DNA of 56,314 bases from a virus. Lineage: Duplodnaviria > Caudoviricetes. The stretch spans positions 1 to 56,314 of IMG/VR virus record IMGVR_UViG_3300032282_004923; one strand, given 5' to 3'. A program made the position numbers and the translations under genes. This document shows positions 1 through 56,314 of the stretch, piece after piece (the first letter of the stretch is position 1; the number at the start of each line of letters is the position of its first letter). The notes under the pieces were generated by a model. The model was not told where the DNA came from. It worked only from the letters and a program-made list of their open reading frames with translations, and ran no database searches.

Positions 1-1173
1 ATAGCAGGGGCAGTAGGAGCAACAGGAGTTGCAGGAACTGCAGGTGGACACCCTAGTGACAGTGGAACCGTAGGTGCTGCTGGCGGTAGAGGAACTACAG
101 GAGCAAGCGGAGCAAGCGGAGCACGAGGTGCATCTGGTGCAAGTGGTGCTTCTGGAGCACAAGGTGCATCTGGAGCATCTGGCGCAAGTGGAGCACGAGG
201 TGCAAGTGGAGTTTCAGGTACTGGCGGCCTTGGTGGAAGCGGTGGAATGGGCGGACCGGTAGTCGCAATTATTGCGAAGACCATTACAGGAACCGGAACG
301 GTTATGTCTCTTGCCATGATTGGTGCTGTCGGCGCTACTGGTGTTACTGGCGCAACAGGAACAACGGGTGCTAGTGGAGTTTCAGGAGTTTCAGGAGTTT
401 CAGGAGTTTCAGGAGTTTCAGGAGTAGCGGGAACCACTGGTGCTACTGGGACCACGGGAGCCGCCGGAACAAAAGCACCCGACTACACGGTTACCCCGCA
501 TTCGGCTGGCCCAACTCACCATACGACCCCGTCTCACACGAATAATGGACACCATACGACCCCACACCATGTTAATAATGGACATCACCATACTCCTGGT
601 GGGCATCATACGACTCATCACCATGTGAACCATACGCATACAGTAAACCCACACCATCATTGTTGCGACTCACATAACGCTAAGTACGGACATTATGCTG
701 GGCACACGGTTAATGGTGGACATCACCATGTGGGCCACCACCATACTGCCGATGGTCATACCCATCCCCATCACCATACGAATCCTCATCACCAACAGCA
801 CGTAAATCCTCATCACCAGCAGCATGTACAGGCTCATACCCATCACCACGCCAATGCAACCGTTCATTATGTTGGTGGAGCGGGTGGAGCAGGAGGCGCT
901 GGCGGAGCAGGAGGAGCAGGAGGAGCAGGAGGTCTTGGGGGCGCGGGAGGAGCAGGAGGAGCAGGAGGTCTTGGGGGCGCGGGAGGTTCTGGAGGCACTG
1001 GAACTACAGGCGCAAGTGGAGTAAGAGGTGGAGCAGGTGGCGGTGGTGCTATTCTTATCTTGACAGAAACTACACCGTCTGGGTTGTCCTACGATGTACG
1101 CTCTGGCACTACAGCAGCATCTGACACGTATACAGCTTCTTCTGGAACCACTTATATACTTCTTAACGCTTAA
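1..1173 (+). CDS. Glycine-rich/collagen-like tail fibre or adhesin with His-rich insert (5' truncated)
   Basis: Frame of ORF 247..1173 is open back to base 1; GxS/GxT triplets and GGA runs flank a ~130 aa His-rich segment. Confidence 0.75.
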   Translation: MAGAVGATGVAGTAGGHPSDSGTVGAAGGRGTTGASGASGARGASGASGASGAQGASGASGASGARGASGVSGTGGLGGSGGMGGPVVAIIAKTITGTGTVMSLAMIGAVGATGVTGATGTTGASGVSGVSGVSGVSGVSGVAGTTGATGTTGAAGTKAPDYTVTPHSAGPTHHTTPSHTNNGHHTTPHHVNNGHHHTPGGHHTTHHHVNHTHTVNPHHHCCDSHNAKYGHYAGHTVNGGHHHVGHHHTADGHTHPHHHTNPHHQQHVNPHHQQHVQAHTHHHANATVHYVGGAGGAGGAGGAGGAGGAGGLGGAGGAGGAGGLGGAGGSGGTGTTGASGVRGGAGGGGAILILTETTPSGLSYDVRSGTTAASDTYTASSGTTYILLNA

Positions 1174-1188
1174 AAAAACGGAGAAATC

Positions 1189-1416
1189 ATGGAATTCAAC
1201 TTAACTGCAGAACAAAAAATCAAATCACTGGAAGACACCAAGAAGCATATGCTCAACGAAGTGTTTGGACTCCTCGTAGGACTGGGAATTGACCCAGACG
1301 AGTTTGAACCCACAACATGGGTTCCAGCAGAACCACCCACAGGTAATGAAGCACGAGTAACGTCATTGTTGACTAATATTACTCGTGCAGACGCAAAAAT
1401 TGCTCAACTATCATAA
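1189..1416 (+). CDS. Hypothetical protein (possible fibre chaperone)
   Basis: ORF with GGAG RBS directly after the fibre gene. Confidence 0.7.
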   Translation: MEFNLTAEQKIKSLEDTKKHMLNEVFGLLVGLGIDPDEFEPTTWVPAEPPTGNEARVTSLLTNITRADAKIAQLS

Positions 1417-1425
1417 AAGGTAAAA

Positions 1426-2502
1426 ATGAGCGATATATCGCTAATAGATACATCAAACTACAAGTGCTATTACAGTATTGATGGCACAAACGATTTTAAA
1501 TTGTATACAGCAACACCAAACGGCAATGTTGAGTACACCAAATATGACACATTTACTTCGGTAGATAAGACGATTATTGCGTTTAGGGAACTAGACCCTT
1601 ACTCTGGCGACTTTAACTATGTTCTTGTTTGCAATAATGAAGAGTCAATTATTGATGCTCTTTGCTATGACGACATATTAGGTCATCTTTCCAAAAACGG
1701 AATTAAAGAAGACGACATGTATGTTGTAATGGGTTCTAAAGTAGTAACTACAACCAATGCTCATCCCGCCGTTAAATTCAATGACCGTTGTGATACTGGC
1801 AAATATGGCCCTACCCGATTTCACCTAGAAGATGGAGTGCGTCCTGCTGTTACAGACATCACACTGTTTCAACATATACACACTGTTACAACAATGCTCA
1901 GTGTTAATGGTACAGCGCATGTTCTTTATGGAGTAGTACCTAGGCTTGGAGATTCATTTAGAGATTGGCCTGGTGTCTCAAGTGTTGCTAAAACACTAAC
2001 AGGAGTAATGAAACTTATTATTGAGTGGGCATCTTTGGCTGACGAACCCTTCAATAGTTCTGATGAAATTTCTCTTTCATGCAAAAATTACATCGATACT
2101 CTCCAGATACCAGAAAATGTATTAAATGAGATATCCGAATATCAAGATGATATGCCTGTGTATCGTTACCTCCAAAACCAAGAAAATGCCCGTCATGGAT
2201 TTACTGAACAAACTAGTGTTGGACCCTTGTTTTTAAACTGGATTAAGAACACTCACAGATACCGCACACTCAACGCTTTGGTACACAACCACCCTTCTCC
2301 TCCCGTTGTTCCGGAAGAAATACTCTCTTTAGAACGACAGTACATTGAGTCAAAAATATATGAAATCTGCATCAAGTATGGTATAGAGTTGTCTTTGTCT
2401 CCACTAGAAATATTGGAGCAAATTCCGCCCTTCACTGATTTGACACTAAGTCAGTGGATTCTTGAAGTTAACTACATCAAGTCTTACATAGCATATTCGT
2501 AG
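1426..2502 (+). CDS. Hypothetical protein
   Basis: 358 aa ORF in operon, AAGG RBS; no motif recognised. Confidence 0.75.
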   Translation: MSDISLIDTSNYKCYYSIDGTNDFKLYTATPNGNVEYTKYDTFTSVDKTIIAFRELDPYSGDFNYVLVCNNEESIIDALCYDDILGHLSKNGIKEDDMYVVMGSKVVTTTNAHPAVKFNDRCDTGKYGPTRFHLEDGVRPAVTDITLFQHIHTVTTMLSVNGTAHVLYGVVPRLGDSFRDWPGVSSVAKTLTGVMKLIIEWASLADEPFNSSDEISLSCKNYIDTLQIPENVLNEISEYQDDMPVYRYLQNQENARHGFTEQTSVGPLFLNWIKNTHRYRTLNALVHNHPSPPVVPEEILSLERQYIESKIYEICIKYGIELSLSPLEILEQIPPFTDLTLSQWILEVNYIKSYIAYS

Positions 2503-2508
2503 GTAAAA

Positions 2509-4005
2509 ATGAATAACAATTTATCGTTTTGCATTGTTGGTTCAGGAACCGCTGGATTGGTTTCCGCTTTATTGCTTCGGAGAGCATTTGTTAATTCTGA
2601 AATTACAATAATCTCTTCTTCTAAAATAGGAATTATTGGCGTTGGAGAAGGTTCTACAGAACACTGGCGCGAGTTCATGAACGACTGCGACATTCCGACT
2701 GGTGAACTTATTGAGAACACAAGCGCAACTCACAAATATGGTCTTCGTTTTGAAAACTGGACAACCCACACTCCTGACTATTTTCACAGCATTGGCGGGG
2801 TGGACGACATATTTGCCCACGGGTTATTTGCTACCTATGCTGGATTTGTTGACTCCAATAAACTAATTACTTCCCAGACCGGAAGTGCCGGTCTTGTGCA
2901 GAACAAAATTGGTAGACAAAACATCCACAAGACAACAAATCAGTTTCATTTTGATACCAATAAACTAAACGATTATTTAACAGGACTATGTTTCTCAAGA
3001 ATGATTAAGTTCATTGATGCCGAGGTTGATTCAATTGAACTTGACTCGGAAACTGGAGAAATATCTTCTGTAACAACAGAACATAATGCAGTTATTTCTG
3101 CTGATTTTTGGATTGATGCCAGTGGTTTTTCCAGAGTCCTTATGACAAAACTAGGAAACACGGAATGGGAATCTTTCTCCCCTTACCTTCTTTGTGATTC
3201 TGCAATTGCTTTTCCAACAGAGTCTGACCCTAATGGGCAGATTCGTCCGTACACCCGTGCAAGAGCAGCATCTTCGGGATGGATGTTTGAAATACCAACA
3301 CAAGAGCGTCGCGGCAATGGCTATATCTTTTCTTCTGCCCACATATCCGTAGACGAGGCCATCAAAGAAGCGGAAGCGATGACTGGATACAAGGTTCCAG
3401 AAAATCCCAAAACTTTTAAATACGATGCAGGATTCTTAAAAAACCAGTGGGTAAAAAACTGTGTCTCCGTAGGTCTTGCTTCCTCGTTTGTTGAACCCCT
3501 AGAAGCCACCAGTATCGGGAGCACGTTAATTCAGTTAAAAATGCTTATTCAGAACGTCGCTTCATATACTAAAAAATCATCAAAAATGCAGATTGCGTAC
3601 AACAAAACGATTACGGGGACAATGCGTAACATATTGACAATGATTAGGTTGCATTATGTTTCCGATAGGCGAGACTCACAATTTTGGATTGACCAATCTG
3701 AAATGCCTCTTAATGACGAACTTCAGGAACTAATTGATTTATGGTCTGAAAAAGTTCCATCCAGGTACGACCATTACCAAGAGATAAACCTAATGTTTCA
3801 TGTACCTCATTTAGTTCACGTCATGCAAGGCCAAGGGCTTTTACCAAAAGAACCATCTTCGCTCGCCCTTGATAGACTAAACCTGCGACAAAAGGTCAAT
3901 TTGGAAATGGACAACTTTAGGAACTCCAGGCACAACCACGAGTTGGTTGACCATAAAGACGGATTGTTAGAAATTCAAAACATAGACGAGGAGTACAGAC
4001 GGTGA
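2509..4005 (+). CDS. Flavin-dependent tryptophan halogenase family protein (PrnA-like)
   Basis: VGSGTAG Rossmann motif, IGVGEGS, ATHKYG (catalytic Lys position), GWMFEIP (WxWxIP variant), FVEPLEATS. Confidence 0.9.
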   Translation: MNNNLSFCIVGSGTAGLVSALLLRRAFVNSEITIISSSKIGIIGVGEGSTEHWREFMNDCDIPTGELIENTSATHKYGLRFENWTTHTPDYFHSIGGVDDIFAHGLFATYAGFVDSNKLITSQTGSAGLVQNKIGRQNIHKTTNQFHFDTNKLNDYLTGLCFSRMIKFIDAEVDSIELDSETGEISSVTTEHNAVISADFWIDASGFSRVLMTKLGNTEWESFSPYLLCDSAIAFPTESDPNGQIRPYTRARAASSGWMFEIPTQERRGNGYIFSSAHISVDEAIKEAEAMTGYKVPENPKTFKYDAGFLKNQWVKNCVSVGLASSFVEPLEATSIGSTLIQLKMLIQNVASYTKKSSKMQIAYNKTITGTMRNILTMIRLHYVSDRRDSQFWIDQSEMPLNDELQELIDLWSEKVPSRYDHYQEINLMFHVPHLVHVMQGQGLLPKEPSSLALDRLNLRQKVNLEMDNFRNSRHNHELVDHKDGLLEIQNIDEEYRR

Positions 4006-4745
4006 AAAAGAAAAAGTCAGTTAAGCCAGGACATATTAGGGTAACGCCAGAAGACAACCGCTTAATGGAGATGCCTCCCTATTTAAACTCGCAACTAACA
4101 ATGCCTAAGTGGTACAAAATAATGCCCAGTGGTGCTGGCTTAAAAAAGTGTGCAGGACTCAACGACTACCTAGCAGCAGGAATGACTGTTCCTCTTTGGA
4201 GCAATCTGTATTTCAGGCCAAACCCAGAAAATGGATTCTGGGAATCACGCATTGAAAACATGAGCCCACCACTTGAAAATATTGCGGTACAGGGTTTCCC
4301 TGTTCAAGACACGCCTGGATGTCCTGTTATCGGAGTTCGCAAACTTGAAAATATGCAATATCCAAAAATCGTAACTCCTTGGCGCTTTGAGACTGCACCG
4401 GGTTGGTCTTCCTTGATACTTCCATTATCTTGGGAACCAAACCAAAACTATGATGTTTTACCAGCAATTGTTCATACTGATTTTTATCATGTAACTAATA
4501 TTGTTTTAAATATAAAAACAAATACTGATTTTATGATTCCATACGGAACACCAATGATGCAGGTAATTCCATTTAAACGGAGTACCAACCTTTCCGCTAT
4601 TGAGTTTGAAGATGAATCTTATTTTAAGTATGTTGCAAACAGCGGTTTTGGGTCTGGATACATCATGCCATCAATAGGTACCGCAGGTCCTTATAGACGG
4701 CATAAACACAAAGTTGATATTGAACTAGCCAAAAAAGAAAAGTAA
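4002..4745 (+). CDS. Hypothetical protein of the type found in phage halogenase/2OG clusters
   Basis: GTGA overlap with halogenase; KKC...DY, TPW, PAIVHTD and GTPMMQVIPFKR blocks. Confidence 0.7.
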   Translation: MKKKKSVKPGHIRVTPEDNRLMEMPPYLNSQLTMPKWYKIMPSGAGLKKCAGLNDYLAAGMTVPLWSNLYFRPNPENGFWESRIENMSPPLENIAVQGFPVQDTPGCPVIGVRKLENMQYPKIVTPWRFETAPGWSSLILPLSWEPNQNYDVLPAIVHTDFYHVTNIVLNIKTNTDFMIPYGTPMMQVIPFKRSTNLSAIEFEDESYFKYVANSGFGSGYIMPSIGTAGPYRRHKHKVDIELAKKEK

Positions 4746-5326
4746 TGCAAGTACTACATCCATCGTTGTGGGTTTACAACAAATTGTTAAGCAATCCCAA
4801 TGTAATTATTGACTCCATAGAAAAAGCAATAGACAACGATATTTCTTTAAATTGGCAATATGCCAGCACGTTTGAAGATAAAGATAACGGAAGTGTTCAG
4901 AATCTTTATCGAAGCAATAAAACTATAAACCTAACAAACAACGTCATGGTTGATGGTAGTGCGCAAAAACTTGATGAATACGTTTTTAACGCAGTTACTG
5001 GAGCCACCCGAGAATATGCCGAACATCACGGTCTGGGTGGGTTGTTTGATGAAACCTATTTTATTTTAAAATATGAAAAAGGGACAGAATACAAACAGCA
5101 CTTTGATTGTGGTGGGGACCACAAAGACAGGGTCCTATCTATGATTGCTTTTTTGAACGATGACTTTGAGGGAGGGAAACTAGAGTTCCCAACTCTAGGA
5201 ATAACGTACCAACCATCTGCTGGCGACGTTGTGTTTTTTCCTTCTTGTTATTCTTTTCCGCACATTGTTCACCCTGTCAGTGAGGGTATTAGATACTCTC
5301 TTGTGACGTGGCTGCGTTATGAGTAA
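4745..5326 (+). CDS. 2OG-Fe(II) oxygenase (prolyl 4-hydroxylase-like)
   Basis: HFD, LNDDFEGGKL, FPHIVHPV, RYSLVTW: HxD...H triad plus 2OG-binding Arg. Confidence 0.9.
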   Translation: MQVLHPSLWVYNKLLSNPNVIIDSIEKAIDNDISLNWQYASTFEDKDNGSVQNLYRSNKTINLTNNVMVDGSAQKLDEYVFNAVTGATREYAEHHGLGGLFDETYFILKYEKGTEYKQHFDCGGDHKDRVLSMIAFLNDDFEGGKLEFPTLGITYQPSAGDVVFFPSCYSFPHIVHPVSEGIRYSLVTWLRYE

Positions 5327-5921
5327 AAAAAGAGACTTTCTCATAGATAACTATGTTCATGTACCTAACTTTGTAGACGCCTTGGTTGTCTCTCTTGTGT
5401 CAAAATATGCACTCTTAAAAGAAGCGTATTCTTTTAGCCCAGACACAGCACAGGTAATTAACGCTCATGCCGTTTATGCTGACTTCCTAATGGAGTCTCT
5501 GCTTCTGGACTATAAAGAAAAAGTAGAAGAAGTCACAGGGTTGTCACTAATCCCTACGTACTCTTTTTACAGGGTCTATAGGCGAGGTCAAGAACTGACT
5601 CCGCATATTGACCGACCTGCTTGTGAAATATCAGTAAGTGTTTGTTACGAATATGACTACCAGGGAAAAGACTACGAATGGCCACTCGTTATGGGAGACA
5701 CTCCAGTCGTGATGAAACCGGGTGACGGCGCTATCTATAGGGGAATGGAAGTAAATCACTTCCGACCCGTATTCAATGTCCCCCAAGATTCGTACCATAT
5801 TCAAGGTTTCTATCATTACGTAGACGCCAATGGTCCTTGGAGTAGTCACGCGTATGATAAAAAAGAAAACTCTCATCTAAAATTAATAGAAAAACCAGTC
5901 GTAGAAGAAAAATTAATTTAG
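5319..5921 (+). CDS. 2OG-Fe(II) oxygenase superfamily protein
   Basis: PTYSFYRVY, HIDRPACEIS, PGDGAIYRG, HFR, FYHYV motifs. Confidence 0.8.
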   Translation: MSKKRDFLIDNYVHVPNFVDALVVSLVSKYALLKEAYSFSPDTAQVINAHAVYADFLMESLLLDYKEKVEEVTGLSLIPTYSFYRVYRRGQELTPHIDRPACEISVSVCYEYDYQGKDYEWPLVMGDTPVVMKPGDGAIYRGMEVNHFRPVFNVPQDSYHIQGFYHYVDANGPWSSHAYDKKENSHLKLIEKPVVEEKLI

Positions 5922-5987
5922 AAACAGTACGAGCAATATCGCGCCGATGAAGCCCGTGCTTTCGTAAATAAAATGAGTAGATAGAAT

Positions 5988-6272
5988 ATGCTAAACAAAG
6001 TAATACAAGCAACAAAGACAATGTCTCACAAAGGGTATTGGACTAAACCAAACATCGTGGAAGCATGGGGTTTTACAACCAAAGTTGCTATTATCTTCCC
6101 TGGTCTGCTCTTTGGGTACCAATGGTGGTGGATTTACTTCTTTGCCATCGCATCAAGCCTTGCGCTTATCTGGTCATCAACTGAAAAGACCCTTCCAACT
6201 ATTATTCTATTTAATGTTGCATGGACAATTCTTGCCAGCCTTTCAATCCTGAAGCATTTCTGGTGGGTTTAG
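5988..6272 (+). CDS. Small membrane protein
   Basis: Three hydrophobic segments. Confidence 0.7.
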   Translation: MLNKVIQATKTMSHKGYWTKPNIVEAWGFTTKVAIIFPGLLFGYQWWWIYFFAIASSLALIWSSTEKTLPTIILFNVAWTILASLSILKHFWWV

Positions 6273-6283
6273 AATAAATTTTT

Positions 6284-7030
6284 ATGCTGCCTAATATGCT
6301 CGTAGTTCAATGCAGGGGGAATCAGTTCCTCATCTTTGACAAGCCTGATGTAATCAGTGACGGACTCAGGTCAGGTGCTGGTCATGACGCATGGCTGGAA
6401 TATTATTCAACAATCCTGATTGGGGACAACAGGGACGGAGTGGTCCTGGATATCGGCAGCAATATCGGAACCTATGTTGTTCCTTTGGCTAAACGATTCC
6501 CCGGTATTGAGTTCTACGGTTTTGAACCGCAGAGGATAGTTTTCTATCAGTTGTGCGCCAATGTCGTTTTGAATGGTCTAGAGAATGTTCATCTAACCAA
6601 CAAGGGTCTTGGGGAGACTGCAACCGAGGTTGAAATATTCACTCCGGATTATTCGGTTGAAGTGAATATTGGTGCTTTCAGTTTGGATGCTGGCGTTCAT
6701 GAGAACAACAATCAGTGCGCCAGTCAGGGCAAGTTGGAAAAGATACAAATTGACCGACTGGACGATTACGGATTTCAGAACATCAGGCTCATCAAGATAG
6801 ATGTTGAAGGTCTTGAGTTGGTTGTTATCAAGGGTGGTCTAGAAACCCTCAAGGCAAACGACTACCCACCCATCATCTTTGAGACGTGGAGCATTATGGA
6901 CTGGTACCAAGAACGGCGCAAGGAAATTCTTGTTTACGTTGAGTCACTTGGCTATGACGTCACCTCAATTGGCGACAACTGTATCGCACAGCACACAAGC
7001 CGAAAAGTCATTAAGTGGGCCGTAACTTAA
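6284..7030 (+). CDS. FkbM family methyltransferase
   Basis: LDIGSNIG, FEPQ, IKIDVEGLE motifs. Confidence 0.9.
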   Translation: MLPNMLVVQCRGNQFLIFDKPDVISDGLRSGAGHDAWLEYYSTILIGDNRDGVVLDIGSNIGTYVVPLAKRFPGIEFYGFEPQRIVFYQLCANVVLNGLENVHLTNKGLGETATEVEIFTPDYSVEVNIGAFSLDAGVHENNNQCASQGKLEKIQIDRLDDYGFQNIRLIKIDVEGLELVVIKGGLETLKANDYPPIIFETWSIMDWYQERRKEILVYVESLGYDVTSIGDNCIAQHTSRKVIKWAVT

Positions 7031-7057
7031 TAGGAACGTGGTGTAAAATAGGGGCAT

Positions 7058-7834
7058 ATGGCTATTGATTTCCCAGACTCCCCCTCGCCCGGTGCTAACC
7101 ATACGGTAAACGGCAAAACGTGGACATACACGGATGGTAAGTGGGCGCTCAATGTTGACTCTCTGGGAGTTACTGGCGCAACAGGACCTAGTGGCCCAAC
7201 GGGGGCTACAGGACCAAGTGGAGTTAGTGGAGTTAGTGGAGTTAGTGGAGTTTCAGGTGTTAGTGGACCATCGGGTGTTTCTGGTGTTTCTGGTGTTTCT
7301 GGTGTTTCTGGTGTTTCTGGAGTTTCGGGCGTAAGTGGTACTGCCTCTACGGTCTCTGGTCCACAAGGCGCTTCAGGAGTTCCGGGGTCAAACGGCGCGC
7401 AAGGCGCTTCAGGAGTTCCGGGGTCAAACGGCGCGCAAGGCGCTTCAGGAGTTCCGGGAGAACCAGGTCCACAAGGCGCTTCAGGAGTTCCGGGGTCAAA
7501 CGGCGCGCAAGGCGCTTCAGGAGTTCCAGGGTCTTGGGCAACTTCACAAACAATTGTTTCAAGTGCAACATATACCCCGTCCTCGTCTGACGTTGGAAAG
7601 ATGATTCAGTTAACCAATAGTGGCGACATCAACGTCACTGTAAATACGGGTCTTGGTTTAACGGCAGGACAAAGCATTGATTTTCTTCGTTTTGGAACCG
7701 GCAACGTAACATTTAATGGCACTGCAGTTCCAGTTGCTACTCCTGGATTAAAACTTCGTGCTCAATATTCTTCGGCTACATTATTCTGTATCACGACTAA
7801 CAGTTATGTACTTATTGGCGACTTGAGCGCGTAA
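7058..7834 (+). CDS. Collagen-like minor tail/fibre protein
   Basis: MAIDFP N-terminus, GVS and QGASGVPGSNGA repeats, C-terminal TPGLKLRAQYSSATL domain. Confidence 0.8.
   Translation: MAIDFPDSPSPGANHTVNGKTWTYTDGKWALNVDSLGVTGATGPSGPTGATGPSGVSGVSGVSGVSGVSGPSGVSGVSGVSGVSGVSGVSGVSGTASTVSGPQGASGVPGSNGAQGASGVPGSNGAQGASGVPGEPGPQGASGVPGSNGAQGASGVPGSWATSQTIVSSATYTPSSSDVGKMIQLTNSGDINVTVNTGLGLTAGQSIDFLRFGTGNVTFNGTAVPVATPGLKLRAQYSSATLFCITTNSYVLIGDLSA
7364..7534 (+). repeat. 36-bp coding tandem repeat (about 4.7 copies)
   Basis: CAAGGCGCTTCAGGAGTTCCGGGGTCAAACGGCGCG units. Confidence 0.85.
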
Positions 7835-9255
7835 TGCCTTTTCATAGAGGAACGATGGCGGGTGGCTTCCTAGGAACAGTACCAGGCACTCCCGGAACAC
7901 CTACGGCTACAACATGCGCAAACGCACAGTCTGTTCTTTCTTGGACCGCACCAACAAACAATGGCGGTTCTGCCATCACTGACTATGCAGTTCAATACTC
8001 CACTAACGGCACTACTGGTTGGACGACGTTCTCAGATGGCACATCTGCATCAACCGGAGCAACAGTAACTGGTCTCTCTAACGGAACTACGTACTATTTT
8101 AAAGTGGCAGCAGTAAACACATACGGAACTGGCTCTTACTCAGGTGTGTCTACAGTGATAACTCCAGCAACAGCACCTAACGCCCCTACAAGCGTATCGG
8201 GTGCATCCAATGCAAACGGAGAATCTTCTGTGTCTTGGGTTGCACCAAGCGGAGCCGGAACTGGTGGCAACGGACCTCCGTTTACGTTCACGGTTCAGTA
8301 TTCAACTTCAGCAACTTTTGCTTCTGCTGTTACTACTTTTGGAACAACATCATCGTCGTCACCATTAATAGTTAATGGCCTCACTAACGGAACTACTTAT
8401 TATTTCCGAGTAAAAGCAACAAACTGTGCCGGAGATAGTTCGTACTCCACTATTTCTGCAGGCGCGGTTCCAGCAGCGGTTCCGGGCGCTCCTGGAACGG
8501 CAACATTAACAAACGGTGATACAACAGATACGTTTGCATGGAGTCAAGCAGCATCTAATGGCTCCACCGTAACTGCATACAGATATCAGGTTACTAACGA
8601 CAACGGAACCACTTGGTACAGCGATATTGGCGGAACTCTAAATGGATATACGGAAGTTGCTGCTCTGTCTGCAGTTTTGGCTACCCAGTACAGAACTGAC
8701 CGTTGGAAAGTAAGAGCCAGTGGCGTTAACGGTGTTGGTCAAGGGCCCTATGCAAGCGGACTTGCTCCCGAAGCCACTGTTGCTTGGGCTTTTGGTGGAT
8801 ATACAGATTCAGGAACGTGTGCTTCAGTAGCATGCAACTGTGCTGCTTGTGATTGCGGAACAAGTACAGGAACCAACACCACCCGGACTGGAAGTAGACT
8901 TTGCTACAGATGGACCAGGAGTGCTACTAGTTCCACCCCGGGTCCACTACGCAACTCAGACAACAGCGCTGCTTGCAGTGGCGCTTACGGCAGTTGCACG
9001 GGTGGAACTTGTACCAGTTGTACCGGTTGTGGCTCTTACACAAGCGCAGCCAAGACCGGCAACTTCAGTCAAGGCGGAATTGACTACACCTATACTGGTA
9101 CTCCCGGTTCGTACTATGCGTTCCCTAACCCAACCTGTTCCAGTGGTTGCGACTTCAGCACCGCTTACTATTCTGTTACGGTCTGTAACGGGACAAATAC
9201 AATTAACCTCACTTCCAGTGACCCTTGTTACAATGTCTTCGGTGACCCTTGTTAA
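7834..9255 (+). CDS. Fibronectin type III repeat virion protein with Cys-rich C-terminus
   Basis: Three FN3-like repeats (W.AP..GG..IT.Y...GL.NGT.YYF.V.A.N) followed by a CxxC-rich tail. Confidence 0.85.
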   Translation: MPFHRGTMAGGFLGTVPGTPGTPTATTCANAQSVLSWTAPTNNGGSAITDYAVQYSTNGTTGWTTFSDGTSASTGATVTGLSNGTTYYFKVAAVNTYGTGSYSGVSTVITPATAPNAPTSVSGASNANGESSVSWVAPSGAGTGGNGPPFTFTVQYSTSATFASAVTTFGTTSSSSPLIVNGLTNGTTYYFRVKATNCAGDSSYSTISAGAVPAAVPGAPGTATLTNGDTTDTFAWSQAASNGSTVTAYRYQVTNDNGTTWYSDIGGTLNGYTEVAALSAVLATQYRTDRWKVRASGVNGVGQGPYASGLAPEATVAWAFGGYTDSGTCASVACNCAACDCGTSTGTNTTRTGSRLCYRWTRSATSSTPGPLRNSDNSAACSGAYGSCTGGTCTSCTGCGSYTSAAKTGNFSQGGIDYTYTGTPGSYYAFPNPTCSSGCDFSTAYYSVTVCNGTNTINLTSSDPCYNVFGDPC

Positions 9256-9273
9256 TTTCTGTAAGGAGAATTT

Positions 9274-9477
9274 ATGTCTGATGTATCAATAAAATTTTTA
9301 GTTGTAGAAGTGGACGGTGAAGCCGTGCTCAAATACCCATTCCCTATTTTTCAGGATGAGGACAATTTTGAAATGATGGAAGCGGTCCTTGCGTCTAGCC
9401 CGGTTCTTCGCCTGGTTGACTCTGTTGAAATTGGTGATATCTGGGATGGACAAAACTTCGTAACTCCTGTAGAGTAG
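9274..9477 (+). CDS. Small acidic protein, paralog of 14181..14384
   Basis: IGDIWDGQNF motif; 3' half nearly identical to the paralog. Confidence 0.8.
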   Translation: MSDVSIKFLVVEVDGEAVLKYPFPIFQDEDNFEMMEAVLASSPVLRLVDSVEIGDIWDGQNFVTPVE

Positions 9478-9481
9478 TCGC

Positions 9482-10540
9482 ATGAGATTTCATGTAGTAG
9501 GTCTTCCTCACGCAAATACAACCCTAGATTTCACGGCTTGCGCTTTTACTGAGAATGTTCGCAAATTCGCAATAATGATGAAATCCCTTAATCATGAGGT
9601 TTTTCTTTACGGTGGTGAATTCACCGATGCCCCCTGTGATGAGAACATCATGTGCATTTCCGAGCAGGAGCGCCTTGACTCCCTGGAAGGCAAGCATTAT
9701 TCCCTTGCGTCTTTTGACTACGCCCTGCCTCACTGGGTGAAGTTCAACAACACGGCCATTGAAGAGATGGCTAAGCGAATTCAGCCAAAAGACTTTATTT
9801 GCGTTATTGGCGGGCGGGCGCACAAAGTCATTGCTGACGCATTCCCTCAAAATATGACCGTGGAGTTTGAAGTCGGGTACGGCGGCACCTTTGCCAAGTA
9901 CAAAGTCTTTGAGTCCTACGCTTGGATGCATGTTGTTTATGGGGCGGCAGCTGGCAACCCCAACGATGTTGATGGTCAGTTTTATGACGATGTAATCCCG
10001 GGTCACGTGGACATTAAGGACTTTCCTTTCCGAGAGACTCCAGATGACTACTATCTCTTCATAGGACGACTTATAGACCGTAAGGGCTATCAGGTGGCAG
10101 TAGACGTCTGTAGGCACCTAGGAAAGCGTCTCATAGTGGCTGGACAGGGTTCTGTGCCCGATTACGGCGAGTATGTAGGGGTCGTAGGAACAGAAGAGCG
10201 AGCCAAGTTGATGGGTGGGGCGATTGCATCATTTGTGCCAACTATTTACACGGAGCCATTTGGATTAGTTGTGGCCGAAGCGATGGCGTGTGGCACTCCG
10301 GTCATCACAACCGACTGGGGCGCTTTTCCCGAAAACGTGATTCAAGGAGTTAATGGGTTTCGCTGCCGAACATTACAGGAATTCATTGACGCAGCAGTAG
10401 CTGCACCAAGCTTGGACCGTAAAGCGATTAGAGAATACGCAGTTAATCGTTTTGGCTTAGAAGCCAATGCTCTGCTGTATGAGAAGTACTTTGAAAGACT
10501 CCTGACTCTTTGGGGCAAAGGTTTCTACGAACTAAAATAG
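9482..10540 (+). CDS. GT4 (GT-B fold) glycosyltransferase
   Basis: FIGRLIDRKG and EPFGLVVAEAMACGTPVI motifs. Confidence 0.9.
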   Translation: MRFHVVGLPHANTTLDFTACAFTENVRKFAIMMKSLNHEVFLYGGEFTDAPCDENIMCISEQERLDSLEGKHYSLASFDYALPHWVKFNNTAIEEMAKRIQPKDFICVIGGRAHKVIADAFPQNMTVEFEVGYGGTFAKYKVFESYAWMHVVYGAAAGNPNDVDGQFYDDVIPGHVDIKDFPFRETPDDYYLFIGRLIDRKGYQVAVDVCRHLGKRLIVAGQGSVPDYGEYVGVVGTEERAKLMGGAIASFVPTIYTEPFGLVVAEAMACGTPVITTDWGAFPENVIQGVNGFRCRTLQEFIDAAVAAPSLDRKAIREYAVNRFGLEANALLYEKYFERLLTLWGKGFYELK

Positions 10541-10610
10541 CAAAGAAGTCATTACCGACTGCGCAAGTAGTTGTATAATATGGGAGCTACTGCTTACCAA
10601 AAGGATACAG

Positions 10611-11726
10611 ATGGCTTTACAGATATTCACACCGGGCCAGACCTTGACGGCTACACAATTAAACAACCTTCAGGCTACATCTTATAACGCAACCCAAAAG
10701 GTTGTAACGACCGTGTCTTACTCTTTGGTTTCATCCGATGTAGGCAAGACGCTTGTTTTTACAAATGCTGGAGCGATAACTGTCGCAGTTCCTGACGACC
10801 TTGCTATTACTGATGGCGACACCTTTACACTCATTCTGGGGGGCTCTGGTTCTCTTTCTTTGGCCCCAGACGTCGGTGTGGTTATTAACTCTGAAGGAGA
10901 CCTGCAGTCTCTTTCTAACCAGTGGGCAAGCATGACACTAATGCAATACGATACTAATGAATTTATCCTTGGTGGACTAACTGCAATTTCTACATCAGAA
11001 CTCATTGATGCCAGCGTTGTCGCAAGCAAAATAGCCACAGGTGCGGTAACTTCAGACAAGATTCTTGACGGTACTATTGTTAACGCAGACATAAATGCTT
11101 CTGCAGCAATTGCTTTAACCAAGACTTCTGGTACAGCAGCAAACCTAAGAACTGCCCTTGGTGGTGACCATACAGGAACTGGTGGAGCAGTTTTTGCTAC
11201 CAGCCCAACCCTGACTACTCCCGTTCTGGGTGTGGCATCTGGCACATCATTGGGTCTTTCTGGCTCCCTGACTGCAGGGTCTCTCTCTACGACCGGCAGC
11301 ACTTCATTGCAGCACGTTCTTGAAAAAACCACATACTCAACTAGCCAGGTGCCGACATCTCTAGCTATCGATGTAGTTGACGGTTGTATTTATTATTACG
11401 CCGGAACAAATTCCACTACAGCGACTATTAACTTAAATATTAGGGGAAATGCTGCAAGCTCGATTGACCTAAACTCCTTGGTAACAAGCGGTCGAGCAAT
11501 CACGGTTGCTGTTATATGGAAAAATGGCGCAGCTGCCAGAACGCACGGAACCATTTCTATAGAAGGAACAACAACTGGAGTTTCTACATTTTGGTTTGGT
11601 GGCTCATCTGCCCCTGCTGAAGCTGCCGGTTTTCACTATGTTTATACATACACGATTATGAGAACAAACTCTATAACGCCGGCAACGTATACGGTATTTG
11701 CAAGTCAAGCAAAATTTGGAGCATAA
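10611..11726 (+). CDS. Minor tail/fibre protein
   Basis: MALQIFTPGQTLTA start, VTSDKILDGTIVNADI repeats, FATSPTLTTP motif. Confidence 0.75.
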   Translation: MALQIFTPGQTLTATQLNNLQATSYNATQKVVTTVSYSLVSSDVGKTLVFTNAGAITVAVPDDLAITDGDTFTLILGGSGSLSLAPDVGVVINSEGDLQSLSNQWASMTLMQYDTNEFILGGLTAISTSELIDASVVASKIATGAVTSDKILDGTIVNADINASAAIALTKTSGTAANLRTALGGDHTGTGGAVFATSPTLTTPVLGVASGTSLGLSGSLTAGSLSTTGSTSLQHVLEKTTYSTSQVPTSLAIDVVDGCIYYYAGTNSTTATINLNIRGNAASSIDLNSLVTSGRAITVAVIWKNGAAARTHGTISIEGTTTGVSTFWFGGSSAPAEAAGFHYVYTYTIMRTNSITPATYTVFASQAKFGA

Positions 11727-14171
11727 ATGCCCATACTTGCTTCTCGTGCCGGCTTTATGTCGGGCAAGTTTGCTGCTGGTAAAGCGCCAGACGCGCCAAC
11801 AGGTGTGACTTCTGCGCGCCTTAACCAATCCCTAAATATCTCAGGTACTGCTCCAGACTTTAATGGTGGTCTTGCTATAACAGATTACGAGTACGCACTT
11901 TCCACAAATAGCGGTTCAACATATGGTTCATGGATTTCTTCAGGTTCATCTAGTTTTCCTTTTCAAATATCAAATTTAACCAACGGTCAGGCGTACTACG
12001 TAAAAATTCGCGGAGTCAATGCCCTTGGTGGTGGAAACGAGTTTGGCCCGATAACTACGGGGACTACACCTTCGACCGTTCCTTCTGCTCCGACTAACGT
12101 ATCTGGAACAAACTATGCAGATTCTCGGTCTATAGTTTCATGGACCGCACCTGCAGACAACGGAGCAGCGATTACAGGTTACAAAGTTGAATATGCCGTG
12201 AGTCCATATTCTAGTTGGACAACTTTTAACGCCGACACGGGCAATACTGCCACTTCAATTACAGTTACTTCATTAAATAACGGAACTTATTACAAATTCA
12301 GAATTTCAGCAATTAACGCTGCTGGAACTGGTTCTACTGGAACTTCAGTAAGCGCCTTCCTTCCTGCAGTAATACCTGGGGTACCAACCAGCCCGAGCAT
12401 AAGCTCTGGTAGCGGCTCGATTACCATACAGTGGGGTGCTCCTGTATCGGACGGCGGCGCTCCTCCTGTTTCATACACTGTTGAAACTCAAAGAGAAAGC
12501 GACGCTTTTGTAGACAGAGGAACTCAAACGAGCCCGTATGCTATAAATGGTCTTTCAAACGGCTCGACCTACAGAGCGCGAATAACTGCAAACACGGTAG
12601 TTGGTTCTAGCGCGACAAAAGCTTTAACAGGAGACGCTATTCCTGGTAACACTCCAGACGCTCCGGGAACACCTACAGCAACACCATGTCAAAATACGCA
12701 GTCTGCACTTTCATGGACAGCAGCAGCCCCCAATGGTTCTGCTGTTACGGATTATGTAGTTGAGTATTCAACTTCGGCAACATTTATTGGAGGTGGAACG
12801 GTATTTGCTGACGGAACCTCTGCTTCAACTAGTGCAACAGTAACTGGTCTTAACAACGGAACCCCATATTACTTCCGAGTTGCAGCAGTAAATGCAATAG
12901 GAACTGGTCCATATTCGGGAATATCTACAGCAATAACTCCAGCAACAGTTCCTAGTGCTCCGACAAGCGTGCAGGCTACATCCCATACAAACGGAGAATC
13001 TTCTGTGTCTTGGGTTGCACCGAGCGGAGCCGGAACTGGCGGTAATGGACCTCCGTTTACATACACAGTTCAGTACTCAACTTCATCAACGTTTGCTTCT
13101 GCTGTTACCACTGTAAGCCCAACTTCAACGTCATCGCCAAAAGTAGTAAACGGCCTTACTAATGGAACTACTTATTACTTCAGAGTAAAAGCAACAAACT
13201 GTGCTGGAGATAGTTCATACTCTACAATTTCTGCAGGTGCCGTTCCTTCTACTGTTCCAAACGCTCCTGCGACTCCGACTGTTACCGCACTAGACGCCGG
13301 AGACACAATCAACTGGACAGCACCCGCTACCGGTGGTCGTGCAATTACGGCATATTATTACAAGGTAAGCACTAACGACGGACCATATGGCGCTGAAGTG
13401 CCAGTTGCTGCCAATGTTTTTTCTTTTGCTACATTAAACCAATACAGCGCGGATACCAAAAAAATTCAGGTACGTGCAGAGAACGCAAACGGAAGCAGTG
13501 GTTTCAGTACCGTTTCAGCCAATACTGTAGCGTGGGCTCAAAGTAGCGGCCAGGTTCAGAACAACCCCACCCCTTGTCCTGCTCCAACCTGTGCTGATTG
13601 TCCTGAACCAACCTGTGCTGCGTGTAATAATGCCCCAGACTGTTCCGGGGGTTGCCCGTGCGACTGCGGTACCGCTTCAAGAACAGCCTCGTCGGGAACA
13701 AGAGGAGCATCCATTATTGGAACAAGAGGGGCTCCAACTCTTGGAACAAGTACTAGAACTTGCTACAGGTGGGAAAGACCCGCAGCCGGAAGTACTGCAT
13801 CTGGTTATGTCTATGCTCAAAACAGCACTTCTGGTTGTGGTGACTACTCCACATGTACTGCCTCAACGTGTGGAGCCTGTTCAGCCGGAACATGCGGTGA
13901 TTGTTCGGCTGGAACATGCTCGGCTTGCTCGGCTTGCAGCGGCACAAGAACAAACGATACTGTAGACTTTGTTGGCCCGAATGGTTATACTTACTACTAC
14001 GATGGCGTTCCTGGAAACTTTGTGGCATTTATTGGTTACCCAGACGGGTCAGGTGGATGTGATGCTTGTCCGCCAGGCCAATTCCGCGTTGCTTACTATA
14101 ATGTAACAACGTGTCTTGGGGAACGTAGAATTATCGCAACAAACTGCAATACCTGTCAAGATTTTGGTTAA
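11727..14171 (+). CDS. Fibronectin type III repeat virion protein with Cys-rich C-terminus
   Basis: About six FN3-like repeats then a CxxC-rich tail; paralog of 7834..9255. Confidence 0.85.
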   Translation: MPILASRAGFMSGKFAAGKAPDAPTGVTSARLNQSLNISGTAPDFNGGLAITDYEYALSTNSGSTYGSWISSGSSSFPFQISNLTNGQAYYVKIRGVNALGGGNEFGPITTGTTPSTVPSAPTNVSGTNYADSRSIVSWTAPADNGAAITGYKVEYAVSPYSSWTTFNADTGNTATSITVTSLNNGTYYKFRISAINAAGTGSTGTSVSAFLPAVIPGVPTSPSISSGSGSITIQWGAPVSDGGAPPVSYTVETQRESDAFVDRGTQTSPYAINGLSNGSTYRARITANTVVGSSATKALTGDAIPGNTPDAPGTPTATPCQNTQSALSWTAAAPNGSAVTDYVVEYSTSATFIGGGTVFADGTSASTSATVTGLNNGTPYYFRVAAVNAIGTGPYSGISTAITPATVPSAPTSVQATSHTNGESSVSWVAPSGAGTGGNGPPFTYTVQYSTSSTFASAVTTVSPTSTSSPKVVNGLTNGTTYYFRVKATNCAGDSSYSTISAGAVPSTVPNAPATPTVTALDAGDTINWTAPATGGRAITAYYYKVSTNDGPYGAEVPVAANVFSFATLNQYSADTKKIQVRAENANGSSGFSTVSANTVAWAQSSGQVQNNPTPCPAPTCADCPEPTCAACNNAPDCSGGCPCDCGTASRTASSGTRGASIIGTRGAPTLGTSTRTCYRWERPAAGSTASGYVYAQNSTSGCGDYSTCTASTCGACSAGTCGDCSAGTCSACSACSGTRTNDTVDFVGPNGYTYYYDGVPGNFVAFIGYPDGSGGCDACPPGQFRVAYYNVTTCLGERRIIATNCNTCQDFG

Positions 14172-14180
14172 GGAAAATTT

Positions 14181-14384
14181 ATGGACAATATAACAATAAA
14201 ATTTTTAGTTGTAGAAGCAGATGGTGAAGCAGTGTTGCGATTTCCTATTGCATCAACACCAACTGATTTAAATTTTGAAATGATGGAAGCAGTGCTTGCG
14301 TCTAATCCGGTTCTTCGCCTGGTTGACTCTGTTCAAGTTGGCGACATTTGGGATGGACAGAACTTCGTAACTCCTGTAGGGTAG
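14181..14384 (+). CDS. Small acidic protein, paralog of 9274..9477
   Basis: VGDIWDGQNF motif. Confidence 0.8.
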   Translation: MDNITIKFLVVEADGEAVLRFPIASTPTDLNFEMMEAVLASNPVLRLVDSVQVGDIWDGQNFVTPVG

Positions 14385-14388
14385 CAAC

Positions 14389-14634
14389 ATGGAAACTCCT
14401 TGGCAAAAATGGAAGCGCGAAAACGCTGAAAGACAACAATCCGGCAAAGTATCCCCTTTGGACTTTGTTAATCCGGACACAGAATATGCATCTGCTGAAG
14501 AAATACAAAGCAGAATGGAACTCTGTGAAGGCTGCGAACACTACCTTGCAACAAAACAATGTTCACAATGTGGCTGTTTTATGCCTTTAAAGACAAAACT
14601 ACTTCATGCGGTGTGTCCAGTAAATAAGTGGTAA
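14389..14634 (+). CDS. Small Cys-rich protein (DUF6171-like)
   Basis: RMELCEGC...CSQCGCFM.LKT....CPVNKW. Confidence 0.75.
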   Translation: METPWQKWKRENAERQQSGKVSPLDFVNPDTEYASAEEIQSRMELCEGCEHYLATKQCSQCGCFMPLKTKLLHAVCPVNKW

Positions 14635-14690
14635 TAAACTATTAGCTAACGCCTGCTAAAATGGTCTATAGACTATTTGAGGGCAGGGAA

Positions 14691-17600
14691 ATGCGCATTA
14701 GATTAAGAAAAGGCTCGTGGATTATTATTCCAGCCCTTCTGGTTTCATTCTTTGCTCCTCCATTATCTCGCTCTGAGGCATCAACAGTTATAACAAACGG
14801 TGGGTTCGACGGTTCTAACGGCTGGACAATAGTCCAAAACGGTGGAAGTGGGATGGTCTTCAACGGAGCCCTTAGGTTTTCTTATGCAACTGGAGAAGTG
14901 AGTCAATCCTTTACAGTAAACCCAGGAGACACGGTGGAGGTTTTGTTTACTGTGGACAACTCCTCAACCAATAGTGTAGGTAGGGGGGCAATATCCGATA
15001 CATGGAATGCATCCCTGATATCCGGAAACGCTTCAGCAACTACCGGAAGAACGGTTGCCCACAACCAAGAAGCGTTCACCTTGTCGTTGGTTGTCCCATC
15101 TGGCGTATCTTCTGCAACCCTGGACTTCAGCGGGATGGATAATGGTTACTGGGCTGGAGTCTATGGACCCATAATCGACAGTGTTTCAGCCAACATAACG
15201 CCAGCACCCTTTGTTGCGACAGGATACCCAGCAGACCAACAGTGGGAAGCTGTCACTTACGGCGCTGGAAAGTTTGTGGCTGTTGCTTCTTCTGGTGACG
15301 GCAACCGTGTCATGACTTCAACAAATGGTAATTATTGGACCTCAAGAACGTCTGCCTCAAATAGTAACTGGCAGGGAATTACGTATGCAGATAACCAGTT
15401 TGTTGCAGTTGGCTCAAATGCCGTAATGACCTCGCCTGATGGAATTACATGGACATCAAGAACTGCACCAAATGGCGAGTGGCAGGCAATCACAAACTGC
15501 GGTGGTCTTTATGTCGCTACTGCAACATGGGGTAGTAATTACATCATGTCCTCAACGAACGGAATTGATTGGACCGTTCGAACCCCTTCTACAGCATGGT
15601 CACATGATGCAGTTGCTTGTAGCGCAGAAGTCCCACGGTTTGTTTCTGTGTCAATGTACGGAAGGGGTTGGTCTTCCGCTAATGGAACAACTCTTTGGTC
15701 AACACAAAACCCTGGTGCGATAGTCGACATCCGAACAGTTGCGTTTGGCAACGGACGTTTCTCGTGGCTTGAATACAGCACAAATTCAGGAAATAGATAC
15801 GGTGCGTACTCCACTAACGGAGTTAACTGGACCAACACCGCAAGTGCTCCAGCCAACCAGTGGAAATATATAACATATGGTGGAAACAAGTTTATTGCCG
15901 TAGCAGAAGGTGGAGTAAATTCTCGCTCTGCTTATTCAACCGATGGTGCAAACTGGACGCTTGGTTCTGGCGTACCAAACAACTCATGGCAAGGTGTTGC
16001 TTATGGGGCGGGAAAATACGTTGCTGTAGCAAACTCTGGCACAGGAAACAGAGTAATGACCTCCACTAATGGGCAGTCATGGGAAAGCCTTTCTGTTAGT
16101 TACCTTAACCCGGTGCAAAATTTAACTGCGACAGCAAACAATGACGGAAGCGTAAGTCTTGATTGGGATGCTCCAGAGGCAAGCAACACTGAAATATACG
16201 GATACTCAATCAACTTTGTTGACTACGACAATGGTGTTGAGCGTGGTGGATGGGGTATCTGGACAGTTGCTGCGAATACGTCTTATTTACTTAATGATTA
16301 CATGTTTACTGGAAGCAACCCGGTTACTACTGGGTACGGCCCTGTCCGTTTCAAGGTTTACGCAATGACCGGTCCGTGCGCAGGTGTTGGAAGTGGTTCA
16401 TGTATGTATGGCCCAAGCACGAGCGCAGATGCAGATGTTGTTGAACCTGTTTCATCTACAACTACTAGTAGTACTAGTACCACCAGTACATCAATAGTGC
16501 CCACAACGACCACAAGCACAACAATAGTTTCACCTGTTAATAATACAACAACTACTGAACCAGAAGTTGTCCCCCCTCCTATTGAGACGATTCCAACAGA
16601 TAACACCACTGTTTCAATTCCAGAAACAGAAACACCAATCTCACCAACTACAACAACCGTTATTGAAAAAATATTTGACCCAGTGGAGGTAACCCCAGTT
16701 GAAGCACCCGCGAGCGAAGGTGAAACCGAAGACAATGGACCCGCCGCCTCGGTACCACAATATGCCCCAGAACAAGAGACAACAACACAAACGGACGAAC
16801 CAGCGATAGAGGTACCAAAAGAAACTCAAGACGCAGCCGACGCTGCAGTTGCAGATATTTTTGACGCTCCTATATCTGATGCAAAACTTGCAGATGCTGT
16901 CGACGGCCTTATTGCCGATGCTGGCACACCAGAAGAACTTACTGCTGTAGTCAACTCTCTTCTTGACCAAGAACTAACAGACACCCAGTTTGCAACAGTT
17001 ATTGATTCGGTTTTTTCTGAGCCTTTATCTGATGAGAACTTTGCTGCTGCAGTAGATGCGGTATTTGCCGACACTTCTACATTGAGCAATGAACAGTTTG
17101 ACACTGCAGTTCAGGCAGTGTTTGATGGGCCTTTGTCAACCGAGCAATTCAGCGCTGCTCTTGATGCGGTTTTTGATGAGCCAATATCTGATGAAAAGTT
17201 TGATGCCATTATCAATGCTGTTTTGGACGAGCCACTTTCGGATGAGCAGTTTACAGAACTGGTAAATGTCTTGGAATCAGAGACAGTTACCGAAGAGCAA
17301 GTATCTGCCGCTGTTGATTCGGTTATTGAAAACGGTGTTACAGAAGACCAAGCAACAGAACTTGCTACTAGCGCAAAGGTTTTGCAGAGCATTGACGGAG
17401 AACAGGCAACAGAAATCTTTGATGCTGTGGATATATCAAACGTAACACCAGAAGAAGCTGCGGCTCTGGTTGCAGCGGTTCAAGATGCTCCTATTGAAGT
17501 CAGAGAAGCACTGGAATCGGAAATTAACGTATTCGATGGAGCCATCGATACGTATGTTCCACTTGGTTCTGCTGTTGACGTAGGCGTACGTCGCGTGATA

Positions 17601-17738
17601 ATAGCAGCTACTGCTGTATTATCTATTACGGCAGTACCTACTGCTCCTCCTGCCGGTCCTTCCGGTGGTGGTTCTGGTGGTGGTTCTGACGGTGGCACAG
17701 ATGGAAACCCTAGCGATAGCAGAAGAAGGCGCAAATGA
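14691..17738 (+). CDS. Large secreted/membrane-anchored multidomain protein (propeller-like repeats, FN3, Thr stalk, acidic repeats)
   Basis: Signal-peptide-like N-terminus, W..V.YG.GKFVAV/S.DG..W repeats, T-rich linker, C-terminal hydrophobic helix; alternative start 14661. Confidence 0.75.
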   Translation: MRIRLRKGSWIIIPALLVSFFAPPLSRSEASTVITNGGFDGSNGWTIVQNGGSGMVFNGALRFSYATGEVSQSFTVNPGDTVEVLFTVDNSSTNSVGRGAISDTWNASLISGNASATTGRTVAHNQEAFTLSLVVPSGVSSATLDFSGMDNGYWAGVYGPIIDSVSANITPAPFVATGYPADQQWEAVTYGAGKFVAVASSGDGNRVMTSTNGNYWTSRTSASNSNWQGITYADNQFVAVGSNAVMTSPDGITWTSRTAPNGEWQAITNCGGLYVATATWGSNYIMSSTNGIDWTVRTPSTAWSHDAVACSAEVPRFVSVSMYGRGWSSANGTTLWSTQNPGAIVDIRTVAFGNGRFSWLEYSTNSGNRYGAYSTNGVNWTNTASAPANQWKYITYGGNKFIAVAEGGVNSRSAYSTDGANWTLGSGVPNNSWQGVAYGAGKYVAVANSGTGNRVMTSTNGQSWESLSVSYLNPVQNLTATANNDGSVSLDWDAPEASNTEIYGYSINFVDYDNGVERGGWGIWTVAANTSYLLNDYMFTGSNPVTTGYGPVRFKVYAMTGPCAGVGSGSCMYGPSTSADADVVEPVSSTTTSSTSTTSTSIVPTTTTSTTIVSPVNNTTTTEPEVVPPPIETIPTDNTTVSIPETETPISPTTTTVIEKIFDPVEVTPVEAPASEGETEDNGPAASVPQYAPEQETTTQTDEPAIEVPKETQDAADAAVADIFDAPISDAKLADAVDGLIADAGTPEELTAVVNSLLDQELTDTQFATVIDSVFSEPLSDENFAAAVDAVFADTSTLSNEQFDTAVQAVFDGPLSTEQFSAALDAVFDEPISDEKFDAIINAVLDEPLSDEQFTELVNVLESETVTEEQVSAAVDSVIENGVTEDQATELATSAKVLQSIDGEQATEIFDAVDISNVTPEEAAALVAAVQDAPIEVREALESEINVFDGAIDTYVPLGSAVDVGVRRVIIAATAVLSITAVPTAPPAGPSGGGSGGGSDGGTDGNPSDSRRRRK

Positions 17739-17926
17739 ATCTCGTAAAGACAATAATCAGAAAATTAGCCAATGAGGTTCATGCACTTGCGTGGACTCTT
17801 GCTGGTGCCATAACGGTGCTAATCACACTATCGGGCAAAACACAAGTGCAAGGCTTGCAGATTACTGTTGCAGCTCTAGTAATTCACCTCATTGGTGTGC
17901 TTCTTAGAAAAGACAACAAAGAGTAG
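17735..17926 (+). CDS. Small two-TM membrane protein
   Basis: Two hydrophobic helices, ATGA overlap. Confidence 0.7.
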   Translation: MNLVKTIIRKLANEVHALAWTLAGAITVLITLSGKTQVQGLQITVAALVIHLIGVLLRKDNKE

Positions 17927-18006
17927 GCCTTTACCTATAGACCTACTTGTAGTGTTGTAAAATATAGCTACCCCCAAAGTAGGGCTCTTCTATAAAAGGA
18001 CAACCA

Positions 18007-18525
18007 ATGGCTCGTAAGTACACTGGCAATACAGACGGAAATTCTGGCAAAGCACTCCCAGGAACCCAAAAACTCCTAGAACTCTGTGGGAAAAGATGGG
18101 GTTTTACGAACCTGGGGATTTGGGCCAATCGGTCGATGAAAAATCCTAAGGCAATTCCTGGCGACCCAAAGTGGCTGAGCGTTCACGCAACTGGCCGCGC
18201 AGTTGATATGGGCTACACAGACCGTAAGAAGGCCGTAGAGGCATGGAACTGGTTCCTTGCTAACACTGCTGCGCTCGGCATTGAAGAGATGCACGACTAC
18301 GCGTTTGACAAAGACAAAGCCGACAAAGAGGCTGGCTGGGGACGCGGATATAGATGTTCTCGTGGTGAAGGCTCAGACCCTAAATCGGTTAAGGTTTATG
18401 ATGAAAATGATAACGCTGGCTCGCAGGGCGGGCATTGGCTGCACGTAGAGCTTTCTCCAGAAATGGCTAAAGACGCTGCAAAATTTGAAGCTGCATGGCG
18501 CGCCCTTCCTAAGCCTGGTGCATAG
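18007..18525 (+). CDS. Putative endolysin, M15/LAS-type Zn peptidase
   Basis: SVHATGRAVD and WLHVE metal-binding motifs; followed by membrane proteins. Confidence 0.65.
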   Translation: MARKYTGNTDGNSGKALPGTQKLLELCGKRWGFTNLGIWANRSMKNPKAIPGDPKWLSVHATGRAVDMGYTDRKKAVEAWNWFLANTAALGIEEMHDYAFDKDKADKEAGWGRGYRCSRGEGSDPKSVKVYDENDNAGSQGGHWLHVELSPEMAKDAAKFEAAWRALPKPGA

Positions 18526-18528
18526 TTC

Positions 18529-18756
18529 ATGGAAGCAATTACAGTTGCTCTCATCACGGTTGTCGGTGCCGTACTAGTTGCCCTTGTTGAAAAAGGACGA
18601 CGCGAAAACAAATCTGACCATGGAGTTGTTTCAGAAAAGCTTGACATTATGGGCAAAAGTCTTGGAAGGTCTATTGACCGCGTTGAAGAGACTGTTGTTC
18701 GCAACGAAGTAAAGCTTGACCAACATATTCGTGACCATGTAAAGGGAGATGCCTGA
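18529..18756 (+). CDS. Membrane protein with coiled coil (lysis-associated)
   Basis: N-terminal TM helix, ends LDQHIRDH. Confidence 0.65.
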   Translation: MEAITVALITVVGAVLVALVEKGRRENKSDHGVVSEKLDIMGKSLGRSIDRVEETVVRNEVKLDQHIRDHVKGDA

Positions 18757-18983
18757 TGGCCGGCAAGAAACCAGCAAAAGCCATGGCTGGTCAAACTAAG
18801 CAGGCAGCAAAAGACCCTGCTGTTTACGGACAGCAGACGATGTTCTGGGGGTTGAAACTATCTCCTTCTATTTGCCCAATGTGTGCAAGAAAAACGGTGC
18901 GCGGAATGGTTCGCGTAAAGCAAGATAAAATTTACTGTTCAGAAACATGCGCAGTAGCAAGTACTCCGGTGGAGGCGGTATGA
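18756..18983 (+). CDS. Small Zn-finger-like protein
   Basis: CPMC...YCSETC. Confidence 0.6.
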   Translation: MAGKKPAKAMAGQTKQAAKDPAVYGQQTMFWGLKLSPSICPMCARKTVRGMVRVKQDKIYCSETCAVASTPVEAV

Positions 18984-19243
18984 AAACCTTATTCTCACTA
19001 ATGGGCAGAATTGCTGCAGTTTTTGGCTCAAATGCACTGGCTGCAGTTGCCGGTGGTGCGGTATTCGGTGTTGAACTCTGGAAGAGCGCAGCTATTGCTG
19101 GTGTAATGGCGGCTGCAAAGGTCTCAGAGGCTCTCCTGCGCGCGTACGCAGACGATGGTGTTGTTGATAAAGAAGAAATATCGGCAGCTTTTGGCGGAAA
19201 CAACAAAGCGACTATACGCAAAAAAGCAGCTATAGCTCAGTGA
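18980..19243 (+). CDS. Putative holin
   Basis: GGAGG RBS, two TM helices, EF-hand-like DDGVVDKEE tail. Confidence 0.55.
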   Translation: MKTLFSLMGRIAAVFGSNALAAVAGGAVFGVELWKSAAIAGVMAAAKVSEALLRAYADDGVVDKEEISAAFGGNNKATIRKKAAIAQ

Positions 19244-19319
19244 TATAATTGAGTAGGAGCGGGCTGTCAAGGGGATGCTCCTAATTATTTAAATTTAGCC
19301 AATCGAGTAGTCTGTACAC

Positions 19320-19649
19320 ATGGAACAAGAACTCAAATGGAACAAAGATGGACACACCATCACATTCCTTCTCGAAAAAGGCAACTTGGTAATAACGGGA
19401 ATACATTGCCCGACCACCGAAGAGTGCACCATGAAAGATGGCAATTGCGTCTTTAGGGCATTCATTCAAATCTATGGGATTGAATGCAATGTAGGAGTAG
19501 TAGAGATAGCCCCAACTTTGGAATTTGCTTGGGCACTAATGGGAGATACAGAAGACCCGATTAATGATGGTCAGCTTTGGATTATCCCTGTAGACGATGA
19601 AATCTTTAAAGCTTGGGCAGAAGCTCAGAATGGGTCTGGCTCTTCTTGA
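19320..19649 (+). CDS. Hypothetical protein
   Basis: 109 aa ORF. Confidence 0.65.
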   Translation: MEQELKWNKDGHTITFLLEKGNLVITGIHCPTTEECTMKDGNCVFRAFIQIYGIECNVGVVEIAPTLEFAWALMGDTEDPINDGQLWIIPVDDEIFKAWAEAQNGSGSS

Positions 19650-20053
19650 CAAATGCGTAGTGCCCTACGCAAATGGATGATATCAGTAAGTTCATAGAAC
19701 TTTTCTAGGTCAACTGCGTAACTATTTCGACCAGCCAATTTTGTCTTTGCTACAAGCCCTGATTCTATAAGGGTTTTAATGGTCTTTTGGACCGCTGCTT
19801 CCGATATGCCGAGGTAGATAGACAGGGCGCGTTGGGTCATAAACGGCTCGTCTATGAGGGTAATTAGCATGCGCGCCGGCGCAGTGAGCACTGATATCAC
19901 TTCCCCATTAGAGTAAGAAGCCATTTTCCCGCTAAGCGCCTGCACAATCTGAGCCGAAATTTGCTCAGGCGTACTGTTATCGTCATGGCCTTTTTTGATA
20001 AGCATTTCTATGGGGGAAGCAAGCCCGCCATACTCAAGTTTTCGTTTGTCCAT
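19625..20053 (-). CDS. Winged-HTH (MarR-like) DNA-binding protein
   Basis: TQRALSIYLGISEAAVQKTIKTLIESGLV. Confidence 0.75.
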   Translation of the reverse strand: MDKRKLEYGGLASPIEMLIKKGHDDNSTPEQISAQIVQALSGKMASYSNGEVISVLTAPARMLITLIDEPFMTQRALSIYLGISEAAVQKTIKTLIESGLVAKTKLAGRNSYAVDLEKFYELTDIIHLRRALRICQEEPDPF

Positions 20054-20160
20054 AGTCCACATCTTTACATAGTTGACAGCCCCATACTAGGTGTGCCTAT
20101 AGTAGTGTTGCAACCGAACACATGTTCGGCATCACCAACAAACGCGGAAGCAGAGGCATC

Positions 20161-20481
20161 ATGAGCGTACAGGACCAACAGGCTATAAGCAAGCCAGCTT
20201 TCAACAAATTGCGCGACAATCTCATTAGCTTGTCCTCACAGTCAGGGCATGGACCGTGCGCGCTAGGCAAAATAGCCAACTCGCTCGATGATGACACCAA
20301 GGAAGCACTGTTTGCCGCTATGGCAAGTTCTGCGTCTTCCAATGCGATAACAAACAGTCTACGTGACGCCGGCATGATAATTGCCCGCTCCACGGTAGTA
20401 CAAAAGCGTACATGCTTTAGTGAGAGTGGTTCTCATATGTGTGCATGCTTCCCAGGCCTTTACACAGGAGAAGTACAATGA
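20161..20481 (+). CDS. Hypothetical protein
   Basis: GAGG RBS; ATGA overlap with next gene. Confidence 0.6.
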   Translation: MSVQDQQAISKPAFNKLRDNLISLSSQSGHGPCALGKIANSLDDDTKEALFAAMASSASSNAITNSLRDAGMIIARSTVVQKRTCFSESGSHMCACFPGLYTGEVQ

Positions 20482-21656
20482 CCGACAAAAAAGCCCTTAA
20501 CAATAAACTTGTTAAACTCGCCACCCAAGAAAAGGTCGAAAGCCAAAAGAGTAAAGTTCTGGGTGATATCGCTCAGATGCTCGAGCGCAAAAACATCAGT
20601 CTTGATGAAATCGGCAGTATCCAACGTGTCTCTTTATACCAGTCCTTGACAAAAAATGAGGAAGGCGAAGCAGAAGTCCACGACTTAGTAGCCCTCCAGT
20701 TCTCGCCGGCATTTGAAGATGGACCTAAGTGGCCCGTTATACAGCAAGGGCCAGCGATACAAGTACCAAAAGTCAAGGGTTCAAAGAAGCCTAACAAGGG
20801 CTTCAAGACCTGTGTAGTCGTGCCTGATATCCAGATTGGTTACTTCCGCAATGCAGACGGAAAGCTTGAGCCTACTCATGACGAAAAAGCCATCAGTATT
20901 GCTCTTCAGATTATCGAGGACTTGAATCCAGAGCTGATTGTTTGCGTAGGAGACAACCTAGACCTTCCCGAGATGGGCAAGTACTTGACATATCCTTCTT
21001 TCCAGCAAACAACACAAGCATCAATCGATGCTGCGACCACTCTCTGTGCTCAAATGCGTGCTGCTGCACCAAATGCCAAGATTGTGTGGTTGGCAGGAAA
21101 CCATGAAGAGCGCCTTCCAAAGTACCTTCTTGTCAACGCATCAGCTGCTTATGGACTCCGCAAGGGGAATACTCCTAAAGACTGGCCAGTAATGACCGTT
21201 CCTTACTTGTGTCGTATGGAAGAGTACGGAGTTGAGTTCCTTCCTGGATACCCAGCTAGCCACTACTGGATTAACGAGAAATTGCGCGTTATCCACGGTG
21301 ACCGCGTCAACTCTAATGGTGTTACAGCAACCCGCTACCTCAGTAATGAGAAGGTTTCTGTCCTTTACGGGCATATCCACCGTATTGAAATGGCTTTCAA
21401 GACCCGCGAAGACTTCGATGGCCCTCGTACCGTCATGGCTGCTAGCGCTGGATGTCTTGCGCGTATCGATGGAGCTATCCCTTCCACTAAGGGCGGGGTT
21501 GACTTAGACGGTCGTCCACTTGTTCGTCACGAAGACTGGCAACAGGGACTTGGCGTAGTTACCTATGAAGACAAGGGTGAGCATCGGTTTTCCTACGAAA
21601 CTGTTCACATTTATAACGGCTGGGGACAGTACCGAGGCACTGAATACAAGGGCTAA
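20478..21656 (+). CDS. Calcineurin-like metallophosphoesterase
   Basis: PDIQ, GDNLD, GNHE, HG, GHIHR motifs. Confidence 0.9.
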   Translation: MTDKKALNNKLVKLATQEKVESQKSKVLGDIAQMLERKNISLDEIGSIQRVSLYQSLTKNEEGEAEVHDLVALQFSPAFEDGPKWPVIQQGPAIQVPKVKGSKKPNKGFKTCVVVPDIQIGYFRNADGKLEPTHDEKAISIALQIIEDLNPELIVCVGDNLDLPEMGKYLTYPSFQQTTQASIDAATTLCAQMRAAAPNAKIVWLAGNHEERLPKYLLVNASAAYGLRKGNTPKDWPVMTVPYLCRMEEYGVEFLPGYPASHYWINEKLRVIHGDRVNSNGVTATRYLSNEKVSVLYGHIHRIEMAFKTREDFDGPRTVMAASAGCLARIDGAIPSTKGGVDLDGRPLVRHEDWQQGLGVVTYEDKGEHRFSYETVHIYNGWGQYRGTEYKG

Positions 21657-21733
21657 CTAAAGAAACGCCCAATTATCCCTGCAATGTTCCCGAAACCCAA
21701 ATAGCCAAAAGTCACTAGAGAGACATAGAGCCC

Positions 21734-22387
21734 ATGACAACAATAGTAGGAATACAAGGAGATGGTTTTTCACTGTTATGTAGCGACTCTCGTATCTCCG
21801 ACTTAGATAGGGATGGGGGAGTGTCTCAGATGTTTACTCTGGGTACTGGGCATTCCAAGATAGCGGTAAATGGGCCCTTCCATCTGGGTGCTGCTGGAGA
21901 CTTACGGGCTATAAACCTTTTAGCACATGCCTTTGTACCTCCAGCACCGGTTCCCCAGGTGACCGGAAAGAAGCTAGACGCCTATATGACGGTCAAGTTT
22001 ATACCGGAACTGCGCGACTGTTTTGAGAAGTACGGGTATTCGCTTCCAGAAAGAGACGCAAGCAGTCATCTGGCGGAACACGGGTCTATTTTGATGTGTT
22101 CTGTGAATGCTGTCATTTATGTGATTGACGGTGACTATTCATGGATTACAGACGCAGCAGGCTTTTACTCCATAGGAAGTGGGTCGCAGTTCGCATTAGG
22201 AGCACTACACGCCCTTGCTGGGGGTAAAAAGCTGTCACTGCAGCAAGCGAAGGTCATGGCATTAAAAGCTATGGCGGCAGCTGCTAAATATGACCCATGT
22301 ACAGGATTGCCATATAACACGTTCGTACAGGAATCACCTACTAAGACAACTACACAGGTGGCCAAGAGTGTCAAAAAAAGAATCTAA
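21734..22387 (+). CDS. HslV/proteasome-beta-like Ntn protease
   Basis: MTTIVG N-terminal Thr, SDSRI, SIGSGSQFALGAL, DP.TG. Confidence 0.8.
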   Translation: MTTIVGIQGDGFSLLCSDSRISDLDRDGGVSQMFTLGTGHSKIAVNGPFHLGAAGDLRAINLLAHAFVPPAPVPQVTGKKLDAYMTVKFIPELRDCFEKYGYSLPERDASSHLAEHGSILMCSVNAVIYVIDGDYSWITDAAGFYSIGSGSQFALGALHALAGGKKLSLQQAKVMALKAMAAAAKYDPCTGLPYNTFVQESPTKTTTQVAKSVKKRI

Positions 22388-22733
22388 AGTATCCAAACTA
22401 GAAGTATCCCTAGAAGATGTACCCGAGCCTCCATCTGTAGACGATATACAAGAAAAGGGGTGGATGTACTATGCCAACTGTAAAAAACAGACGGAGAAGA
22501 TGTTCCCGAAGGGACATAAGGACATTAGTTACATACTTGATGCACGAGCCTTATGTTCCGGATGTTTCGTACGTGAACAGTGTCTTGATTACGCGCTCGA
22601 ATTTCCAGTAGCAGATATGCACGGGATATGGGCTGGGATGACCAGTAGACAATTGGCAGCAGAGCAGAGACGTCGGGGGATTACTGCTATCAGGCCTACG
22701 CTGTCACAAATGTGGGGCGATAAAAACCGCTAG
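22368..22733 (+). CDS. whiB: WhiB family transcription factor
   Basis: ANC...ARALCSGCFVREQCLDYAL...HGIWAG; start codon uncertain. Confidence 0.9.
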   Translation: MSKKESKVSKLEVSLEDVPEPPSVDDIQEKGWMYYANCKKQTEKMFPKGHKDISYILDARALCSGCFVREQCLDYALEFPVADMHGIWAGMTSRQLAAEQRRRGITAIRPTLSQMWGDKNR

Positions 22734-23074
22734 GTTCCCCGCACGCCACATTCTGCGCAAAATTTCATGTTTTGTAATTGCTTCCACTGTGGCTTACAGT
22801 CTGTACGGCCACACGGTTGAAGTAATTTCTCGCCGGCGATGTAGGAACGAATCTCGTCTGCAGTCGTAGGGATACGCGCCACTGGGTCAGGAGCAGGCGG
22901 CATGCCTTTCTCTTCTCTTAGTGCGCGCAAGAGGGTTGCTGACACCCAGACGTTTATTCCTACCCCGTGCTTGCGGCAGTGGTCGAGTATCTCGTTCTTA
23001 AACCAACCCGGTATCTGGATGACCAGGCTGTACTTCCCATCGCGCAGCTTAGCTCGCAGGGGTTTCCGAGGCAT
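22730..23074 (-). CDS. Ribbon-helix-helix-like protein with C-terminal Zn ribbon
   Basis: LVIQIPGWFKNEI strand-helix pattern; C...C...CAEC. Confidence 0.55.
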   Translation of the reverse strand: MPRKPLRAKLRDGKYSLVIQIPGWFKNEILDHCRKHGVGINVWVSATLLRALREEKGMPPAPDPVARIPTTADEIRSYIAGEKLLQPCGRTDCKPQWKQLQNMKFCAECGVRGT

Positions 23075-23234
23075 CTCTACTAACTAGTGTCAAGAGATAC
23101 TCAGTGATAGTCATGTCGTATCCATCAGCTAACGAGATAATGAGGTTCTTCATCTCAGCTGGTATACGAATAGTCACTGTAGTGCTGACGCCGGCTGTGA
23201 CATAGTTCGCCGGCCGACCCATCTTCTTACGCAT
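23049..23234 (-). CDS. Ribbon-helix-helix DNA-binding protein
   Basis: MGRP...VTIRIPAEMK...MTITEYL. Confidence 0.7.
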   Translation of the reverse strand: MRKKMGRPANYVTAGVSTTVTIRIPAEMKNLIISLADGYDMTITEYLLTLVSRDASETPAS

Positions 23235-23248
23235 GTCTAGACATTAGT

Positions 23249-23719
23249 CTAAATTTTTGGCGCGTAGTGGCGTGTCTCCCAGTTGTTGACAATCTCTGTG
23301 TAGGCTTGTAGGAAGAATGAACGGTCCCCATTTGTGCTCACTGCGAGGGAGGAGATGCCTCCCATGGCTTGTACTGCTTCGAGCACGCACTCGTGACAAA
23401 TACCTGGGTCGTATGTTCCGGAGCTTACTGCTTTCGAGAGAGTCTGTACTTCAGCCCACGCTAGAGCCGGCGAAGGCGGAGGGACAAGTCGGCTGCTCAT
23501 CTGGAGTATCTTTTTCCGAAGCGCAGCTGGACGAGGCATGTAAGTGTCGGAGAGAGCTAAAGCATCTACTGCAGCAACAGCCTCATCGAATCCCAGGTCC
23601 GACAACATACGTGTCCATGGACGGAGCACGGAAATCTTGACGGGCCCACTGGACGGCAGACGCTCGTTCCAGTTACCTAGAAGAAGTTCTGCTACTGCTT
23701 CGATTTCTTTACTGTTCAT
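23249..23719 (-). CDS. Helicase loader/inhibitor (G39P-like)
   Basis: W..ML.DL.FD....AV.......YMP.PA.LR and AWAEV...FLQAY pattern. Confidence 0.6.
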   Translation of the reverse strand: MNSKEIEAVAELLLGNWNERLPSSGPVKISVLRPWTRMLSDLGFDEAVAAVDALALSDTYMPRPAALRKKILQMSSRLVPPPSPALAWAEVQTLSKAVSSGTYDPGICHECVLEAVQAMGGISSLAVSTNGDRSFFLQAYTEIVNNWETRHYAPKI

Positions 23720-24041
23720 CGTCCAGCATCTTAGCAAACTTCTTGACACGCCACTCATCTCGGAAGATGAGCTCGATGGAATTATATTTCTTCCCGAGGT
23801 CATTCCCTCCCATGTGAAATTCTGACACTGCACACCCTTGTACGGCCTTTAGAGCGAGCTCGAGGCCATATGTGCCAATTGCATACGCGATGACTATGCG
23901 TCGCTCTTCTGTGAGCTTCATACGACGTACTGAGTGGAGATTAAGCCAGCACTCCCAGAGTTGATTGATGAGGTCTTCCCCCACCGAGTCTGCATACGAA
24001 GTAGCCGTAAATTTGGTTGCTACTTTTTTTCGGGTAGTCAT
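23709..24041 (-). CDS. Protein resembling a replisome-organiser C-terminal domain
   Basis: LTEERR...FHMGGND.GKKYNSIELIFRD; adjacent to the loader-like gene. Confidence 0.5.
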   Translation of the reverse strand: MTTRKKVATKFTATSYADSVGEDLINQLWECWLNLHSVRRMKLTEERRIVIAYAIGTYGLELALKAVQGCAVSEFHMGGNDLGKKYNSIELIFRDEWRVKKFAKMLDDEQ

Positions 24042-24560
24042 AGTTGTCCCTTCGACGTTATAACTAAGACTAGAGGTACATCTAGTTTATATACACTTTT
24101 ACTAGTACTTACTGTTACTACCTTTAGTTTAGGTAGTAAAAGACAAGAAGTTTATTACCCATAAATTCTCTCAGCTTTGCTGAGAAATTTACTGGAGACT
24201 AGTTACTCTTCCTATAGCTGAAAATTACATCGTCCATGCAATTAGAGGCAGCACAAAAGAACCTTGCTGAGTTACAGGCAAAGTAAATTGGAAGGTTTTT
24301 GGCCGGCCTTCGATTGGTGAAGCTCACAAGATACACGAGCTTCGGGTGGTTGTCAAGTCAAGTGACTTAATAACTTTGCAAAGTATATACACGCTCTTCC
24401 GCCACCGTCAACTCCTAACAAGGAATTTTTTGGGCTGTTAGCCCCGGTTGCGCATCTATTGGTGTAAAGTTTTTTTGGGAGGTCTCCCCTTCGCCTCCCA
24501 CGAGTGGGGTGCGGCCGTACAAGTTTTGTAGGTGGCTTGCTACGGCCCCCCACTCACTAC

Positions 24561-25073
24561 TTACTCGAGCTCCAGGAGAAACGTTTCGGCTGCCCACATG
24601 ATGCCGATAGCTGCATAGCCGGCGACGTCAAGAAGATTGTCCTTTAAAGATTCATTGCCTGGTTCAAGACCGCGGGTCACGAGGTTCTCGAGACGTGCAA
24701 TCTTGTCGTGGCAGCGGACCACTAGGCCCAGGAGACCAAAGCGTGCAATGTTCTGGTGACCGTAGTCGCGCTGCTTACGTACCAAGGTAGACGTCAGCTC
24801 GTCCCAGCTAAAGCTATGGCCAGTGTTGCGCGCGTAAGCATATGCTGCATACCCGGTCTGGGCCCATGCATCCACGACCTGGTCGAGGTCTGGGTCCTGC
24901 ATGACTCGAGCATCGATTGCCACAAGACCCTCTACGCGGGTAAATTTATGGCGAATCTCGTTAACCGATATGGCCGGCATGGGGGTTGCCTCCGAGATGA
25001 GCTCTACCGCTCCCGCGGCAGCGGAATTCCAAGTTGGCTGTGGAGCCAGATGAGAATAGGTACGTGCGTTCAT
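24561..25073 (-). CDS. Nucleotide-modification-associated domain protein (DUF1599/Nmad1-like)
   Basis: KQRDYG...GLVVRCHDKIARLENL...ESLKDNLLDVAGYA. Confidence 0.8.
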   Translation of the reverse strand: MNARTYSHLAPQPTWNSAAAGAVELISEATPMPAISVNEIRHKFTRVEGLVAIDARVMQDPDLDQVVDAWAQTGYAAYAYARNTGHSFSWDELTSTLVRKQRDYGHQNIARFGLLGLVVRCHDKIARLENLVTRGLEPGNESLKDNLLDVAGYAAIGIMWAAETFLLELE

Positions 25074-25113
25074 AGTTTAAAGACTAGTACGTCTCTTCCA
25101 CCACCGTCAAAGG

Positions 25114-25317
25114 CTAGCGAGAAGTTTTTTGTGGAGCCAGGGATTTCTCGCCCTCGATGCATTCCATAATCTGGCTCTTCGACGTGTGAGATTTTTTGTT
25201 TCGACAAACGGGTGCACAACTGAGCGCGACGAATACTTCTATTCGATTGCTGCACTTCGGGCATTTCCAGACGCGTTTGTTTTTTTCCACAGAAGCGATA
25301 ATACATGCATCAGCCAC
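25114..25317 (-). CDS. Small Zn-ribbon protein
   Basis: WKCPKC...PVC...H. Confidence 0.55.
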   Translation of the reverse strand: MADACIIASVEKNKRVWKCPKCSNRIEVFVALSCAPVCRNKKSHTSKSQIMECIEGEKSLAPQKTSR

Positions 25318-25319
25318 TA

Positions 25320-25376
25320 TTAAGCGCTAACCATGATGAAAATAAATATTCCAATGAATCCAATTAGATTACCCAT
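25320..25376 (-). CDS. 18-aa hydrophobic micropeptide MGNLIGFIGIFIFIMVSA
   Basis: TGATG overlap with upstream stop; fills the gap between genes. Confidence 0.55.
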   Translation of the reverse strand: MGNLIGFIGIFIFIMVSA

Positions 25377-25585
25377 CAGCTCGAGGCCTTTAGCTCGTTA
25401 ATCATTTTTAAACCCTTGTAAGCTACTTCGTCCCAGGACTGGCCCATGTATTCTTCGGCGATATCGACGTCACTGACTGGACCGTCCGCAACTTGAACGT
25501 GCAGTGAAATAAGAATAAGCAGCAGAGCTTCTTCAGCTGAGTCCGCCAGGCTAATGGCCGGCGTCTTGATTTTTTTCTTAGTCAT
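25376..25585 (-). CDS. Hypothetical protein
   Basis: 69 aa ORF in operon. Confidence 0.6.
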   Translation of the reverse strand: MTKKKIKTPAISLADSAEEALLLILISLHVQVADGPVSDVDIAEEYMGQSWDEVAYKGLKMINELKASS

Positions 25586-25919
25586 TATGTACCTTCTGAT
25601 GTATAGAGCGAAGAAGTTCTTTTACTTCTTCTTGTTCTTCGTGAGTGAACTTATGTTCGTCGATGATTATCGAGCGCGCTACCAGGGCCGTAATTGTTGG
25701 AACAACTATGAACACTGCGGTAAAAACCAAAAGCATCCCAGCTCCGCGGCCGACGAGAGACCTTGGATATTGGTCTCCGTAGCCGACTGTAGTAAATGTC
25801 ATGAATGCCCACCAAACTGCATCACCAGTTGAGTGGTGCTCCGCTGCCACGTACGCAATTACTGCAGTTACGTAGACGCTAGCCAGGAGCGAGCTTAAAC
25901 GTAGTAGTTGTTTCTTCAT
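25578..25919 (-). CDS. Two-TM potassium channel (KcsA-like)
   Basis: DAVWWAFMTFTTVGYGDQYP selectivity filter between two TM helices. Confidence 0.92.
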   Translation of the reverse strand: MKKQLLRLSSLLASVYVTAVIAYVAAEHHSTGDAVWWAFMTFTTVGYGDQYPRSLVGRGAGMLLVFTAVFIVVPTITALVARSIIIDEHKFTHEEQEEVKELLRSIHQKVHND

Positions 25920-25973
25920 GGGCTAATACTTCCATAGTCTTCCGCCACCGTCAACCGCTAATAACAAAAATAT

Positions 25974-26234
25974 TTAGCGCGCTAGGTTTTTATTATGTGA
26001 AGACACTGACGGATGAGCTGAGCCCACGTTCTCGAGCGTGTCTGAGTTATAAATAGTTTCGCAGCGATTGCATATGTAGTGCACGCCGTCCCATTCCTTA
26101 GGCGTCGGGGGTACATGCATCCCACGTGATGTACAGGTTTCAAACCCGTCACTGCGCGGGTTGTTACCGCACCCACATACAAACCAGTCACTGGATGTTT
26201 CTTTTAAATTCAAGTTCATGCGGACGCCTTTCAT
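25974..26234 (-). CDS. Hypothetical Cys-containing protein
   Basis: CGCGN...CNRC; ATGA overlap; start uncertain. Confidence 0.6.
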   Translation of the reverse strand: MKGVRMNLNLKETSSDWFVCGCGNNPRSDGFETCTSRGMHVPPTPKEWDGVHYICNRCETIYNSDTLENVGSAHPSVSSHNKNLAR

Positions 26235-26374
26235 TCTGAACTCACAAAACCGCACCAGAACCCATGGGCCGTTAGGAGGTCTGCGATTTTATCCAGGCAT
26301 TCACCATCAGTGTGGTCTTCGCCTGGAAGGTTTATGATGCTGGCGATTTCCTTAAGCAGGTCTTCGTTATTCAC
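26231..26374 (-). CDS. 47-aa protein, tandem paralog of 26367..26531
   Basis: GTG start, MNNEDLLKEIASIINLPGEDHTDGECLDKIADLL; absent from the ORF track. Confidence 0.7.
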   Translation of the reverse strand: MNNEDLLKEIASIINLPGEDHTDGECLDKIADLLTAHGFWCGFVSSE

Positions 26375-26531
26375 CTGTATCTCCTGTTCGGTTGATTGTT
26401 GGGTAGACGGGTCCGTAGCCGTTTTGTTCTAGCAGGTCGCAGACCATTTCTAGACACTCGCCATCGGTCGCAAGCTCCCCATCGATGCGCATGATGCGAA
26501 TTATTTCTGCCATTAGCTCTTCTGAGGTCAT
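26367..26531 (-). CDS. Hypothetical protein (TDGECL motif)
   Basis: MTSEELMAEIIRIMRIDGELATDGECLEMVCDLL. Confidence 0.7.
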   Translation of the reverse strand: MTSEELMAEIIRIMRIDGELATDGECLEMVCDLLEQNGYGPVYPTINRTGDTGE

Positions 26532-26687
26532 GTTGGGTTCTCTTCCGTTGTGAATATACAATGCCAGCACGTCATACTAAAGATGTGTTCATCGTCAAGC
26601 ACGACGGCTGATAGTACACCACCCTTTATCAACGTGTCACATTTTATGCAGGTATTCGTGTGATGTGTGAGTTCTTCTTGTTTCATG

Positions 26688-26885
26688 TTAGAGGTCTATA
26701 CTTGTCGTGATGAACGGGAGGACCTTGTCGTCGATAAATATTCGTTCTTCATCAGTGACGTCGCGAAAGATTCCGTCGTCATCCATGGCTTCAGATATTG
26801 ATGAGCTGAAGTTCATGTCTACAAATATTTTGCCGTTATCGTCGACAGTGACGATTACTATAGGGCACAGGACAATCTGTTTCAT
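26688..26885 (-). CDS. Hypothetical protein
   Basis: TAATG overlap with upstream gene. Confidence 0.6.
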   Translation of the reverse strand: MKQIVLCPIVIVTVDDNGKIFVDMNFSSSISEAMDDDGIFRDVTDEERIFIDDKVLPFITTSIDL

Positions 26886-27055
26886 TATTTTACCTTCTTC
26901 TTTTTAGACAGGCAGTTGATGCATGTGTAGATAATGATTGCTGGGGTTACATCGTCTTTGATGTCCAGCGAGCCGTAGTAAGGCTCCCATAGCTTTTTAC
27001 ACCTATGACAGTGTGTGTAGGTAGGAGCTTCGAAGTCGTCTTCGTCGTGGTCCAT
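26885..27055 (-). CDS. 56-aa Zn-finger-like protein
   Basis: MDHDEDDFEAPTYTHCHRC...CINCLSKKKKVK; GGGGG RBS; absent from the ORF track. Confidence 0.65.
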   Translation of the reverse strand: MDHDEDDFEAPTYTHCHRCKKLWEPYYGSLDIKDDVTPAIIIYTCINCLSKKKKVK

Positions 27056-27134
27056 GATTTCCCCCTGGTAAGTAGTTAGTTAGGTATGGGGTGCACGCTA
27101 CACCCAACACCTCAGTTTTCCAATATGACGTTTG

Positions 27135-27356
27135 TCACATCTTGACGAGCACACGATGTTGCTCGACCCATTGCTCTCCACTGCCATTGAGTGGCTTGAC
27201 TAGTAAGTCGAGGTGACCGAAACGAACACGGACGTCGGAGATTTTTACACCGACAGTGAGTCCTTCGATTGACACTGTTCCTACTTCGCCTTTGAAGCGT
27301 TGTGGGTTTAATTCCTCAATTGAGGCTTTGCTATACGTACGTACAGGTTGTTGCAT
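27135..27356 (-). CDS. Hypothetical protein
   Basis: AAGGAG RBS; VKISDVRVRFGHLDLLVKP...GEQWV. Confidence 0.7.
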   Translation of the reverse strand: MQQPVRTYSKASIEELNPQRFKGEVGTVSIEGLTVGVKISDVRVRFGHLDLLVKPLNGSGEQWVEQHRVLVKM

Positions 27357-27558
27357 GTCTGCTCCTTCTTAGCACTCTGATGTGCTGAGTGCTAACGCTA
27401 CCGACTACACCCTGCAAACCACAACCTCTCACGTAGGAAAATCTCGAGGGCCCTCTTCCACCACCGTCCGGTAGTCGAGTAGCCCCGCGGGGGAAGAACC
27501 GGTTCCGGGGCCCCAGAGTTCCGCCGCAGCCGGCTGCCGGAGAAGTAGTGTCAAGGGT

Positions 27559-27948
27559 ATGACAAGTACATCAAAATGGGACAGAAACATAGACGCTTTG
27601 CGGGATTTTGTAGGGAAACACGGTAGTGCCTTGGTTCCAACAGCTCATAAACACGAGTTTGACGGGAAGATTGTTTCTCTCGGAGCTTGGGTGAGCTACT
27701 TGCGTATCAAGTATCGCGGCGGTCTGGTTAGCCCCGATAAGATTTCCCAGTTGGAGTCTTTCCCTGGTTGGTCTTGGGGGCCTTGCAAGCCTGGCCCTCT
27801 CGGTAATCCCGACAGAGACAAGAAGATGATAGAGATGCGCACTAACGGTAGTAGCCTGCAAGCCATCGGTGACGAGTACGGTCTGTCTCGTCAGCGTGTT
27901 CATCAGATACTTGGCAGACTTGGATACAAGGAAAAAACAAATGCGTAA
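27559..27948 (+). CDS. Helicase-associated (HA) domain plus sigma70 region-4-like HTH protein
   Basis: HG...VP...LGAWV...R.KYR.G......LE..PGWSW; SLQAIGDEYGLSRQRVHQI. Confidence 0.8.
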   Translation: MTSTSKWDRNIDALRDFVGKHGSALVPTAHKHEFDGKIVSLGAWVSYLRIKYRGGLVSPDKISQLESFPGWSWGPCKPGPLGNPDRDKKMIEMRTNGSSLQAIGDEYGLSRQRVHQILGRLGYKEKTNA

Positions 27949-28183
27949 CGAGGACTTTCATCGCCCTTACACAAAGTCGGGTGTGTCAGAAGGCAGAGCC
28001 GTAGTGTTAGGAATAATCATTAGTGGGCTTGTCTATGGGCTTACACTTTGGACAACGCTATGGTTTGTCCGTTCGTCAGGTATCGCTTCGTGGCAAATGC
28101 CATTCTGGAAATGCGTTCTTCTGACCGACTTGATAAACGCGCTGCGACTTTACGACCAGCAGGTATTCAGTAAAAAACAGTAG
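27941..28183 (+). CDS. Small membrane protein
   Basis: AAGGA RBS; TM helix. Confidence 0.6.
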   Translation: MRNEDFHRPYTKSGVSEGRAVVLGIIISGLVYGLTLWTTLWFVRSSGIASWQMPFWKCVLLTDLINALRLYDQQVFSKKQ

Positions 28184-28217
28184 GGTCTTCCACCACCGTC
28201 AGGTGGTAGTGATGAGT

Positions 28218-28439
28218 TTATTCTGACTGTCGGAAAACCATCAGCCCTGCGACTGATGAACCTTCGTGCGTTGGGTCTGCGAGTGCAATACCTGTTACCC
28301 ACGCTTCTTTTGGTAGTGGCTGTGTCGGGTCATCGCCTACTATGCCACGCACCTTCTGTATCGCTTCGCTAATCGCTTCGCCGTCTGAGTGTGCTTCCAC
28401 ATCTACGCCGACCATAACTTGTACTCGGTACTTGCTCAT
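28218..28439 (-). CDS. Hypothetical protein
   Basis: MSKYRVQV...VEAHSDGEA; start inferred. Confidence 0.6.
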   Translation of the reverse strand: MSKYRVQVMVGVDVEAHSDGEAISEAIQKVRGIVGDDPTQPLPKEAWVTGIALADPTHEGSSVAGLMVFRQSE

Positions 28440-28528
28440 CGCTGTCTTTCTGCCCGTACCTAAGTGTCGGGTCTTTCTTTTGCTCGCCTCTACGGGCTTC
28501 CTGTGAGCCACTTTCTTTGAGATAGTCA

Positions 28529-28565
28529 GGCAGGTGGGGAGAAAGGGGGTGAAGCCCCACCTGCC
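28529..28565 (-). terminator. Stem-loop after the VWA gene
   Basis: GGCAGGTGGGG...CCCCACCTGCC; no clear U tail. Confidence 0.4.
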
Positions 28566-28580
28566 GACAACTAGCCACAC

Positions 28581-30089
28581 TCAACGATAAGTGAGTGTGT
28601 GACCTGTGCGCTCTTGATAAGTGTTGGCAAGGTGGCTCGGAACGATGCTACGCACCTTCTCGCCCTTGCTCATCGCTTTGAGCATTGCTATCGCTTGTTC
28701 AGGTGTCTCTGCCGTGTAGATACCAAACTGTTTTACGAGTCCGATACATTCCATAACTAAGTCCACTCCCCAACTATCGCCTACGCCCGTGACACCACCA
28801 TCTGTTACCCAGATTAGAGGCGAGTTGGAACGCTGACGCTTAGAGATAGCCCAACGGATAGCAGGCGCATCTACGCCATTGCCACCGTTAGGGTCAGGAA
28901 GGTGACTTACGCACTTTCCCTTGTTAGCGACAACATAAAGGTTGGGCTTATTGCTACGCCCACCTGAATACTGAGCCACGAGAGCCGATGGTGCGTTGAG
29001 TACCATCTCCATTACTTCATCGTGTGACAGGCTCATAGAACCACTTGTGTCAATGAGTACAACTCCACCAGCACCTTTCACAGTACGGTCAAAGATACGC
29101 TTGTCGGGGTCTGTGAGTAGGCGAGACATACGGCGTGGATTACGCCCCATATTGGTAGCGATACGCTTACGCCCTAACGCACCCATTACATTACGGTCTA
29201 GCATCGGTGTGGAAACTTTTAGTTTTTCCCATAGTGCGTCACGAGACTTTTTAGGAATACTGCCACGAGCGTTCCAACCCTTGTTCGCATCTATCCAACC
29301 TTGTCCAGCCTTTTCTAAGGCTTCTTTGGGGTCAGTTGCTTCTGTGCCTTCGCCAGCAGGCTGACCTTGTGGCTGACCACTCGGATTATCCGTGAGTGCG
29401 CCTACTACTTCCTCTACCCACTTGGCGTAGTTTTCTACATAGCCAAATCCCGATAGGTGTATGCGTGAGTGCGTACCACCGAGAGTTTGTACGCCGTGAC
29501 TTTTTATGATGTTGTTGTAATACTCAACACCTTTGTCTGTGATGTAAGTAAGGTACTCCACCCACTCAGGGTGGTGCTTAGATATTCCAGCAAGGTAGTC
29601 GCCGTATCCAGCAGTATTGCGATAGGCAATACAGGTAGCAACGGCGTTCAGAAAGTCACCGTGCTGTGCTGTGCGTTCACCATCTAGGCGTTCACTCCCG
29701 TCACGCAAGTGTGTCTGTGGGTCAAATCCTGAGTGTTCTAAGAGCATATTTACTCGTAGTTCTTCACACACAGTCATTGTCACTTGTTTTGCGTATCCAC
29801 GAGCAATCCACTTGTCAAACTGTTTCGCATTGGGTGAAACTTTTGCGTGAACCATCTCGTGACCACGAATAGTGCGAGAGTGTTCATCGTCATACAACGG
29901 TACAAACATTTCACGGTCTGTCACATTGGTCTTTGGCTCACCACGCTTCGCTTCTACGCCCGTGATGTTCCAACGCTTGTCTTTGCCTGTGTTGTCGTTA
30001 CGACCTAGCATCTCAGGCTCAGGGCTTTGGGGCGTGAACCCCTTAGCCGTTATCTGAGTGCTTATCGGGTCATCTGTTATGCGTGACAT
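28581..30089 (-). CDS. VWA-domain protein with N-terminal HExxH motif (MoxR partner)
   Basis: HEMVH; LIDTSGSMS MIDAS; VTDG. Confidence 0.8.
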   Translation of the reverse strand: MSRITDDPISTQITAKGFTPQSPEPEMLGRNDNTGKDKRWNITGVEAKRGEPKTNVTDREMFVPLYDDEHSRTIRGHEMVHAKVSPNAKQFDKWIARGYAKQVTMTVCEELRVNMLLEHSGFDPQTHLRDGSERLDGERTAQHGDFLNAVATCIAYRNTAGYGDYLAGISKHHPEWVEYLTYITDKGVEYYNNIIKSHGVQTLGGTHSRIHLSGFGYVENYAKWVEEVVGALTDNPSGQPQGQPAGEGTEATDPKEALEKAGQGWIDANKGWNARGSIPKKSRDALWEKLKVSTPMLDRNVMGALGRKRIATNMGRNPRRMSRLLTDPDKRIFDRTVKGAGGVVLIDTSGSMSLSHDEVMEMVLNAPSALVAQYSGGRSNKPNLYVVANKGKCVSHLPDPNGGNGVDAPAIRWAISKRQRSNSPLIWVTDGGVTGVGDSWGVDLVMECIGLVKQFGIYTAETPEQAIAMLKAMSKGEKVRSIVPSHLANTYQERTGHTLTYR

Positions 30090-30097
30090 CTCTCCCC

Positions 30098-30841
30098 CTA
30101 CTTTTGTGTAGAGAGAGAGTTCACGGCAATAGCGTCAATGATGCTTTTGGCGCGTTCGCCAAATACCATAGTCGCCGCCTTTTTTGTTCCGAGTGCTGTA
30201 CGCAACTTGTCAAAGGCGTAGAACGAACGGAGAGAGATACGGCGTTCACCTGCGTCACACATCTGACGAGCGTACTCACGCAAGTCCTCACTCATTTTCA
30301 TTAGTGCTGACGGGTGTGGCTCGTTGATACGGATACACACAGGGAAACGGTCTTTGAGTGCCATCGGCAACTCGTTCATCTGCTCAATGTTTGTCGTCAT
30401 TACAACAGAGAAACCGTCACGGGGTACGACCATCTCACGGGTCTGTGGGTGTTCCCATTGTGCGCTTTCAGGGCTGTCTGTCATTGCTAGTAGTGTTGCG
30501 AACACATCGCCACCAGCCTTGTCAATCTCGTCAATAACAAGACGACCACCTGAGACACCATCTCCACGCCACGCACGGATAGCCTGTCCGTCTAACCACG
30601 ACCACGAACCGTTGTCGTTAGGTTGCCAGCAACCTGTGACATCTGAGTTGGTCATATCGTCAGTACAGATAAGACGGTAAGCACCACTATCGGTGTTTCC
30701 GTAGTTCAGTCCAGCAAAGGTCTTGCCTGTTCCAGCAGTTCCAAACAAGATAAGTCGGTCAATGCCTGCTTCCAGCGCATCGCTTACTTGTTGCCAGCAG
30801 TCGGGCAGTTTGTAGCCCTCTGTTTCTAGTATTGTTGCCAT
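30098..30841 (-). CDS. MoxR/CobS-like AAA+ ATPase
   Basis: GTAGTGKT Walker A, LVIDEID Walker B, TTN, ALKDRF. Confidence 0.9.
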   Translation of the reverse strand: MATILETEGYKLPDCWQQVSDALEAGIDRLILFGTAGTGKTFAGLNYGNTDSGAYRLICTDDMTNSDVTGCWQPNDNGSWSWLDGQAIRAWRGDGVSGGRLVIDEIDKAGGDVFATLLAMTDSPESAQWEHPQTREMVVPRDGFSVVMTTNIEQMNELPMALKDRFPVCIRINEPHPSALMKMSEDLREYARQMCDAGERRISLRSFYAFDKLRTALGTKKAATMVFGERAKSIIDAIAVNSLSTQK

Positions 30842-30877
30842 TGCTTCCCCTTTCGTGGGAGTTAGTAGGTGAGTTTG

Positions 30878-30931
30878 AGTGTAGCCACTTTCTTAGTAGC
30901 ACACAACTTGGTAGCCACTTTCTTAGTGGCT
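30878..30931 (-). promoter_or_regulatory. Promoter TTGTGT-17-TACACT with duplicated GTAGCCACTTTCTTAGT operator
   Basis: Direct repeats at 30881 and 30911. Confidence 0.65.
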
Positions 30932-30937
30932 GTTCTT

Positions 30938-30975
30938 GTATGGGGTGGGGAATATCCGTTACACCCACCCCATAC
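30938..30975 (-). terminator. Stem-loop after gene 30988..31392
   Basis: GTATGGGGTGGG...CCCACCCCATAC. Confidence 0.5.
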
Positions 30976-30987
30976 GAGACTTTATGA

Positions 30988-31392
30988 CTAGGCGACCTGC
31001 GCTTTGTCGGTGGACTTGGACTTAGCATCGGGAGAGATGTTGTAGGTACGCACCTGTGAGTAGGTGGTGACGGTGGTGACTTCATCGGCAACGCTCTGCT
31101 CAATGATGATGCCAACGGCTTTCTCAAAGAGGTCTGCGTCAATGACGGTCTTTGTGACCTTCTTGTAGATAGCAGGCTTCACGAGCATTGCCAACTTGTC
31201 TGCGTCAAAGGCACGGCGTGTGCCTGTGATGATGCTGACCTGAACGCCATCTATGACGCTCTCTGTCAATCCAGCAGTTGCTAACGCCTTACGGAGTTCT
31301 GTCTCTGCTTCTTTCTTTGCCTTTTCTGCCTGTGCGCTTTCCTCTTTTGCGAGTAAGTAAGCACGGGTGGCTTGGTCTATGGATAGTGCCAT
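30988..31392 (-). CDS. Hypothetical phage protein (N-terminal coiled coil)
   Basis: GAAAGGGG RBS; two tandem upstream promoters. Confidence 0.75.
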   Translation of the reverse strand: MALSIDQATRAYLLAKEESAQAEKAKKEAETELRKALATAGLTESVIDGVQVSIITGTRRAFDADKLAMLVKPAIYKKVTKTVIDADLFEKAVGIIIEQSVADEVTTVTTYSQVRTYNISPDAKSKSTDKAQVA

Positions 31393-31832
31393 TGTGTTCC
31401 CCTTTCATTGGGACTTGTAGGTGACAAGGAACAAGTTACAAGTGGTAAGGCAAAAACACAAGTTATTTCTTTGTGTCTTTTGTCACACTCACAGGGCTTG
31501 TTCGCTGTATGAGTTGTAAAGGTACAGGTGACAAGGCGCAATAGCAAGTCTTTTGTTTGTGTCGTTTGTCACAGGCTCGGCAGGTGGAGATGGGGTGAAC
31601 AGGGAGAGAGAAAGAGTTGCTTAGAGATACTGACTTCCACCACCGTCGTAGTAGTCGGAGCCCCGCCCGCCGCTGCCGCCCGCGGGGCTTCCAGCCAGAT
31701 GTCTGTGATGTCCAGCATCACGAAACTGACTTGTCGTGAGTGTGTGACAACTGCCACAAAGAAATAACTTGCTATTTATTACTATGACTTGTAAGGTACA
31801 AAGCGTACATCTATCCCACGAAAGGGGACATA

Positions 31833-32291
31833 ATGGAAAATCCAATGGTGGACACGGCTTCCCGTGCCAACACCGAAATCAAGGAAGGTGGCTCACGGTT
31901 CCAAATGGAATACGGAGTTATCTTTGCTATTACATCTGAGGGCTTTCGCACCTTACTCACTAACGAGGACATTTACGAAGGGCTACACGCCGTACAAGGT
32001 ATGACGCTTCTTCCTGATGAACTCGGTATTGGTCTTGTCTCAACAGGTTGGGCTTCACCAATCCCACCTGACTTTGACGGTGACGAAGATGAGATAACTG
32101 CGCCAAGCCAACACCCTGAGAAACGCCGTGTGCGCCTTGTGACTTGTGTGGACAAGTCGTTGCGTATGGGTTCTGCCTTGTGTTTCCAAGACGACCCTGA
32201 CGAAATGATTACTGACGAAGGTCAAGCAACAGGCAATCTCGCTATCGCCGTGCGTAACTCACTTATTGCTATGCTTGCTAAGGCTGAATAG
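31833..32291 (+). CDS. Hypothetical protein
   Basis: GAAAGGGG RBS; GWASP...PSQHPEKRRVRL. Confidence 0.8.
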   Translation: MENPMVDTASRANTEIKEGGSRFQMEYGVIFAITSEGFRTLLTNEDIYEGLHAVQGMTLLPDELGIGLVSTGWASPIPPDFDGDEDEITAPSQHPEKRRVRLVTCVDKSLRMGSALCFQDDPDEMITDEGQATGNLAIAVRNSLIAMLAKAE

Positions 32292-32310
32292 CCACCAAGC
32301 AAGTTTCACT

Positions 32311-32355
32311 AGAAGCCCCACCAACTCTCGGACACGACAAGTTGGTGGGGCTTCT
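32311..32355 (+). terminator. Intrinsic terminator
   Basis: AGAAGCCCCACCAACT...AGTTGGTGGGGCTTCT after stop codon. Confidence 0.7.
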
Positions 32356-32477
32356 TGCTGTACCCAAACAGAAGGTTCTTCCACCACCGTCGTTGTAGTA
32401 GCGCAATCTCTGGGGCTGGTAGCCCCGGGGTTTTATTCCCAGATGGCATCTGGTTCTGGGAGTGTGTGTTGGGCAAT

Positions 32478-32526
32478 AAAAAAGCCCGTTGAGTACGCCA
32501 GCGTGAAGCGCACCCAACGGGCTTTT
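32478..32526 (-). terminator. Intrinsic (possibly bidirectional) terminator
   Basis: AAAAGCCCGTTG...CAACGGGCTTTT. Confidence 0.75.
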
Positions 32527-32538
32527 ACTTAGTGAGGG

Positions 32539-32598
32539 CTAATCAAACGCCCACAATAAGAACAGTAGGAAGATGATGATGATGAAGCCAAATGTCAT
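32539..32598 (-). CDS. 19-aa hydrophobic micropeptide MTFGFIIIIFLLFLLWAFD
   Basis: ATGA overlap; last ORF before terminator. Confidence 0.6.
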   Translation of the reverse strand: MTFGFIIIIFLLFLLWAFD

Positions 32599-32840
32599 TT
32601 TGGTAACCCTGTGTAAGCAACAATCTCCCACAGTTTCTTTGCGTGTATCTGCTTTGCGAGGTCAAGAAGTACAGACATCATTCGTTCGTCTGTAAGACCG
32701 TGCTGTAAGAAAGACCCATCTACCGTTTCGTAGAGAATGGTCATAAGAGCATCACCCCCAGTCGCATCTAGCGTGTAGTAGTTCTCGTCAAAGAGTTCTA
32801 CCAGTTCTTCGTTTGTTAGGTCTGATAGTTCTGTTGTCAT
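32595..32840 (-). CDS. Hypothetical protein
   Basis: ATGA overlap. Confidence 0.65.
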   Translation of the reverse strand: MTTELSDLTNEELVELFDENYYTLDATGGDALMTILYETVDGSFLQHGLTDERMMSVLLDLAKQIHAKKLWEIVAYTGLPK

Positions 32841-33058
32841 TCCAATACTGTCCAATCATCTTCGCTGCGAATAAGTCCAAGAGTAGAGCCACTATCCCAC
32901 TTTATGTGGAATGTGCCTAAGTCGTCTATGTCGGTAATGACACCTTCATCCCCTTTGGAGAGTTTGGTGAACGGGTCGGATGAATAGTTGAGGCGCACTC
33001 GCTTTCCAACAAGTGCGCCACGCAACCAATCTTTTGTGAGTTCAGTAATCTTGTTCAT
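32837..33058 (-). CDS. DUF4314-like protein
   Basis: G.RVRL....DP...L..GDEG.I..IDD.GT.HI.WD.GS.LGL...ED. Confidence 0.8.
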   Translation of the reverse strand: MNKITELTKDWLRGALVGKRVRLNYSSDPFTKLSKGDEGVITDIDDLGTFHIKWDSGSTLGLIRSEDDWTVLE

Positions 33059-33642
33059 TAGCAAATCTGAAATCCACCACAGTTCGCGAGAAATGTTACG
33101 AACTGACGGATGTTGTCTTTGTCAATGTGGTAGTCCTTGGCGAAAGGCTTTTGCCCACCGGAACCGTTACAGGCATTACATTCTTTGACTTGCTCAATCC
33201 AGCCTTCTGCTAATTCTAAATCTTTGTAAGCAGGAAGCCTGTCCTCGTGTGTGAGTGTATCCATAAGACTGAACTCGTAAGCAGGAACTTGGGTTACCTC
33301 GCCAGCAGTTGCTTTGGGGTTTATGTGCCAAGTGCGCTGACCAGTTGCCTTACAATGAGGGCAGGGGCGAATAGGCAACGCCTCTATTTCTGCGTCACGG
33401 TCTGCTATGTACTTGTCTGCTGTTCCGTCACGCAAAGATTTACGCAGAGCCTTTGCTAGAAGCACAGAGTCGTCTCCGTCAAGCCCGTCACCATCGTTGC
33501 TGTATGCGAACTCCACCAACTCGGTGAGGTCGGGTGCGACAAACTCGCAGTATTCCCACAAGGGTCGCCACCACCATACATTGTTACGGAAGTACGCACC
33601 TTTTTCATTCTTTGGTTCTACACCAAATACATCCATTCCCAT
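33058..33642 (-). CDS. Hypothetical protein with DnaJ-like CxxCxGxG motifs
   Basis: MGMDV...YFRNNVWWWRPLW...CPHCKATG...CNACNGSG...GGFQIC. Confidence 0.75.
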   Translation of the reverse strand: MGMDVFGVEPKNEKGAYFRNNVWWWRPLWEYCEFVAPDLTELVEFAYSNDGDGLDGDDSVLLAKALRKSLRDGTADKYIADRDAEIEALPIRPCPHCKATGQRTWHINPKATAGEVTQVPAYEFSLMDTLTHEDRLPAYKDLELAEGWIEQVKECNACNGSGGQKPFAKDYHIDKDNIRQFVTFLANCGGFQIC

Positions 33643-33944
33643 TGGATACCCCTTTCATTAGGTGTGTTGAGTGTACCTGACACATAGCAGTAGTCAAGAG
33701 TTTTCTTTGTGTCGTTTGTCACACTTGTACAAGTTGTTGTACAAGTCCAGTAGTGGGTGTTACCTGATTAGATAACACAGTCAAGTTCAGAAGGGGGGGT
33801 CATCCGCCACCGTCGTAGTTCTCGGCTGCCCCGGAAAGAAAAACCCCGCCGCGGGGCTAACCCCTTCACCCTTCGCAGAAGCGTCCCTGATAGGCACACA
33901 TTTACACAACTTGCCTGAGACTTTCCTGTGTGACGAAAGACACA

Positions 33945-33973
33945 TTGACAAGTTGTTGCTTATTCCCTACACT
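33945..33973 (+). promoter_or_regulatory. Sigma70-type promoter TTGACA-17-TACACT
   Basis: Near-consensus hexamers directly after operator 33929-33944. Confidence 0.8.
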
Positions 33974-34007
33974 TACCACTACCTACTAATACCCAAGGGG
34001 GGTAACA

Positions 34008-34577
34008 ATGGAAGAAATACCAACACCACAAGAAGTGGTTGAGTTCGTAGCCGAAAAAGCAAAGTTTGCTAAGTACGCTTGGTGTGAGGACAATGAAGGA
34101 ATGGCTGACGCACCACCTCTGCTTATGGGGCAGTTCCCTGACGGCACAGGTTTCATTATGCCTGACCTTATGGAAGGACACCCTTCCGATACTCTGCCTG
34201 TGTTGCTATCTGCTTTGATAGAGGCAATGGAAGAACACAACGGTACTGCCGAATACTCTTGGCTCGCTTATGTCGTAGAGGGCTACTATCGCCCCCAAAC
34301 AGACGAGATGCCTGACGGCTGGAAGCGTGGAGACTTAGAGCAGGAATACAAGACCAACCCAGTATCAGATGTTCGTGAGGGCATCATTGTTACTGTGTAC
34401 CCTTGGGACGGCGAGAGCCACGCCAAGACCATTCCTGTAAGTGTCGGAGACAACGGTCTGCCCGTGTTCGGTGACATCTCTGACGAGGGCATCGGCATCG
34501 GTGGTGGAGTAATCCCCACCATCTTTGAGGGCTTTCGCAAGTTCTGTGGGATAAAAGTAAGCGCACAGAACAACTAA
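34008..34577 (+). CDS. Hypothetical protein
   Basis: AAGGGGGG RBS; own promoter and terminator. Confidence 0.8.
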   Translation: MEEIPTPQEVVEFVAEKAKFAKYAWCEDNEGMADAPPLLMGQFPDGTGFIMPDLMEGHPSDTLPVLLSALIEAMEEHNGTAEYSWLAYVVEGYYRPQTDEMPDGWKRGDLEQEYKTNPVSDVREGIIVTVYPWDGESHAKTIPVSVGDNGLPVFGDISDEGIGIGGGVIPTIFEGFRKFCGIKVSAQNN

Positions 34578-34588
34578 GTTCCCCCAAC

Positions 34589-34627
34589 AAAGGGGTCGTC
34601 TGCTGAAAGGTGGGCGACCCCTTTTTT
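34589..34627 (+). terminator. Intrinsic terminator
   Basis: AAGGGGTCGTCTGC...GTGGGCGACCCCTTTTTT. Confidence 0.8.
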
Positions 34628-34707
34628 GCTGTCTAAGAACAAGTCATCCACCACCGTCAAAGTAGTAGCGCATTGCTATCGCATCGCAGCCCCGGTAAGA
34701 TATCCAG

Positions 34708-34917
34708 ATGAGTAGTTATGCGATGTTCCGTTGTGTGTTTTGTGACAATCCACTAAATGTTGGAGACTCAACTGTTATGAAACAGGTTGTTTGTTGGGTG
34801 CGTTCTGATAACAACACATCTCCCAAGGGGGCGCAAAGCCAACATCGCTATGCTCACGCAGTTTGTTTAGAGGTGGAACTCCACAGCAAGCCTAAACAGG
34901 CAGAAACTTTGTTCTAA
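34708..34917 (+). CDS. Small Zn-binding hypothetical protein
   Basis: CVFC...HAVC. Confidence 0.55.
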   Translation: MSSYAMFRCVFCDNPLNVGDSTVMKQVVCWVRSDNNTSPKGAQSQHRYAHAVCLEVELHSKPKQAETLF

Positions 34918-34967
34918 CTAATAGCGACTACGGCAAAAGCGATAATCAAGATAACAATAAAAGTCAT
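34914..34967 (-). CDS. 17-aa hydrophobic micropeptide MTFIVILIIAFAVVAIS
   Basis: ATGA overlap; similar to three other peptides in the window. Confidence 0.7.
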   Translation of the reverse strand: MTFIVILIIAFAVVAIS

Positions 34968-35392
34968 TGGTGCGCCTTGCGCCAGCCACCATTGCCATCT
35001 CCGAGATACACGATGCTTTCTGTTCCCTCGGTAAGCCAAGTCCAACACCAGCGACAGCAAGAAGGAACTTCTGTCCCTGTACCCATGTTATTCGGGTGGC
35101 AACCACGGTCACCCATCTTTTCTGCCAGCAACGGGAATGTCGTAAGGAACTTTACAACGCAATCGTGACACAGCCACCAATGCTCATACTCGTCTCCCCC
35201 GATAAGAACGCCGATGTCGTCATCAAAGCCGTTGTAGTAACCGAAGTGTTTATGTGGCAAGAACCAACCCGATGGGGCTGGCTCTGCTAACTGTTCTCCC
35301 GAACGGAGCGTGATGAGATGTTTGTTGTAGGTTTCCCCACACGCTGAACAATCAACCGTTGTAGGAATAGGTGTTGTATCCGTAAGGGTCAT
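34964..35392 (-). CDS. Hypothetical Cys-rich protein
   Basis: CSAC...GYYNGFDD...LCHDC...CCRWCW; start inferred. Confidence 0.65.
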   Translation of the reverse strand: MTLTDTTPIPTTVDCSACGETYNKHLITLRSGEQLAEPAPSGWFLPHKHFGYYNGFDDDIGVLIGGDEYEHWWLCHDCVVKFLTTFPLLAEKMGDRGCHPNNMGTGTEVPSCCRWCWTWLTEGTESIVYLGDGNGGWRKAHQ

Positions 35393-35561
35393 AGACCGTT
35401 GTACTCGTTTCGCAAGGGTAGTGATAATACTCGCAGTCGGGGAGACCTTGCTTTTCGTCCCCGATAGAGCCAATAAGAATGAGTGTCGCACCGATGAGGC
35501 TTACCCAAAAGACAAAGCGTACGCAAGAGCGAACTGTGTAATAGACGGGTGGGTGGTTCAT
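35352..35561 (-). CDS. Small membrane protein, paralog of 39572..39754
   Basis: YYTVRSCVRFVFW...PDCE..H.PCE..TT.YDPYG. Confidence 0.75.
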   Translation of the reverse strand: MNHPPVYYTVRSCVRFVFWVSLIGATLILIGSIGDEKQGLPDCEYYHYPCETSTTVYDPYGYNTYSYNG

Positions 35562-35644
35562 CTGTCATCTCCTGCGAGAATGATTGCCATAAGAAAGACA
35601 AGCCCGAGAGGCAGACTCATAATGACTGCGAGTAGAACTTTCAT
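35558..35644 (-). CDS. 28-aa membrane peptide MKVLLAVIMSLPLGLVFLMAIILAGDDR
   Basis: ATGA overlaps at both ends. Confidence 0.6.
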   Translation of the reverse strand: MKVLLAVIMSLPLGLVFLMAIILAGDDR

Positions 35645-35937
35645 TTGACCACCAACACTTTTTCCATCTTTTCCATAAACTTTTTCATCACACGTATTTG
35701 GTCTTTGCCAGCCCAGCCGTACTCACCTGCGTTTACCCACCAGTTGCATTCGGCAAGCATCCCCCAAAGAACGAACTGAGTGGTCTCTACGCAGACGGTG
35801 CGCCTGTTGCGCCACTTGACCTCTAATGGGTGCTTGATGTCGTTTGACTCGTCGTAGCGCATATCGTCAAGAATGCGTGACTCCCACTCGTGAAACAGAT
35901 TGTTGCTGACCGTGAAGGTGATGAGAGGTGACTGCAT
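35641..35937 (-). CDS. Hypothetical protein (probably leaderless)
   Basis: ATG 6 nt after the TACCTT -10 hexamer. Confidence 0.65.
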   Translation of the reverse strand: MQSPLITFTVSNNLFHEWESRILDDMRYDESNDIKHPLEVKWRNRRTVCVETTQFVLWGMLAECNWWVNAGEYGWAGKDQIRVMKKFMEKMEKVLVVK

Positions 35938-35943
35938 AACTAC

Positions 35944-35972
35944 AAGGTACAGGGTGTAAGGCGTAATGTCAA
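35944..35972 (-). promoter_or_regulatory. Sigma70-type promoter TTGACA-17-TACCTT
   Basis: Adjacent to operator 35973-35988. Confidence 0.75.
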
Positions 35973-36307
35973 TATGACATTTGTCACAGGGTGGAGAAGC
36001 AAGAGAGGGAGTGAGTAAATAGAAAGGGGGCGACAAGAGAGAGAGTTCTTCCACCACCGTCGTTCTAGTCGGAGTCCCGCGTTGCGCAGCGGCTTGCCGG
36101 GGCTGCCATCTTCCTGCTGCGGCAGCGGCGCATGGAAACTTGACTTGGCTTGCAGTTCGTGTTACTTTGACGCTATGAAGTTTGTAGTCATACTTGTAAT
36201 AGCCTTTATCGTTGTGGGCATGGGGTGACAAAAGACACACTTTTAGTATTTGACTAATGGCTACTAACTTGGTAGCCTGACATTCTCAACTCACAAAAGG
36301 GGGAATC

Positions 36308-36664
36308 ATGACCGATTCTGTCATTGAGTGGGAGGGGATAAGCAATACCTCTGAGGATTGGCAGTGGGATATGGCGACAGACTTGTTCGCCATGACCGCC
36401 GAAGTGCTCATTGCTCATAATGAGGAACTCAACGAAGGCGACACTTGGTGGCGTGTTCAGGGTTTCCCGTTGTGGGGCGGTGGGCGTGACGGCATATTCC
36501 GCGCTGACAGTCCAATGGAGTTGTTGGAAAAGATTACCGTTCGTTCGGATTGGTCATTGCGCTACACGCTTGACTCCGAAACAATGGTACTCACTTGTCA
36601 CCTCTCTCACCACGATGCAAGCGGGCAGTTCACGGTGCAGGCAACGCCTAATCCTGACCGCTAA
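36308..36664 (+). CDS. Hypothetical protein
   Basis: G-rich RBS; own promoter and terminator; SHHD motif. Confidence 0.8.
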   Translation: MTDSVIEWEGISNTSEDWQWDMATDLFAMTAEVLIAHNEELNEGDTWWRVQGFPLWGGGRDGIFRADSPMELLEKITVRSDWSLRYTLDSETMVLTCHLSHHDASGQFTVQATPNPDR

Positions 36665-36681
36665 TCCAACCAACCACAAGC

Positions 36682-36712
36682 AAGCCCGTCTCCGTAAGGG
36701 GGCGGGCTTTTT
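36682..36712 (+). terminator. Intrinsic terminator
   Basis: AAGCCCGTCTCC-GTAA-GGGGGCGGGCTTTTT. Confidence 0.85.
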
Positions 36713-37086
36713 GCGTTGTCTCCACTCTTGCGCTTGCTGTCATCCGCCACCGTCGTAGTAGTAACTGGGACATCGGCAGCCCCGCTACCCGATGTCCCAG
36801 GTGTGCCACGTCGCCTGGTTTGAACGTGAGCGTTTCGTGTTTGAAAAAATAAAAACTGAGAAAACTGCAAAAAAGAAACAAAAAGTTGGAGAAAAGTAAA
36901 ACTTTTAGCGAAAAACTTGAAAAAACAAAAGTTTGTTGCTATGTTGCATCCCCGTTTTCACGTAGCAACCGGCTTCGTGCGCGCGAGTCCCGATACGGCG
37001 AGCTCGCTCGCGGGGCTTCGGCACGGCTCGTCGCCCTTCGTCGCCGCCGCTGCCAGTCCTTCGTTGCGCCTGTGACAACTGCCACA

Positions 37087-37115
37087 TTGACATTGTCGCC
37101 TGCACCCTGTACCAT
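37087..37115 (+). promoter_or_regulatory. Sigma70-type promoter TTGACA-17-TACCAT
   Basis: Directly after operator 37071-37086. Confidence 0.8.
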
Positions 37116-37121
37116 ACAAGT

Positions 37122-37499
37122 ATGAGAGGGGGTGAAATGAAACTAACAAATACCGAACTGTCGCTAATCGCATTACGCAACGCTGACCGTTCAGGTCGTG
37201 AGTGCGACCCGCACGAAGTTATCGCTCAAATGGGCAAGATGAACTTTTTCGCGGTGTGCGGTGGTAAGTGGGCAAAGATAAACGCTAGTGATGGCGTGAC
37301 TATCGGCTTACTGATGCCGTGCGGAGAAAGTCGTGCGGTTGAGGTGATACTCAACTTCTTAGACCTTTACGAAGTGCGCCGTGTGCGCCGTGTGAATCGT
37401 GGCGATGCAAAAGGCTCGCTAGTCGTTGAGTACGAAGTGCTTGATGTCTATTGCGAGAATCTAGGCGATGCTGTCTATTCCGCTTCCTGCTGGAAGTAA
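37122..37499 (+). CDS. Hypothetical protein
   Basis: Start 37122 or 37137; DLYEV...DVYCENL. Confidence 0.8.
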   Translation: MRGGEMKLTNTELSLIALRNADRSGRECDPHEVIAQMGKMNFFAVCGGKWAKINASDGVTIGLLMPCGESRAVEVILNFLDLYEVRRVRRVNRGDAKGSLVVEYEVLDVYCENLGDAVYSASCWK

Positions 37500-37527
37500 T
37501 CCAACCCAACAACCCAACTAACCGAGT

Positions 37528-37560
37528 GCGCCCGTTCCCGAAAGGGGGCGGGCGTTTCTT
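37528..37560 (+). terminator. Intrinsic terminator
   Basis: GCCCGTTCCC-GAAA-GGGGGCGGGC followed by GTTTCTT. Confidence 0.8.
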
Positions 37561-37752
37561 GTTGTGTGCCATCTTCCGCCACCGTCGTAGTAGTAACAGC
37601 GCTGAGCCTTGCAGCCCCGCTGGTTTTTGTTTCCCAGTCAGGTTGCGAAGAAGGGCGTGTGGGGCTTTGAGATGTGACAAAAGAGTGCTTGCTTTTCTTT
37701 GCTGGTGCTTGTACCCTACACCTGTTACCTAACTATCCCTAAGGGGGGTCAA

Positions 37753-38166
37753 ATGCCAACAGTAGATTATGACGGAATACAGATGATGTATGAGTCAGAC
37801 ATAAACAAGTCAGAGAGTGGTCTTATGGAGTCACTTATTGACGCTGTCAAAGATGGCGAGTTATCGCCTTTCGTCTTCACGATGGAGTGGTCTATCTGTG
37901 ACTACTGCCGTGGTGGTGGTGGACACTCTCGCCGTTTCGGTGCGATGACATCAGATGAGTTCGCAGAGTGGAGCGATGAGTCTCGTGAGGCGTATATGCG
38001 TGGTGCTTACGATGAGCGTTGCGATGCGTGTAACGGTCAAGGCAAAGTTTACGAGATGAACGAGAAAGACCTGCCCGAGGAAGTCCAAGAGTACATCGGG
38101 CGATATCGCTCAGACGCTTACGAGTCTGCTTCCACCTCAGCAATGGAACGCCGTTTCGGTTGCTAG
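37753..38166 (+). CDS. Hypothetical protein with CxxCxGxG Zn-finger motifs
   Basis: CDYCRGGG...YMRGAYDERCDACNGQG...ERRFGC. Confidence 0.8.
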   Translation: MPTVDYDGIQMMYESDINKSESGLMESLIDAVKDGELSPFVFTMEWSICDYCRGGGGHSRRFGAMTSDEFAEWSDESREAYMRGAYDERCDACNGQGKVYEMNEKDLPEEVQEYIGRYRSDAYESASTSAMERRFGC

Positions 38167-38222
38167 TGGTTACCGTTGCGCTCATCATTAGTATCGCCGT
38201 CTTAGCCGTAGCCATTTCCTAG
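38166..38222 (+). CDS. 18-aa hydrophobic micropeptide MVTVALIISIAVLAVAIS
   Basis: TAGTG overlap; sits before terminator; paralogous. Confidence 0.65.
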   Translation: MVTVALIISIAVLAVAIS

Positions 38223-38237
38223 TCACCCGACCAAGAG

Positions 38238-38277
38238 AGGTCGCCTGCCCTTAGAACGGGGGTGGGCGACCTTTTTT
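38238..38277 (+). terminator. Intrinsic terminator
   Basis: AGGTCGCCTGCCC...GGGTGGGCGACCTTTTTT. Confidence 0.8.
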
Positions 38278-38814
38278 GCGTACCCGTAGAGGCATCTGTA
38301 AGGCTCGCAGAGGCGAGATAACCATTGCTTGCTCATATCCGTACCCCAACAACTACCGAGGGCTTTTGAGTCGCAGAGTAATCCAGTTGGGGTTTGTCTT
38401 CCACCACCGTCGTAGTAGTGAGAGGTGGGTCTGGCAGTCCCGACTGCCAGACCCAGATGTCCCAGTCTTCTGGGGGAAAGACGATGCGTGGGATTCGGAC
38501 ATTAAGTTTTTATAAAAACCAACTCAAAAAAACAAAAGTTTGACGAAAAAAGAAAAAAAACTTAAAAACTTTGAGGAAAAACTTGAAAAAGAACGAACGC
38601 TTCGCTAGGGTTTGCCCGTTTCGCCCGTGCGAGCGCGCGAGTCCCGTTGGAGCGGGTTTCCCCGCGGGACTACCCAGAGGCCCCCGGCCGCAGCTCGAGC
38701 TTAGGTTTGGCGGCCGCAGCTCGAGCTCGGATTATCAAACCAGGTGTGTCAAATGTCACTGTGTTGTTGCGCCTTATAGGCTGTACCATCTACCTCTTCT
38801 AAAGAAAGGTATCT

Positions 38815-39018
38815 ATGCCGGAGTTTTATCCGGAAGAAACCAAACACCAAAAGTCAAAAAGGTTTAGTAACTCATCAGGAAAGATGGTCAAAGCATTTAG
38901 CCACACAAAGTGTGGTCGGTGCGACACCATAATTGTTGAGGGAACAGAATGTGTTTGGCTTCGCAGTAAAGGTTGCTTCCATAAACAGGGCGAGTGCCCA
39001 CCCAAAGAAGACCGATGA
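38815..39018 (+). CDS. Small Zn-binding hypothetical protein
   Basis: CGRC..I..G...W.....H...C. Confidence 0.7.
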   Translation: MPEFYPEETKHQKSKRFSNSSGKMVKAFSHTKCGRCDTIIVEGTECVWLRSKGCFHKQGECPPKEDR

Positions 39019-39068
39019 CTATTTTAATTATCGTTCTCATTGCAGTAATAGTTGTAGCGATGTCCTAG
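39015..39068 (+). CDS. 17-aa hydrophobic micropeptide MTILIIVLIAVIVVAMS
   Basis: ATGA overlap; sits before terminator; paralogous. Confidence 0.7.
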   Translation: MTILIIVLIAVIVVAMS

Positions 39069-39093
39069 CCCCCCAAGGACATTGCTCTTACAG

Positions 39094-39129
39094 AAAGACC
39101 CCGTGCTAAAAAGTGCGGGGTTTTTCTTT
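39094..39129 (+). terminator. Intrinsic terminator
   Basis: ACCCCGTGC...GTGCGGGGTTTTTCTTT. Confidence 0.75.
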
Positions 39130-39571
39130 GTCTTCCGCCACCGTCGTAGTAGTAACTGCTCCCTTCGGAAGCCCCGCTTTCCGAAGGGAGTGTCGCTCAG
39201 CGCACGTTCGCCGTCGCTAAAAGGAACTTCGCAAAAAAAATAAAACTCAAAAACTTTGTTTTCTCGTCAAAAAAGTCAGAAAAAGAGAAAAAGTTGCGAA
39301 ACAAACTTGACAAATGAAAAAAACTTGTTATGTTGCTGGCTTGCGGGGGGGTGTGTCACAGTTTTGCCATCTTCCGCGCGGGAGCCCCGTTACTACTCTC
39401 GAGTAGTAACGGGACTATGAAGCCCTCAGCCAGAAACTTGCTGGGGCGAGGAACTGCGTTCTTTCTTTTCTTGCGTGTTGGCGGCTGCGTGAAAGTAAAA
39501 AAAGAAATGCTTGACTTTTGTTTGTGTGGGGTGTACCTTGTAAGCAGGTGGAGACCTACCCGAAAGGAACT

Positions 39572-39754
39572 ATGTACTACTTTGTGCGCTCTTGCGTGCG
39601 GTGGTTGTTTTGGACGGTCATAATCTCAGCATTTTGGCTCGCCATCATCACCTACACAAACAATTACACAGAAAAAATACCTGACTGTGAGTTAGGGCAT
39701 TTTCCGTGTGAAGCACCAACAACAATTTATGACCCATACGGAATGGGGGGGTAA
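39572..39754 (+). CDS. Small membrane protein, paralog of 35352..35561
   Basis: GAAAGGA RBS; upstream TTGACT-17-TACCTT promoter at 39511. Confidence 0.75.
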   Translation: MYYFVRSCVRWLFWTVIISAFWLAIITYTNNYTEKIPDCELGHFPCEAPTTIYDPYGMGG

Positions 39755-39810
39755 TGGAAATAGTAATAATCATTTTATCGGTAGCGTTTTTAGCAGTCTC
39801 AATCAGTTAG
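39754..39810 (+). CDS. 18-aa hydrophobic micropeptide MEIVIIILSVAFLAVSIS
   Basis: TAATG overlap, G-rich RBS, sits before terminator. Confidence 0.7.
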   Translation: MEIVIIILSVAFLAVSIS

Positions 39811-39818
39811 AAGCCAAT

Positions 39819-39854
39819 AAAAAAGGCGCACTCGTTACTGGGTGCGTCTTTTTT
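39819..39854 (+). terminator. Intrinsic (possibly bidirectional) terminator
   Basis: AAAAAAGGCGCACTC...GGGTGCGTCTTTTTT. Confidence 0.8.
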
Positions 39855-40034
39855 AGTGCTCAAAATCAACTGGACTTAGCAGTCCCGCTCGCTCCGTTAC
39901 AATCTTCCACTCATTACGCATTTTGCTACTTGGGGCTTTGCCTCCAAGAAAGCAAAAAACTTCATGTCGTTACAGATGTAACTTCGCTCGCAGTCTGCTC
40001 GTTCACTCTACGAGTGAACTTCGCAGCCCCGTTA

Positions 40035-40364
40035 TTAATCGTCTTGAGTCATACAGCGACTCTCACGTATGGCATCTCGCCGGCCCAAAAGAAGAACCGC
40101 TTTAGCTCCTGATTCGGTAATCATAAGGTTCTCGCCGTTTTCCGTTATGTAGCCCATCGAGACAAGCTTGTCCACGCCTTTGATAAAGTATTCCTTGCGT
40201 TTTGCCGTTGATGGGCGAAACTCAATGTATTCAGCGTAAGTGAACGGCTCATTACGGAATCGAGCGTAATAAAGGATGCGCTTAGGAGCGGAACGGTACG
40301 GAATTTCTCTCTTGGATATTCCGTAGTCTGGATAGCGAGTGCTGAACGAAGGTGATTTTCCCAT
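40035..40364 (-). CDS. Winged-helix-like hypothetical protein
   Basis: VDKLVSMGYI.......ITESG. Confidence 0.6.
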   Translation of the reverse strand: MGKSPSFSTRYPDYGISKREIPYRSAPKRILYYARFRNEPFTYAEYIEFRPSTAKRKEYFIKGVDKLVSMGYITENGENLMITESGAKAVLLLGRRDAIRESRCMTQDD

Positions 40365-40373
40365 CAGGGCATT

Positions 40374-40709
40374 CTATAGGGGTTTGTAGGGTTCCCACTC
40401 TTCGGTAGACCAATTTATCCAATCGATATTTGGGTCCCTACTATCGTCCCAGTATGTGCATATTTCACCAAGGAGCGTTGCTACTCGAGCTATCTCCGGG
40501 AAGTTCTTCGGAAGCTCTTCGTGTAAGTTCTCGAGCCACCCAGCGCACCATATCTCTTCCGAATAATAAGCCATGACACGAGGAAGCATCCATCGCATCA
40601 GACGCATCAGTTCATCAGGGCTAGCCACTCTATCCCACTTGGGGAAGCTAGATATTTCCGCCCAAGAGCGCGATACATCTTCCGGGTCGTAATACTTCTC
40701 TGTCGACAT
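40374..40709 (-). CDS. Hypothetical protein
   Basis: YSEEIWCAGWLENL motif. Confidence 0.65.
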   Translation of the reverse strand: MSTEKYYDPEDVSRSWAEISSFPKWDRVASPDELMRLMRWMLPRVMAYYSEEIWCAGWLENLHEELPKNFPEIARVATLLGEICTYWDDSRDPNIDWINWSTEEWEPYKPL

Positions 40710-40736
40710 AACCACACATGCTACTAGACTTACCGC

Positions 40737-42683
40737 ATGTCTATTGGCGCACTAACTCTTGCAGACGACCATCTTGTCCTTGACTTTCCGTATGACGCCG
40801 AACAGGTAGCTACTATAAAGCTCATACCAGGAGCAAAGTGGGACAAAGCATCAAGGGTATGGCGTGCGCCTATGTCGTCGCTCCCCGAAGTCCGTCAGTT
40901 TGCACAAGACCTCGGATTCACCATAGACACCGAAGTGCTCAAGTTTGACCTGCCCATGCCTCTGAATGAAGCCCGAGGGCTATACATGGACGGAGACTGG
41001 GTATATCTAAGCTTTGCCTATGACCCGGTACGCGTAAGGTCGGTAAAAACATTGCCTGGCGTCACTTGGCATTCACCGACCAAGGCATGGCGTGTCCCTT
41101 CTTCGGCGTTGCGTGATGCAATTGCTTGGGGTGACAAGTTTGGGCAGCCGATGGAAGATGGCTTGCGCGACAAGGCTGCAGTGATGATGGAAGAAAAAGC
41201 ATCAATCGTTGCATCTTCACGTGCCAAGGACGCAGATATAACTATTCCGACCCTTAATGGGAAGCTGCTCCCATATCAAAAGGCCGGCGTCTTCTATGCA
41301 TCAAATGCTCGTCGCTGTTTTATAGCCGATGACATGGGGTTAGGAAAGACAATGCAGGCCATAGCAACGTTGGAGTACGTGCAAGACTCGTACCCTGCCG
41401 TAATTACATGCCCGCCAACCCTGGTACTGAACTGGCGTGATGAAATAAACAAATGGTTACCGCACCGAACCGTTGCCATAGTCGCAAACCGTGCAGACTT
41501 TCCAGACAAAGGGACGTATGACGTTTTAATCGTCGGCTATTCAAATATTGACCATTGGCAAAACCAACTAAAAGGGCATCGGTCATACGTGTACGACGAG
41601 TCTCATTATGCAAAGACCCCATCAACTAAGCGCACTAAGGCTGCAATAAAGATGGCACGGTCTGCGCCGAAAGAAGGACTGGTTCTATGTTTAACGGGAA
41701 CACCCATCACTAACCGTCCAGCAGAGTACGCAAGCCAACTTGACATTCTTGGCCGACTCAACGGGTTTGGCGGACTATGGGGTTTCTACCGAAGGTACTG
41801 CGGCGCTTTCCGTGACAGGTTTGGGCAATGGCACATTGATGGGTCGTCTAACCTTGACGAACTAAATGACACCCTTCGCTCGTTGTGTTACATCCGGAGA
41901 ATAAAAGCCGATGTACTTCAAGAACTTGCACCGGTGCGGCACTCGAAAATTATCGTACCTACTAGTGCTGCGGGAATGAAAGAATACAAACAAGCCGAAG
42001 AAGACATTGTTGAATACCTTGTGGCGCGCGCGAAAGAAATAGCCAAAGAGCTTGGAGAGTCACCGTATTCCGCAGCTGTGCGCGCCAAGATACGAGCAGA
42101 ATCTAATGAGCATCTTGTGCGTATCTCTGTTCTTCGTCGCCTTGCAGCAAAAGCAAAGATGGAAGCAGTAACCGAATGGATTGACTCAAAGCTTGCTGGA
42201 GGAGACAAGGTTGTTATTGCCGCACATCACCGTGATGTTGTCGACAGTCTTGCAAATAAATACGGTGGGCTAAAGATACAAGGCGGCATGAATGCCGACG
42301 ATGTGCAAGAAGCCAAGCGACTATTTCAAACTGCATCTATCGACGAAGCACCCGTAATAGTTTTGTCAATGCAAGCAGCAAAAACAGGACACACACTAAC
42401 CGCAGCTCAAGATGTTCTATTCGTTGAACTTCCGTGGACACCCGCTGATGTTGACCAAACTTACTCGCGCTGCCATCGTTTAGGGCAAACAGGAAGCGTC
42501 ATGGCAACTTACATGCTTGCTAAAGACACTATAGATGAACGCATCTATGAGATGATTGAGTCCAAGCGAGATGTTGTGAACAAAGCCACCGAAGGCGGTG
42601 ATGTAGAATTGTCTGGAGGAGCATCTCAACTGGTGTTTGATTTCTTGAACGCCGGGTTAAAGAAAGAAGTTGACCGTGGATGA
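40737..42683 (+). CDS. SNF2-family helicase (HARP-like)
   Basis: ADDMGLGKT, DESH, LTGTPITN, GHTLT, Q...RCHRLGQ; N-terminal F.YD repeats. Confidence 0.92.
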   Translation: MSIGALTLADDHLVLDFPYDAEQVATIKLIPGAKWDKASRVWRAPMSSLPEVRQFAQDLGFTIDTEVLKFDLPMPLNEARGLYMDGDWVYLSFAYDPVRVRSVKTLPGVTWHSPTKAWRVPSSALRDAIAWGDKFGQPMEDGLRDKAAVMMEEKASIVASSRAKDADITIPTLNGKLLPYQKAGVFYASNARRCFIADDMGLGKTMQAIATLEYVQDSYPAVITCPPTLVLNWRDEINKWLPHRTVAIVANRADFPDKGTYDVLIVGYSNIDHWQNQLKGHRSYVYDESHYAKTPSTKRTKAAIKMARSAPKEGLVLCLTGTPITNRPAEYASQLDILGRLNGFGGLWGFYRRYCGAFRDRFGQWHIDGSSNLDELNDTLRSLCYIRRIKADVLQELAPVRHSKIIVPTSAAGMKEYKQAEEDIVEYLVARAKEIAKELGESPYSAAVRAKIRAESNEHLVRISVLRRLAAKAKMEAVTEWIDSKLAGGDKVVIAAHHRDVVDSLANKYGGLKIQGGMNADDVQEAKRLFQTASIDEAPVIVLSMQAAKTGHTLTAAQDVLFVELPWTPADVDQTYSRCHRLGQTGSVMATYMLAKDTIDERIYEMIESKRDVVNKATEGGDVELSGGASQLVFDFLNAGLKKEVDRG

Positions 42684-42855
42684 ATGGATGACCGATGAAG
42701 AGTGGGCAGCAGAACTCATATTGTTCGATTTGCTCAACAGCGGAGTGATAAAAACCATTGGGTTTGATAAAGATGGTGAAGCATTGATAATGCCAACATC
42801 AGAATTCATTCAAGGTCTACGCCAAAGTCTAGACTGGGACGATGGCGGAAATTAA
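42670..42855 (+). CDS. Hypothetical protein
   Basis: ORF bridging neighbouring genes. Confidence 0.55.
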   Translation: MTVDEWMTDEEWAAELILFDLLNSGVIKTIGFDKDGEALIMPTSEFIQGLRQSLDWDDGGN

Positions 42856-43288
42856 CAAAAAAAGTGCACCGCAGCATGAAGTCGTTGAGATTATTAAACA
42901 CGGTAGCTGGGGGCACGTTGAATACATCCACAAGCTAAAATGTGGACATGCCGAAGTGCGTAAACGCATTGCATCAACACCGCGTCTTGCTTGCACTAGT
43001 TGCGTTAAGGCTGCCGAAGCAACACATATGCTTTCTGAACTAGCGAAACCGCCAAGCGTCTATTTAGATTCAAGCGAAATACATGATGAAATTGCAATTG
43101 ATATCGCAAGCACCGAGCAAGACATCGCAAGATTGCGTGCTGCTATCGCTCTACGGTTGGGTATTGATTCTGATGCTATCGATATGATTGTCGATGAGAC
43201 TACAGATACGCCAACAATTGTTCAGGTAGTCATATTTATGGATGCATATCAGGCCATAGCCTTTGCTAATCAAGAATCTTCTGCCTGA
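42842..43288 (+). CDS. Hypothetical protein
   Basis: LKCGH...CTSC. Confidence 0.7.
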   Translation: MAEINKKSAPQHEVVEIIKHGSWGHVEYIHKLKCGHAEVRKRIASTPRLACTSCVKAAEATHMLSELAKPPSVYLDSSEIHDEIAIDIASTEQDIARLRAAIALRLGIDSDAIDMIVDETTDTPTIVQVVIFMDAYQAIAFANQESSA

Positions 43289-44400
43289 TTTATTTCTTGT
43301 TGAATTGTATACGCGCGCGTACCAGGGCCTATTGGGTTTACCGCAGTTATATGCAGTTCGTTGATTAACAGATTACGTATTAACCAATGCAACGGGTATG
43401 AACGAGGGTCTTTGAGGTGTTTCTTGCGGAACTCTGCGCAATAAGCAAGTGCACGCGTACGCAAACCAGGCGTAGCCATATTGTCCTCTACGCACTGTTT
43501 TACTCCCGCCCAACCATTGTCCGCATAGAACATAATCCTGCGCTCAAGGTTGTATGAGGGCCAGATGCGTCGTTGTGCATCAATATGAGGGAAGCACTCG
43601 TATAGCCGGTCATAGAACTCTGGTTCTGTAGCCACAACATCACCAATGCGCCGGATGGCCACAGCATGAAGCGGTATTCCAACCCGTGTGTTACTGCCCG
43701 TAAGGGCCGCACGGTCGTAGTACTCGCAGTATGGGGCATTGTGTTCTTCGGAAATGAACTTCAACACATCGTCGGTTGTCCAGTCATAGATTACCTTTGC
43801 AAAACGCAACGGGATATTCTTTTTCATTCGATAAGGAGTGACAATGTAGTTCTCGTGCAACTTCTGAACGCAAGAGCGGTAGCGAATCATCGATTCGTTT
43901 GCTCGCACACCAGTAATGAATGCAACCCGCCCTTGTTTGCCTTGCATTGTGTAATAATCAATAGACTGCGGGAGGGGAAGTGACGGGTCTAGTCCAAAGT
44001 GCTCAGCGCGTATTGCATACGACGGCATCTCGCGGACTAAACGTCCTTCAGAAGCGCGATATGGCGACCAAAGTAAGCAGTACTCGCGACGACCAAGCAC
44101 CCATATCTCTTGCCCTTGGGGAAGGCAATACCACTCCATGTCCACCCAGTCGTAGTTGCGGACTTCTTCCATAAACTTTATAACCGTTGGGCTAACCATC
44201 TCCTCGTCGCGAAAGATGACCTTGACTGGACCCAACCCGCGCTCTTCATGGATTTCTTTAGCAAGGTATAGAACTGCTGTTGAGTCTTTACCGCCAGAGA
44301 ACTGTACACAGACCGTGTCAAAAGTGTCGTAGACGTGCCGCATGCGTTCACGTGCTGCATCTACGCAGTTTATGTCTAGGAATAGGCGCTGACGAGTCAA
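43270..44400 (-). CDS. PAPS reductase-like PP-loop protein (IbrA-like)
   Basis: FSGGKDS, FRDEE, GVRANES..R, IYDWT.DDV; TTG start overlapping upstream stop. Confidence 0.85.
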   Translation of the reverse strand: MTRQRLFLDINCVDAARERMRHVYDTFDTVCVQFSGGKDSTAVLYLAKEIHEERGLGPVKVIFRDEEMVSPTVIKFMEEVRNYDWVDMEWYCLPQGQEIWVLGRREYCLLWSPYRASEGRLVREMPSYAIRAEHFGLDPSLPLPQSIDYYTMQGKQGRVAFITGVRANESMIRYRSCVQKLHENYIVTPYRMKKNIPLRFAKVIYDWTTDDVLKFISEEHNAPYCEYYDRAALTGSNTRVGIPLHAVAIRRIGDVVATEPEFYDRLYECFPHIDAQRRIWPSYNLERRIMFYADNGWAGVKQCVEDNMATPGLRTRALAYCAEFRKKHLKDPRSYPLHWLIRNLLINELHITAVNPIGPGTRAYTIQQEINQAEDS

Positions 44401-44816
44401 GAGACAACCATGGGCCATATGTATGCAGCAGACGGGTCATCTTCCCAACCAAACTGCGAGTAATACAGGCTATCTTTACGAAGAAGGTTTGAGCGGTGAG
44501 AGGAGTGGACTGCATTGTCACCCCACCATGACGGCATGTCTTTTATATCTGGAGCTCCAAGCTCAAGTATCTTGGCTTTTGTTGTGTCTTTGTATCCGCG
44601 CGCAATCCATTCATCACACATTGCTACGCCATACGCAATTAAACCTTGAGTATTGTTAGCCCACATACGAGATGCTGGATGCGTACTCCACCCGGCGGTT
44701 ATCCCAAGATTAGCGCGAAGTATTTGAAATGTTTCTACGCGCTGTTTGCCTAAGCGACGGTAGTCAAGGGCTGCAGCAGACGCAGCGATGTTTGAGTAAG
44801 GAACAAATGTTTGCAT
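44397..44816 (-). CDS. Pyrimidine-dimer DNA glycosylase family (MSMEG_6728-like)
   Basis: MQTFVPY...LDYRRLGKQRVE...HPA..MW...SHRSNLLRKD...YIWP. Confidence 0.85.
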   Translation of the reverse strand: MQTFVPYSNIAASAAALDYRRLGKQRVETFQILRANLGITAGWSTHPASRMWANNTQGLIAYGVAMCDEWIARGYKDTTKAKILELGAPDIKDMPSWWGDNAVHSSHRSNLLRKDSLYYSQFGWEDDPSAAYIWPMVVS

Positions 44817-44829
44817 TTTGTCTACTTTT

Positions 44830-45165
44830 CTAATCTTTATATGGAAGTAGCTGAACTTCACTGTCTGTATCGACCGGAGAATATACTTCTTCCGATTTGT
44901 TTAGTTTATCTTTAGCCAAGATATACGCAACCTGGAGAGCCGTTAATGGGTTTTCACGTGGACCGCTATTGAGCGCCCACATGGAATCTGCTGGCGCGGA
45001 CTTGTCTGCTTCTGGAAAGGCCAAACACCTCCACTCCCTGTTTTCGTAGGTGATGGCAAAGGCAAGTTTGTGCTTGGTGAACCACGTTCCGTACGTATGG
45101 AACTCGGAGCAACCGTCTCCGTATGGATAATCTGTGTGTTCTTCTGTTCCGTATATCAAGGGCAT
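44830..45165 (-). CDS. Hypothetical protein
   Basis: 111 aa ORF. Confidence 0.55.
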   Translation of the reverse strand: MPLIYGTEEHTDYPYGDGCSEFHTYGTWFTKHKLAFAITYENREWRCLAFPEADKSAPADSMWALNSGPRENPLTALQVAYILAKDKLNKSEEVYSPVDTDSEVQLLPYKD

Positions 45166-45258
45166 GTCCAGATGATACCCGTAAAAGATGGCTCTATAGC
45201 AAACAAGTCATCATCTGGGGCGAAAGTCTTTACTGATACAGTGTGCGAAGGTAACAAC

Positions 45259-46287
45259 ATGAGCCACGAACTTGATTTCACAAAAGACAATACGGCCAGA
45301 ATGGCCTACGCAACCGGCCCAGGAAGAGCTGTCCCCTGGCATCGCCTAGGCGTTCCTATGAAAGGTCTTCAGACGGTTGACGCAATGCTTGCTGCTGCTA
45401 GCGCTGACTTTGACGTGCTTCTCACTAAAGTCGCAGCAGTAGATGACTACGGCAATCTAATTCGCAACGCAGATGGAACTGTATTGATAATCGATGACAG
45501 CCGAGCCACCGTTAGACAGAATAGTGACGGCAGCTTTGATGCTCTTGCTACTGTTGGCACCCGTTACGTGGTGCGTCAAAACCGCGAAGTACTGGAACGA
45601 GCCATTGCTGTTGTGGGAGCATCGGATGGAGATGCGGTAATGGACACAGTAGGTGTATTGCGCGGTGGTGCGCGTTTCTTTGCAACCATCGACCTTGGGG
45701 CAGTAGTTATTGACCCAATGGGCGTAAACGATAAAATTTCTAGATATTTAGTTGTCTCTACAGGGCATGATGGTGTTTGGCCAATTCGGTATGCAAATAC
45801 GGACATTCGTGCAGTATGCAACAATACCGTAGTACTTGGGCTAAAGAAGGCAGAAAGAGTCTTTACTGCTCGTCACACGAGAAATGTTGACACCGTAATA
45901 GAGGATGCGCGTACTGTTCTGCGTATCTCAACTAACTGGGCAGATGAATTCAAAGCCGAAGCAGAGAGAATGTTGGCAATCCCTGTTCTTCCTAAAAGCC
46001 GAAAACTATCGGAAGTCATTGACGGTGTATTCCCAATAGAAAAAGACCAAACATCTCGACAGAAGAAACATCGCGATGAAACCATTTCTAAAGTCCTTGC
46101 TATATACGGCAACGACCGCAATGCCGGTACTTATGGCTACAACGGTTGGTCTATCTACAACGCAATAGCAGAGTATTTTGACCATCATAGAACTGATGAC
46201 CCAATAGCCAATGCGATGTCATCCATGGATGACACTTCAGTAACTACCGTGAGGAAGTTGACTACACATCGCTTGGTGGTAAAATAA
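45259..46287 (+). CDS. DUF932 family protein
   Basis: MSHE...PWHRLG...Y...QN...HDG...IRAVCNNT...RHT. Confidence 0.85.
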   Translation: MSHELDFTKDNTARMAYATGPGRAVPWHRLGVPMKGLQTVDAMLAAASADFDVLLTKVAAVDDYGNLIRNADGTVLIIDDSRATVRQNSDGSFDALATVGTRYVVRQNREVLERAIAVVGASDGDAVMDTVGVLRGGARFFATIDLGAVVIDPMGVNDKISRYLVVSTGHDGVWPIRYANTDIRAVCNNTVVLGLKKAERVFTARHTRNVDTVIEDARTVLRISTNWADEFKAEAERMLAIPVLPKSRKLSEVIDGVFPIEKDQTSRQKKHRDETISKVLAIYGNDRNAGTYGYNGWSIYNAIAEYFDHHRTDDPIANAMSSMDDTSVTTVRKLTTHRLVVK

Positions 46288-46291
46288 CTAG

Positions 46292-46762
46292 ATGGGTTCA
46301 GACTTTTTCTCAGATGATTTTTTTGCATGGGAAGACGATGATGACGACTTCCTCCAAGCGACTGATGATGAAGAGTTTTGGACGGACGAAGTAGAAACTC
46401 GCTACGAGCACACTGCGCGTCAAATAAGCAAACTGGTGCAGATTGCCATCAATGAAGAAGGAACTCCAATCGTAGGTGAGTTCATGAAAGCCATAGAGAA
46501 CTGCATGGGGTGGCGCTTAGAGGTGGTGGCGGACTCTTCTTCCATAGATGACGTTCTGTTCCATGGCTATAACACTTACGACGAGCTTGGGTGGCTTCAT
46601 TACATGAATTCAACGCAGTTTCATCAGCTATCCCGCGACGTAACTCACATGGCAAACGCTGCAAGTATGGACTTTGTTAATCAACATATGGGCAACAAAC
46701 GCCCCATGCGCAAGAAGATTCGTAACATTCTCTGGAAACTTGTCAAGCGACTTGATTTTTAA
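46292..46762 (+). CDS. Hypothetical acidic protein
   Basis: ORF after TGGTAAAAT extended -10, probably leaderless. Confidence 0.7.
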   Translation: MGSDFFSDDFFAWEDDDDDFLQATDDEEFWTDEVETRYEHTARQISKLVQIAINEEGTPIVGEFMKAIENCMGWRLEVVADSSSIDDVLFHGYNTYDELGWLHYMNSTQFHQLSRDVTHMANAASMDFVNQHMGNKRPMRKKIRNILWKLVKRLDF

Positions 46763-46804
46763 TTGAATTATCCCGTATGCTCATTCCTCTAGCAGGGAGA
46801 GTAA

Positions 46805-47113
46805 ATGATTGGATTTCGCGTAGAACGTGATTTTGACCTACAGCCACCTAAGAACGGTGCATGCGTAGGACACCCAACTGAGTGGTGGTTCCCAGCAAAG
46901 GCTCCACGCCGACAAGACTGGATTAATATTCGTACAGCCCGTCAGATTTGTGAGAGCTGTGATGTGCGCGTAGAGTGCCTTGAGTACGCAATAGAAGCCG
47001 AAGAACATCACGGCATATGGGGGGCTATGGCACCAGAACAACGCAAAGTAGAGATTCGTCGTCGGCGCAAAGCTGGCCTAATGGTCCGGAAGCGTCATGT
47101 CATCAATTTCTGA
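46805..47113 (+). CDS. whiB: WhiB family transcription factor
   Basis: GAC...WWFP...ARQICESCDVRVECLEYA...HGIWGA. Confidence 0.92.
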   Translation: MIGFRVERDFDLQPPKNGACVGHPTEWWFPAKAPRRQDWINIRTARQICESCDVRVECLEYAIEAEEHHGIWGAMAPEQRKVEIRRRRKAGLMVRKRHVINF

Positions 47114-48896
47114 ACCAGTAGATAAGGTACTTTCGCTCCTAGATGGAGTACGCGAATCAGGCAAAGACCAGTGGATGGCGCGCTGTCCTTGTCGTAACGA
47201 CGATTCAAACCCTAGCCTCGCTATCGCGCAAGGTGAAGATGGAACTGCATTACTCCATTGTCATCGAGGCAACGCTTGTTCCGTTGATGAGATATGCAAG
47301 TCCATCGGCATGACGCCACGTGAACTTTTCACAGAGGATGAAGATTGGAAGCCAGTAGCGCGACCACGCTCTGCAGGAAAGATTGAGACGCTTGCATCAT
47401 CTGCAAAAAAGAAGATGGGCAAGAAGATTGAAAAGGTTTACCCGTACACAGACGAAGAGGGAACTTTATTGTACGAGAAGGTTCGTTTCCGTTTAGACGA
47501 CGGAAGCAAGTCTTTTGCTAATCGCCAGCCAGATTCATCACGTTCAGGTGAATACATCTGGAACCTCAAGAACCCACCAGTGCGTCGTGTTCTTTATCGC
47601 TTGCCAGAGCTCAACGATGCAATATCAAAAGGAGAACCCGTATGGCTTGTTGAGGGTGAAAAAGACGTTGACACACTCATGGACCTTGGCATCTTTGCTA
47701 CAACAATGGACAGCGGAGCAGGAAAGTGGGAGCAGTCTTATACCGATACTTTAAGTAACGCTTATGTAGAGATTATTGCTGACAACGACGATGTAGGACG
47801 ACTGCACGCGATGCATGTGTCAGAGCGCCTTTTGGCTGCCGGTGCACGTGGGTGCAACATATGGGTATCAAAACACGGCAAAGATATCACTGACCACTTG
47901 ACTGCAGGTAAGACTTTTGACGACCTAACCGCACTAGATGCATATGACCTACCAGATACTGTTCCTCAACTAGAGATAGATGATGGAGAGCCAGCAGCAG
48001 AAGACAAGCTACTTGAACAGATTGCCGACGTATTTGCCCGTGACAAGTTGACGCTTACGCAAAAACTCAATCGTGCGTCATTGTTAATCAACTCAGCAGG
48101 GGTTGAGGAAGCGCATAGCACTGGTCGAACAGTTAAGTGGCAAGAGTTTCTACAAGAAGTAGACCAAGATGTATATGAGTGGGTTATTCCAGGATTGCTT
48201 GAGAAGCGCGAGCGTGTCATCGTCGTTGCTGCAGAAGGTGTTGGTAAGACAATGCTCGCACGACAAGTTGCTATCTGCGCAGCCGCAGGACTACACCCGT
48301 TCACTTTTCAGCCAATGAAGCCCGTATGTACTTTAACTATCGACCTTGAGAACCCTGAGCGCATTATTCGCCGCACAACTCACAGCATTATGCATAACGC
48401 CGTAAAGAAGTCTCACGCAACTGACGTTCTTGCTCATCTGCACATGAAGCCAGACGGTATTGATTTATGCTCCGTCAAAGACCGCACTTATATTGAAGAA
48501 CTTGTCGACCGTATCAAGCCAGAGATACTTTTCCTCGGCCCTCTCTACAAGTCCTACGTAGATAACGGAACCCGTTCTAGTGAAGCAATGGCAGTAGAGG
48601 TTGCTAAATTCCTAGACACTTTGCGTGATGTGCATGGATGCGCACTATGGCTAGAGCACCACGCACCACTAGGGACATCCATGGCTTCCCGTGACTTGCG
48701 ACCATTTGGCTCATCAGTGTGGTCACGTTGGCCAGAGTTTGGCATCTCTTTAACCCCAGACCCAACAGCACTGAGTGGGTATGAATACAACGTTGGTCAC
48801 TTCCGTGGAGCGCGTGATAAGCGCCCGTGGCCTACCAAGATGGCACGTGGCGTAGAGCTGCCTTTCGTAGTATTAGACTATATGAAGGTGGATTAA
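47097..48896 (+). CDS. Primase-helicase (Zn-binding domain, TOPRIM, RepA/AAA_25 helicase)
   Basis: CPC.ND..PSL...HCHRG; VEGEKD; DND..G; KDITD; AEGVGKT; HH; GSS.W. Confidence 0.9.
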   Translation: MSSISEPVDKVLSLLDGVRESGKDQWMARCPCRNDDSNPSLAIAQGEDGTALLHCHRGNACSVDEICKSIGMTPRELFTEDEDWKPVARPRSAGKIETLASSAKKKMGKKIEKVYPYTDEEGTLLYEKVRFRLDDGSKSFANRQPDSSRSGEYIWNLKNPPVRRVLYRLPELNDAISKGEPVWLVEGEKDVDTLMDLGIFATTMDSGAGKWEQSYTDTLSNAYVEIIADNDDVGRLHAMHVSERLLAAGARGCNIWVSKHGKDITDHLTAGKTFDDLTALDAYDLPDTVPQLEIDDGEPAAEDKLLEQIADVFARDKLTLTQKLNRASLLINSAGVEEAHSTGRTVKWQEFLQEVDQDVYEWVIPGLLEKRERVIVVAAEGVGKTMLARQVAICAAAGLHPFTFQPMKPVCTLTIDLENPERIIRRTTHSIMHNAVKKSHATDVLAHLHMKPDGIDLCSVKDRTYIEELVDRIKPEILFLGPLYKSYVDNGTRSSEAMAVEVAKFLDTLRDVHGCALWLEHHAPLGTSMASRDLRPFGSSVWSRWPEFGISLTPDPTALSGYEYNVGHFRGARDKRPWPTKMARGVELPFVVLDYMKVD

Positions 48897-48897
48897 C

Positions 48898-49551
48898 ATG
48901 GCTCAGTCTAAAAACTTAACAAGAGAGTTCCTTGCAGAGCGCGATTTGCGCATCTTTAAGCTTCGTCAAGCCGGTGTACCCATGAACGAAATAGCCCGCA
49001 GGTTCGGTATTGCGACCAAAACTGTTGGTACTTCCATCTCTAGGCAGCTAGAGAAGATGAACAGGGAAGCTTTGATGGCTTACCCAGAAGTACTGCGCAT
49101 GGAGCTAGAGCGCCTTGATGCGCTTCAGCAAGCAATCTGGCCAATGACTCAACACCGTAAGGTAGCAATGGATGATGGCACCGAAATGCAAGTAGAGCCA
49201 GACCTGAAAGCAATCCAGCAAGTCCTTGCAATAATGGATAGACGCTCCAAACTCCTCGGTATGGAGCAAAACAACGTGAACATTCAGATGGACGTCAGCT
49301 CTAGTATCCCCATTCGTGCAACTCTTGCAGGTTCTATCCAGCAATCCGTAGGCCAACAGTTTAGTCCGGAAGCAGAAGCTCGTAAAATGCTTGAGCTTAT
49401 GGGTAAGTCTGGGGTTATGCCTAAGGATTACGTAGATGCAGTTCTTTCCCGTGCTGTTGGTGAATTATCACCCATTATTGATGCCGAAGTTGTGGGAGAC
49501 TCTGAAATAGAACTATTCGGTGAACCCGTAGATGGAGAAGAAGATGAGTGA
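48898..49551 (+). CDS. HTH protein, possibly terminase small subunit
   Basis: LRQAG....EIARRFG; ELERLD.L...IW...AI..VL.IMDRRSKLLG. Confidence 0.55.
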   Translation: MAQSKNLTREFLAERDLRIFKLRQAGVPMNEIARRFGIATKTVGTSISRQLEKMNREALMAYPEVLRMELERLDALQQAIWPMTQHRKVAMDDGTEMQVEPDLKAIQQVLAIMDRRSKLLGMEQNNVNIQMDVSSSIPIRATLAGSIQQSVGQQFSPEAEARKMLELMGKSGVMPKDYVDAVLSRAVGELSPIIDAEVVGDSEIELFGEPVDGEEDE

Positions 49552-49858
49552 CGAGCAGGACAACATTGAGGCGGCTATGGATAAGGTAGCAAGCTCTATG
49601 AAGCTGACCCGTAAGAGTAATACCGGCTCGGTGCCAGGAGAACCCGCACAAAAGCAGGTAATGGTGAGAGCCACCGAGGCCGACCATGACAAGTGGAAAA
49701 AAGCTGCAGAGCGCGAAGGCAAATCAATGGCTGAGTTCATCAGAGATGTGTGCAATGAAGCAAGCAAGGAAGCCCTTGAGTGTCGTCATCCACCAGAATT
49801 CAGAAAATCATACCCGTGGTCTGAGTTTTGTTTGAAATGCAACCATAGAATACGCTAA
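49544..49858 (+). CDS. Ribbon-helix-helix-like protein
   Basis: VMVRAT...WKKAAEREGKSMAEFIRD. Confidence 0.7.
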   Translation: MSDEQDNIEAAMDKVASSMKLTRKSNTGSVPGEPAQKQVMVRATEADHDKWKKAAEREGKSMAEFIRDVCNEASKEALECRHPPEFRKSYPWSEFCLKCNHRIR

Positions 49859-50109
49859 TGCTTAATCAGCCCAGTATTAATTTCATCAATTATAACGAGT
49901 TTATTTCAGGGGTGATGGCGCAAGCTGAAACCCTAAAGAAGGAGCATGGGTGGAGATATGGGCAGGCGTTTTTTAATGTTCTATTTGAAGAGCGACCAGA
50001 CATAGCACAAGCTATACACGGTTCAAGTCTTGACCCTTTCTTTAAGCATATAATTAGTATTGAAACCTTAGAGAAAATACAAGAGATGTACCAAGCGGAG
50101 GAACAATGA
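49858..50109 (+). CDS. Hypothetical protein
   Basis: WRYGQAFFNVL...DPF. Confidence 0.7.
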   Translation: MLNQPSINFINYNEFISGVMAQAETLKKEHGWRYGQAFFNVLFEERPDIAQAIHGSSLDPFFKHIISIETLEKIQEMYQAEEQ

Positions 50110-50426
50110 GCCAGGAACTAAACATTACGGACTTTGAGTCGTTTATTAATCAATCCGACAAGCCAGTAATAGTTGACTTCTGGGCACCATGGTGTGGCCC
50201 GTGCTCGATGTTTGGACCCGTAATTGACTCCGTAGGCCAAAAGCACTCATCAAAGGTTGTTGTTGCCAAGGTAAACGTTGACGAAAATATGGACCTTGCT
50301 ATGAAGTACAGCGTGATGAGCATTCCTAGCGTTTTGGTCTTTGTTAATGGGCGCGTAGCTACTACTATTGTCGGCGCGTATCCAGAAGCAGAGTTCGTAG
50401 AAAAGATAAAGAAATATCTTTCATGA
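50106..50426 (+). CDS. trxA: Thioredoxin
   Basis: VDFWAPWCGPC, KVNVD, SIP. Confidence 0.95.
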   Translation: MSQELNITDFESFINQSDKPVIVDFWAPWCGPCSMFGPVIDSVGQKHSSKVVVAKVNVDENMDLAMKYSVMSIPSVLVFVNGRVATTIVGAYPEAEFVEKIKKYLS

Positions 50427-50461
50427 TTGCTTTCTGCGTTTAGGCGCATTAGTATTTCAGC

Positions 50462-51019
50462 ATGGCTAAAAAACCTTCAACAGAAGAATGTTTTTTCCAA
50501 AAAGTACAAAAGACAGACTCTTGCTGGCTTTGGAATGGTTCTACCAACGCTAAAGGTTACGGGTCTTTTGCCGTTAATCGCAAAACCACCCTGGCTCATC
50601 GGTATTCTTATGTTCTTCACAAAGGTGAAATACCCGAAGGCTTAATAATCTGTCACACCTGCGATGTCCCTGCATGTGTAAATCCAGAACACCTATGGGC
50701 TGGTACTTACTCAGATAACGCAATAGATATGGTTAGTAAAAACAGGCACGGCAAGTCGAGTAAAAAGCATACACATTGCAAGAAAGGTCATTCTTTCGAA
50801 GAGTTTGAACCACTTGTCTACGTAAAAAAACAAGGTAGACAAATTGGAAAAGAATACAGAATATGTAAAGAATGCAAGCGTATAAGCAGCTCGGAAAGAG
50901 GAGGCAGTGAATACCTTGAAAAGATGCGTGAATATCATCATAAAAATCGTGACAGAATAAACGAAGCGAAAAGAAAACGATATCATGCTAGCAAAAATAA
51001 AGAAAACCCCTTGCCCTGA
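50462..51019 (+). CDS. HNH endonuclease
   Basis: CWLWNG...GYG...AHR...HTCDVPACVNPEHL..GT..DN..D; THCKKGH. Confidence 0.92.
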   Translation: MAKKPSTEECFFQKVQKTDSCWLWNGSTNAKGYGSFAVNRKTTLAHRYSYVLHKGEIPEGLIICHTCDVPACVNPEHLWAGTYSDNAIDMVSKNRHGKSSKKHTHCKKGHSFEEFEPLVYVKKQGRQIGKEYRICKECKRISSSERGGSEYLEKMREYHHKNRDRINEAKRKRYHASKNKENPLP

Positions 51020-51086
51020 TAGCTCAATTGGACAGAGCAACAGACTTCTAATCTGTAGGTTGTAGGTTCGATTCCTGCTCAGGGCG
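51013..51086 (+). tRNA. tRNA-Arg (anticodon TCT)
   Basis: GCCCTGA/TCAGGGC acceptor stem, D arm, ACAGA-CTTCTAA-TCTGT anticodon arm, GTTCGATT T loop; CCA not encoded. Confidence 0.93.
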
Positions 51087-51101
51087 CGATATGCTTTATG
51101 C

Positions 51102-51293
51102 ATGCCAATACAGAGCGAAGACATAATAATCCTGCGGTGTTGCAGAGATTGGCCCGTACATGCCCATAGCGCATTTGGACGAATGGGTAGATGCGGCGTG
51201 TGCAGAGAAGTGCCACAACCAGTGTTTGAGTTATACCCTGAGGAGGAGTTCGCTCGCAATAAAGCTGGCTACACTCCCCCTCCAGAGGTTTAA
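51102..51293 (+). CDS. Small Cys-containing hypothetical protein
   Basis: CC...CGVC. Confidence 0.45.
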   Translation: MPIQSEDIIILRCCRDWPVHAHSAFGRMGRCGVCREVPQPVFELYPEEEFARNKAGYTPPPEV

Positions 51294-53215
51294 CGTACCG
51301 GACAAGCTCCAGTAGCACAGTCGTCTAGGTCGAGAATTCCACCCGTAGCTGCAAACAGCGGAATATTAAAATCAATCTTGGACAATAGCTTCTCGTATAC
51401 TTCCTTTGTTATCTCCTCATATGGGGGAAGCGGGAAGTTGTGGTCTGCGTGCAATAAGAAGGACACGCTCTTTACTGCTGTGTCGTAGTTCTTTGCTAGC
51501 CATTCTTGTATTGTTGGCAGTTCTTCCTTGCGGTAGTACACAGTGACTGACACTGCGTTGTCTGCCCACTCTGTCTGAAGTTTTTTTACCCACTCAAGTT
51601 GTTCCAGTGCTGTCATATCTGCCGCTAGAACTGCACCCGTAGGCGATTGACATGGAAACTCAACAACGTAACGAGTGTGGTCTTCGCGTCCATCTAGGCC
51701 AAGGTCCCAACAAATCTTGTATCCACGCTTACGACAGGCCTCTACGAGAGGGTCTGCTGCACCAAAACGAACACGGCGGATGTAGTACTGCGCGTATGCG
51801 GGGTGAATACCTGGCGTCACTCCTGGAAGTAGCGAAAGTGTTCCTGAGGGTTGAACGGTGGTAAGACGCACTGATTTAGGAAACCCGTACTCTGTTGAGT
51901 AGTCAACATCAAGTGCGCGAAGGAACTCATAAGCAGGAGAGAGCCATGCAATTTTCTCTGGCTCACACTGCAACACACCCGTAATGCTTTGTCCTAAACG
52001 TGCATTCTTACGAACAATCTCTGTTGTCTTTTCGTACGGATACGAGAGACGTGTAATGCTCTTCTGAACGATGTATAGGAGTTCTGATATCTCGCAAAAC
52101 TGTTCAAACGATTCGATGTTTGGTAGGAAGAGCGTAGATAGGTTGCACGATTCGCCATCACCAAGAGCAATCTCTGCACATGGATTGAATCCTTCGATTG
52201 TGTTATCTAGACGACGTTCTCCAAGGCGTCCTTGCGTGCGCGCGAGACGACGATTGACCAAACCGTATGGTTCTCCTGAGCCATCGTATCCCTTCCAGAG
52301 TTCGGGAAGTATTTCATCAAAATGGTCTGCATAGATACTGTTGTTGGAGTTTGCACGATATGCCGGAACGTTACCCGTAGACCAATTCTTTGCACGGATA
52401 AACAACACATCGTCAGGGTCACCAATAGCAATCTGTGCAGAACGACGAGACGAGCCAGATACTACGATTTTGCCAATGATGTTGCAGATGTCAAGCACGT
52501 CGATGCTGCGAAGCTTCTTGCCTTCGCGATTCTTCATTACTTTGCAGATGTCTTCTATGCCATCAATCAGTGCACCTGGTCCAGATGCTGTTCCTCCGAA
52601 AGTCTTAAGTGGTGCACCAAACTCGCGAATCAAGATGGTGGAATACGAAAAAGACTTACCCGTGTCGAAATATGACTTCAATACGCTGTGCAAAAGACGA
52701 CGCCATCCAGTACGTGAGTCTGGAACGATAATGTCTGCATCGTTAGAGCGTTCATGCGAGATTGTTACATTCGGTTTTACTTTTGGAAGTTCGTGTATCT
52801 TTGAGCGCTCAACAGAGAAGCCAACGCCTCCACCAAGCATAAGGTAGTCAAATAGAAGCTCAAAGTCTTCTACCTTTTCTATGTTTGTGAAGTAGCAGTT
52901 ATTGAGGGATGTTCCACTGAACTCTTTAACAAGTGGGGTACCTAACTGCCACAATGCGCGACCTGAGAGCGAGCAACGCAAGTGAAACATGTGGTCAAAG
53001 AGTTTTTCTGCCTTAACTTCAGATAGTGGAGCACCAATGTCAATGGCTCCATCTATCGCCCGTACGATAGTTTCAATCCATGTTTCATTACGACCAAGTC
53101 CTTCTATCGGACGGCTATATGTACGCAGATAAACGACTTCTCCAAGTCCACCAAAACCCCAAGGAGTTTGTTTTTGTGAATAGGACAAAATGAATTCGGG
53201 GGAAAAGATTGACAT
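51290..53215 (-). CDS. nrdJ: Adenosylcobalamin-dependent (class II) ribonucleotide reductase
   Basis: NNC, GGGVG, RRSAQ, NPCAE, TVQPSGT, C-terminal CATGACPVR. Confidence 0.93.
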   Translation of the reverse strand: MSIFSPEFILSYSQKQTPWGFGGLGEVVYLRTYSRPIEGLGRNETWIETIVRAIDGAIDIGAPLSEVKAEKLFDHMFHLRCSLSGRALWQLGTPLVKEFSGTSLNNCYFTNIEKVEDFELLFDYLMLGGGVGFSVERSKIHELPKVKPNVTISHERSNDADIIVPDSRTGWRRLLHSVLKSYFDTGKSFSYSTILIREFGAPLKTFGGTASGPGALIDGIEDICKVMKNREGKKLRSIDVLDICNIIGKIVVSGSSRRSAQIAIGDPDDVLFIRAKNWSTGNVPAYRANSNNSIYADHFDEILPELWKGYDGSGEPYGLVNRRLARTQGRLGERRLDNTIEGFNPCAEIALGDGESCNLSTLFLPNIESFEQFCEISELLYIVQKSITRLSYPYEKTTEIVRKNARLGQSITGVLQCEPEKIAWLSPAYEFLRALDVDYSTEYGFPKSVRLTTVQPSGTLSLLPGVTPGIHPAYAQYYIRRVRFGAADPLVEACRKRGYKICWDLGLDGREDHTRYVVEFPCQSPTGAVLAADMTALEQLEWVKKLQTEWADNAVSVTVYYRKEELPTIQEWLAKNYDTAVKSVSFLLHADHNFPLPPYEEITKEVYEKLLSKIDFNIPLFAATGGILDLDDCATGACPVR

Positions 53216-53280
53216 TGCACGCTTTCTAAGTAGATGACTAAGGAAATAAAGTTTACCTCAGCTGAGTTGGCGATGTCAGT

Positions 53281-53586
53281 CTAGGAGATGCCTAACTCTT
53301 TTGCACGCTCAAGAGTTATATAACTTCCTTTGTGTGCAACTACTACTTTTACTTTAGTGAAAGGGGTTATCTGTCTTTCTTCGTAAAGAGTTTCTTCAAC
53401 AAGAATCATCTGAGCGTTCTTTAGTGTTTCAATAACACTGTCAGCAAATGCTATGTGTGGCGGTTTAGTTGCAGTATGACTTGACACACAGTCACCCGTA
53501 GGGTGATTACAGACTGGACATGCAGACCTATCAGCTCTAAGGACAGGAATTCCATCTAATACTGTGTCATCGTAGAACTGGCTCAT
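53281..53586 (-). CDS. Hypothetical protein
   Basis: CPVCNHPTGDC. Confidence 0.7.
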   Translation of the reverse strand: MSQFYDDTVLDGIPVLRADRSACPVCNHPTGDCVSSHTATKPPHIAFADSVIETLKNAQMILVEETLYEERQITPFTKVKVVVAHKGSYITLERAKELGIS

Positions 53587-53612
53587 AAAGCAATTCTACT
53601 GTAAAGAACTAT

Positions 53613-54014
53613 TTAGTTCTTGAACCAGGAAAGGAATCGCTTGCGAAGATTCTCTGGCTTGATGTCATTAGCGTAAATAACTTTACCATTGACAGTCGCT
53701 GATACGTTCGTTGTGCTGGTTGTTGTATTCTGGAATGTGTCCCAAAGTTTCTCAGCAAAATGTGCATCTTCATGTAACTCTTGCGCAGATATGCCCGTGG
53801 CCTTTTTGGGCGCTTGCTTCTTGGCTGCAGTCTTCTTTGCTGCTGTCGTCTTGACAGCGGACTTTTTGGCTGTAGCTTTCTTGACAGGTGCTTTCTTAGC
53901 AGGAGATTTCTTGGCAGGCTTCTTCTTGGTAGGAGCTTTAGCTGCTGTATTCTTAGCAGCAGTCTTCTTTTTAGGAGCTGCTGTCTTCTTTGCTGGGGTC
54001 TTCTTTGTTGCCAT
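53613..54014 (-). CDS. Lys/Ala-rich histone H1-like protein
   Basis: PAKK/AAKK repeats over the first ~70 aa. Confidence 0.8.
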   Translation of the reverse strand: MATKKTPAKKTAAPKKKTAAKNTAAKAPTKKKPAKKSPAKKAPVKKATAKKSAVKTTAAKKTAAKKQAPKKATGISAQELHEDAHFAEKLWDTFQNTTTSTTNVSATVNGKVIYANDIKPENLRKRFLSWFKN

Positions 54015-54037
54015 GCTTGACAGACTAGTAGGCTGAG

Positions 54038-54739
54038 GTGCCTACATGGCGGAAGTATGCTGTATTAATGCCCGTAGCCAATGGGGGAAGTTTCACTGGG
54101 AGACAAGTGCGATTAGATACAGAGTTTCCACATCGCCTTGACAAGGTGGCTATGGCGATGCTCTCAGGGATGGCTGTCAAAGAACAGATTGTCAAAGAGT
54201 TTGGCATAGGCGAAGATGCCAATATGTGCATCTACTGCTGGAAAGACAACAAGGTAATGCTGCTGCTGAACATGATGTCATCCACTCAGAAGCTGGAACC
54301 TATGACTCGCTTTGAGAGGGTCAACAATGCTCTATGTATAGCAAGGGCAGGCTGGGGGGTAGACGCTGTAACTATGGTAGCTGAGGGGTGGTGCAGCACT
54401 AATCCTGAATACACCAAGGACAGGGAACTACAGGTAGCTTTCCTTGATAAAGACTCACCCGTACGCGAATGTCTGACTATCACTCACTTAGAGGATGGCT
54501 CTCTCACTTTCTTAGCAAAGCCTTACAAGCTAGGTGTGCCTAGGGCTGTGCTCTGGGAAGAGGAGCTCTACTTTCCTAATCGCACAATGGTAAGAGGACA
54601 GGAGGGCTTCTATCCTCGCCTCTTCGAGAAGGTGCTGACAGAGGTTAGCTACAAGACTCCACCTCCTGACGAGGACACCTACTACTCTGAGCTAGGTGAT
54701 GGACTGCTGAAGCTTGGCTTTACCTGCGAATGGTTCTAA
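54038..54739 (+). CDS. Hypothetical protein
   Basis: 233 aa ORF; start uncertain. Confidence 0.7.
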   Translation: MPTWRKYAVLMPVANGGSFTGRQVRLDTEFPHRLDKVAMAMLSGMAVKEQIVKEFGIGEDANMCIYCWKDNKVMLLLNMMSSTQKLEPMTRFERVNNALCIARAGWGVDAVTMVAEGWCSTNPEYTKDRELQVAFLDKDSPVRECLTITHLEDGSLTFLAKPYKLGVPRAVLWEEELYFPNRTMVRGQEGFYPRLFEKVLTEVSYKTPPPDEDTYYSELGDGLLKLGFTCEWF

Positions 54740-54764
54740 GCCAGCCCGTGGCCCTTTTGTGACT

Positions 54765-55238
54765 CTATAGAGCAAAGTGACTAGGGATAGACGAGTCACC
54801 TCTGTGTACGTCTCTATCGTAGGATACCAACGAAGACTGGATAGGTGACGTGTATGTATAGGACACTAGCTCTTTAGGCAATGCTCCTACTAGTGCAGCA
54901 CTAGCGTCACGTTCATTGGTTTCAAGAAGAGACTTATCTAAAGCGCTTACATCAACAGCAAGTATGCATGCGTGATTGTGTTTTTTCCTATCGACTACGA
55001 CTGTCTCTTTGCCTTCTTTGACAGACGTAGAGATGCCTTTGAATGATACGAAATCACGTACTGCTATGAAACCTGCTGCAAACTCAGGCTTATTACATAG
55101 ATGAATGAAACCATCTTCTCCTGGCTTTAAGCCTTCATCAAGGATTGCTTCTATTGAGTCAGGAAAGCAAGCATGATAAAGGACTTGTTGGTCGATTGGT
55201 TGGTTGTCAAGGTGTTCACTGTTCATGGTCTGCATCAT
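54765..55238 (-). CDS. Putative ADP-ribosyltransferase-fold protein (Tpt1/DUF952-like)
   Basis: LYH...IEAILDEGLKP...IHLC....A...IL.VD. Confidence 0.55.
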   Translation of the reverse strand: MMQTMNSEHLDNQPIDQQVLYHACFPDSIEAILDEGLKPGEDGFIHLCNKPEFAAGFIAVRDFVSFKGISTSVKEGKETVVVDRKKHNHACILAVDVSALDKSLLETNERDASAALVGALPKELVSYTYTSPIQSSLVSYDRDVHRGDSSIPSHFAL

Positions 55239-55551
55239 AGAACAAGTTCTGTATATCTGATTGTATATATTGACATGAATGCCTATTTTGCCAGTCTCGA
55301 ATCCTAGAACTAGAACATGCCAGAATGCTTAGTTGCTAATTTGCCAAAAAGTTTAATTGCATGTTTAATTGCATGAGGTATCGCGATGATGAGAAAAAAA
55401 CACACAGAAGCCCCGACTCTAAACTTTCTGGTGAGTGTGGGTGTGTGTGTGGGGGTGCGTGACACATTTTCATCACCATCCATTGCAGATAGATTTATCC
55501 GAAACTTCCCCAGTGGTTGCAATATTCCATTTGACCGGTACTATTGTTCTT

Positions 55552-56109
55552 ATGCCGAATATACGCAAACCTCAATTAAGCAAGCCTAAAAGCAGCCTGA
55601 TACTCGATGACAGCCTCGTAGAGTGGCTCCGACACCAGGACTGGTCGGAGTTCGCTACTAGCATCGTCTCCTTCTACGACAAGAATGGGGGCATGACCGT
55701 CAAACAGCGCGAATCCGGGCGCAAGATGCGTGCAAAACTTGACGAATCCTACGGAGTGGCTGAGAAGTCGATTGGTGATGGCATGTACATAGACAGGGCC
55801 GGCGAACGCCTGTACAAGCTCGCACACGTCTCTAAGAATGGCTACAAGACGCGTACGCTGCGTATGCGACGGATAGAGCTTCCTAACTGGCACGAGGTTA
55901 AAAACGGGTTTGGGGCCAGCAATAAGGACGATTTTTACGAGGCTGTGGACGAGGGGTACATTCGTTTGCTATCTCTTGACGAAATGCGCGACATCGGGCG
56001 CAAGACTGGCATCTGCTGTGCCTGTGGTAGGGCTCTAGACGACCCTAAGAGCATCGAAGACGGTATTGGGCCTGTCTGTGCCAAACAAGAGCGTGAACGT
56101 AACCAGTGA
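55552..56109 (+). CDS. DUF6011-like Zn-finger protein
   Basis: CCACGRALDDPKSIEDGIGPVCA. Confidence 0.8.
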   Translation: MPNIRKPQLSKPKSSLILDDSLVEWLRHQDWSEFATSIVSFYDKNGGMTVKQRESGRKMRAKLDESYGVAEKSIGDGMYIDRAGERLYKLAHVSKNGYKTRTLRMRRIELPNWHEVKNGFGASNKDDFYEAVDEGYIRLLSLDEMRDIGRKTGICCACGRALDDPKSIEDGIGPVCAKQERERNQ

Positions 56110-56314
56110 CCTTAGAACGTTGATGGGATAGAGGCTCCCGTTATAAATCCAAACGGCCGCGTCTGTATTGGATAAATTTATTGGAAACTAGTGTGTGCAA
56201 TCGCATCACTAGTGGGTATATTAAAAAACATGAAAAAAGCAAAACTCCGTGAAAAGGTAAAGCGTGTCAAGTCAGAACGAGACATGTGGAAAGAAACGTC
56301 AGATTTCTTGGCTA

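Follow-up and report, generated by a model that had tools for sequence, protein, structure and literature searches.

A strand-polar repeat as a candidate regulator site and unit-exchange point in an uncultured whiB-encoding phage

A polar DNA word, TCWTCCRCCACCGTC (here E1), separates the gene units of an array in a phage genome fragment. Related genomes show gene units swapped at E1 itself, and their sequences suggest that E1 is most likely a docking site for a regulator at the head of leftward operons. Our preferred reading, to which we assign a probability of about one half, is that E1 would be an asymmetric operator or promoter element and also a recombination linker, with a small protein that joins an HA domain to a sigma-70 region 4 helix-turn-helix (HA-sigma4) as its candidate reader. 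The window, that is the whole stretch of DNA analysed here and the entire record (56,314 bases), covers part of the ~150-kb genome of an uncultured phage that encodes whiB; the host probably belongs to the freshwater Actinobacteria.

Results

Fourteen direct copies separate one-directional units

A scan of both strands of the window found 13 exact matches to E1 and one copy with a single mismatch (31633, beginning ACTTCC). All lie on the + strand between 24395 and 39145, with none on the − strand, and 100 shuffles gave a chance expectation of 0 against the 14 observed. The conserved word is 16 nt long, position +16 being A or G, and the array (24395..39145, +) consists of 14 direct copies of TCWTCCRCCACCGTC(R) that separate 13 one-directional transcription units, U1–U13. 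Read on the − strand, E1 is (T)TGAC GGTGG YGGAWGA; its conserved 15–16 nt lack internal symmetry and form no inverted repeat. A scan allowing three mismatches gave 19 matches in all; the five additional ones are scattered (3.4 expected by chance) and are not E1 copies.

An earlier note on this DNA had described a motif occurring 14 times, on the + strand only, always intergenic and absent outside the interval. The strand and coordinates were borne out, the gaps it listed match the coordinate differences, and the absence of further copies extends over the full 56,314-base record, but one of the 14 copies is inexact. By codon-usage gene calls the copies are intergenic, apart from the one at 36047, which reaches an open reading frame at its 5' end, itself uncertain. 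Of the supposed degenerate remnant at 39370, no more than the first 8 bases agree with E1; it was missed even at three mismatches and is dropped here. The view that the units between copies are self-contained stands: they carry their own sigma70-like matches and terminators, both directions are represented, and each unit also runs one way.

Seven copies lie upstream of leftward genes or in divergent gaps. Those at 24395..24409, 25094..25108 and 25938..25952 are described below with their promoter-like layout. The copy at 27454..27468 occupies the divergent gap between leftward U3 and the rightward HA-sigma4 gene and is followed by an AGCCCCG..CGGGGC inverted repeat. The inexact copy (31633..31647), also in a divergent gap, lies 240 nt upstream of leftward U5, an AAA ATPase operon, and precedes an AGCCCCG..CGGGGCT hairpin. 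Two further divergent gaps hold the copy 157 nt upstream of leftward U7 (33800..33814), with a separate sigma70-like match nearby at 33697-33670 (−), and the copy that heads leftward U9 (36047..36061), with an AGTCCCG..CGGGGCT inverted repeat behind it.

The other 7 of the 14 copies are directed at the 3' ends of rightward units, where there is nothing obvious to control. The copy at 28186..28200 lies 238 nt past the stop of the + strand HA-sigma4 gene and points back into it, a convergent arrangement that is conserved among relatives. The copy at 32377..32391 sits in a convergent gap after the + gene 31833-32291, and here the + terminator (32408-32430) comes after E1, not before. Behind + genes lie the copies at 34644..34658 (gene 34008-34577, terminator 34589-34624), 36740..36754 (gene 36308-36664 and its terminator), 37572..37586 (gene 37122-37499, terminator 37528-37555) and 38397..38411 (gene 37753-38166), and the last copy (39131..39145) begins 4 nt past the terminator 39092-39127. 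Six copies had been placed shortly after a + terminator; the terminator scan of the window reduces this to four (34644, 36740, 37572 and 39131), at distances of 4-31 nt.

Stem-loops accompany part of the array. The copy at 36740 is followed by GTAGTAGTAAC and a hairpin with a 12-bp stem and GCCCCGC in the loop (z −4.5), that at 38397 by a hairpin with a 13-bp stem (z −5.4) and the last copy by another (z −4.8). Three of eight E1 flanks folded into hairpins more stable than those of shuffled sequence, with variable stems and a conserved loop. When the copies of the window and its relatives are pooled, 50 of 144 have a heptamer, AGYCCCG, 6–30 nt past E1.

E1 is confined to one region and one strand in related phages

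Five related genomes (G001–G005, three of them complete; 138–158 kb) were compared with the window. In all five, E1 is limited to one 12–18 kb region and to one strand (8/0, 9/0, 16/0, 11/0 and 9/0 copies by strand), while reversed-pattern controls gave 0, and it is invariant across genomes whose proteins are 35–65% identical. We also searched 80 loci picked solely by HA-sigma4 homology, allowing at most one mismatch. E1 was present in 56 of them, with 366 copies on the strand of the HA-sigma4 gene and 0 on the opposite strand; the core CCACCGTC gave 403 against 18, where chance predicts ~16 per strand. Judged from these sequences, E1 is conserved across a large phage clade. The earlier note had raised the prospect of a motif spread genome-wide in both orientations; the window and its relatives, scanned on both strands, instead show a conserved motif that keeps to one region and one strand.

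In most relatives the orientation of E1 follows that of the genes. Only leftward genes lie downstream of 7/8, 8/9 and 7/8 copies in G001, G002 and G005 (22/25), the sole exception in each genome being the copy behind the HA-sigma4 gene. Across 43 non-redundant loci, 191,355 coding bases run opposite to E1 and 57,946 on its strand (77% opposite). The left-hand neighbour is a leftward gene, with E1 upstream, for 161 of the 228 copies in these loci, and 59 of the 161 lie within 60 nt of that gene's start. Among distant relatives the genes of this region almost all run against E1; each leftward operon there is headed by E1, sometimes in the form of a −35-like TTGACG followed by a conserved spacer. 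The claim that E1 is polar whichever way the genes run therefore holds for this window but not for its relatives: it is a peculiarity of the window's lineage, in which single genes have been turned to the + strand.

Candidate reader proteins are encoded in and beside the array

The HA-sigma4 gene (27559..27948, +) encodes our candidate E1 reader, a 129-aa protein in which the HA domain is joined to the sigma-70 region 4 helix-turn-helix. The protein (125–130 aa) is found in 5/5 genomes, always inside the array on the E1 strand, and its recognition helix LSRQRVHQI is invariant in relatives at 36–66% overall identity. A structure model shows two helical domains, the C-terminal one weakly resembling sigma A domain 4 and LuxR-type helix-turn-helix proteins; the helix-turn-helix is also weakly like those of resolvases. 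No column of the HA-sigma4 alignment tracks the E1 variants TC.. versus CT../GT.., and the co-occurrence of protein and motif may reflect shared descent alone.

Two other proteins are alternative candidates. The gene for a WhiB-family transcription factor (22368..22733, +), itself a clue to the host, lies at the array's left edge and could provide a reader acting via host sigma A region 4. Second, a winged-helix gene left of the array (19625..20062, −) encodes a MarR-like protein, below Pfam cut-offs except for HTH_24, that is conserved in four of the five related genomes.

E1 has promoter-like geometry on the − strand

A T precedes GAC in 114/145 E1 copies, and 73/145 read TTGAC. On the − strand, the −10-like box TAnnnT is enriched 6–7 nt past E1 (24/145 copies, 23 of them among the 73 TTGAC copies), leaving a spacer of 17–18 nt from TTGACG; in the second set, from the 43 loci, TAnnnT stands at offsets 5–7 in 33/228 copies. 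An upstream A-tract is present in 29/145. No −10 position is fixed over all copies, and TAnnnT at the right distance is missing from 121/145.

Three window copies match the TTGACG/−10-like layout. On the − strand the copy at 24395 gives a leftward sigma70-like promoter, TTGACG-18-TATACT, preceded by an A-tract. The copy at 25094 heads the leftward gene 24561-25073 with TTGACG, an 18-nt spacer, TAGTCT, 7 nt and ATG, a leaderless-type layout. That at 25938 heads the leftward genes 25376-25919 with TTGACG, 17 nt, AAGTAT, 6 nt and ATG. TTGACG occurs in only 4/14 window copies; the remainder have CGACG, GGACG or CTGACG. The three nearest starts in the window lie 18–20 nt past E1 with a −10-like box in between, but the distance from E1 to the start ranges overall from −17 to >400 nt. 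In G001, G002 and G005 one copy each runs into what looks like the translated 5' end of a conserved gene and, on its position, could not act as the −35 box of that gene.

We suggest that E1 would be an asymmetric DNA site bound by a phage-encoded regulator, and that it heads every leftward transcription unit in an accessory or early-type region of a whiB-encoding freshwater phage clade. In its compact form E1 would supply two parts of a sigma-A-type promoter, the −35-like TTGACG and the first 11 spacer bases; a TAnnnT box often comes next, with the start codon 6–8 nt further on. Where operons are packed, E1 would sit in the tiny gaps between genes, like a stoperator. The likeliest reader would be the conserved HA-sigma4 protein from within the array, acting as activator or repressor. 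In the window's lineage, seven units now run to the right, furnished with promoters and terminators of their own, but the orientation of E1 stayed as it was; this would give the motif its apparent polarity regardless of gene direction.

A possible but rather unlikely alternative is that E1 is simply the core of a phage-specific class of leftward promoters. A phage factor, either WhiB on sigma A region 4 or a sigma-4-like protein replacing region 4, would redirect host RNA polymerase, in the manner of the MotA box in T4 middle promoters, and no repressor or roadblock would be needed. The −35-like TGAC, the TAnnnT at canonical spacing, the A-tracts, the leaderless spacing, the position upstream of leftward operons and the two candidate factors encoded nearby are all consistent with such a class. 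Against it stand the variable distance to the start and the overlaps with coding 5' ends. In the window, half of the copies aim at terminators of rightward units, and a downstream element at a fixed place is not conserved. Neither a sigma region 2 protein nor a T7-type polymerase was detected, although one of these searches was weak and its control silent.

Gene units have been exchanged at E1

The order of units differs between the window (5-6-7-8-9-10-11), G003 (5-8-7-6-9-x-10-11) and G004 (5-6-7-10-8-9-11), whereas their orientation is kept. A conserved core of the array (28581..30841, −) encodes a 502-aa protein of unknown family and an AAA_5 ATPase in leftward U5. Homology starts or ends at the edges of E1, with offsets of 0/0 three times and of +1 to +4 three times. 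Alignment of relatives, which the earlier note had proposed as a check on breakpoints, thus places several breaks exactly at E1 and at least one (G004 ~2495 / G003 ~43094) at a gene start away from it. Some of the alignments that start at E1 join paralogous copies, which the motif itself may anchor. Because units are reordered with their orientation kept and several breaks fall exactly at E1, cassette shuffling at E1 is, on an evolutionary scale, real. With the same 15–17 bases found at each boundary between units, always in direct orientation, E1 would also serve as a crossover point at which whole units have been swapped and reordered.

The cassette-shuffling system first proposed for this array survives as such reordering, but a dedicated site-specific system, with E1 (with or without the adjacent hairpin) as an attC-like crossover site, an unrecognised recombinase and units excised as circles, seems improbable to us. 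The permuted units of fixed orientation would suit it, as would the E1 copies that bracket all units, rightward ones included, the homology breaks at E1 edges, the variable-stem, conserved-loop hairpins behind three copies, and a motif invariant where proteins are only 35–65% identical. However, Pfam searches of five genomes, three of them complete, returned no tyrosine recombinase (PF00589 in 0/5, the control being positive in 14/14 genomes), serine recombinase, RecT or RecA. Nor is E1 an inverted repeat. Promoters and terminators belong to the units themselves, and in distant relatives E1 follows gene direction and promoter geometry. Contigs from four other metagenomes are collinear with the array over stretches of 12 kb and 3 kb across many E1 copies, and 0 of the 11 joints listed, from assembled contigs of close strains, fall at E1. 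A variant free of integrase, in which E1 and the variable-stem hairpin form the crossover site, units are released as circles and can insert again at any E1, and a dedicated E1-binding protein (HA-sigma4) directs them, is similarly doubtful; if true, it would explain why rightward units too are bracketed by E1 in fixed orientation.

Unlikely DNA-handling and RNA roles

It is very unlikely that E1 is a polar DNA-handling signal, whether it regulated an exonuclease as Chi does, marked a programmed nick or served replication, packaging or injection. Its absolute strand polarity would fit, and GGTGGTGG in its − strand reading presumably resembles GNTGGTGG-type Chi sites. Yet Chi and KOPS words are short and genome-wide, with a skew tied to replication or DNA ends, whereas E1, at 15–16 nt far longer than known Chi sites, keeps to one 12–18 kb region of 138–158 kb genomes and always to boundaries of gene units, and correlates with gene direction in most relatives; with its confinement to one region, a genome-wide polar signal is not supported. 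The complete relatives carry 121–127 bp 'terminal repeats' that resemble assembly overlaps and therefore do not fix the distance from E1 to a physical DNA end. We consider it equally far-fetched that E1 acts as RNA (a leader, ribosome-binding region or processing site of leftward transcripts): its − strand reading is purine-rich with a Shine-Dalgarno-like GGUGG, and in some relatives it lies directly before or over start codons, as in GGTGGAAGAG-ATG at 12656 of G001, but its spacing to start codons varies as given above, the −10-like box between E1 and the three nearest window starts would place E1 upstream of the transcript, an Rfam search with E1 gave zero matches, and translation of E1 gave no consistent peptide.

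Comparison with known systems

E1 resembles the stoperators of Cluster A phages and the PeSLs of T4-type phages. Monomeric two-domain repressors of Cluster A phages are established to bind asymmetric sites in promoters and short intergenic gaps (PMC9283540). Stoperators (L5 gp71-type) share with E1 the actinobacterial setting, the asymmetric site of ~13–15 bp, the many copies, the overlap with promoters and the location in short intergenic gaps. The orientation of E1 is likewise tied to transcription direction in most relatives (22/25; 161/228), though in only 7/14 window copies, and a small two-domain helix-turn-helix protein would be a plausible monomeric reader. The earlier note had set the L5 analogue aside; it may now be the closest functional parallel. 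E1 differs in sequence, in its confinement to 12–18 kb as against a genome-wide spread, in the reversal of half of the window sites relative to the adjacent gene, and in its candidate reader, an HA and sigma-4-like protein. Since no integrase was found, the phage is probably not temperate, and no E1 array in a bacterial genome was among the 120 matches listed.

PeSLs are promoter-early stem-loop cassettes that combine essentially the host sigma-70 consensus with a terminator, and for which mini-circles have been demonstrated (PMC2839356, PMC4122927). PeSLs and E1 have in common that a promoter-type motif recurs, preceded by an AT-rich tract and accompanied by stem-loops. Both are concentrated where small genes without known function make up a hyperplastic region, at junctions where units are exchanged between relatives. 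For E1, the plastic region and the junctions between relatives are seen, with one break elsewhere; the promoter parts are present in 73/145 (TTGAC) and 24/145 (TAnnnT) copies, and stem-loops accompany many, not all, copies. In contrast to PeSLs, E1 retains only the TGAC of a −35 box together with an invariant 11-bp extension; this is not a host consensus, which would imply a specific reader. The host and phage groups are also unrelated.

Integron attC arrays share units of ~0.7–1.5 kb, a polar site fixed regardless of gene direction and a varying order. Unlike integrons, the E1 array has no IntI-type integrase found beside it (PF00589, 0/5 genomes); an attC site is an imperfect inverted repeat with R/L boxes (R''-L''...L'-R') folding as single-stranded DNA, which E1 is not, and the units of the E1 array bring sigma70-like matches and terminators with them, whereas integron cassettes are mostly promoterless and use a common promoter. 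In the middle promoters of T4, a conserved MotA box at about −30 replaces the canonical −35 and is paired with a host-type −10. Unlike MotA boxes, E1 has no fixed spacing to gene starts, but like them it would stand at about −30 in place of the −35 and be combined with a host-type −10.

E1 occupies one strand of the small-gene region

The E1 repeat, TCWTCCRCCACCGTC, has 13 exact matches in the window and a fourteenth copy, at 31633, with one mismatch. A pattern scan of the whole window placed 14 copies on the + strand and none on the - strand, all within the interval 24395–39145, and dinucleotide shuffles of the window gave zero matches. This distribution is strongly non-random. The coordinates and gaps that the earlier note quoted for these copies are correct; the 'remnant' it described at 39370 has only 8 bases in common with E1 and is not matched even at 3 mismatches. 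Alignment of the copies lengthened the conserved word by one purine at its end. E1 was rejected as coding sequence, as no consistent ORF runs across the three - strand frames. An Rfam scan returned a tRNA as its sole match, and a search of the full-text literature with four 12-mers of E1 yielded unrelated primer-type matches only; no published description of E1 or of its candidate reader turned up. In a 17-mer scan of bacterial genomes, the at least 120 matches listed were single and scattered, by estimate in about the range of chance.

The window is the entire viral contig on record (56,314 bases; completeness estimate 38%). Tail genes lie at 1–18 kb on the + strand, the small-gene region at 22–40 kb, and genes for a helicase, a primase-helicase, a ribonucleotide reductase and tRNA-Arg to the right of it. 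A WhiB-family gene (22368–22733), a second WhiB-like gene (46805–47113), a proteasome-subunit-like auxiliary gene (21734–22387) and a primase with 30–35% identity to Arthrobacter phage primases, similar also to those of Gordonia and Microbacterium phages, together point to an actinobacterial host. Cultured phages gave zero nucleotide matches to the window, and DNA nearly identical to it is present in freshwater and drinking-water metagenomes from several studies. Freshwater actinophages with whiB are a known, mostly uncultured group, some subclades of which carry multiple whiB genes, according to the COBRA paper (PMC10914622), which makes no mention of promoters; the two WhiB-family genes on one fragment agree with such subclades. 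Further auxiliary genes are tryptophan-halogenase-like (2509–4005), a glycosyltransferase (9482–10540) and PAPS-reductase-like, of the cysH or the DNA-modification type (43270–44418). A 502-aa protein of the array had no match among phage records or PDB sequences.

E1 and the direction of transcription

With genes called by codon usage, each interval between E1 copies forms a one-directional unit. Numbered from left to right, U1–U3, U5, U7 and U9 run leftward (- strand) and U4, U6, U8 and U10–U13 rightward. Seven E1 copies (24395, 25094, 25938, 27454, 31633, 33800 and 36047) are located upstream of leftward units, and the remaining seven come after the 3' ends of rightward units, with a terminator 4–31 nt before four of them. 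The independence of E1 polarity from gene direction that the earlier note remarked on is seen in the window, with seven copies of each kind.

The relatives place this independence in a narrower frame. When viral contigs were scanned for exact matches, many proved to carry several same-strand E1 copies, and five related genomes, three of them closed at 138–158 kb, were compared. In all five, 8–16 copies lie on one strand of a single 12–18 kb region. Its position in the gene order is shared, immediately past the homologues of window genes 20478–22387. This confinement leaves the idea of a polar DNA-handling signal without support. An analysis of E1 position relative to genome ends was abandoned because the 'terminal repeats' of 121–127 bp are assembly-type overlaps, from which physical ends cannot be inferred.

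In the three more distant genomes (G001, G002 and G005), virtually all genes of the region run opposite to E1, which heads a leftward operon in 7 of 8, 8 of 9 and 7 of 8 copies. In each genome the one exception is the copy that directly follows the rightward gene of HA-sigma4, a protein considered below. Across 43 non-redundant loci, 77% of the array's coding bases are opposite to E1, and the left-hand neighbour of 161 of 228 copies is a leftward gene, so that E1 lies upstream of it. The E1 strand is therefore the antisense strand of a leftward-transcribed block, and independence from gene direction is peculiar to the lineage of the window, G003 and G004. There, the genes at window 31833, 34008 and 36308 have turned into single rightward units, each equipped with a promoter-like and a terminator sequence; their homologues outside this lineage are leftward and embedded in operons.

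A probable regulatory site other than a plain promoter

Where E1 stands between tandem leftward units (three copies), the - strand reads TTGACG, a spacer of 17–18 nt whose first 11 bases are E1, a TAnnnT-like box and, 6–7 nt on, ATG. Such a layout is typical of leaderless actinobacterial transcripts. In the relatives, TAnnnT is likewise enriched 6–7 nt after E1 on the - strand, nearly confined to copies reading TTGAC. Four observations set E1 apart from an ordinary promoter: the alignment shows no downstream position conserved across all copies; just 4 copies out of 14 in the window keep TTGACG; the distance from E1 to the gene start ranges from -17 to several hundred bases; and in G001, G002 and G005 the copy heading the homologue of 24561–25073 overlaps a 5' end that, given an in-frame 6-nt indel, is probably translated.

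In Cluster A mycobacteriophages, operators and stoperators overlap promoters or sit in tiny gene junctions and hold a fixed orientation relative to transcription; their reader is a monomeric two-domain repressor (PMC9283540). E1 resembles them in its overlap with promoter-like sequence, in its placement in tiny gene junctions and, in most relatives, in an orientation tied to transcription. The best explanation, to which we give a probability of roughly one half, is that E1 is an asymmetric site, operator or promoter element, through which a phage regulator acts and which also serves as a linker in recombination. Such a site would be stoperator-like in function and PeSL-like in evolution, and would belong to an uncultured phage clade. 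If so, the accessory region of an abundant clade of uncultured freshwater actinobacterial phages would gain a regulatory code and a candidate regulator.

HA-sigma4 as candidate reader of E1

HA-sigma4, a 129-aa protein with an HA domain and sigma-70 region 4 (27559–27948, +), is encoded inside the array in all five related genomes, always on the E1 strand, and its gene usually ends 1–25 nt short of an E1 copy pointing back into the gene. Its HTH, LSRQRVHQI, is invariant at an overall identity of 36–66%. The 80 loci retrieved solely through the HA-sigma4 protein hold 366 E1 copies on the strand of the gene and none on the opposite one; for the 8-mer core the counts are 403 and 18, the latter at chance level. 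The 5' half of E1 varies in some subclades (CTTTCC, CTATAC, GTTTAC) and CCACCGTC is constant. HA-sigma4 is encoded on at least 336 viral contigs. Linkage, orientation and this matched invariance make it a candidate reader of E1, with WhiB and a winged-helix protein (19625–20062) as alternative candidates. A covariation test of E1 variants against the residues of 41 distinct proteins gave no discriminating column.

An AlphaFold model of HA-sigma4 (pLDDT 83) has two helical domains, the C-terminal one weakly resembling sigma A domain 4 and LuxR-type HTHs. A fold search with the model returned nothing at E ≤ 0.001; sigma A domain 4, DosR and resolvase gave local HTH matches that are no more than suggestive. 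Were HA-sigma4 the reader, a protein with sigma region 4 only, reading a -35-like box, would be a new phage route to interfere with host transcription. Profile searches of the five related genomes detected no full sigma factor, integrase, resolvase, RecT or RecA; for a T7-type polymerase there was no match, the positive control being equally silent.

A 217-aa protein of the replication module (48898–49551, +; PHROG 645, labelled 'Rnase E') has a weak N-terminal match to sigma-70 region 4; its homologues in G001 and G002 exceed the Pfam cut-off for this region. This gives the window a second sigma-4-like protein. Some relatives with variant or absent E1 have other words near the HA-sigma4 gene, repeated 4–10 times each: GTAGTAGGTA in L194, L196 and L217, CTACCTACCTAC in L216 and L220, and GCTGTCAAGTCA in L193 and L196. 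These may be alternative control sites.

Exchange of units at E1

Within the lineage, unit order is 5-6-7-8-9-10-11-12-13 in the window, 5-8-7-6-9-x-10-11 in G003 and 5-6-7-10-8-9-11-13 in G004. The units hold their orientation relative to E1 in all three, and every unit junction has an E1 copy, exact or with one mismatch. Homology ends 1–4 nt past E1 at window 36755/G004 3476, G003 38666/G004 4357 and window 37589/G003 45487, and begins exactly at E1 in three G003/G004 pairs (38648/1237, 40840/4339 and 44096/2752), some E1-start alignments being of paralogous copies and possibly anchored by E1 itself. One break in homology falls at a gene start, not at E1.

Contigs of close strains from four other metagenomes run collinear with the window across many E1 copies and, where they cover it (four runs), show no joints at E1. 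Strain indels or replacements of 66–183 bp occur in contigs of other metagenomes at 26507–26691, 26989–27081, 35555–35661 and 37640–37710; small indels at 31705–31790 and 37640–37710 fall 55–70 nt after E1, in the hairpin region and not in E1. The cassette shuffling proposed in the earlier note finds support as an evolutionary pattern of permuted orders and breaks at E1 but none as a dedicated machine, no integrase or resolvase having been detected in the five related genomes. Occasional homologous exchange between direct repeats, documented for the PeSLs of T4-type phages (PMC2839356, PMC4122927), fits better than an active site-specific system. A unit moved by E1-to-E1 exchange would take an E1 copy along, which would account for rightward units bracketed by E1. 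This would make E1 a clear case, found beyond the T4 group, in which modular gene exchange uses a short regulatory word as its 'linker'.

Hairpins and other repeated words

In divergent gaps, E1 has AGCCCCG..CGGGGCT inverted repeats after it; where E1 stands behind a rightward unit, GTAGTAGTAAC follows. Three copies of the latter kind have next a 12–13 bp stem of unique sequence whose loop contains GCCCCGC or GTCCCGA (z -4.5 to -5.4); the flank at 37587 folds no better than shuffles. The B1 inverted repeats AGCCCCG..CGGGGCT (27469, 31648, 33815 and 36062) were rejected as stable folds on the same comparison.

AGYCCCG and its complement CGGGRCT form a second region-restricted element, often as a hairpin of AGCCCCG, 16–25 nt and CGGGGCT. 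The heptamer AGYCCCG lies 6–30 nt downstream of E1 in 50 of 144 copies (window and relatives pooled). Its sites span 24440–40025 in the window (17 on the + strand, 6 on the -), 12.8–47 kb in G001 and 0.3–47 kb in G002. G001 has 13 AGCCCCG hairpins with extended conserved flanks (..CACCCGTGTT.. GGGTGGG before, CCTGCCCC after), 120–260 nt upstream of leftward genes and extending past the E1 region. The AGYCCCG hairpins may terminate transcription or constitute control sites of a second class.

Immediately to the right of 39370, the site of the supposed remnant, lies an inverted repeat (39385–39413) with arms of about 10 bp, CCCGTTACTA .. TAGTAACGGG, which includes the GTAGTAAC word found after several E1 copies. 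CCAGATG, too, follows several E1 copies by about 45–65 nt in the window and G003/G004, in the window at 31690–31700, 32440–32450, 34700–34710 and 38450–38460.

Follow-up and report, generated by a model that had tools for sequence, protein, structure and literature searches.

Candidate membrane micropeptide genes in the early region of an uncultured phage of a probable actinobacterial host

The phage fragment analysed here (IMG/VR record IMGVR_UViG_3300032282_004923; its full 56,314 nucleotides are referred to as the window) contains seven unannotated genes for hydrophobic peptides of 17–19 residues, which persist in every known relative under protein-level selection and most likely represent real membrane micropeptides. 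The view of a previous sequence-only reading that the phage encodes a diversified family of hydrophobic micropeptides is supported; the genes are coupled to upstream genes and show selection on the encoded peptide.

The phage has not been cultured, and the window covers part of its genome; its lineage comprises large phages that are likewise uncultured. Searches of phage databases with the window DNA and with its 502-aa protein gave no match, and Rfam models detected only a single tRNA in the window. Two WhiB genes score above the Pfam cut-off, and the nearest helicases of cultured phages are those of Arthrobacter phages (32–36% identity), so that the host is probably an actinobacterium.

Micropeptide ORFs, their junctions and neighbouring genes

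All seven members are located in one 15-kb region of the window:

25320–25376 (-): micropeptide, 18 aa; Gly-rich, GRAVY below 2.2, the weakest member; inside an operon, start overlapping the stop of 25376–25585
32539–32598 (-): micropeptide, 19 aa; ATGA overlap with the upstream gene, terminator downstream
34914–34967 (-): micropeptide, 17 aa; ATGA overlap, final ORF of a minus-strand unit before a convergent gene
36175–36228 (+): micropeptide, 17 aa; stand-alone, directly ahead of a strongly conserved promoter
38166–38222 (+): micropeptide, 18 aa from GTG; TAGTG junction with 37753–38166, terminator 16 nt past the stop
39015–39068 (+): micropeptide, 17 aa; ATGA overlap with the Cys-rich 67-aa gene 38815–39018
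39754–39810 (+): micropeptide, 18 aa; TAATG junction with 39572–39754, G-rich Shine-Dalgarno-like run 3–9 nt upstream
24395–39145 (+): early-gene region with micropeptides and motif copies; 14 same-strand copies of TCTTCCRCCACCGTC

Six of these ORFs had been pointed out before, and all were found with agreeing translations, the only correction being that 38166–38222 starts with GTG instead of ATG; an in-frame TTG at 38160 gives a 20-aa version of this peptide. The seventh member, 36175–36228, is additional. Four ORFs share the previously reported ending V-[AS]-[IM]-S with TAG as the stop, each using different codons. TAG stops terminate five of the seven members, compared with 14 of the 54 window ORFs of at least 120 aa; a special role of these stops was dismissed since the other clades have no such excess.

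Chance origin does not account for the hydrophobic micropeptide ORFs. Six ORFs of 15–20 aa that begin with ATG or GTG and have a GRAVY of at least 2.5 are present in the window, five of them family members, compared with means of 0.11, 0.06, and 0.14 (maximum of one) in first-, second-, and third-order Markov shuffles (100 each). The remaining ORF above the cut-off, 7275–7334, is an off-frame reading of a tandem repeat within a large gene. Six window members have GRAVY values of 2.4–3.1; 32539–32598 (2.39) and 25320–25376 fall under the cut-off and are compositionally the weakest. Ile, Val, Leu, Ala, and Phe make up about 80% of the residues of the family, and none of 24 representative members from four clades carries an internal charge. 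Their unbroken uncharged hydrophobic stretch is that expected of a single-helix membrane protein, at the lower limit of length (15–21 aa). A length of 16–18 residues is short for a helix spanning the bilayer and counts against the membrane-helix reading.

The claimed overlap of each start with the upstream stop was borne out for all six ORFs noted earlier (junctions TGATG, TAGTG, TAATG or ATGA), the offset of the first stop base from the start codon of the micropeptide being -2 or +1; the seventh, 36175–36228, has no upstream gene. This stand-alone member probably has a leaderless start, and a -10-like TAnnnT hexamer is located 6–8 nt before its ATG in three clades, as seen in the alignment with five relatives. 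Junctions are not fixed among orthologues, in which the offset of the upstream stop ranges between -14 and +5. A Shine-Dalgarno-like run precedes 13 of the 24 members.

Five of the six noted ORFs are indeed the last of their unit, the exception being the internal 25320–25376, which is followed by the ORF 25306–25070. A terminator hairpin is located 11–26 nt after the stop in four of the five:

32480–32520, approximate (-): terminator after 32539–32598
38239–38280 (+): intrinsic terminator after 38166–38222; 12-bp stem with 9 G-C pairs, T run
39092–39127 (+): intrinsic terminator after 39015–39068
39822–39860 (+): terminator after 39754–39810; A run before, T run after

The last of these is possibly bidirectional because of the A run before and the T run after it. 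The description of the peptides as closing their cassettes applies to half of the 24 representative members, while the other half lack a terminator. Among the same 24 members, the constant position relative to a regulated RNA structure that characterizes leader or arrest peptides was not found.

The genes located upstream are small and mostly match no known family:

34964–35491 (-): partner gene, Cys-rich; no match in Pfam or PHROG, orthologues are ORFs of 131–210 aa
37753–38166 (+): partner gene, 137 aa; two CxxCxGxG-like motifs
38815–39018 (+): partner gene, 67 aa, Cys-rich; no match in Pfam or PHROG
39572–39754 (+): partner gene, 60 aa; single hydrophobic segment plus Cys residues

The true start of the gene 34964–35491 is probably internal to the ORF. 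Searches of Pfam and PHROGs with ten ORFs neighbouring the micropeptides gave a sole, sub-threshold match, a DnaJ zinc finger in 37753–38166 (DnaJ_CXXCXGXG; E 0.0011, 19.7 bits, under the 32.7-bit cut-off).

The motif TCTTCCRCCACCGTC is present in 14 matches, all on the plus strand, against 0.21 expected, and is conserved, likewise in a single strand orientation, in three relatives. An interpretation of this 15-nt motif as a coding motif of minus-strand ORFs was rejected: its D-G-G-G-R frame is open for just 14–26 codons at several copies, and the flanks of the copies are unrelated. No sign of lysogeny was found in the early region.

Conservation and selection in related phages

The relatives compared are contigs with a helicase 74–78% identical to that of the window, plus the 75-kb record G002. 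These records have three to six micropeptide ORFs in the equivalent region. Three related contig clades carry five or six each, at equivalent places behind orthologous genes, and the start, stop, and length of the ORFs are retained across the four clades. These clades are few and related, and the counts therefore do not represent independent events.

Counterparts of 39015–39068 follow the orthologous 67-aa gene in all 13 viral contigs and all seven metagenome loci, two partly overlapping sets. In clades C1, C2, and C3, counterparts of 39754–39810 follow the orthologue of the 60-aa membrane/Cys gene, and those of 34914–34967 are located behind the orthologous Cys-rich gene in four contigs (L009, L012, L013, and L015). 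Two counterparts of 32539–32598 are located behind the orthologous upstream gene (L012:1502–1549 and L015:1295–1351). The ORF at the place of 36175–36228 is kept in three clades, and a clade C3 counterpart is also present. For 25320–25376, a clade C3 counterpart, L039:3382–3435 (-), was found via the homologous downstream gene, ahead of which it lies. No relatives of the genes upstream of 38166–38222 and of 25320–25376 were found among the viral contigs, and the evidence of conservation covers the window members other than 38166–38222.

Stops, frameshifts, and substitutions were counted in orthologous groups of the same length. Stops or frameshifts in close relatives, which would speak against translation, were not seen in these groups. 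Comparison across relatives revealed 29 synonymous and 32 non-synonymous events, 26 of the latter replacing one hydrophobic residue with another. Variable sites are distributed over the three codon positions as 28/8/35, the second position being avoided, and in the cassette alignment the invariant T columns inside the ORF fall on second codon positions. These comparisons indicate that selection acts on the peptide, not on the DNA. Residue order is also constrained: Ala is found at residues 8–11 in 19 of the 24 members, a frequency attained in 5 of 2000 shuffles of residue order.

Similarity is higher among the paralogues of one genome than between orthologues at the same place in different clades. 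Identity amounts to 0.408 in 61 within-genome paralogue pairs, compared with 0.279 in 22 pairs of positional orthologues and 0.266 in the remaining 193 pairs, and none of 2000 label permutations reached the paralogue value. The baseline after shuffling of residue order is 0.24, so positional orthologues are about at the level set by composition. Of the 384 identical residues in within-genome paralogue pairs, 276 are encoded by different codons, showing that a DNA repeat does not underlie the family. In principle, something other than a common partner could hold the paralogues of a genome to their shared pattern. Between clades, third codon positions are identical at 63 of 207 sites in the micropeptides versus 491 of 1008 in the upstream genes. 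Selection on the peptide alone is insufficient for this divergence, which may be accounted for by module exchange or by misalignment of very short hydrophobic sequences.

Proposed expression and mode of action

The micropeptides are probably translated single-helix membrane peptides, expressed from early genes and acting together or on one shared target. Transcription would be performed by the host RNA polymerase from sigma-70-like early promoters. Translation may start by re-initiation at a start overlapping the upstream stop, with the help of a Shine-Dalgarno-like run within the last part of the preceding gene, or, for 36175–36228, in a leaderless manner. A peptide of such length is finished before leaving the ribosome tunnel, and membrane entry would thus occur after translation. 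The five to seven paralogues of a genome may then cooperate in the membrane or address one shared membrane target, joint action or a shared target being the best fit to a lineage-specific pattern kept despite scrambled codons. They could form an ion-leaking oligomer, like small type I toxins, or pair with a helix in some membrane protein of the host or the phage.

MgrB, AcrZ, KdpF, CydX, and MgtS are small single-helix regulators or subunits that function through binding to a larger membrane protein. They have 29–49 aa and are encoded in single copy beside the gene of the partner; for some, e.g., CydX, the gene is the final one of its operon. Unlike these, the phage peptides comprise 15–21 aa, with five to seven paralogues, and are encoded behind unrelated small Cys-rich genes. 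YohP (27 aa) is reported to be recognized by the signal recognition particle and inserted after translation (PMC7549839). The phage peptides, like YohP, are too short for recognition during translation; YohP is, however, a chromosomal stress protein and about 10 residues longer.

A more specific version of joint action, advanced here tentatively and with clearly less confidence, is a matched lineage-specific set of five to seven micropeptides assembling together or with a membrane target, its pattern being maintained by selection and not by gene conversion. If so, the set would represent a fast-evolving membrane “code” by which related phages are excluded or recognized or, alternatively, a multi-subunit pore of 16-residue helices. 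Host takeover or superinfection exclusion, both suggested in the sequence-only reading, are possible roles.

Somewhat less likely, the peptides could serve exclusion or recognition specifically, tracking a membrane target of the phage lineage, such as the ejection machinery of kin, and thereby blocking superinfection by these relatives. Their genome-specific sequence pattern, the faster divergence of orthologues than of neighbouring genes, and gene positions suited to early expression are consistent with such a function, although the pattern rests on four related clades. Superinfection exclusion by T4 Imm and HK97 gp15 likewise involves phage membrane proteins that are made early and work at the membrane of the host; both are several times longer than the micropeptides and encoded in single copy.

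An unlikely alternative of another kind is that the ORFs act in cis as operon tails, translation up to the terminator tuning termination, read-through or mRNA 3′-end stability, with the peptide as a by-product. Twelve of the 24 members end 2–26 nt before a terminator hairpin and, given the size of the ribosome footprint, the stops located 2–8 nt from the stem in clades C1 and C3 would park the terminating ribosome over the 5′ arm. However, the other 12 have no terminator within 75 nt, the stop-to-stem distance varies up to 26 nt, the stand-alone member precedes a promoter, and 25320–25376 is internal to its operon. Moreover, a pure spacer would need neither the central Ala, nor the absence of charges, nor the likeness of paralogues through different codons.

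The proposal of type I toxin–antitoxin modules of the Ibs kind, making each cassette addictive, is very unlikely to apply. In the review PMC12648545, IbsC is described as a 19-aa peptide consisting nearly entirely of one transmembrane helix, and membrane oligomerization followed by depolarization as a plausible action of small type I toxins. Size and hydrophobicity of the phage peptides match this toxin, and IbsC and other small type I membrane toxins of E. coli have 18–19 aa, nearly all of them in one hydrophobic helix, and likewise several paralogues per genome. In contrast, the Pfam model Ibs_toxin (PF13956), which scores above its cut-off in the E. coli genome used as a control, gives no hit in any reading frame of the window (six frames, E ≤ 10), and a crude consensus scan of the sequence found no antisense promoter beside any of the seven ORFs. 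Ibs genes are separately repressed on an enterobacterial chromosome, whereas the peptides of this phage of a probable actinobacterial host are coupled cistrons of early operons. Six of the seven are terminal or internal operon cistrons with starts overlapping or abutting the upstream stop, some with good Shine-Dalgarno-like runs, which argues against translationally silenced genes of their own and differs from the separate, tightly repressed transcription and translation unit of a type I toxin gene. Finally, five to seven copies are present in an early region that lacks signs of lysogeny.

It is even less probable that the ORFs are chance occurrences or form a U-periodic element of RNA or DNA that is non-coding. 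They are far under the limits of gene callers, and the window ORFs score weakly and inconsistently for codon usage (-0.19 to +0.41 bits per codon) under a model that was trained on 16 long ORFs and is too weak for judging 17-codon ORFs. Against this stand the about 50-fold excess over shuffles, the conservation of ORF boundaries in four clades, the clustering of all seven in 15 kb, and a period-3 pattern with invariant second-position T, for which no RNA rationale is known. Least probable of all is the addition of the peptides to the upstream proteins as C-terminal membrane anchors by programmed frameshifting or stop read-through: ATGA junctions do place the micropeptide in the -1 frame, and a G-GGA-AAA-like heptamer occurs at one junction in clade C1, but most junctions have no slippery heptamer, the offsets of -14 to +5 among orthologues show no conserved geometry, one member has no upstream gene, and homologues of the 67-aa protein in seven clusters are all of 67–73 aa, with none of the seven fused to a hydrophobic tail (36–118 aa searched).

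Implications for phage biology

These genes lie below the limit of every gene caller, which has left unannotated a family that abundant environmental phages conserve in several copies. No published description of such a micropeptide family was found in open-access papers and preprints, represented mostly by titles and abstracts. The family is a clean natural example of selection at the protein level on a peptide of 16–18 residues, with the unusual pattern that paralogues within a genome are alike in peptide and not in DNA. Joint action in the membrane, if real, would place the peptides among the smallest phage effectors known and make them a compact system for helix–helix recognition and for phage action on the host membrane.

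Hydrophobic micropeptides of the window and related phages

The six hydrophobic ORFs listed in the sequence-only reading (25320, 32539, 34914, 38166, 39015 and 39754, named by start coordinate) all have the translations reported there, except that 38166 starts with GTG, and the start of each overlaps or abuts the stop codon of its upstream ORF. A scan of all 12-35-aa ORFs revealed a seventh member, the stand-alone 36175-36228 (+), closely resembling 34914 and 39015; the seven micropeptides span 25.3 to 39.8 kb of the window. Six ORFs of 15-20 aa with a hydrophobicity score (GRAVY) of at least 2.5 were observed in the window, vs. an average of 0.06-0.14 over three Markov-shuffled sets (100 shuffles each), and five of these six belong to the family. 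Two of the originally listed ORFs, 32539 (2.39) and 25320 (<2.2), fall below this cut-off. The sixth ORF above it, 7275-7334 (+), was rejected as a member, being an artefact: gene 7058-7834 contains a 9-nt tandem repeat whose off-frame reading is hydrophobic enough to pass the filter.

The IMG/VR record, taken whole as the window, is linear, 56,314 bases long and has an estimated completeness of 38%. The deposited phage genomes searched contained no close relative. An actinobacterial host is likely, because two WhiB-family proteins exceed the Pfam cut-off (46853-47047 and 22461-22652) and the nearest cultured-phage counterparts of the SNF2 helicase belong to Arthrobacter phages (32-36% identity). 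The host assignment builds on WhiB not being known outside actinobacteria and their phages. The window also carries a full-length tryptophan halogenase gene (2509-4005, +; Pfam E 4.6e-101), which is uncommon among the auxiliary genes of phages.

The helicase gene as a query retrieved 13 viral contigs with 74-78% protein identity, and the Cys-rich 67-aa gene upstream of 39015 (38815-39018, +) also retrieved 13, one additional clade among them. Three clades beyond the window were represented by contigs L012 (C1), L019 (C2) and L039/G002 (C3), and one relative, a 74,950-base record, was analysed whole. Each clade encodes five or six hydrophobic ORFs of 15-21 residues, all in the equivalent region. 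The 75-kb record contains six family-like ORFs within 3.4-19.1 kb and three scattered, dissimilar hits in the other 55 kb; a control stretch of Arthrobacter phage Ottawa (41.9 kb) gave one unrelated hit.

The upstream genes, coding for the 67-aa Cys-rich, a 60-aa membrane/Cys, an approximately 130-aa Cys-rich and 86-105-aa proteins, are orthologous across clades. A micropeptide ORF is located behind the 67-aa gene in 13/13 viral contigs and 7/7 metagenome loci (the sets overlap). The stand-alone 36175 is retained ahead of a near-invariant promoter in three clades, and likewise in C3, where 25320 has a counterpart sited before a homologous downstream gene. Relatives of the neighbour gene of 38166 were sought, and none were found.

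A further 17-codon ORF containing His, Tyr and Cys, which differs by one or two changes from clade C2 to C3, is found some 70 nt 3' of a micropeptide ORF. Its junction is ATGA or GTGA, and the window showed no obvious counterpart. Its positions, with sequence conserved between C2 and C3, are:
L019:3377-3430 (-), 17-codon His/Tyr/Cys ORF
L020:3366-3419 (-), 17-codon His/Tyr/Cys ORF
L039:14507-14560 (-), 17-codon His/Tyr/Cys ORF

Selection on the peptides

Within same-length orthologous groups, variable sites are distributed over codon positions 1/2/3 as 28/8/35, and 29 synonymous and 32 non-synonymous events were counted, 26 of the latter being hydrophobic-for-hydrophobic swaps. Neither stops nor frameshifts occur in these groups. 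In the alignment of the 67-aa cassette over four clades the upstream gene is well conserved, and the invariant T columns in the micropeptide are second codon positions. The order of residues is informative: among the 24 representative members from the four clades, 19 carry Ala at residue 8-11 (equalled by 5/2000 order shuffles), and another small residue is repeatedly seen towards the C-terminus. None of the 24 has an internal charge. A Shine-Dalgarno-like run precedes 13 of the 24. The presence of a TAnnnT hexamer 6-8 nt ahead of the ATG of the stand-alone member in three clades suggests that its mRNA is leaderless.

Frameshift fusion with the upstream protein was rejected: the offset at the junction lies anywhere between -14 and +5, and the 67-aa protein has seven homologue clusters, every one of them 67-73 aa long (search range, 36-118 aa). 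Nor are the paralogues DNA repeats: paired within a genome, they have 384 identical residues, 276 of which are encoded by different codons; pairs in the window have 7-9 residues in common, 5-8 of them via different codons. The earlier observation is confirmed and extended: the family is real, is selected at the peptide level and has been kept in all four clades. It is unannotated, and no description of such a family was found in the open-access papers and preprints searched.

Size is the one respect in which the accompanying comparison with Ibs-type type I toxins holds. A search of the window with the Pfam Ibs_toxin model gave no match at E <= 10, whereas the E. coli control exceeded the cut-off, placing the micropeptides outside the Ibs family by sequence. 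No antisense promoter adjoining any member was listed in the consensus promoter scan of the window, and the micropeptide genes form coupled cistrons rather than units under their own repression; a toxin-antitoxin reading is not supported.

Cassette design and repeated DNA elements

The plus-strand cassettes at 36.7-39.9 kb have one common design, which runs from a 15-nt motif and a hairpin, through an A-rich stretch carrying the first promoter, 120-150 nt of GC-rich DNA and the second promoter with its TGTGACA-type palindrome, to one small gene, a micropeptide in some cassettes, and finally a terminator. The earlier description of the ORFs as closing the cassettes fits half of the 24 members, 12 having a terminator hairpin 2-26 nt past the stop codon and 12 lacking it. 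No family could be assigned to any of the 10 neighbouring genes tested. The gene upstream of 38166 (37753-38166, +) encodes two CxxCxGxG-like motifs resembling those of DnaJ zinc fingers, under the Pfam cut-off, and small size and Cys richness recur in several other partner genes upstream of micropeptides.

The 15-nt motif, TCTTCCRCCACCGTC, occurs in 14 copies at 24395-39145, all on the plus strand, vs. 0.21 expected, and in 11, 17 and 15 copies in three relatives (G001-G003), on a single strand in each. It was rejected as a coding motif. In plus-strand cassettes it lies 3' of the terminator, where folding predicts it to be unpaired, and a stable hairpin whose loop is a conserved AGCCCCGCT-like sequence comes next (z -3.9 and -2.8), a layout similar to a boxA/boxB antitermination site. 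Its reverse complement at 25094 and 25938 provides the spacer and the -35 box, TTGACG, some 20 nt before minus-strand start codons. Other repeated elements are:
36946-37080 (+), GC-rich segment between two promoter-like sites
38600-38740 (+), GC-rich segment between two promoter-like sites
39336-39480 (+), GC-rich segment between two promoter-like sites
31459-35988, several copies of TTTGTCACA and TGTGACA elements (families D5, D6, D15, D16 and D18) adjoining promoter-like sites

The three GC-rich segments have a 42-nt repeat in common (family D17) and no match in Rfam; only the third folds better than its shuffles (z -2.3; the others, -0.5 and -0.7). These segments may act as small RNAs or as 5' leaders. 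The TTTGTCACA and TGTGACA elements resemble operators for a repressor common to the early cassettes.

Genome-specific likeness of the micropeptides

Mean identity between within-genome paralogues is 0.408 (61 pairs), a value reached by 0/2000 label permutations and above that of positional orthologues from different clades (0.279, 22 pairs), which is no better than that of unrelated pairs (0.266, 193 pairs); the baseline after residue-order shuffling is 0.24. Micropeptide orthologues have diverged more than the upstream genes, with 63/207 vs. 491/1008 third positions identical. For the three closest pairs these values are 5/15, 1/15 and 5/15 in the micropeptide vs. 47/69, 44/67 and 69/94 in the gene preceding it. 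This excess may stem from module exchange or from misaligning such very short sequences. Recent gene conversion is unlikely to have made the paralogues alike, because their codons are scrambled. The simplest reading of the likeness would be shared selection, imposed by a common partner or by mutual assembly, and the genome-specific pattern would best fit joint action of the micropeptides at the membrane.
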